Source: Paraspadella gotoi
Taxonomy: Eukaryota > Animalia > Chaetognatha
Assembly: GCA_051294375.1 (NCBI GenBank)
Contig: CM119268.1
Location: 1,881,486-1,945,485, forward strand
Length of the DNA stretch: 64,000 nucleotides
Reading direction: 5' to 3'
The translations under genes were made by a program, and so were the position numbers. Shown here piece by piece: positions 1 through 64,000 of the stretch (position 1 is its first letter; each line of letters starts with the position of its first letter). The notes beneath the pieces were generated by a model. It saw only the letters and a list, made by a program, of their open reading frames with translations. It was not told where the DNA came from and made no database searches.

Positions 1-1
1 T

Positions 2-1342
2 GGGCGTGGAGTTTATTTCATGGTCAAGATCGATGTTGACGATTGTTACCAAACGATCGATCAAAAGAAACTCTGCCGAATAATCGACGGGATCGGCGAA
101 TATCATTCGGAGATGATAATGGCCGACCAGCGTTTCGATTACGTCACGTTGACGGGGAATCGACCCAAAGTCAATCGAGCCTCGGTTACCATTTTGAAAA
201 AAGCCTCCGAAGAGTCGCCGTCGTTCGGCGAATTGGCCAATCTGGCTCATGAGCGCGACCGGTTTTACGCCGCGATCATAGAAGACCGTTGTTTCTCGGG
301 ATGCAAAGCGGAAACGTCTCAGATTTGTCGAGTTTTGAAGGATCACATTACCAACACATTGATCAAAGTAGAATCCGACTACTACTTGATGAGCAGAGGT
401 CTCGCCGCCGGCTGCGTGGTGTCCTCGTTGTGCTGCAATCTGTACTACGGAGATTTGGAGAACACTTCTCCCCCGGCCGGCGACGCGGAAAACTGTCTCG
501 TCGTTCGCGAAATCGACGACTATCTCCTAATTGCCGATCGAATGGAGACGGCCCAACGTTTCCTGACGTCGTTTTCCCGCGGATTCCCAGAATATTCGAT
601 GTACGTGAAAAGAAGTAAAACTTTAACTAACTTTCCCTTTGCCTCTCGTTGTTACGAAGCTCCCGCGCTGGACTCTTCTTGCGCGCGAGTATATCCCGCG
701 GTGGCTCGATCGAGAGATTGTCGTTCGACGGCCGATTCGTGGTTTCCCTGGTGCGGATTCCTCTTCGACGACCGCACCCTCGAGGTTCGCTTTGATTTCG
801 CTCGCTACGACTGGCGACGACCGCGGTTTATGCGACAAAGTATCTCCGTCTCTTACGGTCACCGTTGGTCCACGAAGATCCTCGTCGACGCCGTCAAGTC
901 GAACGTCAAGAACTTGGGTTGGCCGCTTTGCTTCGCTCCGCCGGTCAATTCCCGCCGCGTTCGCCTCCGCAATTTCCTAGAGTTTTTGGTTTTAGTTCTC
1001 CGAAAGCTCTACACCCTTGATCGCGAGTTACGCCCTTTTTCCGCGCGACTCCATTGCGACCCCGAGACATTCGTCGACATCGTGGTAACGATCTCCCGGG
1101 TTGCTCGCTCGCGGATAGAGGCCGCAACGCGTCATGCGTTGCGTAAGCTCGGAAAAAGCGCGAGTCGCGTGATTCGAAGGGACGCGGCGATCTGGCTCGG
1201 TTACGAGGCCGCAGCCATCGCTTTCCATCCCAATCGGGGCCAATTTGGTCGATGTCTAAAGGCAGTTCGTCACCGGCAGAGAATGTACGCGGCTTCGATG
1301 AGAAAAGATTTCCAGTTCATTCGCTCGCTTTCAGTTTTATGA
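2..1342 (+). CDS. TERT: Telomerase reverse transcriptase, 3' part (RT motifs A-E plus C-terminal extension); 5' end lies upstream of the window
   Basis: The frame is open from base 2. It contains motif A (YFMVKIDVDDCYQTI), a long IFD-like spacer, B' (RGLAAGCVVSSLCCNLYYGDLE), C (VVREIDDYLLI), D (RGFPEYSMYVKRSKTLTNF) and E (FPWCGFLFD), followed by a TERT-like helical CTE. AATAAA at about 1384. Confidence 0.9.
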   Translation, partial: GRGVYFMVKIDVDDCYQTIDQKKLCRIIDGIGEYHSEMIMADQRFDYVTLTGNRPKVNRASVTILKKASEESPSFGELANLAHERDRFYAAIIEDRCFSGCKAETSQICRVLKDHITNTLIKVESDYYLMSRGLAAGCVVSSLCCNLYYGDLENTSPPAGDAENCLVVREIDDYLLIADRMETAQRFLTSFSRGFPEYSMYVKRSKTLTNFPFASRCYEAPALDSSCARVYPAVARSRDCRSTADSWFPWCGFLFDDRTLEVRFDFARYDWRRPRFMRQSISVSYGHRWSTKILVDAVKSNVKNLGWPLCFAPPVNSRRVRLRNFLEFLVLVLRKLYTLDRELRPFSARLHCDPETFVDIVVTISRVARSRIEAATRHALRKLGKSASRVIRRDAAIWLGYEAAAIAFHPNRGQFGRCLKAVRHRQRMYAASMRKDFQFIRSLSVL

Positions 1343-1840
1343 TTCCTTTGAACTGTGATTAAACCTTTGCAAATAGACAAACAATAAACGAATATTATAC
1401 ATCAGTAAATAATGAGTCTCGAGATAATCTTCTTCACAGAATTGTCTCCATCGCACTTACCGGTGACTTTACTAAAAATTCTTCAGTAATCAGTAACCTA
1501 TGTCTATGATCTTGTTTTATGGTATTTTTGCTATTTCATCACCTTAGTTCTAGTATTTCAACATTTCTGGAATAAATTTCAGCATGATTTTTTCGCGATG
1601 CTTGCCCCGTTGATCAATATTTCAAAACGTTTGGTTAAATTCGAACTTGTTATGCTTCACCTTTTGTTGCAGCCGCCCATCGCTCGAAGTAAGTCGGGGT
1701 GTTTCAAACTTTAAACCAACATCAGCTTCCGCCCTTGAACAAATTATTAACGAACAAACTTTAGAAGAAGACTTTTAATAATTTAATTCGACTCGGTCTT
1801 CTACCCCGATTCTTCTGTTCTCGTTATAGAATTGGAAACC

Positions 1841-4800
1841 ATGTCGGAAACCTTCGCTTACCCGCCCGTCCGTCGCGACGATACCGTCGTCGAGACTCTC
1901 CACGATCGAGTCGTTCCCGACCCTTACCGCTGGCTGGAGGATCCCGACTCGAGCGAGACCAAAGCTTTCGTCGACGCCCAGAACGATCTGACACGGCCCT
2001 ACCTCACCCAAAGCTCCATCCGGGATAAATATAAAAAGAGATTGACCGAGTTGTGGGACTATCCCAAGTACGGGTGTCCCCGACGCCGCGGGAGTCATTA
2101 CTTTTACTCGCACAACTCGGGCCTGCAGAACCAGAGCGTGATGTACGTGCAGGAGAGTCTGGATGCCGAGGCCCGCGTCTTCCTCGACCCCAACAAACTC
2201 TCCGACGACGGAACAGTCGCCCTCTCCGGCACCTCCTTCTCCGACGACGGGACTCTCTTCGCTTACGGACTCAGTCAGAGCGGATCCGACTGGATCAAGA
2301 TCAACTTCAAAAACGTGGCGACGGGAGAAGATTTGGAAGACGAGCTGCAACACGTCAAGTTTTCCTGCATGTCCTGGACTCACGACAACAAAGGGCTTTT
2401 TTACAACAGGTTACAAATTCGACATAACCATTTCTATAGCCCTTTGTTAAACTTCATAAAAATCTTCTTCTTTAACTTAATTCCCAAATTGTTGTAGAGA
2501 GCTTATCATACAATAATACATATATTTGTTCAGTTTCTAGAATGAGTTTATTTTAATTATAGCCGTGTTACAGTTGAACACGATTTTTTAGGGGAAAAAA
2601 ATTTAAAATCTTTTTTTTTTTTTCAAATTGTCTAAAATATTTGAATTGCTTTAAATTAAACGGTTTTTTTTCGCTTTCTCTCCAACCCAAGGTACCCGGA
2701 AAGCGCGGATGGGCGCGAGACGACCCGTAACGTCCACCAAAAGCTTTATTACCACTACTTGGGAACGTCGCAGGATGACGACGTGCTCGTTTTGGAATTC
2801 CCCGAGCACCCCAAGTGGATGGCGCACGCGGAAGTCAGCGATTGCGGCAATTACGTCATCATCACCATCCACGAAGGCTGCGACCCGGTCAACAAGCTTT
2901 ATTACGCCGGTGAATTTGAGAGAAATGAGAGAGAGACGGAAACAAAGAAATTTATAGAATAAAACGCATTTTTTGCCTTTTTTCAGACCTTCGCCTTTTG
3001 GGCGCGGAGGGAATCCGACGCAAGTTGGACTACAAGATCGTGGTCGATAACTTCGACGCCGAGTACGAGTACATCACCAACGAGGGCGCCATCTTCACCT
3101 TCAAAACGAACCTCGAGGCGCCCCGTTACAAACTCGTCAACGTGGACTTGGGACGGGGAGACGAAGCCGCCGCTGGGATGCTCGATCTCATCCCGGAAAA
3201 CCCCACCGACGTCCTCACCTGGGCGCTCTGCGTTTCGGGCAACAAGCTCGTCCTCAACTATCTGCAAGACGTCAAGGCCGCCTTGTTTTTACACGGACTC
3301 GAGACGGGTATGGATTAGTTAATAATAAACTATTTAAAGTTTACTAAATTTTTAACAATATTAACAACAAGAATAAAGAAGCGGTAAATTATGAATACTT
3401 TTTTTTTTTCAGGCGAAAAAATCCGTGAGTTTCCGCTTGACATCGGAACAATCAACGGCGTCTCTGGCGACAAGAAGTACGACGAGATCTTTTACTCCTT
3501 CGTCTCCTTCCTCACTCCCGGCACCATTTATCACGTGACCGACGTCAATTCGGAAGCTCCTTCCAAAGTTTACCGCCAGACGGACGTCAAGAACTTTGAC
3601 GGGTCCCTCTTCGAGACTCGCCAGGTCTTCTTCCCTTCCAAAGACGGCGTCAAGGTTCCCATGTTCGTCATTTGTCGGAAGGGACTCGCTTTGGACGGGT
3701 CACATCCTGTGTTTTTGTACGGTGAGTGAATGCGGACGCCCGGGGGGGGGCGTAAGAGTTGTGAGGAAATGTTTTGTTTGTTTTTGGAGTAAATTGATAC
3801 ATTCTGTTGAGTGACCAAAGAAAGCCGTCCACATTTCCAGGTTACGGCGGTTTCAGCATCTCAATCACTCCGTCCTTCAGCGTGTCGCGCGCCGTCTTCT
3901 TGCAACACTTCGGTGGTGTCTACGCCGTGGCGAATCTCCGTGGCGGCGGCGAGTACGGAGAGACTTGGCACAAGGACGGGATGATCTTGAAAAAGCAAAA
4001 CGTTTTCGACGATTTCCAATCCGCCGCCGAATACCTCATCGCCGAAAAGTACACGTCGAACGCCAAGTGAGTTTTGGACAAAGGTGTTGGAATTCTCGAT
4101 TCAAATAGAATTCAAAATTGAGCCATTATGGCAACAGACGGGTTGCCTGTGATGCCCTTTGGGATTGGGCCTCTCACTGTTGGCTTTGTGGGCTTCCGAC
4201 CCTCAGTGACGCCTCCTTTCACTGGCGCGGTTACCCTAGGACGGTCTCGCTTTGCCAACGCAGAGGGAAGTCGTGAGGACTGTGGATGGAACGCAACGCC
4301 TGGGATGGTGTGTTCCCCCTCTGAGCCAATGGGATTGACTGAACGATGAGGCGGTGTGGATATAACGCCACACCATATTATATTTTTTTTCCTTAAGAGG
4401 TCAAGAACAGTTGATAATGCTAAAGTGGCCGGGCATGAGAAGGTAAAATTAGGTCGACTTACCATTCGATATTACTTTTTTAAAGAATCATCATTAACGG
4501 GGCCTCCAACGGGGGCTTACTCGTTGCCGCTTGCTGCAATCAGCGGCCCGACCTTTTTAAATGCGCCATCGCCCAAGTTGGCGTCATGGACTTGCTGCGT
4601 TTTCACAAATTCACCATCGGACATGCCTGGACCACCGATTTTGGTGATCCCGACAAGAAAGAGCATTTCGAAAATCTGTTCAAGCTTTCCCCGCTGCATA
4701 ACGTTCCTTCTCTTAACGGTAGGAGCGCGAAGATATGAGTTAATCAAATTACTGATTATGATGATTCAACTTAGTCAAAATAAAATATATATACAAAAAC

Positions 4801-5152
4801 TACAAAAACTATTTTCTCTTCACCCCAGGATCCCAATTCCCGGCGCTGCTGCTGCTGACGGCGGATCACGACGATCGCGTTGTCCCGCTTCATTCCTTCA
4901 AACTCATCGCCGAATTGCAAAACAAGATCGGAACTCAATCCTCCCAGGTTTGTATTACTACTTTTAAATTTATTTTTGTCGGTCACCGTCATCCCTTTTT
5001 CATTATCCCCCGATCAGAAAAATCCTATCATGATCTGGATCGACACGAAGGCGGGTCACGGGGGCGGAAAACCCACGGGGAAGATCATCGAAGAATTGAC
5101 GGACGTGGCGTCTTTCATGCATCGATCTGTCGGCCTCACTTGGACCGATTGA
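1841..5152 (+). CDS. PREP: Prolyl endopeptidase (S9A), 8 coding exons
   Basis: [21 protein letters not shown]-terminus, [15 protein letters not shown], nucleophile motif GASNGG (about 4499), TADHDDRV and KAGHGGGKP catalytic motifs. GT-AG introns join the ORF pieces in frame. Confidence 0.95.
4127..4372 (-). mobile_element. Solo-LTR-like insertion (246 bp) in a PREP intron
   Basis: On the minus strand it reads TGTGGCG...TTGCCATA, flanked by the direct repeat CCAT (4123-4126 and 4373-4376). Clearly homologous to 26430-26680 in the opposite orientation. Confidence 0.75.
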
Positions 5153-5395
5153 CATAAAGAACTCAAATTCTTCCAGTCCAAAAACGATTTCTATTTTTAG
5201 AAATAAAATATTTAAGTTTATTTTACTTTTGCCGTTTAAAGTTATTTTAGTTTTTGTCAGTGATCTTCGCACTGATGTTTCTAATCGTAGTCGTAGTTTG
5301 TCTGCCAAATCAATTTTTACCTTTCTTCATTTACAAATAACAGAATCTCAAACGGATGAAAAGAAGGAAAGCAAAACAAAATTGAAAACAAAAAA

Positions 5396-7524
5396 ATGAT
5401 AACTAATCGTTTTTGTCGATTCTTTCCGTCGCTTTTCCTTCGATCTCTTCGTCCATCGACGTCGATTCTCGTCGAAAATGATTTCCCTTCGACTCGGCTC
5501 GTATCTTCTTCCCAAGCGGCGAGTCATTTCCCACTCAAAAATCGGTGGACTTACGAGGAGGAAAGGCGCGACTTTTTCCTTCCTCGCCCGACGCATTACA
5601 ACTTTACCCACGATCAAATCGAAGCCCGCGCGGCGGACAACGACGATCGACACCGCCTTGCATCTTGGTTCGGGCAGACGATCGAGGGAACGAAATTCGC
5701 TGGTCCTTCGATGATCTGGCCCGCTTGACGAGGAAGACGGCCGCCGTGCTCGAGCAGATCTCTCTGCAACGGGGAGATCGCCTCTTGGTGGTCTTGCCTA
5801 AATTGCCTGGTTGGTGGTTGCTCTGTTTGGCTTCCATCAGTGTGTGGTCGACGATTCTAGTTTATTCACGACACTATATATGAATTAAAATTTCTCCTCC
5901 CTCTTCGACTGTGCCATATTTTTAGATGTGGCATAATTGTGATACCCGGTACGCCTCAAATGACGGCCAACGACTGCAATACCGCATGGAACGCAGCAAG
6001 GCGGCAGGAATCGTTGTGGCCGCGCCATTGATGGCAGCAGTCGATGAAGTCGTTTCCAAATGCCCCTCGGTCAGAATCAAAGCGTTGGTGAGGGAAGAAG
6101 GTGAGGATAAGTTAGAGACGACGACGTCTTGGTTCCATCTTTACGAAGCCATCGACGCCGCCGACGATGATTATCCATTCTTGCCCACATTGGCCGATGA
6201 CCACATGATGATATTCTTCACGAGCGGGACCACAGGTATGGCTTTTCTATCGTTAAGGAAAGAGACGAAAAAAAAAGAAGTCATTTTTAAAATGGATTCG
6301 TGGCAAAAAAAAAAAAGGTTTTCCAAAAATGGCGGTTCACACCCACGCTTCCTTCGGTTTGGCGAACCTGATCACCGGCAAGTATTGGATGGATTTGGAT
6401 CCAACCGACGTTCACTTTAATTTCTCCGACCTTGGCTGGGCCAAGGCCGCCTGGTCCAACCTTTTTGCTCCCTGGATTCTTGGATCTTGCGTCTTTGTTT
6501 ATCATCCTAACGAAGTGGGTAAACCTCATTTTCATCCTCCGTCGGTGCTGCGCGCGCTCAAGGATTTTCCCATTACGACATTTTGCATCGCGCCGTCGGC
6601 GTTCAGGTTAATGTTATTAATGATAAGGTTGTTGGATGGACGAGGTTTAAATCGAGTCCTTATTTCTCTTGACAACAAGAAATTACGCATTTTTAAAGCC
6701 TTCTTGTCCAAGAGGATCTGTCACAATTCCTACCGTTTTCCGCTCTGCGACATTGTATCACTGCTGGCGAAGCCTTGCGGCCCGAGGTAGCCCGTTCTTG
6801 GATGGACGCGACGGGCGTAACTATTCGCGAGGGATACGGACAAAGCGAGCTGGTGCTTCTTCTGGCCAACTTTCCCGTCATCCAAAACAAAGTTGGGTCC
6901 ATGGGCAAGCCGGCTCCTGGCATGGACGTCCGGGTTATTGACGATTTCGGCCGCGATTGCCCGCCGGGGGTAGAGGGCGTAATCGCCCTCAAAGTCTCTC
7001 CTCATCCCCCGATGGGAATATTCGCGGGCTACTTGGACGACCCCGAGCGCACCGCCGCCTCCTTAAGAGGGGATTTTTACCTGACGGGGGATCGGGCGCG
7101 AACCGACGATGACGGGTACTTTTGGTTCGTGGGACGCGACGACGATGTCATTAATACGTCCGGTTACCGCGTTGGACCCGTTGAGGTGGAGAGTGTTCTC
7201 GTCGATCATCCCGACGTCGTCGAAGCCGCCGTCATCGGCGTGGCCGACGAGCGGCGTGGCCAGGCGATCAAAGCCTTCGTCGTCCCGACGGAGAAACGGC
7301 GTCGGTCGATGCGAGATTATTCCTCCGAAGAAGCACTCTTTGCGGCCGAGTTGCAGGATCACGTTAAAAAGCTGACGGCGCCTTATAAATATCCCAGGGA
7401 CTTGGAATTCGTGGAGGAATTGCCGAAAACGACGAGCGGAAAAATAAAAAGGACGACGCTTCGGGAGATGGAACGAGAGAAAGCAAAGGCCGGGTCAAAT
7501 ATGCTTGGTGCTAATTTTCGTTAG
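5396..7524 (+). CDS. Medium-chain acyl-CoA synthetase (ACSM-like) with mitochondrial presequence; apparent 1-bp deletions in the 5' part
   Basis: FFTSGTTG|FPKM AMP-binding loop, SDLGWAKAAWS, EGYGQSE, YLTGDRA, SGYRVGPVEVES, KYPRDLEFVEELPKTTSGKI. The N-terminus is rich in Arg, Ser and Phe. Confidence 0.88.
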
Positions 7525-7889
7525 ACCTACTAATTGGGTTCAGTGGCTGAAAAGTTCTTTTATCTTTTCAAAAATTATATTTTTTATACTTTTTTACAGT
7601 TGACGACTCGCCAAATAGTTGATTCATTTTTTACTTTTTCTTTTGCCGATTTTTGGGCTTTATTTTTTATAAGTGCCAGTAGTTTTTCTAATGTCAATTT
7701 TTTACGCATAATGATTTCCCTATTCTGTATCTCTCTGCCCTTTCGATATTTGATATGTTAATTTTTGCTGTCTTTTACTTGATGATATGGAGCTTGCCTT
7801 TAGAACTGTTTAATTTTTTGGTACTAATATTGCACGTTCTATCATTTTCAGGTTATCCTGGTTTCTAATTTCCCTTAAGAGAACCAATC

Positions 7890-8317
7890 ATGCCTCCTAA
7901 AGACTCTAAATCCAAGCAGCCCGCCAAGAAGCCCAAGGATGGGGCCAGCTCCGGTGGCAAGGCCAAGAAGAAGAAGTGGTCGAAGGGCAAGGTCCGCGAC
8001 AAGCTCAACAACCTGATCCTTTTCGACAAAGCCACCTACGAAAAGTTATACAAAGAGGTCCCGTCTTACAAGCTGATCACGCCCTCGGTCGTCTCGGAAC
8101 GTCTCAAGATCCGCGGCTCTCTCGCCCGGTTCGCTCTCAAGGAGTTGCAAGAGAAGGGCCACATCAAGCTCGTTTCGGCCCATCATTCTCAGGTAATTTC
8201 TTCTCTTCTTAGTCAATTTTGCGACGTGACATTTGTTTAGTATTAATAAGCGGCTTATCCTCAAATTCGCAGGTCATATACACGAGAAACACCAGGGCCG
8301 ACGACCAAGAAGAGTGA
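7890..8317 (+). CDS. RPS25: 40S ribosomal protein S25 (eS25), one intron
   Basis: MPPK...[33 protein letters not shown]...HHSQ|VIYTRNT; GT-AG intron at about 8193-8272. Confidence 0.97.
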
Positions 8318-8646
8318 ATGGCGGAGAAGAATCATTCGACAAAAAAGGATGTTTGGGGCTAAATTTGGGGGAAATCTTATTGGGGGAAAATACGAAACCT
8401 TTGTTGTTCATTTTATTTGAAATTTTGAAGAATTAAAACATTCTTGTATTCCAAGTTTAAAATGGCTTCCATTTTTTTAGAAAGCAGTCTTATAAACAAG
8501 CCTTCTCAGTACTATGTTCGCTGCGATGCTCAGAACGGCATTTCCTGAGTAGCTATTATATAGAATTCTCCCTCATCTTCGAACAATAAAACGTCTCATT
8601 TTACAAACAAGTTTTCTCAAAATTTTTTTTTCTCCGAGACGCAAAA

Positions 8647-11600
8647 ATGCCGCCGACTGATAAGAAGAGAGACCATGTGGAGACCATGATTCGTTCCTGC
8701 CTCATCTCTTCCAAAGAGGGCGTGCCGTTGCGAGACTTTGCCAACGATTACGTCATGATGACGGGCCAGGAGATTCCTTTCCGGGAATTGGGCTACCCGA
8801 CTCTCCACGCCTACTTGCTTTCCATACCCCGCGTGGCTCGATTGAGCGGCGGTGGCCACGCCATCACGGTGCATGGCGTTCCCAACGAGGAAACGGCGAC
8901 GATCGCGCGCCTCGTCAGCGATCAACGGTCGAGCAAGAAATCCTCCAGGGGAAAGAGGGGGCGTCCGAGCGGACGCCGACACTTGGGCGGTTCGGGGGCC
9001 GGAGCGCGTCGAACCGGCTTGGCGACTAGAACCCCATCGGGTCGATCAAACTCGAGATCCTCTCCGTCCGCGCTTGTTAGTTCCGTCGTTAGGCCGCTCT
9101 TGGCGTCTCGCGCTCACCCAGGGTGGAACTCGAGTCGTCCTTCCTTCGTCGGGAATCGGCGAATGCCCGAACCGTCGGCCAAACCTCTCGTCGATAATCT
9201 CGCGCCTGACGATCTTCGTCGTCGCTTGGGTTCCGATCTTCGAGTCACTCTCGATCGCTCGTCGCAGGAGCGAATCGTCATTAACGGTCCCGTGCGGAAC
9301 AAAAGCCCCAACGAAGTATCAGACGCCGTTCTCGAGACCCGATGCTTGAAATACTTGGAAAAGTACAAAAACGGAGTGTGGTTCGACAAGTTTCAAAACG
9401 ATTTCGCCAAAAGCTTTGGCTCGGAGGTTATGCCCCGAGACTTGTTGGGAAGACTCCGTCGCTTGACGGACGTCGTCGAAGTCGAAAGATAATCTTTCCA
9501 AAACGATCGTCAAGCTCCGTCGTCATCGATCCTCCGACGCCAGCGCCTCCACCGCCATGTCGAGCGAGTTGAGGCGCGTGGAGTTCGTGTCGCCGAGAGA
9601 GATGATAAACAAGGGTTTCGTTTCTTTCGTCAAGGATCCCCACGAATGGTTCCTCCATCTGGCGGACAATCAACTGAACGGATTCAGTTGGAAGTCAATC
9701 GGGAAGAGAAGAGGACCCCTTGGTCAAGTCGTCGACTGTGTTGCCGGGGGCCGTCGGCGCCGCAGTCTGGAGGACTGAGGATGGCGGACGGTCATTGGTA
9801 TCGGTTCAAGGTCTTGGAGACGGACGACCCAAGGAATCCCAGGAAGGTCCGGCTCTTTTTTCTCGATTTCGGAAACATTTCAGTCAAGGTCAATAAATAC
9901 AATATTTACTAAATTCTAAATATTTGTATCTAGTGAGACTTAACTTTTAAATTCCTACTCAGACTGTCGATGAACTCTACGTCTTGCCGGAAAAATTATT
10001 CTTGGTTCCCGCGCAAGCGGTGCACTGCAAAATTACCAATGTCCCAAAGCCGGTCGGGGGCTGGACGCTCAAGCACGTCGACGCCTTCAAGGGTGCCTTG
10101 GAGAAGAAAGCCGGATTGTTTGACCACGTCTTCGTCGAAGTGAGTCCGTCGATCGAGGAGAAGTTTTTTTTTCAAACTAACATCTGACACATAATTATTG
10201 AGACAAAAGATTGAATGTGTTAAAGTTTTATAACATTTTATTGTAAATATAAATACAAAATATAATTTTTTAATACTAATAACGTTAACTAAATACAGAC
10301 GAACAAGTTGAACCAAAAAAAGTCACAATTTTCTAGTGAAATGTGGCGTTGGGACCTTCAATCGAGACGCCAGCTTTCTCGAAGAAAACCCAACTTTATT
10401 TTCCATTCCTTTCACTGTCTTGCCGTGAGTTTTCTTGGCCGCCCTGCACCTTTTTTGTGCTTGATAGTATCTCCAGACTTTACTCATTGTATTACTCGAT
10501 AAATAGATGGACTCCTGACATTTAGCTTCAAAAAATACTGTAAAGTAAATGCTGCTCCTTCTTGTTCATGATTTTGGTAGAATTGGGCAATGACTTGACG
10601 GCGCGCTTCAGAGGAAATTGACTGCATCTTGAAAACGCGCGGGCCGATAAAAAAAAAAATTCAGTTTGGGAGACAAACATTCGAGGCTTCATTTAAAAAA
10701 AAAAAGCTTTCTACGGCGTCCTGGACGCCGTCTACAGGCCCCGGAAGCCGTCTCAATAATTTTGTGTCAGATGTTATTTTCCCGCGAATCCAAAGTTTTA
10801 ATTTGGTTGACATTATATGACAGCTGAAAGACTCGTCGGGAACGAGTCCCTACGGCGGGCCCCTTTGCGATGTCGACGTCTTCTATCCCCTCGACGATTT
10901 CCGGTTTTCTTCCGAAAGCCTCTCCTCGATTTTCAATCTCAAAATCAAGGGAATCAGGTATTTGAAAATGTTTTTTTTTTTTATAATTTTTTTTTATTTA
11001 CAGACATTGACAGTGACAGTGAAATTTAGTGGAAATTAGTCGGGTTAGGTAAATTAACTTGCATATCATTATTACTTTTTTGTATAACCTTCAGGAGTAG
11101 TGCTCGCTCTGCCTTTCTGCTTTACTTATTGTTTGTTATAATAACTAATAAAATAAAATAAAAAAATTAAAAGAAAGCAATGGGCCTATAATTAATTTAC
11201 TACTATATACAAATGAGATTGATGCATTCGATCTCATTTAGTAATTTTCTACACAATTTTCGTCAGTGCTTCATCATCGATGCTTTCTTCGCTCCATTCG
11301 CCGCTACCCTCGCCTCTTCCTTCGCCGCAGCCTTCGTCTCTTTTGCCCTTCGAATCCATCGCTCTTCCTCTGCTTTTGCCAAGTCTCGACCTTTGGGACG
11401 AAGTCTTTGTCAGCGACGTCCAGACTCCCACAGATACGACTATTCGAATCAAAGGACCCAAGTACAGCGACAAACTCACGGCCGTCGAAAATAAGCTCAA
11501 TTCCATATACTCTCAAGGTTGTTTGGGTTTATTGCCTTTTATCCTTATCAAGTTTTATTTAGCGTTCGTTCTTTCGTTCGTTCGTTCGTTCCTTCATTCA

Positions 11601-14470
11601 TATTATTTCGTTCTTTCGTTCGTCCCTTCATTCATCTCATTTCCATTTTATACAGACGATTGCGAAAAGGATCTGACTTTTTCCGATCTCGAATCCGGAC
11701 GCGTCCTGGCGGCCAAGGGCGAGGACGACGACAAGGACGACTCTGGCCGACAAAACTGGTACCGGGCAAGAATCGACAAACTTCGTTCCTTGGAAAAGTC
11801 CGTCGAGTGCACGCTCGTCGACCACGGGTCGCGCTTGTTGGTCAAAGCGGAAGATTTGCGACGGTTGTCTCCTGAGAACGAAATCCTCGCTTATCAAGCC
11901 ATCAAATGCCGTTTAAAGGTTCCTTCCCCACAACGTTTGGAATTATTAGTGAATTTAAAATTTAGATTTAAATTTAGATTTAAATCTCCTATCCTTTAGG
12001 GATTTCGCGCCGAGGACGAGGAGCTCTACGCCGAGGAATTTTACAACGTTCTCCTGGAAAGTCTCCTGGGAAAAATCCTCTCCGCGCGGGTGGAGGAGCG
12101 AGTGGAGATCGACGGCGAATTGCCGCAGGTCACGGCGACCTTCTTCGACGAGGACGGAAGGAATCTCAACGAGTTCTTGGCCGAGCGGGCGATGGAGTTG
12201 ACGGTGGTGGAGGGCGTCGCCGAAGACCGAGGCGACGAAGACATCGACGATAACGACTACGATGATAACGACGACGGCGACAAAGACGAGGAGAGCGAAA
12301 CTGAGGAGGAAGAGGATAAAACAAGACGACCCGAGTTGCCCGCCGTTGGGGAGAAAGGCCAGGTAACTTTTTGATCTTATATTATATTTATATGATTAGT
12401 TGATAAACTTTACCCATTACTTTTATTTTTTTTAGTACTACATTTCGTTCATCTCCTCGGATGGCGAGGTTTTTCTTCAAGCTCCTTCGGCGGCTCTCGA
12501 CGACGTGATCGACCTGATGGCGTCGTTGGCGCCGGGATTGGAGGCCGCGCCGGCCGAAGAGACGCCGCCGCTGGAAGACGACCTCTGTTGTGCCAAATCC
12601 GACGATGACAAGCAATGGTACAGGGCCGTTGTGGAAAAGGGTAAGGACCAAGGAAGAACTTTTTTAAAAAAATGAATGCGACAAATAATAAACGGCAATT
12701 CCAATGTGTCGCGCTGTATTGACTTTCTTATCAAGTATAATCGTTTCTAGAATATTAGTAAATTTAAAATGTGAAAGCTTCATGAATGATCTGTAAAGTA
12801 TTAATTTAAGTCGGTATTATTCAAACCTACGGAAAAGTTTTGAAAGATCAATAATGAAATCTTTTCTCGCAGGCGACGACGACATTTCTCCCTCTCGCCG
12901 TCGCGTCTTCTTCGTGGACTACGGAAACACAGAAGTCGTTCCCGTCTCTCTCCTTCGCCGCGTTGCCGAGACGGAAACGTCCAACCCTCTCACACTCCTG
13001 CCCTTCCAGTGCGTCAAGACGGAACTCCACGGGTTTCCGCCGCCGGGTCTTCGATGGACGTCCGGCGCCGCCGACCGCCTCTGGGAACTCTGCACGGGGA
13101 ATGTCGAGGAAGAGACGGTTGTGGTGGAGACCGTTGAACGACCATCCGACGATACCTCCTCCACCGTGTCGTCGATGTCCTCGTCGTCGGCGCCGTCTCG
13201 TTTTCCTTCAGTTCGACTTTTCGTGACCTTGAAAGGAGACGGTGGACGCGAGCCGACGAGACTTTGTCTCAACGACGCCATGATGAAAGAATTGTATCTT
13301 TTCGAAGAGATCGACGCGGTGCTGCCGTCGAAGGATGACGGAATCGCTGGATCCGAATGTCGCGACGCCGCCTCAACGAGTTCCTTCATTTTCGATGACT
13401 CTGCGAGTGGCGTCTCGACGAGAGGCAACGAAGAAAACGCCGCCAGTGACCCCGGCGCTCTCGACGTCTCTGGCCCCGTCGAAAAGGGTTTTTTGGCTTC
13501 TCTAAACGGCTTAACCCTCGGGGATTCTGGCGTCGTCGTGCCCCACCTTCCTTCGTCACCCCCGAAATCTGCGGATTCCCTTTCCCCCTTGGCCCTTCCC
13601 TTTCGGCCCCGCCTCTCCGCGACCGCCAGCCCGCCCCGCCCGATCACTAAGCGGCCGAGCCCGCCGACTGAATCGCCTAAAACTTCCCTCGATGTCGCCG
13701 CTCCAGAATTCGTTCCTTCGGCGCCGACGCCGTCTCGGCCGACGACGCCGACGACTAGGACCGACGCCGTCTCTGCCTCGGACAACCTTCCCGGCTTCCC
13801 CATCGATTACTCTTCTTGGACGTGGACCCCGGCGCAACGAGCCCCCGTCAAGAACGAGGAGATGGAAGTCCACGTCCTCTCCACCTGGAACGGACCCTCT
13901 CGCTTCATCGTATCCCGCCTCGGTTCCCGACGCGCCTACTTGCAGCTCGAGGCCGCCATGAACGAGTTCTACACGAACCCGGAGAACGTGGTTCGCAGTC
14001 CGCCGACGCCGCTGCCGCTGGGCGGACTCTACGTCGGCTTCTTCTCGGACTTTGATTCTTGGTATCGCTTCACCGTTAAGAAGGAGGAGCCGTTGCACAA
14101 GCGCAAAGGCGACACGGCCGTCATCGCCCACCTCGTAGACTACGGAGAGATCTCCGTCGTTCCGCGACATCTCGTTCAACCTCTCTACCTCCAGTTCCGC
14201 GAGTTGCCTTACCAGGCGTACTCGGCCGAGCTGCACGACCTCCGACCGCCGGGCGGGGGACTCTCTTGGTCGGTGGAGGCCAAGGAAGCTCTGGACGATC
14301 TCATCGTCGACAAGGACCTCTTCGCCGTCGCTGCCGACGTCAAGTTCTCCGCCGACATCTTCCCGCGGATCAACCTCACGCTCAGACTCTTCGACACTTC
14401 GGGCGACGAGGACGTCGTCGTCGCCCACGAGATGATTCGTCGGGGTGTGGCGCAGTCGAGGACCAAGTGA
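8647..14470 (+). CDS. TDRD7: LOTUS + multi-Tudor protein, TDRD7/Tapas-like (germ-granule/piRNA pathway); several apparent frameshifts at about 9490-9780
   Basis: N-terminal extended LOTUS (IRSCLISSKEGV..GQEIPFRELGYPTL..ETATIARLVSDQRSSKK), a second LOTUS-like segment, then about four extended Tudor repeats (WYRF..FLDFGN; WYRA..LVDHGS; WYRA..FVDYGN; WYRF..LVDYGE). An extra exon at 10824-10957 is missed by the ORF track. Confidence 0.82.
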
Positions 14471-15106
14471 AGCCGAGCGGCGCGGGTGGAGATCGCGCTC
14501 TCCTAGTCACGATCGGTCGGCTGTGCATTTTACGAAACAATCCTCTTTGAAACTTGGTTTGGATTATTTCCTCTCTCAGACAAATCGTTTTCGACGACGT
14601 TATTCTAGGTAAATTTTAAGTCCTGAACGTAAAATCGAAAATACCCTTGATATTCTTGTTATGAGCCAATGGATTACTTCTTATGGATTAGATGCAGATT
14701 ATTTTATATGCGAATTTTCCCACTGTATTGCTAAGCTTTTAGTTTTTTCGGTTGTTTAAATCTATTATTAAATCCTGTTGATCCCACAATATTAAGAAAA
14801 CGTATCTTGCCGCCAAAAAAACTTTTTTTTATTATTTTTTCTATTATTGAATTTAAATGTTTGTCTAAGTTCGGTCGCTTTGCCATCGTCTTTTTTTTTT
14901 TTATTTGCGGACACTTAATTATTGCGCGAATTTGGCGAAATTAGGAAATAAACTTTTGTCTATTGTTGATATTTTGAAACTGTTACATTTTCAACGTTTT
15001 CGGTCTCTGATAATCGTTAACAAAAATCTAGTGTTAATTTATTTCGAACTTGTCTTATTATTACTATACTTGTTTGCAGTCAGGTTAAATTAAAGTAAAA
15101 CAGACA

Positions 15107-15847
15107 ATGGCGGAAAATGAGCAAGAGTACGCCTCGATATTTTTCGGGTTTACTCCGGGTTCCTTCGCGGATCATATCTTTAACCTGAGCAATGGGGTCG
15201 TCGTCGATTCCCTGAAAAACTTTCGAAAGGATATGCTGGAGAAGGTCGATCGCTGATGTAGTTCCTTTCGTTTGAGATCTGTTTGATTTATATACGTATT
15301 AGGTTTCCTATTATTAAAAATTCTTGTCACGATTTTCTACTCAATGTCATTAACGTTGCCCGATATTCTCGGACAGTGCGATCCGGCGAAAGTGGGGGAA
15401 TTCGAGAAGGTCTTCGAAAAGTTCATCGCCTCGGCGGAGAAGCACGGGATGGCCTGCAGCGATAAACTCAAGTTCGTCCTTCAGTCCTTCATCTTCAACG
15501 TTCCCGATCACATCGTCCTCGAGCAAGACTCAGCGCAAGAGGAGATCGAGGGAGCGAGTCTGGAGGTTCCTTTCGAGAATGGAGAGAGAGAGAGCGTGTG
15601 AGTGTGTGACCTGATGCTTTTCTTCCTCGATCCCAAGGACATTGACGCGGAGATAGAAGAGACTCGGAAAAGGATCGTCGCCGTCAAATTTGCTCTTCGG
15701 ATGTTGGACGAGGCGTGGACCGAGAACGAGGATTTGTTGAAGGAAATGGAGAAGGGCGAGAAGGAGATTCAATCTCAGTCAGACTATATTGACTTTGTCG
15801 CCGCCGATGTCAAAAAAACGTTGGACCTTATTATTGAGTCAATTTGA
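15107..15847 (+). CDS. MIS12: Kinetochore protein MIS12, 3 exons
   Basis: MAENEQEYASIFFGFTP matches the Mis12 Y...FFGFTP signature; also FIFNVPDHIVLEQD and a C-terminal coiled coil. Exon 1 (15107-15244) is absent from the ORF track. Confidence 0.85.
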
Positions 15848-15997
15848 CTTTTGTTTGTTTATCTTTTTTAATCGTTGCTGTTAGATTAATGGTTATTTTT
15901 TCCAAATTTGATTGTTCGCCTTTTAAAATACTATAATACATCTACATCTTTTCATTACTTTTTTTCGATTTTATATTTTCTAAGACGAGTAAAAAAA

Positions 15998-17218
15998 ATG
16001 GGGGATATTTTCAGACTCTTATACTCGACGCGAGTCGTCAAAACGGGAATCGCTCAGATGTTGATGGGATTCGCTTCTTTTTTTCTTCAAATCTTCATCT
16101 TGATTCCTAAATTCACCTACAACTCTTCCATGACCGTTGCTCAAATAAGCGTGCCCGGTCTCTGGGCGGGAGTCTTCTACATTGTTTCCGGCGTCACTCT
16201 TATTTCCGCCGGGACGCGTCCCGGGCGACGCTCGGTCCTGGCGACGATGATCGCGAACCTGGTCACGTTTCCGGTCTGCGCGGTCCACGCCCTTCTCGTC
16301 TCTTGGTCGATCGGCAGCGAGGATCGTCGCACACTCTACGCCGACGACGACAATCCGTTGACGAAGGGCAAGGGCTTCCTTTATCCCCTCAACGTCTTTC
16401 TCTACACTCTCGCAATCCTTTGCGCTTACGCCCAACTCTGCCTGATATTCCAGGCCGTTCTGTTTGTGAAAGAAGCTGTCGTCGCTTGGAAGAAGACAGT
16501 CGCCCCCGCTGGCGTCCATGGCGAGAAATTCGACTCGGTCGTCGAGGACGACAACGACCCCGATCGAATTATCCACGTCTCCTCGGAAAATCCGTCGCCG
16601 CCAGAGAATCGAGCCTTTGTCGACGCGGCGCGCTTCATCGGCGGCCTTCAGTCATGCTTGGCCGCGACGGCGCTCATCCTCAACCTCATTATCCTAATCG
16701 TCGTCGACCACTTTCTCCATCAGCCTTTCGTTAATCTGAGTCAGACGACCGGCTCCGCCATCTTCGCTGCCCCATTTTTCTTTCTCGCCACTTATTCGGC
16801 CATAAGCGCAGCGAAGGCTCCCAGCGACCGCCGCGTCGTCGCCTTTTTATGTTCTTCGATCCTTTGCGAGGGAATGTCTTTTCTCGAAGGAATGGGACCA
16901 GCGCTCGCTCTGGCCAACCGCGATTGGGCGATGAAGGTCCATTCCTATCGCAAGTGCGATCGTTATGGAAACTGCGAAACGTTTTACCCGAGCGAGAAGG
17001 AACGAGATGGATGCCAAATATACCTCGTCATTCTTAACGCTTTCATCTTAGCCATTTCCGTCTTGCATTTTGCGCTCAGCGTTTGGGGCGTCGTTGCTTC
17101 TTGCGCGGCGCTCGTTTTTGATGGCGTCGGCGCTTCCGCCGATAAGCAGTTGGTTGCGAGTGGCCGCTGTCGAAGACGAGCGAGGAAAGAGAAAGACGAC
17201 GAAGCTTTGTTGGTGTAG
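15998..17218 (+). CDS. Intronless multipass membrane protein with two tandem CD20/MS4A-like domains
   Basis: The G.xQ...G(L/I)(W/F)xG/A.F..(S/T) pattern occurs twice (TGIAQML..PGLWAGVFYIVSG; IGGLQSCL..SAIFAAPFFFLAT), with about 8 hydrophobic segments. Confidence 0.65.
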   Translation: MGDIFRLLYSTRVVKTGIAQMLMGFASFFLQIFILIPKFTYNSSMTVAQISVPGLWAGVFYIVSGVTLISAGTRPGRRSVLATMIANLVTFPVCAVHALLVSWSIGSEDRRTLYADDDNPLTKGKGFLYPLNVFLYTLAILCAYAQLCLIFQAVLFVKEAVVAWKKTVAPAGVHGEKFDSVVEDDNDPDRIIHVSSENPSPPENRAFVDAARFIGGLQSCLAATALILNLIILIVVDHFLHQPFVNLSQTTGSAIFAAPFFFLATYSAISAAKAPSDRRVVAFLCSSILCEGMSFLEGMGPALALANRDWAMKVHSYRKCDRYGNCETFYPSEKERDGCQIYLVILNAFILAISVLHFALSVWGVVASCAALVFDGVGASADKQLVASGRCRRRARKEKDDEALLV

Positions 17219-17482
17219 GATCGCGAACCTAAGTCCTAACCATACTGCAAGATTCTTTGAAAGTTTGAAAATACTTGTTAATTTAGCAAGTAACGTCGCG
17301 TCGTTCGGTTTTGACGACGTCAAAAAAAATATTTTTTCTGCTTTTAACTTTGCTCTTTGGTGATACTAATTCTACTTTATTTATTTTATACTCGTCCTCT
17401 GACAATTTTTGTATATCAGATCTGTGATATATGGGATATCTTTTACGGTTTACAACAGCCTTATTCTTTTCCAGTCACGGCG

Positions 17483-18664
17483 ATGCTTTCGTTGGCTTTT
17501 TTCTTTGGGGCCGCGGGTCGCTCCCGCCCGCTATTGATAATCTCCTGTAGAAAATCGCTCATTAAAAATGTCTCGTCTGGTGCGAGAACCCAAACGGAAG
17601 AGATCGCGGAGGCGGAGTCACCATCGAAAGCTTCCAATATCATGCCACCACCAAAGCCCAATGTTTCCTTCAAAGCGCTAAAGAAACTGAGAAAGAAAAG
17701 CGGGTTCCCAATGTTCGTTTGCCGGCGAGCGTTGGTTGAAACGCAGGGTGACGTTGACGGCGCCGTCGAATGGATCACCCGACAGGCCGAGTCTGAAGGA
17801 TGGGTCAAGAAACCAAAGCTAAAACTCCAGGCGGGGGTCATTTCGGCCAAGGTAGAGTTTCTTGGAAAGAGAACGCGAAATATTTTTTGTCTCTTAAAGT
17901 TAAATAGTTTTTTTTTTCTATATCATTCGTCGCCTTGAAACGTACAAAAGATTTCCCGAACTGAGGCGGTCTTGCTGGAGATGAATTGCCAGTCGGACAC
18001 TTTGACTCGTAACAACGATTTCCATCGCCTCGTCGACGCCGTCACCGAGGCCGTTCTTCGCAACGCCCACTCGACTAACGCCGACCGATCCGCGGTAGTT
18101 CCCGACGACGTCTCAGCCCAACCGGCCGTCGTCGAAAAGCTTCACCTAGATACTCCCCGTATTCTGGAGATCGCGGATCCTTCCGTTCAAAAAATCGTCG
18201 CTCGCGGCGTCGCCAAACTCGGCGAGAACATCTCCCCTCGGCGCTGCGCCATCTTGCGCCTCAATCCTTCCGGTGTTTCTCTCATTTCCCCGTCGCCGCT
18301 CGAGCCAGTCTTCCGTTTCGGCAATTACATCCACCCGAGCGGCGTCGGCGGCGTCGCTCGCCCGCTGGGCCGATTCGGCGCTATCGTCGCCTTCGCCAAA
18401 GTCTCCGATTCCGTGAACGAGCGCGGGTTCAACTTCGCCGACGTTGGACGAAAACTCGCGCAACACGTGGTCGGGATGAACCCTTCGAGAGTCGGCGGCG
18501 AAGAGACGGAAGTGGAAATGACGGGAGAGACCTTCGCCGAGAAAAGGATGATGGAGCAAGAATATTTGTTCGATCCCTCGCTGCTCGTCAAGGATTATCT
18601 TTGTCTCCACGGTCTAGTTCTTTTGGACTTTGTTCGATTCCAAACTCGAACGAGTGATCGTTGA
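17483..18664 (+). CDS. TSFM: Mitochondrial elongation factor Ts (divergent), one intron
   Basis: Presequence; UBA-like LKKLRKKSG..CRRALVETQGD..AVEWI; EMNCQSD; KLGENI; GRKLAQHVVGMNP; QEYLFDPS..DFVRFQ. Confidence 0.85.
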
Positions 18665-18883
18665 TTCAGTCTCGTCCCTTGTTTTAAAATGTTGTACGTT
18701 ATTGCCACTGTACTACTAGAATTTTTTTATTTAAGTTGTTGTCATTTTAATATTACATAGTTCCTCTTTTTTTCCGATCGGTAGGGCCTTTTTTTGCTCG
18801 GGTTTCGGTTCGCGAATTATATCTCCTAAACACTGAAACGATTGTCCCCCCACCTCCCGCCACATTTGCTTCACTCTCCCGCC

Positions 18884-20036
<1,153 letters not shown>

Positions 20037-20412
20037 TAATTTTTTTCACCTTGCTCTCCATCCATAATTGTTTTTAGCTTCAAACTTCAAACTTTTTATT
20101 GTCGCGCACTAAACAAAATAAAATGATCGAAAAACAGTAATTCCGCAATTTTCTTCTGCATCCAGACTTGGGGGGGGGGGAAGACTTATCTTTTTGTTGC
20201 CCGTTTGTAACTGTGATTTTTTCGTAAAACTTCTTTTTGCTCGTCTCTTTCAGAAGGTTAGTTGTAATTCATAATTGATAATTGATGCCAAATGCTACGT
20301 TCCTGCACCTATTTGACTTGTTTTTTTTTAAACAGGCACTGAAGAAAACAGGCAACAGGCTACAGTCACTCGAGAAAAGGAATAAACTGATAAATTATAA
20401 AAATTGATCCCA

Positions 20413-23400
20413 ATGAGCGAATTCGAGGACGAGTTCGACGACGACGACGAAGACTTCGCCCAAGCTCTTCTCCAAATCGCCGAAACAGAAGATGCGTCCA
20501 CGTCGTCGACAGTCGAGGTCGCCTCTAACTCCGGACCGGAAGTCGACGCGGGCGTATCCTTGGAGTCGGTGACGCGAGCCAAAGGCGCCCTGCCCACCCC
20601 GGCCGAATTCCCCTTCCCCTTCCCGCCCTATTCCATCCAGAGTGACTTCATGCGCCATCTATACCGCGCGTTGGACGAGGGAAAGATCGGCGTCTTCGAG
20701 AGTCCCACCGGAACAGGGAAGTCGTTGAGCCTCATCTGCGGCGCGCTGTTGTGGCTAAGGGATTTCGACCGGAGGCGGAAGGTGGAGGTCGCCGCTCAGG
20801 TTGGACGAGATCGGGGAGATTTACTCTCCTCTCTCTCTCTCTCTCTCTCTCCCCCTCCCTCGCCAAAATTTCGCCTCACAAATAATTTTAAAGGTGGCTA
20901 AATTAGAATCGTCTCTCTCGACGGCGGACTCCGATGCGGGCGACGACTGGATCGCAGCCCACGAGTCCCGCTTCCGACTCCAACGCCTCTTGGAGCCATG
21001 GAAGGAAATCGTTCAGCGCGACGAGACCCTTCGCGTTCGTCTCGATGCCATCCGTGGCAGAAGCGGCGTCGAAGACGCCGAAAATCCGAGAAAAAGGCGC
21101 CGGATCGAAGCGGCGTCCCGACTCGGCAAAGAGTTTGAGACGCTGTATCCCGAAGGCGGAGTCGCGGGCGAAGCGATCGGCGAGGACGAGATTAAATCGG
21201 ACGAGATTGAAGACCGGGAACTTCTGGTCGACGTCGCTGGGAAAGAGGAAGACGATGTCGAGGACGACGACGAAGAACAAGACGAAAAACCCTTCGTTCT
21301 CAAGATCTTTTTCTGCAGCCGAACTCATTCCCAACTGACCCAGTTCGTAAGCGAAGTGCGCAAGTCTCCCTACGGCGAGGACGTACGCTTGGTGGCGTTG
21401 GCGTCTCGTCAGAATCTTTGCGTCAACGAGGGAGTCCGAAAATGGAAGTCCCTTCAACTCATTAACGAGAGATGTCAGGAAATGAGGGATGCTAAGAAGG
21501 GGAGCGCGAAAAGGTGTCCGTATTACAAGCAGGAGGCGATCCAGGTTGGTTTGGGAGAGGTTATTTTCTCGTCCCTTTAAAGTTATTTTTAACTTTGTAG
21601 AGTTGCATTTTGGAATTGAGAAGAACAATTAGAATAACATTTTATTTGGCAATCATTGATAATAACCAAAATAGGCGCTCTCCGATCGAATTCTCACTTC
21701 CGTCGCGGACATCGAAGACTTGGCCTCTTTAGGCCGACGTGCCCGTGCATGTCCTTATTACGCGTCTCGCTCGGGAATTCCGCTCGCCGAGATCGTCGTT
21801 CTTCCCTACAATCTCTTGCTGCACAAGAGCACCCGCGAAGCTTGCGGTATCGATCTCAAGGATCAAGTGAGTCTCTCTTTGACACTTATCTTTTATCTCC
21901 TCCGTCATTGTCTCTCCAAGATCGAGCCAACTTTCCCCCTTACTCTGCCACTTCTCAGATCGTCATCATCGACGAGGCGCACAACCTCATCGACACCATC
22001 ACATCCGTTCACTCTGTCGAAGTCACCCTGTCTCACATCGAATGCGCGCATGCGCAATTGACGAGTTACTTGACCAAATATCAGAAACGCCTCAAGACGA
22101 ACAACGTGTTGGCCATTCGACAAATCCTCTTTATTCTCAATCGCCTCAAAGTGACTCTGGAAAAAATCGATCCAGGGTAACAAAGTCAACTGGAACATTT
22201 CCTCCTTTCCTTCGACAACGATAATCAAGTTGCCCTGTCATCTTCCCACAGTTCTCCCGACGTCCGCCTCCTCACCCTCTACGACTTTCTCGACGTCTCC
22301 GATCTCGTCCACCAAACGATCACCATCCCCCGCCTCCTCAAATACATGGCCGACTCCCAGATCTGCCGCAAGTTGCAGGGATTCGCCGATAAATACTCTC
22401 CCTCCGCCTTGCGGGAGGCGGAGCGGGCCGAAAAGGCCGATCCGAATGTCGGGGGCGTGACCCGTTTTCTGGAGCAGTTGAAAGCTTCGAAGAAAGTCGC
22501 TGCGGAGACGAAGACGTCGAAGCCGGCGTCGGAGGAATCGAAAGCCGAAGAAGAAAGTTGGCGGAGAAAGTCTCCGCTGACTCTGATTCGTGGATTCCTG
22601 GAATCACTTCTCTCCGACAATCAGGACGGAAGAATCGTCCTCAAGTCGGTTCCATCTTCGGATCGAAACGGAAACGAATCCCTGGCCAACGAAACCTCAC
22701 CTTCCGAACCTTCCCTTCGCTTTCTCCTCCTCAACCCCGCCAAGGCCTTCGCCGACGTGATCGCCGACGTCCGCAGCCTCGTACTCGCCGGCGGCACTAT
22801 GGAACCCGTTGACGAAGTGGAGAATCAACTCTTTGCTCCGAACGGCGTCGGCGTCGAAAGGATGTTGCGGTTCTCCTGCGGTCACGTGGTTCCCAAGGAG
22901 AATCTCTTGCCCTTTGTCGTTGGAAAGGTGAATTGGTCTTAGCGGTAGCATTACTTAGTTTATGTACATTTATATATATAAATATATATAACGATCTGTG
23001 GTTCCTATTTAAATCTCATTTCGCGTTTCCATAGGGTCCTTCAGGAATGCAGATGGAATTCACCTTTAAAAATCGTGGAGATTCGGCCCTCGTCTCTGAA
23101 CTAGGACAGTTGCTTTTGAATTTTTCAAGAGTTACTCCGGGTAAGTTTAACCGAGACGAGAAAGACAAACGTTGCTTTTAAGAAACAACGGGAAGACAAA
23201 TGTAGGTCAAGATGTTTGACTATAAGAATAGCCTACTTTAGTATTAAATTATTTTTCAGGCGGCGTAGTCGTTTTCTTCCCCTCCTACGACTACGAACGG
23301 CTCGTCCACGGTGCCTGGGATCGCTCCGGACTCCTCTCCAAACTCCAACGTCTGAAGAGGATCTTTCGCGAGCCGAAGTCATCTTCGCAGTTGGAAAACC

Positions 23401-23919
23401 TACTCGGGAAATACTCTGCGTGCGCCAAGGCAAACGGCGCCATTCTTTTCTCCGTTGTTGGCGGGAAAATGAGCGAGGGTATGAGACTTTTTGCCGCCTA
23501 ATTTATGCTTGTAATTAAAAGATATTAATCTTGTTTGTTTTCCTTTCTTTAAAGGCATCAATTTCTCGGACGATCTCGGCCGTCTCGTAGTCATGGTTGG
23601 TCTCCCCTACCCTAACAAGTTTTCCCCCGAGCTCAAAGAAAAAATGAGGTTTCTCGACGCCACTCTGCCGGCCTCGTCCCCGTCGCCGGGTCAACGCCAC
23701 TACGAGAATCTCTGCATGAAGGCCGTCAATCAGTCGGTAGGGCGCGCCATCCGCCACCGCGCCGACTACGCCGCCATCGCATTCGTCGACTCCCGCGCGG
23801 CTCGCCCCGGCGTCGTGGGCAAACTCCCCGCGTGGATCCGCGACAAGTTGGAGAGGAAGGAGGATTTTTCGCGGGCCTTCGCCGCCTTAAAACATTTTTT
23901 CGACAAAAAAAGACGATGA
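20413..23919 (+). CDS. DDX11: Fe-S DNA helicase DDX11/ChlR1, about 8 exons
   Basis: [29 protein letters not shown], four Fe-S cysteines (NLC, ERC, RCPYY, ACPYY), [42 protein letters not shown]. Confidence 0.95.
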
Positions 23920-24109
23920 AATATTTTTTTCAAATTCTGTCTTATTTTTTTTTAATGTTATTTCAATGTTGTTTCTTAAAGAGCATTGCTGAATGGTTAA
24001 TTTATATTTTTTTTAGCATTTACCGATCCTCGCTGTCCGTTATAAACTCAGATCTTTAATTTAAAACGTGTTTCATACATGGTCTTTTGAATAACATTTC
24101 GTGCTCATT

Positions 24110-25324
24110 ATGTCGTCAACCGAATCGACTTCATGTTTCTCATCCAACCCTCAATTATTCCCGCCCCACGAATCTCCATCCGACTTCGAAACCTTCGTCC
24201 CACCGTCCCTCGATTCAGGAGGCGCCAACGACGCCGTCTATCTGCTCGTGGCTTCGTCGAATGGCGCCTCCGACTCCATTTCCAGTTCAACACAAGATTC
24301 GCTTCCGGCGTTTGGTCAAGCCTTGGATTCGGTTCCCCTCTCTCCGAATTCGCTCGTCGATTCGGATCTCCCCTCCGTCTCTTCCTCTTCCATTCTCTCC
24401 CAGGCCATCGCCTACGCTCGCATCTTTCCGGAAGACGGTCGAATAGAAGACTTGTTCGACTCGCATCCCAACGACGATCTTCCGCTTTCTAATCCAACTT
24501 CGCCGCGATCCAACACCTCACAACTCCCTCTTGCACAGTCTTCCCCCAATGACGCGCTTGACCCCGCCGGAGAATCGATTCCGAACGCTCCCGGTGATCG
24601 TAACGAAGTAGACGACGACGAACCGCCACATTCTCGAAACTGCCAATGTGTCGCTCGCCGGAGCAAAAACCCACTTCATGGACGTAACCCAACTTACGCG
24701 CGCTGTCGTTTCCGAAAATGCGCGCACATCTTTGCTTGCGTAGACGCGTTGAAGCGGCACGCGCGCGGACATTCGGCAAACCGGAAGCTCATCTCGGAAT
24801 CGAATCGAAATTTCTCTAAAGCGTTGGAGGCGGAAGACGAACGTCTCCGGTGCCCCGTTTGCCGCAAAACCTTTGGTCTTCCTCAGCACCTCAACGAACA
24901 CGTCCGAGCTCACTTGTCCGGCCGGAACTTTCGTTGCGAAACGTGCGCGCTTGTGTTCTTGGGCGAGGCGGAGTTGAATCGCCACCGCATAGACGTTCAC
25001 TCGTCGGGCCAAGTCCGAGTCTTTCGATGCGACTCTTGTTCCAAAACATACGTGCGAAGGGACTTGCTTACTAAACACCGACTCAAGGTGCACCAGGAGG
25101 CCTCGGAACCATCGAAACGATTCGTCTGCGGTCGATGCGACTATGTGGCGTTCACGGAGAACGCGATGAAGGATCACGTTTCGAAGAACCACAGTCCCAA
25201 AACTCAACAACGACCGTCGTTGAACGGTTGTCGCAAGCGACCAACTTATTCCTGTCAAATTTGCCATCAAAACTTTAATTGGAAATCTGTTTTAAATCAT
25301 CACATGAAAACTCATTTCTTGTAG
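24110..25324 (+). CDS. Intronless C2H2 zinc-finger protein (about 6 fingers, Ser/Pro-rich N-terminus)
   Basis: Repeated CxxC-x12-HxxxH units, e.g. CPVCRKTF..LNEHVRAH and CQICHQNF..LNHHMKTH. Confidence 0.88.
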   Translation: MSSTESTSCFSSNPQLFPPHESPSDFETFVPPSLDSGGANDAVYLLVASSNGASDSISSSTQDSLPAFGQALDSVPLSPNSLVDSDLPSVSSSSILSQAIAYARIFPEDGRIEDLFDSHPNDDLPLSNPTSPRSNTSQLPLAQSSPNDALDPAGESIPNAPGDRNEVDDDEPPHSRNCQCVARRSKNPLHGRNPTYARCRFRKCAHIFACVDALKRHARGHSANRKLISESNRNFSKALEAEDERLRCPVCRKTFGLPQHLNEHVRAHLSGRNFRCETCALVFLGEAELNRHRIDVHSSGQVRVFRCDSCSKTYVRRDLLTKHRLKVHQEASEPSKRFVCGRCDYVAFTENAMKDHVSKNHSPKTQQRPSLNGCRKRPTYSCQICHQNFNWKSVLNHHMKTHFL

Positions 25325-25409
25325 CGTTTTACTATCACATTGAATGTTTTGTTTTATATGAAGCTCTGCAGATTTTTTTGTTTTCAGGTCTTTAACCCTT
25401 TAATATAAT

Positions 25410-26327
25410 ATGGGTTGCTGTTCGAGCGCTCTTCACCGCCTTTGCTGCCGCGGGGCCATGTGCACGAGCGAGGCCCAGATTCCCAGCAAGACGGTTGTCA
25501 TCACTGGTTGCAACACGGGGATCGGGTTGGAAACGGCCATCGATTTGGCCAAACGAGGCGGTCGTGTCATCATGGCCTGCCGGAGCGAAGAGCGCGCTTT
25601 GCCAGCGCTGGAACTTGTTAAAAAACGCAGCGCCAGCGAGAACGTTAAATTCATGAAGTTGGATTTGGCGTCGATGGCGTCCATCCGCGAATTTGCTGCC
25701 AAATTCGAAGAGGAAGAGGATCGTCTTGACATCCTCGTCAACAACGCCGGCGTCATGGCGTGTCCGCAGATGAAAACTGCGGACGGATTTGAGATGCAAA
25801 TGGGAACCAACCATTTGGGTCATTTTCTGCTCACCAATTTGCTCTTGGAAAAAATTAAAAAATGTGGCCCTGGGGGACGCATCGTCAATTTATCGAGCTT
25901 GGCGCACGAAAAAGGCGGCTCTATCGACCTGGACAACCTCATGATGGAAAGCAACTACGACGCTTGGCCGCAATATCGTCACTCCAAAATCGCCAACGTT
26001 CTTTTCACGAAAGAACTTGCCAAGCGTTTGGAGGGTTCTGGAGTCAACGTATACGCCGTACACCCGGGGGTCATTCCGACGGAATTGGCTCGTTACTTGC
26101 CCTCTTGGCAATTGACCTTGATGAAATGTCCTTGCATTTACGCCATATTCAAGACAGTGGAAGAAGGAGCTCAAACGTCGATTCATTGCGCTGTGAGCGA
26201 AGAGGCTGAGGACCAGACGGGCCTTTATTATGCCGATTGCAAGGTCAAGGAGCCAATCAATCGCGCCAAGGATGAAAAATTGGCCAAGGATTTGTGGGAA
26301 TTGAGTGAAAAGCTCGTTAATCTCTGA
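25410..26327 (+). CDS. Retinol dehydrogenase 11/12/13/14-like short-chain dehydrogenase, intronless
   Basis: TGCNTGIG, NNAG, NHLGHFLLT, YRHSK catalytic motif, VHPG, EGAQT. The MGCC N-terminus is a possible myristoylation/palmitoylation site. Confidence 0.93.
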   Translation: MGCCSSALHRLCCRGAMCTSEAQIPSKTVVITGCNTGIGLETAIDLAKRGGRVIMACRSEERALPALELVKKRSASENVKFMKLDLASMASIREFAAKFEEEEDRLDILVNNAGVMACPQMKTADGFEMQMGTNHLGHFLLTNLLLEKIKKCGPGGRIVNLSSLAHEKGGSIDLDNLMMESNYDAWPQYRHSKIANVLFTKELAKRLEGSGVNVYAVHPGVIPTELARYLPSWQLTLMKCPCIYAIFKTVEEGAQTSIHCAVSEEAEDQTGLYYADCKVKEPINRAKDEKLAKDLWELSEKLVNL

Positions 26328-26429
26328 AGGAAAAATCCCCCTTTTTTGTAGGATGTTAGGGTCTCAGGGAAACATTACTAAATACTAAAATTACAAACTT
26401 CCGTTAGTTTGAGGAATTGTTTAATACAT

Positions 26430-26680
26430 TGTGGCGGTATATTCACAGTGCCTCACATCCACCATCGTTCAGCCAATCCCATTGGCTCAGAGGGGGAACG
26501 CACCATCCCAAGCGTTGCATTCCATTGACAGTCCTAACGACTTCCCTCTGCGTTGGCAATGCGAGACCGTCTTAGAGTAACCTCGCCAGTGACAGGAGGC
26601 GTCACTGAGGGTCAGAATCCCCCAAAGCCAACAGATGCCTCATCCCAATGGGCATCACAGTCAACCCGGCTGTTGCCATA
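26430..26680 (+). mobile_element. Solo-LTR-like insertion (251 bp), second copy
   Basis: TGTGGCGG...TTGCCATA flanked by the direct repeat ACAT (26426-26429 and 26681-26684); homologous to 4127-4372. Confidence 0.75.
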
Positions 26681-27252
26681 ACATATTGATTTACAATTCT
26701 GTATTTTTGTTTATTACTGTTTATTTATTATTTTTTTGGATGCTTGTATTTTCTTCAACTTATTGACCCTGAATTGCAAGCTTTTTTATAAAATATTTTT
26801 TTTATTATTTTCTATGGCACTTGCATGCCAATGTTGCTTGTCGTTATGCCTATGTTTTTGTTTCATGGATTGTGTCCGAAAATGACAACATAAATAAGAA
26901 CAATGTTCTCGTAACTATGGAAATTGTAAAAAGAAATTAGTACGAGATATTTATACACTTTAAAGACTAAAAAAAAATTGAGAAAAAAAATTTATGTAAT
27001 TTATTTACCCTCTAACAGATATTGTGTAATTTGTGTAAAGATGTATTGCGTAATTTTGAATTCTTACTTTCTGAATATTTTTAACCCAAGTTTGGTTTTT
27101 GTTTGGGAGAAAAGGCTTTTATTTTTATCGTTAGTAGCCATATAGTACAAGAAACATTTTTAACTGTTAGTTGTATTGTTTTTAAACGTTTTTATACTAT
27201 TATAGTTATTGTTATATTTGGATACGAGATGTACACATGTAGTCGTAGCGAA

Positions 27253-27260
27253 TAAATGAA

Positions 27261-27299
<39 letters not shown>

Positions 27300-27301
27300 A
27301 T
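27253..27301. repeat. (TAAA)n microsatellite
   Basis: Visible tandem taaa run. Confidence 0.9.
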
Positions 27302-27390
27302 GCTCAAATAACTTTACTTTAGCAGATGGATGCCAGTCATTTTGCGGTCTTTTGACTTCAACGTACTTAACCTTACTTAACCTTCCCGCC

Positions 27391-28080
27391 ATGTACTTAA
27401 TCCTCATTGCGTCGATAATTCTATCGACATGCTCTCTCGACTCTCACTCTTTTCAACTCGACCTCATCGAAGATTTAGTCTCCCCGATTTCGTCGGAATG
27501 TTCGAGAAACGATTCCGAGGACTCCAGCCTGATCGACGACGACCTCCGCCATCTCGAGTCCAGCGTCGCCTCCGTCCAAATCCCCTTGGATCTTTTCAAA
27601 GGCGTCGACGCTTCCGTCTTTCTTCCTTTAGAAAAATTAGAGATCTTGGTGCAACAGGGCAGACAGACTTTGGGTCAAGATGACTCTTTCTCTAGCCTCT
27701 CGTCCAAGTTCAGTGGTTCAGCACCAGAGGTCTCGCGTCCACCATCCTTTTGCGCCGAATTGAGAGACGGCGAAGAAGCTGGAGACGGCGAAGAAGCTGG
27801 CGACGGCGAAGAAGCTGGCGACGGCGAAGAAGCTGGCGACGGCGAAGAAGCTGGCGACGGCGAAGAAGCTGGCGACGGCGAAGACGGAGGCGACGGCGAA
27901 GACGGCGGCGGAGAAGGCGACGGCGACGGTGACTATGAATCCGGAAAAACACGGAGACCCTACGGTGGCGAAGACCCGGATGAAAGTTCAAAGGGAGGAT
28001 GTTGCCCCTCCGGCTGTACTCTATCCGCTCGGTCGTCCGTAGGTGATGGTTCTAACTCTGGGCCGACACGTCGTCGATGA
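27391..28080 (+). CDS. Orphan acidic protein with signal-peptide-like N-terminus and (GDGEEA)n repeat
   Basis: ATG in GCCATG context; hydrophobic MYLILIASIILSTCS; GC-rich, coding-like composition in an AT-rich neighbourhood; no recognisable family. Confidence 0.5.
   Translation: MYLILIASIILSTCSLDSHSFQLDLIEDLVSPISSECSRNDSEDSSLIDDDLRHLESSVASVQIPLDLFKGVDASVFLPLEKLEILVQQGRQTLGQDDSFSSLSSKFSGSAPEVSRPPSFCAELRDGEEAGDGEEAGDGEEAGDGEEAGDGEEAGDGEEAGDGEDGGDGEDGGGEGDGDGDYESGKTRRPYGGEDPDESSKGGCCPSGCTLSARSSVGDGSNSGPTRRR
27766..27930 (+). repeat. 18-bp coding minisatellite (GACGGCGAAGAAGCTGGC)n
   Basis: About six near-perfect units followed by degenerate units. Confidence 0.9.
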
Positions 28081-28490
28081 AAAGATTGTTTTTCTTAAAT
28101 CTAGAGAAAGCATTATTTACTATTTGGTATTTGGCTCCACGGTAACGGAGACAAAAAAAACTAGTATAACAGCCTGGGAATTAATTATGCGATAAGATAA
28201 AAAATGATTGATCATTGGTTGTGATTTTTAAAGGGATGATGTTAAATATTTGGTATTACTTTTTCAATACGCTTTATGTGTGTTACGTTTTTTCCTGTGT
28301 GATAACGTTTTAATTGTTTAACTTTTTCCCCAACATAAATTTGTGGTTTCACTTTCAGTAGAAAGTTCGCTTTTTGTTTTAAAAATTTATCCCTCTCTAC
28401 TAAAGCATAGCAAAAAAAATATTGAAATTAAGGAGAATCAAAATTCGAATTATTTATAATTATTTATACATATTTTTACATAGTTCTCGC

Positions 28491-28936
28491 CATAGAAAAT
28501 GTCAAAATTTTAAAATGAGTTTTTCTTATTTTTGAAAGCAGATTCGAATTCCTCAAGAAAAGTTGATAAAAGGAGATTTAACTAAGTTATTAACATTTTA
28601 GAAAATTATTTCATTAAGTGGGTCAAAATCCTGAAAAAACTATTATAATTAACTTATAATTAAATTTGACTATAAAAAATATAGTTTTTTTAATTTTTTG
28701 CTAACGTAATGAAATAATTTTTGATTAAGACTTAGAACAAAGTTTTGAAGAGAGATTTAACAACGATTTTTATTTCATAGTGAAACGGACATGTTTCGAC
28801 TCACATACGAGTCTTCTTCAGCGCCAATTCAATTCAATTAAGACTTATATTTTCTTTTATTAACTTTTTATGAGGAATTCGAATCTTCTTTCAAAACTAA
28901 GAAAAAACTTTTTTTACAATTTTGACATTTTCTATG
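28491..28936. mobile_element. Non-autonomous element with about 90-bp imperfect terminal inverted repeats, enclosing a hammerhead ribozyme (Penelope-like pLTR remnant or MITE)
   Basis: The left arm CATAGAAAATGTCAAAATT..GATTCGAATTCCTCA..AAAAGTT is the reverse complement of the right arm AACTTTT..TGAGGAATTCGAATC..AATTTTGACATTTTCTATG. No clear TSD. Confidence 0.65.
28784..28825 (-). ncRNA. Minimal type I hammerhead ribozyme (Penelope/retrozyme type)
   Basis: Minus strand: GGCG-CUGAAGA-A-GACUC-GUAUGU-GAGUC-GAAA-CAU-GUC-CGUU. It has an intact catalytic core, a 5-bp stem II, a palindromic ACAUGU stem III, a GUC cleavage triplet and a 4-bp stem I (GGCG/CGUU). Confidence 0.8.
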
Positions 28937-29180
28937 TATAAATACGGGCTAATGCGAAAATTGAGAAATAAAAAAAAACAATTTTTTTTCTTTATCAATG
29001 TTCTCTAGTACAAAACTGATTCATGATCAACTATTCGAATTTTGATCGTCAACTTTCACTACGCCTTACTCTCTACACTGCTAATAATTATTGGTCGATT
29101 TATTTAATGAAGCGTTTTACATTTGGTTTAGTTTTCTTTCCAGATAAAAACCCAATCGAATTTATGGATATCCGGTGCCA

Positions 29181-32100
29181 ATGCCGTTTCTCTCGGCTCT
29201 CCTTCCGCGCGCTCTCTCCCCCGCGCGTTGTCACGTGACCGTCGACTTGGTCCGCTCGATCTTGACACGGTCCGCGCCCGACGGCGCCCTCTATTCCACC
29301 CGCTCTTCCCTCGTCCGCCTCCGCCCTTCTCACTTCCTTCGCCGTCACTCAATCCCTCTCATCGCTTTCCGCCTCCGTTCCACGATGGTGGCGTCGCAGC
29401 CGGAAGACGCCGGCGCCGTCGCCAGCGTCTGTTCCGACGTCGTCAAGCCGGAAAACGACGCCCGCCTTTTCCGCGCCCTTCAACTGGCGAATGGCATGAA
29501 GGTGCTGCTGATCAGTGACCCGGAGACTGACAAGTCGTCGGCGGCGCTCGACGTCCACGTCGGCCACCTTTGCGACCCTTGGGAATTGCCCGGCCTGGCT
29601 CACTTCTGCGAACACATGCTTTTTCTCGGGACGGAGAAATATCCCGAAGAAAACGAATACAACAAGTTTTTACAGGTTATTTCATTGGAGGGCAAATAAC
29701 CAAAGAGTCTATAATTGAAGATCAATATCCGTCCACGTGAATCCGATTTCCATTCGCGAGATTCTGCTTCCAACAATTTTCTCTCCGTTTAAAGTCATTT
29801 AAGTCATTAATTAAAATAGATGTTATTTCCTCGCAGGAACACGGAGGATCCTCGAACGCCTTCACCTCCGCGGAGCACACCAACTACTACTTCGACGTCT
29901 CCCCCGACGCCCTCGAACCCGCCCTCGATCGCTTCGCCCAGTTCTTCCTCACGCCTCTCTTCACCCCCAGCGCCACCACGAGGGAAGTTAACGCCGTCAA
30001 TTCGGAAAACGAGAAGAACCTGCAAAACGACGCCTGGCGACTGTTTCAATTGGAAAAGTCTACGGGCAAAGAGGGTCACGACTGGACCAAGTTCGGTACG
30101 GGCAACAAGCAGACCCTGGAGACGGACCCGGAATCCCGCGGCATCCAGGTCCACAAGGCCTTGCTCGAGTTTCACGCTCGCCACTACTCGGCCAACATCA
30201 TGGGCGTGGCCGTTTTGGGTAAAGAGTCACTGGACCAACTCCAGGAAATGATCGTCCGTCTCTTCGCCGGCGTCGAAAATAAAAACGTGGAGATCAAAGA
30301 GTGGACGGAACATCCTTACGGCGAAGACCAGGTCCGCGTCAAGGGCCTCATCGTGCCCGTCAAGGACATTCGCAACCTCAACATCACCTTCCCCATTCCC
30401 GACCTGCAACAGCACTGGAGATCCAGTCCGGGTCATTATCTGGGTCACCTCATCGGGCACGAGGGGCCGGGCTCGCTCTTGTCCGAGTTGAAGCGGAGGG
30501 GATGGGTCAACAACCTCATGGGAGGAGGGAAAGGTGAGGGAAACGTGGTTCGTACAAAATAGAAAGACTACCTGGACCACAATGTAAAAAAATAACAAAA
30601 ATTGTCCCTTTTGAAATTGGACAAGATAGATAGATAAGAAATATCAAAAACGGTATTTTTTTTATTAGTGATGGGGAAAGTCGAAATGGAATTTTGACTA
30701 ACGAAATATTTTGATTCGGGAAATACATAGCTTTTTCACAAGCGAAATTATGTATCTTTTGACGACCGGATTACATGTTAAGACTTCGTATGTTTTAAAT
30801 GTTAATGTTATAAATTCGCTTTACTTTCACCTTTTCCCAGGTGGCGCCAAGGGTTTCATGTTTTTCATAGTCAACGTGGATTTGACCGAAGAGGGAATCA
30901 ATCACGTGGACGACATCGTCACCCTTGTTTTCCAATACCTCAACATGCTGCGCCAGGCAGGCCCGCAGGAATGGGTCTTCGAGGAGTGCAAAAAGCTGGG
31001 CGAGTCTTTAAACGGAACCCTGTGCGGTTTTCTTTGTGAAAACGAGAGTTATCTTCTCCTTCGTTTACTGTATCGTTTTTTTCTCTCTCTCTCCCTCTTC
31101 CAGGCGAAATGAATTTTCGGTTCAAGGACAAAGAGAAGCCCCGGTCTCTGACGTCTTCCGTGGCGGGGTCCCTCTTCGACTATCCCTTCGAACACGTCAT
31201 ATCCGGCGGTTATCTCCTCCACGAGTTCCGCCCCGACCTCGTCGACGACATCATGTCCCGCCTGACGCCTGACAACGTTCGCCTGGCCGTCATCGCGCGC
31301 CGGTTCGATTCGGTCGCCGATTCGGTCGAGCCCTGGTATGGGACGCAGTTCACAGCGGCCAAGATCTCCGACGAGGCGTTGGACACTTGGCGCGGGGCGT
31401 CGACCGACGAGAGTCTCCGGTTACCGGATCAGAACGAGTTCATCCCGACCGAATTCGGGCTCGTCGCTGCCGAGGAGAACGAGGAGACGCTGCCCCGCGT
31501 CGTTTACAACAGCCCTTACGGCCGAATGTGGTACAAGCGGGACGACAAATTCCTTCTGCCCAAGGCCGCGCTCCACTTTGAGCTGCGGAGTCCGATGGCC
31601 TACGTCGATCCTCTCGCCGTCAACCTCAACTTCCTCTTCGTCAGTCTGTTCCAGGACGCGCTCAACGAGTGGACCTACGCCGCGGAGATCGCCGGCCTCG
31701 GCTACAGTCTCGAAAATTCCATTTACGGATTGTATTTGGGGATTAGCGGTGAGATTGACATTCACCTTGAAACATTCAGTAAATCCGTACTCTTCTTTAT
31801 GAAAAAAATTTTTTCTCGCCTTTTTCCAAGGCTACAACGACAAGCAGAACATCCTTTTGGACAAGCTCGTCCACAAGATGGTCAACTTCGACGTGGACCC
31901 GAAACGATACGAAATCCTCAAGGAAAAATACAAGCGCGCCTTGGAGAACTTCAAGGCGGACCAGCCGCATCAACACGCCATCTACTTTACCTCCGTCGTG
32001 ATGGCCGAGAAGATGTGGACCAAGGAGGAGTTGCTTAGCTCTCTCGAGTCGGAAGTCACCATCGATAAATTGCGAGCCTTCATTCCGCAGTTGCTCTCTC

Positions 32101-33522
32101 GAGTTTGGGTCGAGGGAATGTCGTACGGAAACATTTCTAGTCAAGGTAAGAAAGATTAAAGCTTCGTAGGAGAGTAATTTGTGAATCATTCCGATTTTCA
32201 TCGAGTCATTCTTTTTAAATTTCATATTGTCTGTGTTATATGTCTGCTATAACTTGAATTAAACCTCACCCCCATTTCATCATCAGACGCCATCAATCAG
32301 ATGAAAACGCTTACCGAGGTTCTCAAGTGCCAAGCGTCGACCAAGCCTCTACTTCCCGAACAGCGAGGCAAATTCCGGGAAGTGCAATTGCCCGACGCCT
32401 CATCCTTCGTCTACGAACGCGTCAACGAGGTTCACCCGACCTCGAGCCTCGAGATCTACTTGCAATGCGACCTGCAAGATACGCGCGCCAACGCCCTGCT
32501 CGAGCTCTTTTGTCAGATCATCAACGAACCCTGCTTCGACGTCCTGCGCACAAAGGAGCAGCTGGGTTATATCGTATTCAGCGGGGTGCGAAGATCCAAC
32601 GGCGTGCAGGGTAAGTTGTTTTCGAACAAGAAACCAGTTAACTAAATCTAGAAACTAATTTGAAAAAAAAAAAAAATTGTCGCCTCTCAGGACTCCGCGT
32701 GATCGTTCAGAGTGACCGATCTCCGGAATATGTCGACCAACGCGTGGAGGCGTTTTTGGCAAAGGCTGGCAGGGAGTTGGAGGACGGGACAGTGACGCAG
32801 GAACAGTTCGACAATCACGTCAAGGCGCTGGCAACGAGGAGGTTGGAGAAACCGAAGAAACTCTCCTCTCAAGCTTCGAAATGGTAATGACGACGGCTGC
32901 GTCGCTCTATTTTAATCCTGATGTTATCTTACTTTTTAAAATGATTTCTTAATAATTAATAATTTCTTAAAATGATTTGTTAATACCCGAGGTGGAGCGA
33001 GATCGTTTGTCAGCAGTACAACTTTGATCGCGACGTCGTGGAGACGGACTCTTTACGCACGTTGACGATGAACGACGTCCTCTGTTTCTACAAAACCTTC
33101 ATCGCCGTCGACGCTCCTCATCGCAAGAAGATGGCGACGCACGTCGTCAGCGCCAAGGGGCCCAAACCGGACAAAAAGGAGGAGAACGAGGAATCGGTGG
33201 GCACTGGGCAGGATTTGGGCAGGATTGCAATTAATAATGATAAATTAATAATTATCCTTTGAAAAATTTTCATAATGGGAAATACGGTGCTTGAAACAAA
33301 AAAAAATTGCCCGATTGTATCTCGACATATATTTTCCATGTTAACATGATAAATATATATTTTCGTTTTTCCATCCAGCCGTCGGATTTGTGCCCGGTGC
33401 CCAAGATGACGACAACGCCGACTCAAATATCGGATCCCGTGAAATTTAAATCGAACCTCGCTCTCTTTCCTCTCGTCAAGCCGTTCATCACACTTCCGCC
33501 CATTTGCGCGTGCGATGAGTGA
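29181..33522 (+). CDS. IDE: Insulin-degrading enzyme (M16A metallopeptidase), about 9 exons
   Basis: [31 protein letters not shown] (HxxEH), [27 protein letters not shown]. First ATG at 29181, second in-frame ATG at 29385. Confidence 0.96.
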
Positions 33523-34296
33523 GGAGATGTTCGATCCACGCGCTTTGTGTCCATTTGCTTTTGGGCATTCCTTTCCATTCCAAGTCACATCTGTTGAGGA
33601 AATACTTTTTTTTTAGCGTAAATCGAATGGCATGAATATTGAATAAGCATGGCTTCGGCATTTTCGGTTGTTTTTTTTTCCCCCCCCGTGTGAAGAGGGT
33701 CTTTCTAACAGTGGTAATGTTGGGGGTGGTTTCATGAAGAATCTTCGGTGGACGATGACGATGCTCCAACAGTAAAAAGGCCATATTAATAACTTTACAA
33801 TATCATATTGATGACCATTCGGGCTTAAGCCACAAGGATACTACTTTATAAAGAAGTCGCCATGGAAACTTTATGAACTAGCCCGTTCTTTTTTTCACGA
33901 AGCATAAACGGGCGAGGATCCACTGGCCAGTGTTTTTTTTTTTCTAAGTGCCAATTTACAGTGTTGTAATAAAATATGAAATTAGAAAGTCAAATTTTAT
34001 ACGCAATTTTATTATATTAAACTTTAGCGTCTGGTGTAATCTGGAAATAATTTTATTTAACGGTTGGCGTCATATAGTCAAATTTACTGTTAAAATTTTA
34101 TGGATCAAAGAATAAAAAGACTATTAACTATTAACGCACCTAATAAGATGAAGATCTCTGCCTTTTACGTCGTTTACGTCGTATAGTACAAATACCCTAA
34201 ACTACATAGCACAAAACTTCAATTAAATTGCCTTCTTGAAATTTTTTTTTCCAGATTTTAGTTGAGCATAAGAGTTGAAGAAACAAAACGTTGAAA

Positions 34297-37222
34297 ATGT
34301 CGTCTTCGTCCGCCTCGTCGTACAACTTTAAAAAATTGGCGGTCGTGCCGAGCGCCAAAGATTTTATCGATATCGTCTTGTCCAAGACTCAAAGAAAGAC
34401 GCCTACCGTCATTCACCCTTCATACGCCATCAGCAGAATTCGTTCTTTCTACATGCGGAAAGTAAGTTTCTACCTCCCCCCCACACTAAAAAGACCTGGT
34501 TAACGCCCTACTCCTTCCTCTCTCTCCCTATCCCAATCTGCTCCTCAATCTTTTTCATCAATTTTACACGTTTTATTTGTTTTCAGGTGAAGTTCACACA
34601 GCAAAACTATCACGACAAACTTACCCGAATCATCACGGAGTTCCCAAAGCTGGAGGACGTCCATCCTTTCTACGCCGACCTGATGAACGTGCTGTACGAT
34701 CGAGACCATTACAAGCTGGCCCTCGGACAGATCAACACCGTCCGACACATGGTCGACAACATCGCCAAGGACTACGTGCGCTTGCTCAAGTACGGCGACT
34801 CTTTGTATAGATGCAAGCAGTTGAAGAAGGCGGCTTTGGGTAGGATGTGCACCATGATGAAGAAGCAGGGGCCCAACCTGGCGTATCTTGAGCAGGTGAG
34901 TCACGGGAAAGGCATCGTTATTGTGACGTTAAAAGAAAAGAAAAAGAAAGGTGAATATTTCATTTTTTTTTTTTTTTTTCGTTTCCGCCACCAGGTTCGT
35001 CAGCATCTGTCTCGACTACCCTCTATCGATCCTAACACGAGGACCATCCTCATCACCGGATTTCCCAACGTCGGTAAATCTTCCTTCATCAACAAAATCA
35101 CGCGGGCCGACGTGGAGGTCCAACCTTACGCCTTCACGACCAAGAGTCTCTTTGTCGGCCACACAGACTACAGATACTTGAGATGGCAGGTAGGGAAACT
35201 ATGGCAGGTAGGGAAACAATGGCAGGTAGGGAAACGATGGCAGGTAGGAAAACGAAATTAACATAAAGAAATTGAGAGAATTGTATATTTTAAAAACGGT
35301 TTGCAGGTGGTCGACACTCCGGGGATATTAGATCATCCTCTGGAGGAACGGAACACGATTGAGATGCAGGCCATCACAGCTCTGGCCCATCTCCGCGCTA
35401 TCGTCCTCTACATCATGGACGTTTCGGAGCAGGTTCGTCTAAAGACTAAATTAAATTTAGTCGTTAATTAAAGATTTAATTAAATTTGACACGAAAGAAA
35501 ACATTTTAACTCGACAATCAGTGCGGCAACTCGGTGGAGGCGCAGTTCGCTCTCTTCAACAACATCAAACCGCTCTTCAGCAACAAACCCCTCGTCGTCG
35601 TCGTCAACAAGATCGACGTCAAGAAAGTGGAGGAATTGTCGGAGGAGCGAAAGGCTCTTTTCGACGAGTTGGCCAAGGCAATTGAGTTCTGTTCTTATCT
35701 TATCTTATCTCATCTTATCTCTTCAATTCATTTCACCACTCCCATTTTCAGGAGGGCATCCCCGTAATGTCCATGTCCACAGTGACGGAGGAGGGCGTGG
35801 CGGAAGTGAAGACGACGGCCTGCGATCGACTTCTCGCCCACAGGATCGAGACTAAAGTTAGAACGAAGAAGGTCAACGATGTCATGAACAGACTCACGGT
35901 CAGTTATTTTTCAAAAAAAAAAAAAAACTATAACAAACTGCTTCGATTTAGAGACGCACGAACTCTAAATTCTCTCTAAATCAGGTGGCGATGCCCAAGG
36001 CTCGCGACGACCTCTCCCGGGAGCCGTTCATTCCGGAATTGGCGCGAAAGAAACTCGAAGCCAAACGCCGTCTCATCGTCAAAAAGGAGGAGGAGGAGAA
36101 AGGGAGGAAGATGGAGGACGAGGAAGAGGAAGAAGGAATGGAGGTCGAGAGGAAGAAGACGGAGAGGGACATAGAGTTAGAGATGGGCGACGACTACACT
36201 TTGGATCTGAGAAAAGTCTGGGACCTCAAGGTTAGAAACAGAAATAGTTATGTCGTCCCGCTTTGATGACTCCATCTCTATCTTTCAAATCAATTTATAC
36301 CTAGAACCCCGAAGAAAAGTACGACGCGATTCCCGAGCTGTGGATGGGACACAACGTGGCTGACTTTGTGGATCCCGAGATTTTCAAGAAACTGGAAGAG
36401 TTGGAGAAGGAAGAGGCGATCAAAGAGGAGGCCGGGTTTTACAACAACGATTCCGGTAAGAAATTAGTTATCTCCTCGAATATTGTACGTAGAACTTTAT
36501 TTAAATTCAAAATTACACAAATTTCTCTTCCTTTTTTTCTCCCATTTTTTCCAAAAATGAAGAATCCGAGGACGAAGACTCTCGCGAGATTCGCCTCCTG
36601 GCGGCGCAGATCCGCGACAAGAAGAAGCTCATGCTTCAAGTCAACTCGGAGAAGCGTTCCGTCCGTAAGCCCCGCCTCCCGCGTGGCGCCCGACCCCGCT
36701 CCCAGTCCGAATTCCTGGGCGAGATGCGCGGGATGGGCATTGAGGTGGACGACGAGGCCGGGTCTCACTTCAAGAAACGCGCCAAGAGTCGGGGCCGCTC
36801 CCTCGTGCGCAAAGGACTCAAACGGAAGGCGGGCGAGGCGATGGAGGTTGACGGGGTGGCGTCGTCGTTGACGAGATCGAAATCCGCGCATCGATCCGCG
36901 TCGCATTTGTCGAGGACGAGGGATCAGTCGGGATTGAGGGACTCGTCGCAAGTGAGTCGCGCGGGAGGCAAATTTAGAAAATCCCAACAAAAGCGATTTA
37001 TGACGTTTTTTGTATGTATCATGTATATTTACTTTCGTTCATTTAACATCGTTTATTTTCTCTTTAAACCAGGTTTCCAAGGTCCGTCACATGATGAAAA
37101 AGTCGCAGGCGCCGCGAAACCGATTGGCGAAAAAGGGCGAGGCCGACCGCGCCATCCCGGCCAAGCGGCCCAAGCATCTCTTCGCCGGAAAGCGCGGGAA
37201 GGGATCCTCCAACAAGCGTTAA
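34297..37222 (+). CDS. GTPBP4: Nucleolar GTP-binding protein 1 (NOG1), about 10 exons
   Basis: [38 protein letters not shown]|[14 protein letters not shown]-terminal [12 protein letters not shown]. Confidence 0.96.
35183..35254 (+). repeat. 4 x 18-bp tandem repeat spanning a NOG1 exon/intron boundary
   Basis: ATGGCAGGTAGGGAAACN repeated four times; each unit contains CAG|GTAGG. Confidence 0.92.
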
Positions 37223-37530
37223 AAATAAAAGGCGGACGATGTCGATAAAGACTTTTGTGATGATGAGTTGTGATTTAGTCGACGACGGAGACGAACGACA
37301 TTCAATGTTGTTTTTTAAAAAGGTTTATCTCACCGATACGAACGGCGGGAAAACATATTTGAATTTTTTTTAATATAAAATTACAAGATTTTTCTGTTAA
37401 CTTTGTTGAATCATGGTTTTCTTTAAGGTTTTTCTCGTTTTTCTCTTTCCCTGTTCAGTTTTAAAATATTAGTGACAGAGAGAAATACAAACCGTCAAAG
37501 AAACAAAAAGACAAAAATACTGAACGAAAG

Positions 37531-38051
37531 ATGGCGAAGCATCACCCGGACTTGATCTTTTGTCGAAAACAACCCGGCGTCGCCATCGGCAGACTCTGCG
37601 AAAAGTGCGACGGAAAATGCGTCATTTGTGACTCGTGAGTTTTTCCCGATGAACCTGAAAGGGGATGAGAGTTATTTGTAATTGTTTTAATGATGAGTAT
37701 GAGTTAATTTTTGGTTATTGTTCAATCGTTTCCCGTTTCCGTTTCCAGCTACGTTCGTCCCTGCACTTTGGTTCGAATTTGCGACGAATGTAATTACGGA
37801 TCTTATCAGGGTCGGTGCGTCATCGACGGCGGACCCGGAGTCTCCGACGCTTACTACTGCAAGGCGAGTTCGATTTGCTCTTAAACTGACTTTTAAAGTT
37901 ATTCTAATAATTATTATTTAATCTTTCTTCGTCGCAGGAATGCACCATCCAGGAGAAGGATCGAGACGGATGTCCCAAGATCGTCAATCTTGGCAGCGCG
38001 AAGACTGATTTGTTTTACGAGCGAAAAAAATACGGATTCAAGAAGAGATGA
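37531..38051 (+). CDS. PHF5A: SF3b component PHF5A (Rds3), 3 exons
   Basis: Spliced translation [35 protein letters not shown]|[38 protein letters not shown]|[37 protein letters not shown]. Not in the ORF track. Confidence 0.97.
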
Positions 38052-38164
38052 TGTCTCGAGTTGTTTTGTTCCAACAAATTCTTCTCTCATCCTTTATTTT
38101 TTCACTTTTCATTGCCCTGACTCGTACAATTCTTATGTAGGATCCCCTTGATTATAATTACAAC

Positions 38165-38860
38165 ATGTCCGATGACTTTTGTGAACGATTTGATCGGGAA
38201 GAGAAGAAAGACTCACAAGAAGAGAAGAAAGACTCGCAAGGAGCGAATGAATCAAACGAAAACAGAGAAGGTGAACAAAATGAGGTGATGAACGAAAGTC
38301 CAGTTGGTCTGGACGAAGAAAAGACAAAAGATCAAGAGAGAGAAAAAACAATCTACCAAGACTCGGGTAGCGCCGAAGTGAACGAGGACAACGTCCAAGT
38401 TGCGCGAGAAAAAGACGAAGATGACGTCGATGACGCCGTCGAAACAAACGACGACGATGAGGTCGACGCCAATGACGCCGACAACCAAGAAGACGCCGAC
38501 GACGAAGAGGACGAACCCGACGCGGAACCGAAAAGCAAAAAGTCTCGGCACGACGCCGAGGCTTCCGCCGATCCTTCAATCCCCGCCAACGACGCCGCCC
38601 CGCCTCTCAAATCCCGTACTCGCCTCCCCGCCGCCCGCGTCAAGGCCATCATCAAACTGGACCCGGAAGTGACGCTGGCCTCCCAGGAGGCGGTGATGAC
38701 GGTGTCCAAAGCGGCCGAGTTATTCGTGGCGTCGTTGGCCAAGCAGGCGGCGGGCGTGACGGCGCTCAACAAGAAGAAGACGATTCAGCGGCGAGATCTC
38801 GACGCCGTCGTCGACGCTGATCCTGCGCTGGCCTTTCTCGAGGGCATGCTGGATTTTTGA
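38165..38860 (+). CDS. POLE4: DNA polymerase epsilon subunit 4 (histone fold) with long acidic N-terminal extension
   Basis: RLPAARVKAIIKLDPEVTLASQEAV..AAELFV..KKTIQRRDLD..AFLEGMLD matches POLE4/Dpb3. Confidence 0.85.
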   Translation: MSDDFCERFDREEKKDSQEEKKDSQGANESNENREGEQNEVMNESPVGLDEEKTKDQEREKTIYQDSGSAEVNEDNVQVAREKDEDDVDDAVETNDDDEVDANDADNQEDADDEEDEPDAEPKSKKSRHDAEASADPSIPANDAAPPLKSRTRLPAARVKAIIKLDPEVTLASQEAVMTVSKAAELFVASLAKQAAGVTALNKKKTIQRRDLDAVVDADPALAFLEGMLDF

Positions 38861-40609
38861 AGGGGGGAAGGGAAGGGCGGAATCTTGTTACTCTTTTGTC
38901 ATTTATGCCATATTTATCGTTTTTGTTTGTTTTTGATCGTATTACATATTTGAAAGTTGAAATAAAATTTTATTTTTCAAGAGTGCCAATTTATTTTAAA
39001 TGATGTTAAGATAACAATAAGATGAAGCTTTGTGATGATTCGTTGAAACTGAATTGTGGTTCTAGAATTGGTTGGGTTAGATTCAAAGAATGTAATCTTT
39101 TTCTAACTCACTGCGGAAAACTGGAAGAGAACAAAGAGGATAGACCAGTCTACGGTTAAGAAACCCATGCATAAACTAATAGTGTATTTGTTCCTGTAAT
39201 TATAAATGAGCTAAAATAAGTTAAAACATTAATTATTAGAAAATAATAACAGAAAGTACTTTTGTTTTTATTTAAGTCAGCCGGACATCGTCGCTAGAGT
39301 CCGCATCTTATTCTTCTGATTCTGAATTAGGAGAAATCATATAACAAGTGCACACTCTTAGGGAATAATGATCGTACCGTTTCCTATAATATATAATCCC
39401 TTGCTAATACGGAAATTTATTATAAACGTTACCATTACATAACATCTGGCGAAGGACTAAATAGATTTAAACGAAAAAGGAAGTCGCTGCGGCGCAGGAA
39501 ACTGTGGGCGTTGGGGTGGAGGAGAAATCAAAACAAAATTAATGCGGCACAAAAAAAGTCGACGCTGTTCGAAAGTGCGGCGGCGGCGGCGGGGAATGCT
39601 GCGGATTTTCGCAGCCTCCGGCGTCGTCGTCATCGTCGTGATGATATCGAATTTCAGCGACATCTTTGCGCCTCGCGGCATCGACGTCACTAACGAGATA
39701 AACGAAGGAGTTCGTTAGAGCCGTTCCTCCAGAATTAATCACAACCCTTCTTCGCTCCCTTTATTTGAATATAGAATGAAGTAAGAAACCCTATTGTTTC
39801 TTAGACATTGGTTAGTCATTGATTAATCTTCCCGCTAGTTAAAAGAAAAGACGAGTTTATTGAAATGGTACAACCAATATTAAATATAATTGAATACTAA
39901 GTATATTTATAAGACGATATTATATAGAAATAGAATTATTGATATTATTGCATATTCCTGTTTGTTATCGGTATCCTTTCGAGGTTTACCGTCAGTAATT
40001 TAAACTTATCTTTCAGAAGTCGCTCATAACGTGATGCATGAATTTTTCCGCCGTGGGTTCTATTTTCCCGTAATTCGTAACTGCGTAAAGCCTCATCAGT
40101 CTGCCTCCAATTTTCGACTACAAGAGTTTTACAACCTTCACCATCGCGAATACTTTCCCTCGAAACAAGAAATCCCCACCGTATTATTATATCGCCAAGA
40201 AATTCGACGCCGAATCGAACCAAAGGAGTCTTCGTGTTTTGTCTGGATGTTTGTTTACAATCGCTCGTTTGGGCAAAGAGAAATATTGTAATACTGATTT
40301 TTCAATTCGATGGAAAGAATTACAGTATTTATTTCAGATTTGAGAATTTTCTTTTTTATTGTCTCGGATCGTTTTTAATTAGACCGAACATTTTTACTTT
40401 TTTTGTTTTGGAGAAGTGAAGTGAAGTGAAGTGAAGACTGAAGTCCTCAGTTTTCCATTTCCGTTTAAACTCATCGGTTTGTGAACAGAAAATACAAAAT
40501 TAACTAACAAAAAATCATCAATATCGATCTAAAAAAAATTTTGGACCAGCTTTTAGCCTTTCTCCATCACCCCCTCCCCCACGATATTCAATCGACCCTC
40601 CCTCATGGG

Positions 40610-40612
<3 letters not shown>

Positions 40613-40692
<80 letters not shown>
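40613..40692. repeat. (CT)n microsatellite
   Basis: About 80-bp perfect CT run. Confidence 0.95.
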
Positions 40693-40694
<2 letters not shown>

Positions 40695-42620
40695 CGAGGC
40701 GTTGCAGACGGCGGCGGCGGCTGCTGACGCGGTTCCGCTGCGTCGGGAGGCGGCGAGGGCTGCGATGGTGTCGGGTTTCCACTGGCTTCACAAGCGGCTG
40801 CCAATCCTGCCTTTTTTGTAACTCGATCCTGATAGACGGGAATATGGGGGGGACGGGGGAGAGAGAATATGGGGTAAGAAGTATGTGGGAAGTGGGAGAG
40901 GGAATGAAGGGGGGAGAAACATGAAGGGGAAAAGATAGAATATATGAAGATAAAAACGGGGATTAGTTAAAAAGTTGGGTGGATGATATGAGGGAAATAT
41001 TTAAAATGGGGAAATAGGATGATTTGGAAGGGGAAATTGCAATATTGATAAAATGAACAAGCAAAGGAAAAATATTTTTTAAGGTCGGGAAAGAAAGATA
41101 TATATATATCATAATACAATATATAGGTACGAATAAAGATCAAAAGCTGTAAAACAAGGAAAATGAAATCTTGCTAAGTTAAGAACGGAAAACCGTAAGG
41201 GAAAAAAATATCAAATATAAAAATTATAAAAAAATATATCTAGCTCAGCACATATTAACTAAAGTGTTTATTTGTAAAACAAACGTTTACCTGAGCGATT
41301 CTTCGAGAATCAAACCAAAACTCTTATTTTCATTACATTACATCATTACATTAAAAATCTGACCTCGAAAATAAACTTGATTCGGGGATGAAAAAGTAAG
41401 TTGAAAAGGAAGCAAGAAATCAAAAAGAAAACTAGATAGGAGAAAAGAGCGTAACAATGACGAGAGGAGATCCATTTTTCATCCAAATCTGAAAAAAAAA
41501 GTATAAAATATCCTTTCCGCCTCTTTCACCTTTTTGTTCTCAATAAGAAACGCGCGTAACATGATGACGCGCAGATTCGAGATTTTTCTTTCATCCACAT
41601 TTTTTTTTGTTACGCAAGTTCTCTGCGACAAGGTTTTTTTTCTTTTAGTGTATTGGGCATATTACGTAAGTTATTCTTTTAATGCCGAAGCCTTGGTTAC
41701 ATTATTTTGTTTTGATTTCTTAATCTTATACACAAAATTAAATATGAGAGAGAAATAAATATTAAATTTAAAACTATTCTACCCGCCGAATCGCTTCTAC
41801 CTTTCTTCACGACATTTAAACCTAATGGAATAAAATTAATCTCTCTTTTCACACACTCGCTCTCTCTCTCTCTCCCTCTCACAAGTCCGGTGTTTGGTGA
41901 ACGAGATATAATGGGAAAATAAACTGACAACTAAAAATGTCAAAAATGTTTGAATCTTGGAAAAAAAAAGAGGCCGAGAGGGAAAAGCGGGAGGAGAATC
42001 TTTTCTTCGCATCACCTGAAATTTATCGCGCAAACAAATCGTCGCGGATAATCGCCACCGGCTTTGTCTCGGTTGTCGCCATTCGAGTCGTTGTCGTTGT
42101 CGTTGTCGTCGTGGCCAGGACCACTATTCGTCGTATTTTTAATTGTAATTAATCGATACGAATAAATACATCGTTTCTTTGGAGTTATCCAGAACTTGGA
42201 CTGGGTTTCTTTCGTATGCAACATAGGATTGTCATGCGATTTGATAAATCAATTGAATGGTTTGGTTAAATTATGAAGTTTTTAATTTTGAGGGCAAAAC
42301 GTATTATTTCGCACGAAGCGAAGTCTCGAATTTTCAGACCACGAAGACTAGCCTTTTTTTTTCTTTTTTTTTGTGCGAATTTTGTTTATTTTACTCCCAG
42401 ACAAAATTTTCTCTGTTTTTTAACCCAAATTTCTCGTGGATGCATGAGAGAGAGAGAGAGAGAGAGAGCAGAAGAAACAGCGAAAAGGTGACGATGAAAT
42501 TTTATGGAATTAGAATGGCACAAAATTGCATGAAATCAAACAAAATTACCTAAAAAAAAGGATTTCGCGATTCTCATCTAAAACCAGCCCTTTTTTATAA
42601 AAATGCTGTGAAGGGGATTG

Positions 42621-42713
42621 GAGAATGGAGAAGGTAAATACTAAATGCCATGAGAATGGAGATGGTAAATACTAATTGCCATGCGAATGGAGATGGTAAA
42701 TACTAAATGCCAT
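42621..42713. repeat. 3 x 31-bp tandem repeat
   Basis: GAGAATGGAGATGGTAAATACTAAATGCCAT-like unit three times. Confidence 0.9.
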
Positions 42714-44532
42714 GTGCCGAATCCTAATCGCTGGTTTTAGCGTTTTGGTTGCGAGATATTCTGACGCAATATACTTCAGAAAAGCATAAATAAAGCCTAA
42801 GATTGTAATAAAAAGTAAAAAAAAACTGCTAAATAGTAAATACGTACCTCCTTACTATTTTCCAATTCTAAGACTTCAAGCTCTTATAATAGGGACCAAC
42901 TCCGGAGATAATATAAAATTTCGACTATTAGCAAAGGTTTTTTAGTTGTCTTGACTAAATATTTAAGCAATCATTTTCAAAAAAAAAAATTACAGTATAC
43001 GTCTTTATTAATACATTAAATATTACTTATCTTTTTTCACATTATATAAATTTTTTTTAGAAATCTTAAAATTTTTTGATGGATTCTGATAGAGCATAAA
43101 AAGTTAAACGAGAAATATAATGACAGTTTTTAAAAATTCTTACGTTTTCTAAGTGAAAATTTAAAAAAATGATAAAATCATTTTTTACGGTTTTTCTTAT
43201 TTTTGACTCACTAATCATGAAAATATTTAAAAAAGAATTATACTTTGTATAGACAACTTGTTATGAGCTATCTGAATCTTGTCCAAAAAATTTTTGGCCT
43301 TTCCTATTAAAAAAGAAATGTTTTGTCCATTGAAATTATACTTCAAAATGTATAAATTTTCGTTTGAGCATGTAATCATTCTAAATTTTTGACTCACCCC
43401 ATTGACTGGGGGCTACCCCTACTTATATCAATAATCGTCGCATTATCGCTTGCAAGCGGTTTTAGCCCCCTAGCGAGGATTAGCCTCGTTATGAATCGTA
43501 AACAAAAGACGCGAGTAAACAAACTTATTTCGATTCTCCCCCTGTCGGCGTCGATCGCAGTTTGGCGCGAAAGGACGTTTTTCGCCTAATTGAGGGAAAA
43601 CGAAGAAGAGACGAATTCCAGCGAAGGAACGACGGCCGACAAAGGAGGGGGGTCGATGATTGCATGCACTTGGGGTTGGAGATTTGGAGGCAAGATATGG
43701 TCAATCTCGGTTCTGGAAACGACAGGTCAGTTACGCCACGATTGTAATATCCAGTCCAAGTAAGACCGTGGCAACCTGATCTTTATCCTACTTCGCTGCA
43801 AGCCGCAAAAGTTGTCATCATTTTTTTTTACCAATGATCTTGAAAAATGTTGCCACCTTTGTCATGCTCAATAGGTTGAAGTCCTTCTGTCAAAATCGCC
43901 ACATCCGTACAGTTTCTACCCAAATGGCAATTATCCTTTCAACTTTATTAAGTAAAATAACTTCTTTTTTTTTCGTCAAAAAAAAACTTCTAATTTTCTA
44001 GGAAAGTTTGGAAGATTTTTGAAAGCGAAATGTTCTTGGACTCAGCGGGAGGAAATTCTGACTGAGAAGATATGAAACTCGAGCTCTTTCCTTAGATTCT
44101 GACGATGATGATAGTTATTAGCTATTTATTGGTGTTATTTTTTAGTATTATAATTAGATAATGTTGGCGGGGAGGAGCGGATGGAGGAGGATGATATTTT
44201 GAGGGGGGAGGGTTGGGTTGTGCGAGGGGGGCGGAGGGGGGTGTGGGGTGATCTGGGAGCACGTTTACTCACGTAAAATGCCTATTTAGATTGTTGACGT
44301 ATGTTGTTTATGAAAAGTTCTAGAAATATAGCTATATAATCTTTAAAACGATTATGATTCGTATTTTCTTTTTTTTCAATCCAACCCCTTTGTGGTAAGA
44401 TAAAAGCACCAAGTTGAAAGTTATAAATATAATTATTAAGTTAGAAACAAGTTTATGACAAAATTGTCGATATACTGTGAGTTCACCGGTCTGAGTGAAA
44501 AAACCATGAACAAAAACTCACGAAACAAATGT

Positions 44533-44729
44533 GGCCTGTAGAGGGAAGGCCTGTAGGAGGAAGGCCTGTAGGGGAAAGGCCTGTAAAGGGAAGGCCTGTA
44601 GGAGGAAGGCCTGTAGGGGAAAGGCCTGTAGAGGAAGGCCTGTAGGAGGAAGGCCTGTAGGGGAAAGGCTGTAGGAGGAAGGCTGTAGGGGAAAGGCCTG
44701 TAGAGGGAAGGCCTGTAGAGGGAAGGCCT
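44533..44729. repeat. About 15-bp minisatellite (GGCCTGTAGRRGRAA)n, about 13 units
   Basis: Directly visible tandem array without unique spacers. Confidence 0.92.
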
Positions 44730-46175
44730 CTAAAAAAAAAAGAAATCTCTAAATCGTGGGCGACTTTTTTTTTGTAATTTGAGATCCTGACGTCGGGGAG
44801 AGGGAGAGGGAGAATGTTAGAGACAGATTCAAAGGAAAAGAGGATGAGAAAAATGAAAGAAGATGAAAAAGAAAAGATTAGAAAGAGAACGAAGAATTTG
44901 GAGATCCTTTGTCGTTGTGTACTGAAAATTACAGTACTCTTTGTGTGAATATATTTTATTAACTCAACGACGTATAGTTTGTTCAGTTGAAGTTTTAATA
45001 ACGTTATTAGAAGATAATCACGCGGAGCCAACTTCCGTTTCAATTCGAAATGAAAATGTCGTATCTTGCATTATCTTATCACATTCTCACATTCTTTACC
45101 CTTTTCCACGTAACATCAAACCCTATATGCTATCTACTTTTGTAATTTTTGATTGCTTTGTTGCTACATCTCACTCTGTCTAATTATTCTTTTTTTTTTT
45201 AACTAAACTTTTTTTTTTTGTTTTAATCCAGTTTGTTCTTTTTTTTTCGATTCGCATCGAATTTCGATCTTTTTTTTTCTCCGACGATTTAGGCGTCAAA
45301 GAAAATCATCGATGCAGATTTATTTCCTCTCCGCCTCTCTTTTCTTTTTCCTTTCTTTTCTTTTTCCTTTCTTTTCTTTTTCCTTTCTTTTCTTTTTCCT
45401 TTCTCTTCTTTTTCCTTTCTTTCCATTTTCATTCTTTCATTTACCCCTAATTACTCTTAATCCCAAACTTAAAAAAGGTAATGAGTAAAAAAATAACCGA
45501 CTGGCCATAATAAAAATATATTTGTTAAACAAAGATACATTACTATTTATCCGTTATATTTGACTAATAAACGAAATACGCATTTAAACTTAATATGTAC
45601 AATTTCCCCCTCTCCTTTTAAATCATTTGATTTTCATTTCGCCTTGGAAAAAAAATCAAGTGAAACGACCTCATATTTCACGAATTCTCAAAATCTTTTA
45701 CTTTTCACTCATCGAGAAGTCGGGACGAAAAAGAAAATACTATGCCTTCTATGTTTCTTCAATTTAAGGACTTCTTTGTTACGGAAAACATTTAGTCTGG
45801 GGCCTGATTTTCCTGATTGTAGTTACTGTATTTATTAAATACTATTTAATCTAAATTGAAGAAACATAGAAGTGTCCTTTACAATATTTAACCTGTATCG
45901 ATAAGTGATGATTTTGATTTAAAATTAATTTTATTATAAAATAAAAAGGTTAGTATTCACTATCCTCACTTTAAGGATATAAATTTTTTAAAAAGATACA
46001 CGGTTTAAAGATTAATTTCGAAACAAAAATCATTTATACTAAAACGAGGGGCGCTGAAAACAGTGATGGATTACGGATTATGACGACGAAGGGCGACTAC
46101 GATTAGGAACATCGGAGATGACACGGACCGTGACGACGACGATGACAAGTCGGTGATTAACGATCGTCTTGACTG

Positions 46176-46242
46176 CCCGGATGTAATTAGAAGGAAGAGG
46201 ACCCGGATGTAATTAAGGAGGAAAGTGACCCGGATGTAATTA
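46176..46242. promoter_or_regulatory. Candidate enhancer: three CCCGGATGTAATTA composite ETS + homeodomain motifs
   Basis: An identical 14-mer at 46176, 46202 and 46229 with diverged spacers. Confidence 0.4.
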
Positions 46243-46628
46243 GGATAGATTGGATCTTCTCGTCGAGATTTTTTTCTCTTTTTCACTCAAAATTTATCTT
46301 CGGAAACGGAGTTAAGGTGGGGGGGAGGTAGGGGCGAGAAGGAGTGGCGGAAGAGGGTGTGGAAGAGGGGTCCAGGCTCATGGAAGGGGTTGAGGACGAA
46401 TGAAGCATCGGGATGAGACGATGAAACGATTTTTTTTTAAATAAATATATTAAAAATTAATTCGCTTGACTTCATTCGCCGCGCGTCCAACGTTTGACGT
46501 TTCTACCCAGAGAATGAAAAAAAAAACAAACAAAACGAAAACAAAACGAGAAAATAAAAGAAGGAAATGAAACAAATTAAACAATAAAAAAAACGGGACA
46601 ATACGAGCGCGAGTCTAGAAGGGATGGA

Positions 46629-46632
<4 letters not shown>

Positions 46633-46704
<72 letters not shown>

Positions 46705-46804
46705 AAGAGAGAAAAAAGGAAAAGAAAAGAAAGAATGAAATCCATGTTTTTAATTTCCGTCTTATGATGAAAATCTATCGGACGAAGTGAATGAATGATG
46801 AGCC

Positions 46805-46884
<80 letters not shown>
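46633..46884. repeat. Opposed (GA)n and (CT)n microsatellites
   Basis: A GA run at about 46633-46700 and a CT run at about 46806-46884 form an inverted pair around a spacer of about 105 bp. Confidence 0.9.
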
Positions 46885-46885
<1 letters not shown>

Positions 46886-47433
46886 ATCAATCCATCTTCA
46901 ATAGAAACGGTTGTTGTTTTGTAAAACGCTGCGGTTTGAATAAACCGCAATTATTATTATCGTATCATTTTTTCTGCCCCTGAGAGAAAAGAGAGGAAAA
47001 AAAACGTTGTGATAAAACGTTGTGATAAAATCGTTTGCCTTTCGATAAAACCGGCTCGTCGCGGCCCGTGTGGTTTACCTGTCGACACTCGACAGTTCTC
47101 CTCTCATCTGCGAACTATTTACCTTTTTACAGGCGATGAACAGTTAACGTTTAACAGTCCCAGTTTTCTGTTAATCATTAATTCGAATTCTAGATTCAGT
47201 TTGATTTACCTTTCCTTTCCTACCTTGGATAATAAATAAGGAAAATTGAGCGAGAAATATAAAAAACATTAGTTATAACTATTTTAAATATTGCAATGAC
47301 AATTAAAAATTTCTTTTCGTCCTTTTTTTCATCATCGGAATAAAATTAATACTAGGTATGTAAAATTTTACTTTCGCCGACCGTGGTTTTGGCGTCAATT
47401 AAAAAAATCATTTAAAAATTTTAAAAAATGTAT

Positions 47434-47716
47434 TACCTAATTACCCTCAACCCAAAACCCTCTTAACCGTAAACCACCCTAAACCCTAAACCACCCTAAA
47501 CTACCCTAAACTACCCATGTGTCGCGGCACTCAATTAATTTTTAAGATTAAGTTAGGGTTAAGGATTAAGTAGTGGTTAGAGTTAGGGATTAGTGTTAAA
47601 GAATAGGATTAGAGAATAGGGTTTAGGATTAATTACTAAGGAATAGGATTAGGCTATAAGCTTAGTAGTAGTTTAGGATTAAATATTCGAGTTAAAATTA
47701 GATTAAGCGGTTTAGG
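47434..47716. repeat. Degenerate interstitial telomere-like repeats (CCCTAA-like then TTAGGG/TTAGG-like)
   Basis: accctaaaccctaaa... followed after a short core by ttagggttaaggatta...tttagg. Confidence 0.55.
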
Positions 47717-47801
47717 AACAGAAAAGGGTCTCTTTTGGAAAAGAGAGCACCTTCATTATGGCTCATTTTTTAGGCCAACTATACTTAAATCTTTCCCCCC
47801 G

Positions 47802-47881
47802 CCATCCGATTGGTCAAAATATTAAGATAAAGATGTTCTTCCATCCGATTGGTCAAAATATTAAGATAAAGATCTTCTTCC
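47802..47881. repeat. 2 x 39-bp direct repeat
   Basis: CCATCCGATTGGTCAAAATATTAAGATAAAGAT(G/C)TTCTT twice. Confidence 0.9.
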
Positions 47882-48899
47882 TGTCGAATGTTTAATTATC
47901 CGTCGAACGATTCTTCTTTTCTCCTTTCGCGTGATCAAGCGCAATAATTTCCCGATCCTTTCTCATGGATATAAATCAATAAATGATTTATTTTATCAAT
48001 AAACCGGCCAATTTGATTCATATCGCAAAATCTAACGAAACGAATAAAAAAAGCTCATGATTTTATTTTTATTCTATTTTCCTCTCGTCACTTAGCAACG
48101 TCGATATAATAGTCTATGACTCTGTTAAAATGTTTAAAATCGAGATCGTATGTTTTTTTTAGGCTCGAAACTACTTTATAAAATCAAGATTACGTTATTT
48201 TATTAAATTGGTACTCATTAAGCTCGTACTCATTTATAATGAAATTCTCACGTACCTCTCTCTGCCCTTTTTCGAAACCCCTCCCCCCCCATGTCAGCTC
48301 ATGTTAACTCCCACCACCCCAAACTCAAACTACCTCCCCCCCCGAAAATCCTGACCTCCTTCGATATCAACTCGTCATCCAGGAATTTCATTTTGAAATT
48401 TTTTTTTTTTTTCGAATGTGATTTTAGGTTGGAGTTCGTCGATCGGCGTCGGCGGTCTCTTCGTCACGAGTTGTCGTTGTTGTTGGCTTACGTCACGGTA
48501 GGTCGGTCGGTCGAACGGATTTGGAAAATATAATTTGATACAGTTTTAGGTCATTAATTATTATGCATACGTTATCCGCATTGAGAAACTGATTTAAAAT
48601 AAAACGGTCCGTCGAAAGTGATGAGTGATACCAAAAATACTAAAAAAAAACACAATTTATGCCCAACTTGTGAATTAAGACTCATTACGCATGCGCGTTA
48701 GACCTTTCGAGTTCAAACGAAGCAACGATCGGCCGCTCACTTCATGGCCAGGCTCCCAACCGTTATCACTTCACAGCCAGGCTCTCACCCTTTTTAACCT
48801 CACTGACAGGCTCTTTTACCCCTTTTCACTTCGCAACCAGGCGCTGAACCTCCACCATTGCTGGTCATTTTCCCTGACTATTTAGAACTACTTAGGAGT

Positions 48900-51800
48900 T
48901 CTTCAATAGTTCAAGAACACTCTCGTTCTTCCTCTCCCTCCTCACATCTCACGTTCCCTCTCTCTCCCACACTGCATCACGTTCCCTTCCCTCACTACCC
49001 CTGCTTCTCTCTCTCTTACCCTTCTCCCACCACACTCACGTTCCTCTCTCTCACTAACGCCTCTCTCTCTCTCTCTCTCTCCCTCTCTCCCTACTCACAC
49101 CTCAACGTTCCCATCTCTCTCACTACGCTCTCTCTCTCTCTCTCTCCCTCTCTCCCTACTCACACCCTTACCCACGTTCCCTCTCTCTCACTACGCCTCT
49201 CTCTCTCTCTTCGTCTCTCCCTACTCACACCTCACGTTCCCAGCTCTCTCTCCCAACGCCTCTCTCTCTCTCTCCTCCCCTCACTCTCACGTTCCCTTCT
49301 CTCTCCCACGCCTCTCTCTCTCTCCCTACACCTCACGTTCCTCTCTCTCCCCCACGCCTCCTCCCTCTCTCTCCTCCCCTCACCTCACGTTTCCTCTCTC
49401 TCCAGGCACCTCTCGTCTCCGCCCCTCGTCCGCCCCCTCAGCCCCCGGCCTTTCTCACGTCTGAGCCGTCACAAACAAACGGCCGCGGATTCCGGATTGA
49501 CGGATAATGTGACCTCATTACGAAGACTTCACCACCTTTGCGATGATTGCGCCTTTTTTTTTTTTTTTTTTTTTGTTTGGCCTTTTGGCCCGAGAATTGA
49601 TTGGGCTTTCGACTTGAAAGATTTTGGGCTTCTGACTTTGACTTTTGACTTCGACTAATGACTTGGACTAAAGGGTTTGACTTAAATGAGTGAAGTTTGG
49701 ATTTTTTAAAAGTAAGATCGATCAAAAAAAAAAGATTTATAGTGATATAGATATCAGATAATAATGAATAATAATAAAAAAGATTGATAAAATTTAGTTA
49801 GAATATTTTCGGTAAGCTACATTGTTGCAAATCTATCTTCAACGTTCTTCGAAAGTTTAAAAAAAAAATAAAACTGGATTGAAAAATTTAATAACCTCTT
49901 GCCAATTAAAATCTCCACAAATATTTTCCCTTTTTTTTTTCTTTTTTCTTTTATCTTTTCGAAACCAGTACTCCCGTTTCAAAAAAGTAAACAATGCTTG
50001 CCAGATAATGACGTCCTACAATCGCCCAACATGAAAGGCAGAATCTATCAATACGCATTAGGATTTGCGGTTTTAAACGGGAATCAAAACAAAACGACAC
50101 AAAAACAATAACATAAAATGTTTCGGCGAAACAAAAGGGAATCGCTTCTTCTTCTTTTTGTTCTTCTCAAAAAAAAAAANNNNNNNNNNNNNNNNNNNNN
50201 NNNNGAAAGAAGAAAAAAAGAAACATTTAAAGAAACTTTTCTCGCGTCATCCGAGAATCAAAGAGTTATTTTCCGGTTTCTAGCGGCGCTTTTTTTTATT
50301 GTTCTAGTCCCCCAGAAGATTAAGCGTCTCCCGTCTTTTTTATAAAGTATGTTGCGTATCCCCTAATTTGCCCGCCCCAACAGGAAATAAGAAAGCGCCC
50401 GAAGACGCGTGTACCCCCCGCGCGCCTCGAACCCCCCCTCTCTAGCCGACGGGCCCAGTTTAACGTCGCTGCCGCCTTTTTCTGAGAGAAAAGAGAGAAG
50501 AGAGAAGCAAAAAGTCAATTAATCGCGCGAAAAAGGAAGCAAAGATTGGTTCTGTCGGTCGTCGTGCGTCTTGATTTTTTTTGTTTTTTTTTTTTATAAA
50601 TAAAATTTCGAGATTAAAGAGAAAAAGAAAAGACTAGAAAGAGAAGAGTACAATAATAAGAAAAAAGAAAAAAAGAGTCTGTTTGTTTGTTGATCCGGAT
50701 TTCATGCTTGTGTTCTCTTGTCCGTCTTTTCGGCCGCTAGCATCCTCCTCGCCTCCTCCTTCCTCTCGATCCGCCCTGCCTGCGTATCCTCTCCTCTCTC
50801 CTTTCCTCTCTCGTTCATTCTTGCTCCTTTAGAGACATTAAACGTCAGTCCTCCTCATTCCTTCTTCTTCCTCGGCGTGTTCGTTGATTCTGCCGCTCTT
50901 TTGCGCCGCCTGTATTGCTTGCTGGGCGCTTTGGTTTGTGTTGCTCTCCTCCTCCTCTTGGCCTCCTCTCATCCAACGCACGGCGGATGGCTCTTTTCTT
51001 TTTTCGAGGTAAGGATTCCGTCCCGTAGGTACTATGGTGCCGCGTAGCTATTCTCGTCGCTACTATATCTGCTGCGTATTCTGCGTATCCTAAAGAATCT
51101 CTACTCCCAGCGCACGCGCACATCCTATGGAGATTCGCTCTGGCTCTTTCCGATTAGCCGGGCGAATCCTTTCCACTGAATACCCTCGCTCTTCCTCGGC
51201 CATCCTTGAGCAATGTTGTGGAGCCTACGCGCTCAGCCGTTCGGTAATCCTGCAGCGGTCGTGATACTAGATGTGAAATCAGCGTCCTTGACTCTCCGCG
51301 AATGTAATCCACCGTCATCACCCCAATAAGATGATACCTGTGCATCCTGCCTCTTACGTATATGCATCGAATATATCTTATAGTGTATTCATTGTACCAT
51401 GTAAACGCTTGCCCTCTCCGATGCTGCAACATCCCTGCGCTACTGCGCCCGATTATATGATGCCCGACCAGCAGCGCTCGCTCTGTCATGCGGCTTGTGA
51501 GTAATAGCCGACGAGTTGGATGCGCGACCCGCTCGATGCCGTGACCTTGTACGCGCGAAATCAATTGTTCACGTCCGTATAGTCGACGACTCTTATACGC
51601 CTGTCCAGTGCTTCAATCCTCACTACCTCAGCTCTCCACTGTCCAAAAAATCTTTTGTTATGTTGATCCGGATTTCATGCTTTTTCTCTTTCCTCTTTTC
51701 GCGCTTCATCCTCCTCCTCCTCCTCCTCCTCCCTATCTCCCTCCTCTTCCTCTTCTTCTCCCTAGAGAATTAAACCGAGTCCTTCCTCATCCTCTTCTTC

Positions 51801-53454
51801 CTCCTTTCGTATTCCCGCTCTTTCGCCGTCCTTATTCTTCGGGTTTGTTTCTCTCTCTCCTCCTCCTCCTCCTCCTCCTCATCCAACCACGCGGCATCTC
51901 TTCTTTTTCGAGGTAAGTTCGTCCTCATGTTCATCTCGATTTCTCTCAACTTACCCAAGACGAAATCGTTTGCTCTTTCGAAGCGATCCTTTCCTTTCCT
52001 TTCCTCCTCTCCTTTGACATTTTTGACCCGGTAATGACAGTTCCTGACCCGAATGTCACTCACCAAAGAGAACCGACCCAAAAAGAACAATGCCAAATGC
52101 CTCTCCTAGAACATCCTGCCCGAAATGCCCGACCAGAGGCGCCCGACGATTGATGCCCGACCCGCGATGCCTGACCTTGGCGCGAAACTCAATTTTCACC
52201 GCTTAACTTACCCTGTCCTCACTTTTCCTTTCCCCCTTTAAAAAATGGCGCCCAACTTGATTAATCTTCTCTCCTCTTCTTCCGACAGCGAATTGTATCT
52301 ATGTATTAAATTGGTAAAACCAATATAAAAATTATTCATTCATTTAAAGAATAAGCTATCTTGACTTTGGACAATGGACAGGCTGCGATACTCATCGATT
52401 CATATTTAGTTACCAAACTTTCCCCACTTTGTATTTCACTGATCTCCTTTCCCTTATTTTAAATAATAATTGTTTATATTTCTTTCCTTTACTCTCCCTC
52501 TTCCCCATTTTNNNNNNNNNNNNNNNNNNNNNNNNNNNNNNNNNNNNNNNNNNNNNNNNNNNNNNNNNNNNNNNNNNNNNNNNNNNNNNNNNNNNNNNNN
52601 NNNNNNNNNNNNNNNNNNNNNNNNNNNNNNNNNNNNNNNNNNNNNNNNNNNNNNNNNNNNNNNNNNNNNNNNNNNNNNNNGGGGCTGATACTAGTCTCAG
52701 GGCCGAGCCTCTATTTTAGCTCAGCAAGTTCCCCCCCTTGTCTTCTTCCTCTTCCTCTTCCTCTCCTGACAGCCCACATCGTAGCCAAACATCCTTAACC
52801 CCAAAATCAATTCAGGCCGATTCCATACTTCAAGAATGATATTAAATGTTTTAAACTTTCCAAAAATCGAATACGCGATTTAATAACTATTTTAACTACT
52901 CGCTGTTTTAATACTCAGCTCTGAAGAATGGTCCAACAACTTTCTAGAATCATGAAATATGTATATTATATAATATTCGAAAACGCCGGGTCTGGTTTGA
53001 AAAGTTTTATAATTAGTATTGTCCCTTATAAAAACTACAATCACTATGTTTCTTCCACAATCCACGCCCTATATTTCCTCTATCTCTTCCACACCCCGGG
53101 TCCCAATCATTAGCCCCCCCCCCTTCCCGACCCCATCTTCTCGTATTTCGATTCCAAAATCACAAATATACTTTTGAGGATTCGTGTTTTAAAACCGAGA
53201 GATCGAAATTATTTATTATTCTTCGTCGAGAAAAGCGACGCCTCCTCGCGATTCTCNNNNNNNNNNNNNNNNNNNNNNNNNNNNNNNNNNNNNNNNNNNN
53301 NNNNNNNNNNNNNNNNNNNNNNNNNNNNNNNNNNNNNNNNNNNNNNNNNNNNNNNNNNNNNNNNNNNNNNNNNNNNNNNNNNNNNNNNNNNNNNNNNNNN
53401 NNNNNNNNNNNNNNNNNNNNNNNNNNNNNNNNNNNNNNNNNNNNNNNNNNNNNN

Positions 53455-53486
<32 letters not shown>

Positions 53487-56400
53487 CCTCCTCAACTCTA
53501 TTCCTCATTCCGCAATCACCCTTCCTTTCTCAAAAATCAGCTGAGAGTTTCTTACCTTAAAATGTTTTATGTTCTTAGTGTTGATAACGCGGCAATCGTT
53601 GTTGTTATTGTTATTTTTATACCATCAGCTTAAAGTTAAATAGGAAACTCTCTTCCCCTTTACAATCCAACATGGCTCCAACATNNNNNNNNNNNNNNNN
53701 NNNNNNNNNNNNNNNNNNNNNNNNNNNNNNNNNNNNNNNNNNNNNNNNNNNNNNNNNNNNNNNNNNNNNNNNNNNNNNNNNNNNNNNNNNNNNNNNNNNN
53801 NNNNNNNNNNNNNNNNNNNNNNNNNNNNNNNNNNNNNNNNNNNNNNNNNNNNNNNNNNNNNNNNNNNNNNNNNNNNNNNNNNNNNNNNNNNNNNNNNNNN
53901 NNNNNNNNNNNNNNNNNTCCTTTTTTCCCTTTTTTTTCTTTCCTTTTTTCCCCCCTTTTCTTCTTTCGGGCCGAAAATAGTTCCAACCCAGAACCTGATG
54001 GCTTTTAATATCGACCTCTAGGTCTTATGAAAAAGGTCTTAGTTACCTCAAAACTATGATTGACTATTAATCAAAAACCATAGATATATTAAGTCAAAAT
54101 CGTTTTATCATAGTAGTAAAAAAAAAATAATTAAAAAGCATTATAAGTTTTATGAAAACCTTACTTAATCCTCTTCTAAAACTTCATCTTTATCGTGAAA
54201 GACTTTTCTTAACCCAGAGGTCTAACATTTTCTCACCCTCTCTATCCCTAACTCCCCGTTAACCCTTAAGAGGGTAACCATGTCATTCGAAACCCCTTTC
54301 CCCCCATTTCCCCCCCCTTTCCCCCCTTCCCCCTTACTACTCCAATAAACCCCCTTTTCTTAACCACCCGTTGGTTTTTTGTTTCAGAGAAAAACTTTGA
54401 CGGTCGAGAGAATTCCTTAGTTAGGAGGAGAAAACTACGTAGCATCCCTTAAACGGGTTTTTTTTTTTAATACTGGAAAGAATAAAAGTTAAGTTACTGC
54501 AATTAACGTGTACAATTAATTTTAGTTAAATATTTAAATAGTTAAAGTTAAATTAAATCACTTCAGTAAAACTTTTCTTCTCATTGACTAGAAAGTTTGT
54601 TAACATCAATTATTATTTCCCGAACCTGTTTTAACCTTACAGACAAATAGTTCCAAGATAGAGGCTCACACTATCACCAGGGCCTAGATACCCATCCTCC
54701 CAGAGTTCAATTAGGGCTTGTTTTTTAAATCATAATAAAAATCGTTGTTTAAAACTAAAATCAAACTCTGTCTTAAATCATGCTAAATATTTAGTATTTA
54801 CTAAGGGCTTGAAGAGTAGAGTTTTTCCCAACATATTACGGTTCCGTTCTGTCCGTTCTGTCCACGCATCTGAATAAAAACAGAAAAACAGAAAAAAACC
54901 AACAGAANNNNNNNNNNNNNNNNNNNNNNNNNCTTTCTTTTTTTTCGTTTATTTAGGTTTTTGTATTTTTTGTGTTGTTTTTTTTTTTTTTTTTTTTCTT
55001 TTCTTTTTGTTTTGTCCTTTTCTTTCTTTCTTTTTTTTGTTATTTTTTTCCTTTATTTTCTTTTTTTTTTTTTTTTTTTTTTTGTTGGTTTTTTCTTTTT
55101 TCTCTTTTTCTTTTTTTTTTTTTTCCTTCTTTTTTCTTTCTTCTTTTTCTTCTTTTCTTTTTTCTTTTTTTTCTTCTTTTTTTTCTTTTTTTTCTTTTTT
55201 CTTTCTCTTTTTCCTTTTTTTTCTTTGTTTTTTTTTCCTTTTTTTTCTTCTTTCTTTCTTTGTTTTTTTTTTTTCTTCCCTTCTCTCTTTTTCGTCCTCT
55301 TTTTTTCCTTTTCTTTTTTTTTCTTGTTCTTTTTCTTCTTCTTTGGTATTTCTTCTCTTTTCTGTTGTTTTCTTTTTCTTGTTTTTTTGCTTTTTTTTGT
55401 CTTTTTCTCGTTTTTCTTTTTTTTTTTTTTTTTTTCCTTTTTCCTTTTTTGTTTCTTTCTCTTTTTTTTGTTTTTTTTCTCCTTCTTTTTTTTTCTTTCT
55501 TCTTTCTTTTTGTTCTTCTTTTTCTTTTCTTTTTTTTTTTTTTCTCTTTCTTTTTTTTTTTCCTTTCTCTTTCTTTTTGTTTTTTCATCTTCCTTTTTCT
55601 CTTTTTTTTTTTTTTTTATTGTTTTCTTTTCTTTCTCTCTCCTTTTTCTGTCCTTTTTTTTTTCTTTCTTTTTTTTTTTGTTTTTTTCTCCTTTTTTTTT
55701 CTTTTTTTTTTTTTCCTTTTTTCTTTTCTTCTTTCCTTTTTTGGTTTTCTGCTTTCTTTTCCTTTTGTTTTTTCTTTTGTTTTTTTTCTTGTTTTTTTTT
55801 TTCTTTTTTTTTTTTCTTTTTTTTCTTTTTTTCTTCTTTTCTTTACTTTTTCTTTTTCTTCCTAATTTTCTTCTCTCTCGTTCCATCTTTCCATTTTCTA
55901 TGTCTTCTTTTTTTCTGTTCTTTTTTTTTTTTTTCTCTTCTCTTTTTTGCTCCCTCTTTCCTTTCTATCTTTTTTTTTCTTTTTCTCCAGTTCCCTTGTT
56001 TTTGCTTTTCTTTTTTTTTCCTCCTGCTTCATTTTTTTTTTTTTCTTTTTTTGTTTTCTCCTACTCTTTTTTTTTTTTGTTGTTTCCTTTCTTTTTTTCT
56101 TCTTTTTGTTATTCTTATTCGTTTTTTTTTTCTTTTTCCTCTTCTTTTACTCTTTTTTTTTTTTTTTTCTCTTTTTTTTTTTTCTTTTCCTTGGCATCCT
56201 TTTTTTTTATATTCTTCCTTTTCTTTTTTATATTTGTTTTCTTTTATCTTATTTTGTCTATTTTTTCTGTTTTTTTATCGTTGGTTTCTTTTTTTACTTT
56301 TTCTCTTTTTTTTCTCTTGTTCTCTTCTTTTTCTTCCTTTTTTTTTTTTTTTTTTTTTCTTATTTTTTTCTTTTTTTTTCTTCCTTTTTTTTTTTTTTTT

Positions 56401-59400
56401 ATTGTCTTCTTTTTTTCCTTTTTTCATTTTTTTTTTTTTTTTTCTTTCATTTCTTTTCTTCTTCTTTTTTTTCCTTTTTTTTTATTTTTTTTTTTCTTCT
56501 TTTATCTTTCTCTTTTTTTTCTGTTTTGATTTTTTTTAGTCATTTTCGTTTTTTTTCTTCATGTTTTCTTTTCTTTTTTTTTTCTTTTTCTGTTCTCTTT
56601 TTCTTTGTTTTTTTTCTCTTTATTTTCTTCTCTCTTTCTCCCTTCTTTTTTGTCGTTCGTTTTCTTGTCTGTTTTTTCTTGCATTTTTGCTTTCTCTGTT
56701 TTTTTTTTTTTCCTTCTCTGCTGCTTCTCTTACTTTGTGTCCTTTTTGTTTCTTATTTTTTTTGTTGGTTTTTCTTTTCTTTTTTCTTTTTTTTTTAGTA
56801 CGCCCTCTTTTTCTATTTTCTTTTTTGCCTTTCGTCTCTGCCTTCTTTTCTTTTTTTCTCTTTACTCTCCTATTCCTCCTTTCGATATCCCCCCCATCAT
56901 ATCCCAACTCTCCTATATTCCTCGGATTTTTCTCTTCTCTCTCCTCCTCCTATTCCATCCTCCTCCCCTCATCCAACCACGCGGCATCTCTTTCTTTTCT
57001 CGACCCACCAGTTAAGTCGCCTCCTCGAGGTTCATCTCGATTTCTCGTTACACACTACCCCCCAAACGATACATCGTTTGCTGTCCTCTCCCTCCACAGC
57101 GATCCTTTCCTTTTCCTTTCTCCTCTCCTTTGACATTTTGACCCCGGGACATGACAGTCCTCTGGACCCAAATGTCAGCTCACCCAAAGAGCCATACCCG
57201 ACCGCACACAAAGGAACAAGCCAAATCGCCTCCTAGAACATCCTGCCCGAAATGCGCCACCAGAGCGCCCGACGCGTTGATGCCCGACCGCGCATGGCCT
57301 GACCGTTTGGCTCAATTTCACCGCTTAAACTGTACCCTTCCCACCTTTCCTTTCCCCCTTTAAAAAATGGGCGCCCAACCTTGATTAATCTTCGCGTCCC
57401 CTCCCTCTCCGACAGCGACATCTTAGGGTCTATGTGATTAAATTGGTAAAACCAATTATAACAAATAGTTCAGTTCAAACTTAACGGAAGATGATAGAGC
57501 TATGCTTGACGCTTTGACAATCGGACAGCTTACGAATATATGAATTGTTATTATTGTGCTTTCCTTACTCTCCCTCTTCCCCATTTTCTCACCCCCCCTC
57601 CAAATCTTCACCCCCCCCATGACATTAAAGTTCCTTCCCTACGCTGAGGTTTCGTTTGACACAATCTGCTGGTGATATTTTTTTTTCGGTTCGCTGAGGG
57701 CGGTGTCCTCCCTGCCCCTCCTCTCTTCGCCTCCATTGCCTCCTCCCAAACCTTCTGTCCCCGGTTCTTCGCCCCACCAGAGGCCCTGCCCTTTTTTTGC
57801 TCTGCGCCCCATGCTTTGATTCCCCCAAGCGCTCGCGTGCTAACCTGATGATCATCGAGTGTCTACCGTAGCCGTCTATTATATTAAGCTCAGCCAATTT
57901 CCTCCCCGCCCTCTACTCTTCTCAGTTCCCCTTCCCTTCCGATCGCCCAATCGTAGCCAAACACTCCTTAACCCTCGAAAATCAATTCAGGCCGATTTCC
58001 ATACTTCAAAATATGATATTAAATGTTTTATAACTTTCCAAAATCGAATACGCCATAATAACTAGTTTTAACTACTCGCGCTTGTTTTAATACTTCAGCT
58101 CTGAGACATGGTCCACACAATCTTTCTAGAATTCATGAAATGATGTATATTTATATAATATTCGAAAACGCCGCTGGTCTTGGTTTGAAAATTGCTATAA
58201 TTAATATTGTCCCTGATAAAAACTACAATCTCTTATTTTCTCTCCACAAATCCACACGCCCCTATATGTTTCCTCTCATCCTCTTCCACACCCCGGGTCC
58301 CACATCATTAGCCCCCCCCTTCCCGGACCCCATCTTCTCGTACTTCTTCGAATTCCAAAATCACAAATATACTTCTTAGAGATCCGTGTTTTAAAACCGT
58401 GAGAGATCGAAATTATTTATATCTCTTCGTCGATGAAAAGCGAGCCTCACCTCGCGCTTGCTCAGGAGATGAGAGATGAGACGAGAAGGGATGAGAGAGA
58501 GAGACAGTGGTTCGGGATGGTGAGAATGAATGATGAGAGAGATTGAGAGAGGGAGAGAGAGAGAGGACCCTCCTCGAACTCTATTCCTCAATTTCGTCAA
58601 TCACTCCCTTCCTTTCCTCAAAACGCTGAAGAGGTTCTACCTTAAAATGTTAATCAGTTGTGGTATCGCCTCTGCATTTTTAGGACATGTTGGGATAACG
58701 CGGCAAGTCGTCTGTTGTTACTTGTTATTCTCTGCACTGGTTGATTGCCATCACTTAAAGTTTAAATAGGAATATCTCTCTCTCCCCCTTTACGGAATCC
58801 AACATAGCGCCATCTGAGAAACTCTACCCAACTAACCCTCCCCCGCAAAACCCTGAAAATCCGCTGAACCCCCTACGGGATCCTGTCATTCGAAATCTCC
58901 CCCGCCATCTTCTTCGAGTCCCAGGGGTTCTTCCCCCCCGCCTCCGCACTCGATGTCTCCCCCGGGTCTGTCACGCCCCCGTTTCATTCTCACTGCAGCT
59001 CCTTTCCCTTGCTTTTCCCTTTTCTTTTCGCTTTCCTTATTTTTCCCCTTCTTTCTTCTTTCCGGCCGAATGATAGTTCCACCAGAGACCTGATGGCTCC
59101 TTTTAATAATATCCGAACGCTCCTTTTCTCGGTCTTGTGAAAAAAGTGCTTGAAGTCTACCTCAAAACTTACTTGATGACTATTAGACTCACTGAAACCA
59201 CTAGATTGTATATTAAGTTTCCCAAATTCGTCTTTTATCATAGTAGTAAAAAAAATAATTAAATAAGCATTATAGTTTTTATGAAAACCTCCCACTTACT
59301 CCTTCCTCTAAACTTCATCTTTATCGTTGAAGACCTTTTCTTAACCCAGAGGTCTATACATTTTCCACCGTTCTCATCCCTAACTCCCCGTTTAACCCCT

Positions 59401-60150
59401 TATACGAGGTTATACCATTCAATTCGATAACCCCTTGTCCCCCATTTCCCCCCCACCTTTTCCCCCTCCCCGTCACACTACTTCCCACAGAACCCCTTTT
59501 ACTTAACACCCGTTTTTTTGTTTCAGACGAACAATACTCTTGACCGGTCTAGACATGAATTCTTAGTTAGGGGAGACACGTAGCATACCTAAACGGGTTT
59601 TTTTTTTTAATACTGGAAAGAAATAAAAGTTAAGTTACTGCAAATGAAACGTGTACAATTAATTTTAGCTTAAACTTGTTTAAGATAGTTCAAGTTAAGA
59701 TTAAACACTCAGAAAACTTCTCTTCTCCATTATGAACCTTCGAAATGCGCTCTATCCTGGTTCCGTGCTTCAATTCCCCAATACTATCTGAGGTATTTAT
59801 TATATGCGTGCGCAAATGACTCGTACTAACCTTACAGCACAAATATTCCAAAGATAGAGGCCTTCACACTATCACAAACAGTTCAGACTGCCTTTAAGTC
59901 TAGACGCTTCCTTAAACTATCCCATTCTTCTCTGCTAGTCCCCAGACATCTCATATACGGTCTGACTTCAATTTATTTAACGTCTTAGTCGCTTTATTAA
60001 ACTCTACTAATAAATCGACTGCTATCGGCTCTCTTATAAACCATTATACAATATCATTATCCAGTTACTTCTTACTTAAATTCACATGTTAACTATATTA
60101 CCGTATTACTATCTGACAAGCCTTCAATGCCAGTAGTCATCGTAGTCCTT
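48900..60150. other. Low-quality assembly segment: N gaps, about 1.8 kb of T/C low complexity, and indel-rich duplicate copies of one region of about 3 kb
   Basis: 51660-54840 recurs at about 56760-60100 and partly at 50690-51570. The differences are dominated by small indels, and there are five N runs. Confidence 0.8.
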
Positions 60151-61139
60151 AATCACAGTAGCTACTACTTCTTTCATATCTCCAGACACCTCCCATCCGG
60201 AAATCTGCCATTATTGGACATCGGTCGGCCAAATGCTAACTTCCGTGGATAACTCCACTTAAGACGCCTGCAAAGGACTTGGTTAACCTGCCTTCCGACC
60301 TCGTGAAGCCACGGGATAAGAGCGCTTTGGTGGGAAGCAATCGCCATCTCGAAAAGGCATGTTAAAACCAGACGAAAATCTCATCAGAGAAGTGTTGTCA
60401 CTTTTCACATAACCTTAAATTTAGTTTGACGTGAAAAAAAAAGTTATAAAAGAAAGTGGTTTAAGACACTCACCGAATTAATGTTTATATATACATCGAA
60501 GAGAAAAAAAAAAGTGAAATATGATTTATTTCATGTACCTATCTTCCTCAAATTTCGATGAAATGCATCCGCTGTTTCTCTCTTCTCCTCTCTCTCTCTC
60601 TCATACTCTCTACTCGTCTCTCTCTCTCTTCTTCTGCTTCTCCCTGCTGTCATTAAACGCACTCCTCATCCTCTTCAATCTTATATCTAGGTACAAGACT
60701 TATTGAAATTATGATGAATTTCCTTTTTATTACCTCTGAAACCGACTCGTCTTGTCTTTCCGGCCGCGGTCGTCGTGTCGTCGTCGTCAGTCGTTGTATC
60801 GTCTTCGTCCCTCTTCGCTTCGTTTTCTCTCTCCTTTTTTTCTGCTCTATTTGCCTCGTCGTCATCGTGCGTCGTCGTCGCCATTGCCGCTTCGTGAAAA
60901 AAAGCTTCATTTTCCTCGTCGTCGTCGTCCTAGCGTCGTCGTCCTCATACGTAGCGTCTCATCGTCGCGGGGCTGCGAAAATCCCGCTTCCCTCAAGCCG
61001 AAAATCGACACAAGAAATAATTTTCCTTCTTTCTCCGATGAATATGATTCATCGTAAAATCGGCTAACAAAAAAAAGGGAAAAAAGAGAGAAAGAGAAAG
61101 GAGTAGAGAGAATTTAAGAATGTTCTCTGAACTTTGATT

Positions 61140-61169
61140 CTCTCTCTCTCTCTCTCGCTCTCTCTTCTC

Positions 61170-61212
<43 letters not shown>
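61140..61212. repeat. (CT)n microsatellite
   Basis: Interrupted CT run. Confidence 0.9.
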
Positions 61213-63060
61213 AACTTGATTTTACGTTTCTCTCTCCTCCTTTTTCAAGCTGAGCCGAACAGGTCTGATGTTTTTTTTTTCTGGGGGAGACATTTCGAAA
61301 GAGAGAACTGAAAATATCGAGAGAGCGAGAGACGAAATGCGAAGTGATCGAGAGAGCGAGACGAAAAAAGAAACGAGGATGAAACTCGGAAATCTTCGTC
61401 GTCGCCAACGGAATTAAAGCCGCCGCCGCCGCCGCCGCCGCCGCCGCCTCCGCCGCCGCCGCCGACGCGTTGCCGACCTCCAAAACTCCCAAAAATCTTC
61501 GATCTCAGATCGACGGACGCATCTTTCGTTTCCATGACGACGAAATCCGCGACGCGCGTCGCTTCGGCGCCGACAAGGGCGACGCCGTCGTCATAGCGAC
61601 GGAGGACGACTTGAGAAACGCGAAGAATTCGATCGGCGGAAGATTTGACGAACGATTCCAACTTCGCCTCTTGACTGAAGATCAACTTCTTGTCTTCATT
61701 CTACCGCAATTTTCTCTCCCTCTGTGAAGAAGTTTTAGTCTTCATTTTAGTCTTCATTAATACTTCATCTAAAACCACATCCCTCTCTACTCAAACTGCG
61801 CACTTTTTCACCGTCTCTGTCTCAATCTATCTTTTTCTTAAAACTCTCTAACTCCATCTCCCCCCTCCGTCACTTCCCCCCCCCCCAAAGCACGTCGTCG
61901 TCTTCTCGAGCGGCGGATTATCGCGCGCTTTCCCGCTGATCGCCGATCGCCGCGGATCGCAACGCGCCCCCTTAAGCGGGTCACAGCGCCCTCCCGCGGA
62001 TCGCAGCGTCCTTTGCGGATCACGACGCTCTCCCGCCGAGCGCCCAGCGCCGTCGCGTAACGACGACGCGCGACTAGGGAGCAACGTAAACGTTTTTTTT
62101 TATTACGCGGTTGTACGTTTTCTTGTTTTATTTATTTCGTCATCGTCGTCGTTCGTAATCGTTTTTACCGTCGTCGTCGTCGTCGTCGTCATCGTTGACG
62201 GCACCAAAAACCGATTATCCAAAAACGACGAAATGACGATTTAACCTTCGACGAAATTTTTCTCCCATTTTTGTTCGGATTTTGTTAATTTGTGACGATT
62301 TTTTTTTTACGTTTGGCGCCAAAAGTGGAAGAGATTTTCGAGTATCTCTCCTTTTTTAACTTCGAAATTTCCTGGTTATATTTTTTCGCTTCTTTCGAGT
62401 CCGAAATTTGTCAACCGCTTCCGGTATCGCTTCCACGAGCGCTTCTTCATTTCTCAAACACTTCCGCCCCCCAAGCCCCCCGGAATCTCGACTCTCAACG
62501 CTCGATCGAGCTGCTTGTAGTTTCTCCGAATTTAACCCAAAAATAGAACAACCAAAGATCTAATTTAAAACGCAATCGCACGACTCTGTCTCGCGATTCT
62601 CAATATAGAACGACTCTGTCTCGCGATTCTTAAAAACCAAAGTAAAACCTTTGGAGAAGGTTAGATTGTATAACAATATATAATAAATTTAATATATCTT
62701 CTCATTTCAATGATGTAGCATTTTAGACTATTAACCCAATATTTCAATTTTATATTAATAAAGCTGGTTTTTCGTTTCTGATCTTCAATTTTTTATTATC
62801 ACCGCCATACATAAAACGGACCGTAAAAGCTTTAGCCTTTGATAAGAATGAACTTACATTGTTTTACGAATAACCCAATTATTAAATGTCAAAATTTTAA
62901 TAATTTGTTAGAAGTTAAAATTTAAAATTTCAACCGTCGATAACAGATAAACAACCGTGTTATCCAGAACCTCATATTCAATCTTACTAAACTAAAGTTG
63001 ACCAATCGGACCCAATCAGAGACTGACCCACTCAGCCCTCTACTCACCCATTCCCCTCAC

Positions 63061-63278
63061 CTGCTCCTGCGTGAATCCAAACGAAGGCAGCGGCGGCGAA
63101 GACCCAAGCGGCGTCCCGGCGCCCATTGTAGCGGCGTTGTTCGACGCCAGGTTGTTGTGGACGGCGCCGACGCCGTGAGGATGGGCGGCGCCGCTAGAAT
63201 ACCGGCGCCATTGACTCGCCCGACGTCGTTGTTGTTCTGCAAAGCCAACTGACACGCCTCACTCATTGAGCTCATCAT
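63061..63278 (-). CDS. SIX1: First coding exon of a Six1/2 (sine oculis) homeobox gene; start uncertain (ATG at 63126 in frame, or at 63278 with a frameshift)
   Basis: ...MGAGTPLGSSPPLPSFGFTQEQ followed by the donor GTGAGG at 63060. LPSFGFTQEQ(VACVCE) is the diagnostic start of the Six1/2 SIX domain. Confidence 0.75.
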
Positions 63279-64000
63279 GGAGGAGCCAAGAAGGCCTGGA
63301 TTTAAGGGGAGATTTGAAAGGATTTATTTTAGGATTTATGGGTCTAACGCGGCTGTTTAACCGGCATAAAAGTGAAAATTAAAACGATTAAAACACTTTT
63401 TTTTGTCATTTGTCTTTTTTTTCGTTCATGTCGTAGTGGAGATAGTTTAATCATACCTTATAATGAACATGGTACAATTGAAATAAAAATTATACATTTT
63501 TTCCATAGACATTAGACAAGCCATCCAACTCCGACTTGGAAGAGATAACAAATAGCAACACCGATGCATTGCATTGAAAGCTTGAGCCTGAAACTTTTCA
63601 ATCACGTCTCTCTCTCATTCTAATTTATTTACTACCAAAGTACCTGGCTTTTTTTTAAACAATGAATTGGTATAATGTGTTCCGAACTGTTTAAATTGTA
63701 TGAAAAACGACCACTCACTTACGTTAATGTTATATCAAGTAAATAAAAAATGCGCTTTTATTCAGTATGCCACATCATTAACAAACAATACACAGTGCCA
63801 CTAAGTCTAAAAAAATGTTCACCTGGCGACATCTTGGCCGAGGAGAGGCCCGCCTCCATCAACGCGTTCTGCGTCTCAACCATAGCGTTGATTTCGAAAT
63901 TGTAAGAGCGTTTTTTATTTAATTTTTAGCGTAAACTCCGCACTTTTTATTTGAGCGTCTTCGAGCGCATTCGCGTTTGTTAATTGATCTAATTAAGTTC

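Follow-up and report, generated by a model that had tools for sequence, protein, structure and literature searches.

Seventeen co-oriented genes in a 64-kb stretch of animal DNA as candidate leader-resolved operon(s)

Does a run of 17 unrelated housekeeping genes, lying head to tail on one strand, represent a row of separately transcribed genes or one or a few operons? We studied this question in a DNA stretch of 64,000 nucleotides (the window), for which reading of the letters had suggested very long operons resolved by trans-splicing. In our assessment transcription of the 17 genes probably (probability about 0.6) yields a single polycistronic pre-mRNA or a small number of them, which are split by 3' cleavage and spliced-leader trans-splicing.

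The gene layout was checked by script. As predicted, all 17 gene ends and all 16 start codons were found at the expected places on the + strand, with the start codon of the first gene, TERT, lying left of the window edge. The stop-to-start gaps were likewise confirmed, all 16 being identical to the claimed values (498, 243, 365, 329, 636, 150, 264, 219, 376, 190, 85, 1063, 1100, 774, 308 and 113 bp). The median spacer length is 318.5 bp, and 11 of the 16 spacers do not exceed 400 bp. Scanning of 28 exon pieces gave Pfam matches for 15 of the 17 genes, and names finer than the Pfam family were read from domain content. The genes are as follows.

2..1342, + strand: TERT (telomerase reverse transcriptase), 3' part; RVT_1 match with E 9e-7 and 29.2 bits, just below the 29.6 cut-off
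1841..5152, + strand: PREP prolyl oligopeptidase, 8 exons; Pfam S9/S9_N, 7 RNA joints, open model
5396..7524, + strand: ACSM-like acyl-CoA synthetase; AMP-binding domains, frameshift present
7890..8317, + strand: RPS25; Pfam, RNA intron joint, acceptor 7851 without strong spacer donor
8647..14470, + strand: TDRD7-like LOTUS and Tudor protein; Pfam, acceptor 8638 without donor
15107..15847, + strand: gene 6, weakly MIS12-like; Mis12 E 0.13 (sub-threshold), 2 RNA joints, acceptor 15079
15998..17218, + strand: MS4A/CD20-like membrane protein, single exon; Pfam, acceptor 15984
17483..18664, + strand: mitochondrial EF-Ts (TSFM); Pfam, AGs at 17458 and 17474
18884..20036, + strand: NUDC; Pfam, acceptor 18784 without donor
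20413..23919, + strand: DDX11/Chl1 helicase; Pfam, acceptor 20335, strong donor 20257 (10.8 bits)
24110..25324, + strand: C2H2 zinc-finger protein (ZNF), single exon; Pfam
25410..26327, + strand: RDH11-13-like short-chain dehydrogenase (RDH); Pfam, strong unpaired acceptor 25387, 63 bases past the ZNF stop
27391..28080, + strand: gene 13, orphan open reading frame with an 18-bp tandem repeat, the weakest gene call; codon model
29181..33522, + strand: IDE insulin-degrading enzyme, 9 exons; Pfam, open 1058-aa model, acceptor 29143
34297..37222, + strand: NOG1/GTPBP4; Pfam, acceptor 34254
37531..38051, + strand: PHF5A; Pfam, acceptor 37458
38165..38860, + strand: POLE4/CHRAC-like histone-fold protein; Pfam, weak acceptor 38140

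The TERT gene and its transcript extend left of the window, as one RNA contig (record 1) holds 1865 letters ahead of window base 1. Gene 13 had no Pfam or Atlas match; its + frame was the best of six under the codon model and agrees with local codon use. Small indel errors of the window sequence were observed within ACSM and TDRD7. The AATAAA at 38961 probably marks the end of the run, and no gene was found between 39 and 64 kb (63 open reading frames listed, 6 of them scanned).

The genes are thus co-oriented, closely spaced and unrelated, and their head-to-tail arrangement is real and beyond chance. The chance figure of 1/65,000 that had been attached to it was overstated, because it presumes independent orientations and disregards the post-hoc choice of the window. 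The same layout could also arise as a compact tandem array, in which every gene is driven by a short promoter of its own, located within the spacer or the 3' UTR of its neighbour, the acceptors are parts of 5' UTR introns or occur by chance, and the contigs are fused through UTRs that are long or overlap. We consider such an array unlikely; there is not one divergent pair among the 16 neighbours, and 3' UTR, terminator and promoter would all need to find room within 85-190 bp in some spacers.

The original prediction divided the run into operons of 12 genes (TERT to RDH) and 4 genes (IDE to POLE4), or alternatively joined them in one. This division depends on the only two gaps above 1 kb, RDH to gene 13 and gene 13 to IDE, which are partly mobile-element insertions. 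Each of them carries a short inverted-repeat element, leaving net lengths of 825 and 654 bp.

26463..26700, no strand assigned: short repeat element in the spacer between RDH and gene 13, with an inverted copy in PREP intron 5 (4107-4348; 91% over 172 nt)
28491..28936, no strand assigned: MITE-like element with terminal inverted repeats in the spacer between gene 13 and IDE, found by repeat analysis

The copy in PREP intron 5 fell in a depth bin that was very high in sequencing run X1, which is described below.

The spacers had been called U-rich. This was not borne out, the T-over-A skew showing no difference from introns (p 0.38); a U-rich element of the nematode SL2 type was accordingly not seen in this skew test, which a short element could escape. 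No 6-7-mer common to the spacers stood clearly over the family-wise null, CAGTCA in 4 of 16 being marginal, and the window had no Rfam match. TATA-like boxes were present in 4 of 16 spacers. AATAAA or ATTAAA was absent between stop and acceptor in 7 of the 15 spacers tested and present in the other 8. The canonical poly(A) signals of these 8 fit a tandem array, and their lack in the 7 speaks for the operon reading. Distances from stop to acceptor ranged from 63 to 1063 bp, with values as low as 63, 89, 97 and 120 bp. Upstream ATGs were also found in the spacers, 5' of the acceptors.

To score the acceptors, splice matrices were made from 48 window introns (median 101.5 bp; 3 GC donors). A strong acceptor was defined as one of at least 6 bits, at most 100 nt 5' of the ATG and with no intervening ATG. 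Such acceptors were found at 10 of the 16 start codons, as compared to an average of 2.8 in dinucleotide shuffles, and 0 of 1000 shuffles reached 10. Control ATGs had them in 11 of 71, 8 of 81 and 31 of 240 cases. In a variant of the test based on summed scores the observed value was 79 and the shuffle maximum 85, at least one shuffle thus being higher. The enrichment of acceptors before the start codons exceeds chance. PREP, ACSM, ZNF, gene 13, IDE and POLE4 were the genes without a strong acceptor.

Six of the ten strong acceptors, those of RPS25, TDRD7, MS4A-like, TSFM, NUDC and RDH, had no donor of 6 bits or more in the spacer, so that unpaired 3' splice acceptors do stand before downstream start codons in this run. 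Three of these six have weak donor candidates of 3.7-5.5 bits, values also found among a tenth to a quarter of real donors. A candidate cis donor was found for the other four (gene 6, DDX11, NOG1 and PHF5A), which counts against the operon reading. All five acceptors that had been named beforehand exist (7851, 17474, 25387, 34254 and 38140), the last one being weak (4.2 bits). The accompanying statement that acceptors before ATGs have no obvious donor fails for PREP (donor 1689) and for DDX11, with its donor of 10.8 bits at 20257; gene 6, NOG1 and PHF5A are doubtful cases. The 20257 donor and 20335 acceptor of DDX11 likely delimit a 5' UTR intron. A tandem array would fit the cis donors of PREP, DDX11, gene 6, NOG1 and PHF5A, but not the six strong acceptors without a strong donor, or the RDH acceptor only 63 bp past the preceding stop.

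RNA evidence was taken from contigs of one sequencing run of one study (X1), placed on positions 1-19900 at 85% likeness. X1 accounted for 0.62 of sampled words; that it is an RNA run is a guess, backed by its spliced joints (15 of 31 joints shown, 15 of 15 with GT..AG). Runs X2 and X3 were rejected as RNA sources, as they come from other organisms and gave short conserved matches only. Contigs are joined overlapping reads, in which single molecules are invisible and overlapping UTRs would look alike. Contig depths served for the extents of contigs, and never for ranking genes.

Single contig pieces bridged three of the eight spacers up to NUDC: RPS25-TDRD7 (8270-9886), MS4A-like-TSFM (16196-17486) and TSFM-NUDC (17948-19514). 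Record 3 passes 8270-9886 unbroken from RPS25 into TDRD7, and its length of 4508 compares with 4510 for spliced RPS25, spacer and spliced TDRD7. Record 5 passes 17948-19514 unbroken from TSFM into NUDC, and its length implies a reach to about 20337, or to 20416 if spliced. By arithmetic on printed lengths and depth bins the remaining five spacers also look covered, with about 64-68x over the TDRD7 end and the 636-bp spacer between TDRD7 and gene 6, and about 29x over ACSM-RPS25. The same arithmetic placed the end of the gene 6 contig at 16226 and that of the PREP contig at about 5350. Checked against RNA, read-through is thereby supported in part over the first nine genes, and the RNA evidence ends at about 20.3 kb.

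The bridging could in principle be due to DNA in the library or to graph assembly, with co-orientation as a chance or selected extreme. The guessed run type, the choice of the window after the fact and the ACSM introns, which bear contigs at 17-19x, would fit such an artefact. Small amounts of DNA or pre-mRNA in X1 may have bridged the ACSM spacers. The PREP introns, however, were without residual depth (182 of 136,186), where graph cleaning could have erased it; the longest bridged spacer had about 64x as compared to 17-19x, and the acceptor enrichment derives from DNA alone. We therefore regard an artefact as very improbable.

Next, the starts of the contigs were considered. Three of five locatable interior starts (1830, 15078 and 17457) lie at an AG at most 30 nt from a start codon, a class to which 41 of the 19900 positions belong, in a test that was framed post hoc. 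From these starts we infer splicing at the AGs 1829, 15079 and 17458. Record 1 ceases to fit at 1688 with 30 letters remaining, and record 2 begins at 1830.

1689..1829, + strand: putative cis-intron in the TERT-PREP spacer, with donor 1689 and AG 1828-1829; its junction lies outside the 15 of 31 joints shown

The start at 1830 appears to be best explained by cis-splicing from the 3' region of TERT into PREP, across the gene boundary, and it therefore counts against the leader reading. A second, deeper path also enters at 1830 and begins at about 1680-1760, a range that includes acceptor 1725. Extra depth in the bin 1329-1992 is compatible with a PREP 5' end at about 1680-1760, as a tandem array would have it. 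For gene 6, which has a contig start at 15078, depth was equal on either side of donor 14609, which argues against cis-splicing from TDRD7 to 15078.

At 17457, ahead of TSFM, a 122-letter non-genomic piece is joined. Possible identities of this piece are a leader hub, a chimera, a repeat and an allele. Its 30-letter end, which may resemble small-subunit rRNA, had no match in the window (up to 3 mismatches) and none in JGI metagenome contigs. Compared by eye, these last 30 letters matched neither the Spadella and Flaccisagitta leaders (PMC2481426, Table 3) nor the 32-nt acoel leader (PMC9911081) as given in the available parts of these papers. The piece also exceeds in length the leaders of chaetognaths (36 nt) and acoels (32 nt), and this counts against its identity as a leader. 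As a candidate for the expected non-genomic leader there is this one piece at one AG; no leader common to at least two genes was seen among the loose ends listed, beyond which there are 186 more. The latter result suits a tandem array, whereas the joining of a non-genomic piece at an AG does not.

Contigs ran past the acceptors 8638, 15984, 17474 and 18784 without a break. Assemblers clip short tips, and unbroken contigs are for this reason neither for nor against a short leader. They would also be expected of genuine polycistrons without leader release, that is stable multi-gene RNAs or cis-spliced joins such as that from TERT to PREP, with downstream translation by re-initiation or internal entry. 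The four acceptors passed without a break, the fully spliced contigs with two open reading frames and an intact spacer (records 3 and 5) and the putative TERT-PREP junction all agree with this. On the other hand, the enrichment of unpaired acceptors just before ATGs would then have no role, upstream ATGs lie in the spacers ahead of the acceptors, and contigs are unable to reveal single molecules. Taken together, polycistrons of this kind seem quite improbable to us.

For leader-resolved operons speak the RNA crossing the spacers of the first nine genes, the acceptor enrichment and the three of five contig starts at AGs, while the first acceptor (PREP 1829) appears to be cis-spliced. In such operons, the polymerase would start left of the window and read through several genes. 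Each upstream message would be cleaved and polyadenylated in the spacer, and a capped leader would be joined to the downstream piece at an AG 8-100 nt ahead of the ATG. Addition of the leader at the AG would also strip the upstream ATGs. In the 7 of 15 spacers that lack canonical poly(A) signals, the position of the acceptor may determine roughly where the upstream message ends. Internal promoters would be likeliest ahead of gene 13, IDE and NOG1, where the spacers are long.

A more far-reaching version holds that the run is one unit, TERT included, which comprises at least 12 to 17 genes and extends over at least 26-39 kb. It would be the longest animal operon described, in a spiralian lineage, with a leader unlike those published and with cis-splicing from TERT to PREP next to trans-splicing. 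We put this forward only as a tentative and rather doubtful proposal.

Sequence relationships of the genes were used to place the run. The best named match of the RPS25 exon was Spadella RPS25 isoform 1 (81-82% identity). For RDH, the best named full-length single-domain matches were deuterostomes at about 53-58%, with two closer relatives at 66-67%; a search for related loci with the RDH alignment gave 79 loci, the best at 55% identity, and the 66-67% relatives were absent from them. IDE exon 2 also had two relatives at 81-82%, as compared to at most 72% in named animals. In a quick IDE tree of 32 rows the window and two relatives branched within the spiralians, on a stem that was long (SH-aLRT 82). 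A careful tree kept 18 of the 32 rows, after the long plant outgroup and 13 others had been dropped, with chaetognath IDE and xenacoelomorphs absent from the set, and again gave a spiralian placement (support 64/93). The deuterostome and ecdysozoan alternatives were not rejected (p-AU 0.13 and 0.12, respectively). Judged from these sequences, the lineage is probably spiralian, and perhaps that of a chaetognath. The exon CpG observed/expected ratio was 1.35, indicating that the gene bodies look unmethylated.

Operons resolved by a leader are known in several animal phyla, and the longest that we found in print, in the available parts of the sources, reach nine genes in P. gotoi and six or seven in Ciona. 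Our literature searches, which covered publications other than the supplementary operon list of P. gotoi, where these genes may already be included, found no description of the present cluster and no animal operon of more than nine genes. If true, a unit of 12-17 genes would lift the known size limit of animal operons. It would also mean that distance cut-offs overlook long operons whose spacers have been enlarged by small mobile elements, and that the genes for telomerase, a germline Tudor protein and a ribosomal protein stand under one promoter, so that their levels would have to be set post-transcriptionally. Should the lineage not be that of a chaetognath, one more would join the patchy set of operon-bearing animals.

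In tunicates (Ciona, Oikopleura) single-strand gene runs are likewise resolved by a leader, and the lack of a canonical poly(A) signal in several present spacers is a further likeness. Ciona operons are mostly without intercistronic DNA and contain up to six or seven genes, according to the accessible part of PMC7986045, and the cut-off for Oikopleura operons, as far as the source extends, is 60 bp; the present stop-to-acceptor distances of 63-1063 bp differ from both. The acoel Symsagittifera roscoffensis is comparable in being an invertebrate in which leaders are added widely, to 30.2% of genes. Its 32-nt leader is unlike the 122-letter piece by eye, and the word operon is absent from the portion of the text at hand (PMC9911081). 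Xenoturbella was also weighed as a possible lineage of the run. The available portion of the X. bocki genome paper makes no mention of operons or trans-splicing (PMC11521371), and the IDE tree favours Spiralia, with a deuterostome position not rejected.

Nematode operons of the SL2 type (C. elegans, C. briggsae) resemble the present run in the short distance from upstream 3' end to acceptor and in combining housekeeping and germline genes, here TDRD7 and TERT. To our knowledge the operons of C. elegans reach a maximum of eight genes. The present spacers are longer than those of C. briggsae, for which the source in its available part gives a median of about 111 bp between gene models, and they are not U-richer than introns. 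An SL2-like leader was not seen among the listed loose ends, and the best IDE tree places the window outside ecdysozoans (ecdysozoan p-AU 0.12).

The chaetognath operons of P. gotoi (PMC12460157) and Spadella cephaloptera (PMC2481426), as described in the available parts of these papers, are alike in having co-oriented unrelated housekeeping genes, a ribosomal protein gene and short spacers. In P. gotoi 18% of genes are in operons, mostly housekeeping, and gene bodies are unmethylated, according to the part of the paper at hand (PMC12460157). The CpG-rich exons of the window match unmethylated gene bodies, which occur in other lineages too, and the spiralian placement of IDE fits. None of the published Spadella and Flaccisagitta leaders was seen in the present data (one loose end compared by eye with the available part of PMC2481426). 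The longest published P. gotoi operon has nine genes, delimited by a rule of less than 250 bp between gene models (PMC12460157, available part); it differs in its ubiquitin and proteasome subunit genes, none of which is in the present run. A leader-resolved animal operon is thus a known kind of unit, of which the present run is possibly a longer example than the nine-gene maximum of P. gotoi.

Repeat elements were located within the introns and spacers of the gene array:
4107-4348, short element in PREP intron 5, also present in the RDH spacer
26463-26700, RDH-spacer copy of the short element, inverted relative to the PREP intron 5 copy (91% identity)
10174-10780, element with terminal inverted repeats in the 684-bp TDRD7 intron
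28491-28936, element with terminal inverted repeats in the spacer between gene 13 and IDE

The short element shared by PREP intron 5 and the RDH spacer is a very abundant repeat, because the depth of X1 (one sequencing run, probably RNA) exceeded 16,000 in its bin. A second RPS25 sequence from X1 aligned at 7952-8144, with differing flanks and a higher depth than the window's copy, and is either a paralogue or derived from another organism within the run.

Based on a weak match, gene 6 (15107-15847, + strand) is possibly the kinetochore gene MIS12. Should the animal belong to the gnathiferans, this would be noteworthy, as loss of CenH3 has been reported in that group. The orphan ORF of gene 13 (27391-28080, + strand) is directly preceded by an AATA microsatellite. 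Its N-terminus is hydrophobic, and it contains an acidic repeat of six residues; its product may be secreted and lineage-specific, or the ORF may not be a gene at all. An out-of-frame ATG was found 17 nt upstream of the modelled IDE start (29164-29181), and the true start may be masked by a sequence error.

GC donors were detected in three of the 48 introns (31000, 35678 and 37864). Several acceptors ended in AAG and had weak pyrimidine tracts, with one of them (6236-6317) following an A run.

No genes were found in 39000-64000 (63 ORFs listed, six scanned). Microsatellites and N gaps were present in this region, along with duplicated stretches rich in errors, such as 51650-54800, repeated at approximately 56900-59900. 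These stretches resemble raw long-read sequence used as gap fill.

CpG was over-represented in the exons of 2-38860 (observed/expected ratio 1.35), with values above 1 in 16 of the 17 genes. In animals with gene-body methylation, such an excess is unusual for housekeeping genes.

What the first reader, a model, noticed from the sequence alone, without database searches (positions are those of the whole stretch)
28784..28825. Hidden hammerhead ribozyme antisense to the gene cluster
Seen on the minus strand: CUGAAGA core, stem II GACUC/GAGUC, GAAA, palindromic ACAUGU, GUC triplet (predicted cut between 28788 and 28787) and stem I GGCG/CGUU. Known: minimal type I hammerheads with a palindromic stem III mark Penelope-like element pLTRs and retrozymes, and cleave best as dimers. 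Inference: its antisense orientation means it would not cut a + strand polycistronic transcript but could cut antisense RNA from a promoter upstream of IDE.
Basis: partly seen in the sequence, partly recalled or inferred. Interest (0 to 1): 0.7.

Follow-up and report, generated by a model that had tools for sequence, protein, structure and literature searches.

The report
Penelope hammerhead scrap inside another transposon
The self-cutting RNA motif is really in the sequence, but it sits in a 100-base repeat that has many copies in this animal's DNA and lies inside a second repeat, so it is likely an ordinary leftover end of a Penelope-like jumping gene rather than a device that regulates the neighbouring genes.

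Summary
The motif is there as described: minus strand, 28825-28784, predicted cut 28788/28787. It is the window's only descriptor hit; 0 of 200 shuffles give a strict hit. Rfam has no hammerhead hit. Its build matches the published minimal hammerheads of Penelope-like elements (PLEs).

It lies in a ~103-bp repeat unit (28732-28834) flanked by an 11-bp duplication. That unit sits inside a 668-bp hAT-like MITE with its own 8-bp duplication. Public contigs of the same organism show the MITE without the insert, many other copies of the unit, a nearly invariant core with a variable loop II, and an optional AC-rich 3' extension like the PLE 'tail'.

Best reading: a 5'-truncated PLE end, inserted by target-primed reverse transcription and now passive. 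No PLE protein could be linked to it. Nothing supports a local role: one copy's orientation is a coin toss, the active fold is not the predicted lowest-energy fold, and antisense transcription was not shown. New member of a known kind; low interest.

The parts
28784..28825 (-). Minimal type I hammerhead motif (PLE type); predicted cut between 28788 and 28787
   Evidence: Sequence; descriptor and shuffles; background control
28814..28814 (-). Extra unpaired A between core A9 and G10.1
   Evidence: listed as a conserved trait of PLE minimal hammerheads in PMC4209133
28789..28794 (-). 6-nt palindrome in place of stem III; pairs only between two molecules (-4.6 kcal/mol)
28732..28834 (-). ~103-bp repeat unit shared with many other genomic copies: 9 nt before stem I, the ribozyme, 56 nt after the cut; likely a 5'-truncated PLE 3' end
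   Evidence: depth edges and loose ends at 28732 and 28834; X2 record 2 and X6 record 17 cover 28732-28833 with 7 and 3 other letters; distances
28724..28734 (+). 11-bp target-site duplication, left copy; its last 3 nt overlap the unit's 3' end
   Evidence: this 11-mer occurs only twice in the window; 0 of 2000 shuffles; empty-site joint
28837..28847 (+). 11-bp target-site duplication, right copy
28401..29068 (.). 668-bp AT-rich (GC 0.24) non-autonomous hAT-like MITE that hosts the insert; ends TAAAG and TAAGG (YARNG); internal inverted arms 28491-28581 and 28845-28936, 87% alike
   Evidence: repeat depth from 28402 to about 29085 and 32 loose ends at 29068 in X1
28393..28400 (+). 8-bp target-site duplication of the MITE, left copy
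   Evidence: 22 of 2000 shuffles give an 8-mer repeat this near both ends
29069..29076 (+). 8-bp target-site duplication of the MITE, right copy
27391..28080 (+). Upstream neighbour: orphan acidic ORF, 229 aa, codon style like the host genes; gene status unproven
   Evidence: no Pfam hit; no usable Atlas hit
29170..29385 (+). CpG-rich, promoter-like stretch (GC 0.65, CpG observed/expected 1.6) before the likely IDE start codon; an AG acceptor at 29143 lies 67 nt after the MITE's right duplication
29385..32645 (+). Insulin-degrading enzyme-like (M16 peptidase) gene, exons with Pfam hits; 3' end not mapped

Best explanation
The motif is a minimal hammerhead inside a ~103-bp multi-copy repeat unit that is likely the 5'-truncated 3' end of a Penelope-like retroelement, inserted into a hAT-like MITE and likely passive at this site. 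Shown: the motif, the unit's ends, the two nested duplications, MITE copies without the insert, and many other copies of the unit. Inferred mechanism: a PLE endonuclease nicked the AT-rich MITE, and the nicked end (3 nt match the RNA) primed reverse transcription 56 nt downstream of the cut site. Copying stopped 9-11 nt past stem I, and repair left the 11-bp duplication. In the parent element the ribozyme would cut weakly, as a dimer through the palindrome and perhaps with help from the element's protein. Here it has no promoter or partner of its own, and on the minus strand it cannot cut plus-strand RNA.
For: Anatomy matches PMC4209133 on five points: helix I of 4-5 bp, long helix II, extra base between 9 and 10.1, G10.1-C11.1, palindromic 15.2-16.2 and loop 3; that paper found most such motifs as single scattered copies, probably truncated PLEs. 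Empty site: joint 28723->28837, 113 skipped, 11 letters fitting both sides, 3 contigs in X4; joint 28722->28836 in 1 contig each of X1 and X4. The right junction is at single-copy depth (X4 185, X2 162), against 1,400-2,800 times more over the motif in X1, X2 and X4 (rough, the tool says this is no copy number). Of 17 substitution rows, 9 fall in the tail and 4 in loop II; 2 fall in stems and keep the pair as G-U; 2 fall in the core or palindrome. Common 3' end at 28732: unrelated AT-rich flanks in 9 X2 contigs, and a shared AC-rich extension in 6 X4, 3 X9 and 1 X5 contigs, like the optional 30-40 bp PLE tail and AC-rich start sites (PMC8557442; PMC11167929). The target starts with ATT, the cut motif preferred by the anole PLE. 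The three core or stem changes seen at 1% or more are all CpG transitions, as expected for decay.
Against: No PLE reverse transcriptase or GIY-YIG ORF was found in the window (the RT at 2-1342 is telomerase), and no genome was available to link one. No Rfam hit. The depth ratio is only 2-8 in X5 and 6-12 in X9, libraries of unknown type. Several contigs cover almost exactly the same 102 nt, which also fits a discrete short element. The shared letters beyond 28834 in other copies resemble this copy's target, so they may reflect target preference rather than a longer parent. Clear duplications are not a general PLE trait in what I read.
Confidence: 0.82

Rival explanations
1. The unit is a discrete, non-autonomous ~100-nt hammerhead SINE or micro-retrozyme that a PLE moves in trans, with fixed ends, rather than random truncations of a long element.
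For: X2 record 2 and X6 record 17 cover 28732-28833 at other loci; the family is very uniform (listed substitutions mostly 0.3-4% of depth in X4); an 11-bp duplication; metazoan retrozymes can have duplications longer than 4 bp (PMC7229834).
Against: No tandem copy within 1 kb, no Pol III A or B box, no tRNA head. The ribozyme is minimal, not the canonical type of retrozymes. The unit's ends do not fall at the cut site. Loose ends behind 28834 in X4 (7), X2 (6) and X6 (3 contigs) share letters, so some copies may run on upstream. The 28834 edge is where the window's own copy ends, so it is expected under either reading.
Confidence: 0.11
2. One reading: the ribozyme has been kept here to cut antisense RNA from a promoter upstream of IDE and so protect the plus-strand gene cluster.
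For: All Pfam-recognised genes from 1 to 38.9 kb are on the plus strand, and 0 of 33 minus-strand ORFs hit Pfam. A CpG-rich stretch before IDE could fire both ways. This copy keeps every core base.
Against: The motif is cargo of a young nested insertion. An intact core is expected in a family with only a few percent divergence. In the monomer, C17 and C1.1 are predicted to pair with G28824 and G28825 (probability 0.95 each). The double hammerhead (-17.2 kcal/mol) loses to another dimer fold (-25.2). A single S. mansoni motif showed no cleavage; the anole motif needed protein, and no RNA-seq reads ended at its cut site.
Confidence: 0.05
3. Chance motif in AT-rich intergenic DNA.
For: No Rfam hit; folding z-scores near zero; the loose descriptor hits 40 of 200 shuffles.
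Against: Strict descriptor 0 of 200; 0 of 68 background matches have both stems; the motif sits in a repeat family with a conserved core and variable loop II; the same core, stem II and palindrome occur in an unrelated metagenome contig, L001.
Confidence: 0.02

Closest known systems
Minimal hammerheads (min-HHR) in the pseudo-LTRs of metazoan Penelope-like elements (Cervera and De la Pena 2014, PMC4209133; parts 1-2 of 4 read)
   Same: Type I topology, 4-bp helix I, extra base between 9 and 10.1, G10.1-C11.1, short palindromic helix III, scattered single copies, dimer-type build.
   Different: Helix II is 5-6 bp against 7-8 bp in S. mansoni; no linked PLE ORF shown; host lineage not among those I read about.
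Poseidon element of Anolis carolinensis, PAc (Frangieh et al. 2024, PMC11167929; parts 1-2 of 4 read)
   Same: AT-rich target with ATT; element end a short way downstream of the ribozyme; optional AC-rich extension.
   Different: There the ORF starts at stem II and reverse transcription starts 111-118 nt into the ORF, with the cut 26 nt after the start codon; here the end is 56 nt after the cut and no ORF is evident. PAc priming needs no homology; here 3 nt match.
Metazoan non-LTR retrozymes (Cervera and De la Pena 2020, PMC7229834; passages read)
   Same: Type I hammerhead, low GC, duplication longer than 4 bp, non-coding.
   Different: Retrozymes are 150-450 bp tandem repeats with canonical hammerheads; this unit is ~103 bp, single, with a minimal hammerhead.
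Non-autonomous hAT elements (PMC3014272; passages read), for the host repeat
   Same: 8-bp duplication, YARNG ends, a few hundred bp, many copies.
   Different: Terminal repeats are imperfect in this copy; no autonomous partner identified.

Membership tests
Type I hammerhead ribozyme | Core CUGANGA, GAAA and NUH in the right order | tested here: met
   all core bases present, GUC triplet
Type I hammerhead ribozyme | Stem II closed by G10.1-C11.1 | tested here: met
   5 Watson-Crick pairs, pairing probability 1.0
Type I hammerhead ribozyme | Stem I can form and is open-ended | tested here: inconclusive
   4 bp possible (2 are G-U), but a shifted register is preferred in the predicted ensemble
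Type I hammerhead ribozyme | Match to an Rfam hammerhead model | tested here: not met
   My inference: the curated models expect longer stems I and III; not checked
Type I hammerhead ribozyme | Self-cleavage | not testable with these tools
   Needs an in vitro assay
PLE minimal hammerhead | Extra base between 9 and 10.1; palindromic 15.2-16.2 and loop 3; helix I of 4-5 bp | tested here: met
   against PMC4209133
PLE minimal hammerhead | Dispersed family with conserved core and variable loop or stems | tested here: met
   tables 2, 3, 7; a second stem II type shows as loose ends at 28798 in all 4 runs, its compensating 5' strand visible only in a low-agreement X9 consensus (4 contigs, 0.65)
Penelope-like element | RT plus GIY-YIG ORF linked to the motif | not testable with these tools
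   None in the window; no genome held; laid contigs are not returned as sequence
Penelope-like element | Optional 30-40 bp tail at the 3' end | tested here: inconclusive
   Shared AC-rich extension beyond 28732 in 6 X4, 3 X9 and 1 X5 contigs, absent from the window copy; full length not seen
Penelope-like element | Tandem or inverted pseudo-LTR arrangement | tested here: not met
   No second copy nearby; expected for a truncated end. The flanking inverted arms belong to the MITE
Metazoan non-LTR retrozyme | Tandem 150-450 bp units | tested here: not met
   Single 103-bp unit; best local match in 1 kb either side scores 19-22
Metazoan non-LTR retrozyme | Canonical hammerhead with 6-bp helix I and loop 1-loop 2 contacts | tested here: not met
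   Minimal type; loop II varies among copies
Metazoan non-LTR retrozyme | Abundant circular RNA | not testable with these tools
   Only contigs available
Hammerhead SINE with its own promoter (Schistosoma type) | Promoter ahead of the ribozyme (tRNA-like A and B boxes, recalled) | tested here: not met
   No boxes, no tRNA, only 9 nt upstream of stem I
hAT MITE (host repeat) | 8-bp duplication and YARNG ends | tested here: met
   against PMC3014272; right end agrees with loose ends at 29068
hAT MITE (host repeat) | Autonomous transposase partner with the same ends | not testable with these tools
   No genome held

The most novel reading that the evidence does not exclude
A ~100-nt hammerhead micro-element with fixed ends has been amplified to a thousand or more near-identical copies in an animal with operon-like gene clusters, and intact copies survive inside polycistronic units only in antisense orientation because sense copies cut the precursor RNA. 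The orientation bias would be genomic evidence that PLE minimal hammerheads cleave in vivo.
Probability: 0.1. Interest if true: 0.55.

Novelty: new member of a known kind. Interest (0 to 1): 0.17.

Why it matters
As a single locus it matters little: thousands of such motifs per animal genome are already described (PMC4209133). What the family could offer is a test. Whether PLE hammerheads cut in vivo is open (PMC8557442 calls their function unclear; PMC11167929 found no reads ending at the cut). A young, uniform, high-copy family in a genome with long co-oriented gene clusters allows a direct comparison of orientation for intact against core-mutated copies inside transcription units. The nested insertion also gives clean ends and an 11-bp duplication for a PLE-type insertion.

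Tried and rejected
Rfam at gathering score (whole window) and at E<=10 (27500-30000): no hammerhead model. No genome is held, so no genome-wide count or orientation test. The inverted repeats around the motif first looked like an inverted pseudo-LTR; rejected, they are arms of the host MITE. The RT ORF at 2-1342 looked like a possible PLE; it is telomerase (human TERT, E 1.3e-25). Scans of viral and prokaryotic collections for relatives next to a PLE ORF gave 68 matches, none with both stems. The one metagenome hit, L001, has the same core, stem II and palindrome after a long inverted repeat, but no stem I pairing, and I saw no PLE-like ORF by eye; it was not scanned with Pfam. Expression: no RNA holder listed on record; X9 is only guessed to be RNA, and contigs give no strand, so nothing is concluded. 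One X5 contig has 11 A's behind 29150; library type unknown, not used. Copies starting at the cut site: no depth step at 28787/28788 and no such loose end among the 24 rows shown, but 163 rows were not shown. Host taxon: the SDR search gave two unnamed relatives at 66-67%; named single-domain hits reach 58% at most; the best-scoring named full-length RPS25 hit is a chaetognath, but only 76% against 68-73% for other phyla in the alignment, so the host is not established. The orphan ORF gave no usable Atlas hit, which shows nothing. Lunse et al. (PMC5785218) is not held; I saw only its citation in a review. Not in print as far as searched: 'chaetognath' + 'hammerhead' gave 4 papers, unrelated by title and abstract start; PMC12460157 has 0 occurrences of 'penelope' or 'ribozyme' in its main text (supplements not opened, and repeat tables there may bear on this); a five-term search for hammerheads in operons gave 2 papers, seen as listings only.

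Full report
1. The observation. One base was overlooked, an unpaired A at 28814 between A9 and G10.1. My descriptor found this as the only hit on either strand of the window. Shuffled windows gave a loose hit in 40 of 200 and a strict hit in 0 of 200; the strict limits were chosen after seeing the motif. As an outside control, 68 matches to the core letters in viral and prokaryotic collections had no stem II of 5 bp or more, and only one had a 4-bp stem I. Rfam gave nothing and the folding energy is unremarkable.

2. Setting. The window is from an animal. Pfam and PDB hits show telomerase RT, prolyl oligopeptidase, an AMP-binding enzyme, RPS25, a LOTUS/Tudor protein, a CD20-like protein, EF-Ts, NudC, a DEAD_2 helicase, a zinc-finger protein, a short-chain dehydrogenase, IDE, NOG1 and a histone-fold protein, all on the plus strand up to 38.9 kb; 24 of 36 ORFs sent had a hit. 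None of 33 minus-strand ORFs hit Pfam. The cluster is real; that it is polycistronic is an inference. The host is not established: a chaetognath is the best-scoring named full-length RPS25 hit, by a small margin. Chaetognaths have trans-spliced operons and methylate transposons (PMC12460157, passages), which would fit but is background only.

3. Nested anatomy. The motif lies in AT-rich DNA between an orphan ORF (27391-28080) and IDE (likely start 29385). Two pairs of direct repeats bracket it. An 8-mer at 28393-28400 and 29069-29076 flanks a 668-bp element whose ends fit YARNG; 8-bp duplications and YARNG ends define hAT elements (PMC3014272, passages). An 11-mer at 28724-28734 and 28837-28847, found nowhere else in the window, flanks 102 bp that contain the ribozyme. 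In shuffles these arose 22 and 0 times in 2000. Public contigs of the same organism confirm both layers (4 of 11 listed runs laid). Depth rises from single-copy level at about 28402 and falls after about 29085, with 32 loose ends at 29068 in X1. A joint 28723->28837 skips 113 bases with 11 letters fitting both sides (3 contigs in X4), and an equivalent joint occurs in one contig each of X1 and X4. These are most simply other MITE copies without the insert; an empty allele cannot be excluded. The right junction of the insert is at single-copy depth, so the composite was not amplified.

4. The family. Laying contigs on 28712-28860 (X4, X2, X9, X6) gives sharp edges at 28732 and 28834. Two contigs from other loci cover 28732-28833 with 7 and 3 other letters. 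Summed depth over the motif is 1,400-2,800 times the flank in X1, X2 and X4, but only 2-12 times in X5 and X9. The tool warns that this is no copy number, so I say only 'many, perhaps a thousand or more'. Of 17 substitution rows, 9 lie in the tail after stem I and 4 in loop II. Two lie in stems and keep a G-U pair, one hits G12 (1.5% in X4), and one hits the palindrome (1 contig per run, in 3 of 4 runs). The three stem or core changes at 1% or more are CpG transitions, at 3 of the unit's 5 CpG sites. Deletions of 6-7 nt across the stem I 3' strand occur at about 1-2% of depth each in X4 and X2. Loose ends at 28802 point to variable loop II. Loose ends at 28798 in all four runs point to a second stem II type; its compensating strand is visible only in one low-agreement consensus. 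At the 3' end (28732), 9 X2 contigs go into unrelated AT-rich DNA, while 6 X4, 3 X9 and 1 X5 contigs share an AC-rich extension. At the 5' end (28834), 7, 6 and 3 contigs share letters, meaning either a longer parent or similar targets. Only the best-supported rows were shown, and alignment at 80% or more favours similar copies.

5. Mechanism. Cervera and De la Pena (PMC4209133, parts 1-2 of 4) describe this build in PLE pseudo-LTRs: short helix I, extra base before 10.1, G10.1-C11.1, palindromic helix III, most copies single and probably truncated, no cleavage as a monomer and low cleavage as a dimer. PLE hammerheads lie near the 3' end, and an optional 30-40 bp tail is often present (PMC8557442, passages). 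The anole PLE nicks AT-rich DNA at ATT, starts reverse transcription at AC-rich sites downstream of the ribozyme, and its ribozyme cuts only with the protein present (PMC11167929, parts 1-2 of 4). The window's unit fits: ATT-starting AT-rich target, end 56 nt after the cut, AC-rich extension in some copies. I infer a target-primed insertion truncated just past stem I. The link to a PLE protein is not shown.

6. Would it cut here? Predicted folding says poorly. In the monomer, C17 and C1.1 pair with the two G's of the stem I 5' strand (0.95 each). The double hammerhead scores -17.2 kcal/mol against -25.2 for the best dimer fold; with 9 more flanking bases, -18.6 against -33.1. These models ignore tertiary contacts and protein help. 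There is no second copy nearby; a partner would have to come from another transcript. A CpG-rich stretch at 29170-29385 could be an IDE promoter and could fire backwards. An AG acceptor 67 nt after the MITE could instead mean the MITE landed in a short intercistronic gap. I could not decide between these, and no stranded RNA data were available. Either way one insertion has even odds of either orientation.

7. Comparison and novelty. It works like, and by sequence features belongs to, the PLE minimal hammerheads. Membership of a PLE proper is likely but untested for lack of a linked ORF. It fails the tests for tandem retrozymes and for promoter-bearing hammerhead SINEs. Earlier notes of this scan report the same kind in other animal genomes (unchecked AI notes, not counted as support); none covers this genome or sequence. 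Verdict: real motif, new member of a known kind, passive transposon cargo (0.82); discrete micro-element (0.11); local antisense-cutting role (0.05); chance (0.02). Interest 0.17.

Noticed in passing
window 2-1342 (+): C-terminal exon of telomerase reverse transcriptase (human TERT, E 1.3e-25) at the head of a run of 14 recognised co-oriented genes reaching 38.9 kb.
   Followed up: partly
window 26430-26680 (+) and 4372-4127 (-): Two copies (84% alike) of a ~250-bp repeat, each starting TGTGGCG, ending TGCCATA and flanked by its own 4-bp duplication; looks like solo LTRs of an LTR retrotransposon (my inference), each downstream of a gene.
   Followed up: partly
window 27391-28080 (+): Orphan 229-aa acidic ORF with a hydrophobic start and an 18-bp tandem repeat encoding GDGEEA; host-like codon use; no Pfam or Atlas hit.
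   Followed up: partly
window 29170-29385 (+): CpG-rich stretch with a palindromic E-box-like 10-mer ahead of IDE; possible internal promoter in the gene cluster.
   Followed up: partly
window 28401-29068: The host hAT-like MITE is itself a high-copy family with long internal inverted arms and many indel variants.
   Followed up: partly
L001 2321-2476: Metagenome contig with the same core, stem II and palindrome right after a near-perfect inverted repeat with arms of about 60 bp, as in inverted PLE ends; stem I does not pair.
   Followed up: partly
window 29150: One X5 contig has 11 A's behind this position; could be a plus-strand 3' end or internal priming; library type unknown.
   Followed up: no
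window 44521-44747 and about 54900-57100: A 15-bp tandem array, and a long strand-biased T-rich stretch beside N gaps that may be low-quality assembly.
   Followed up: no
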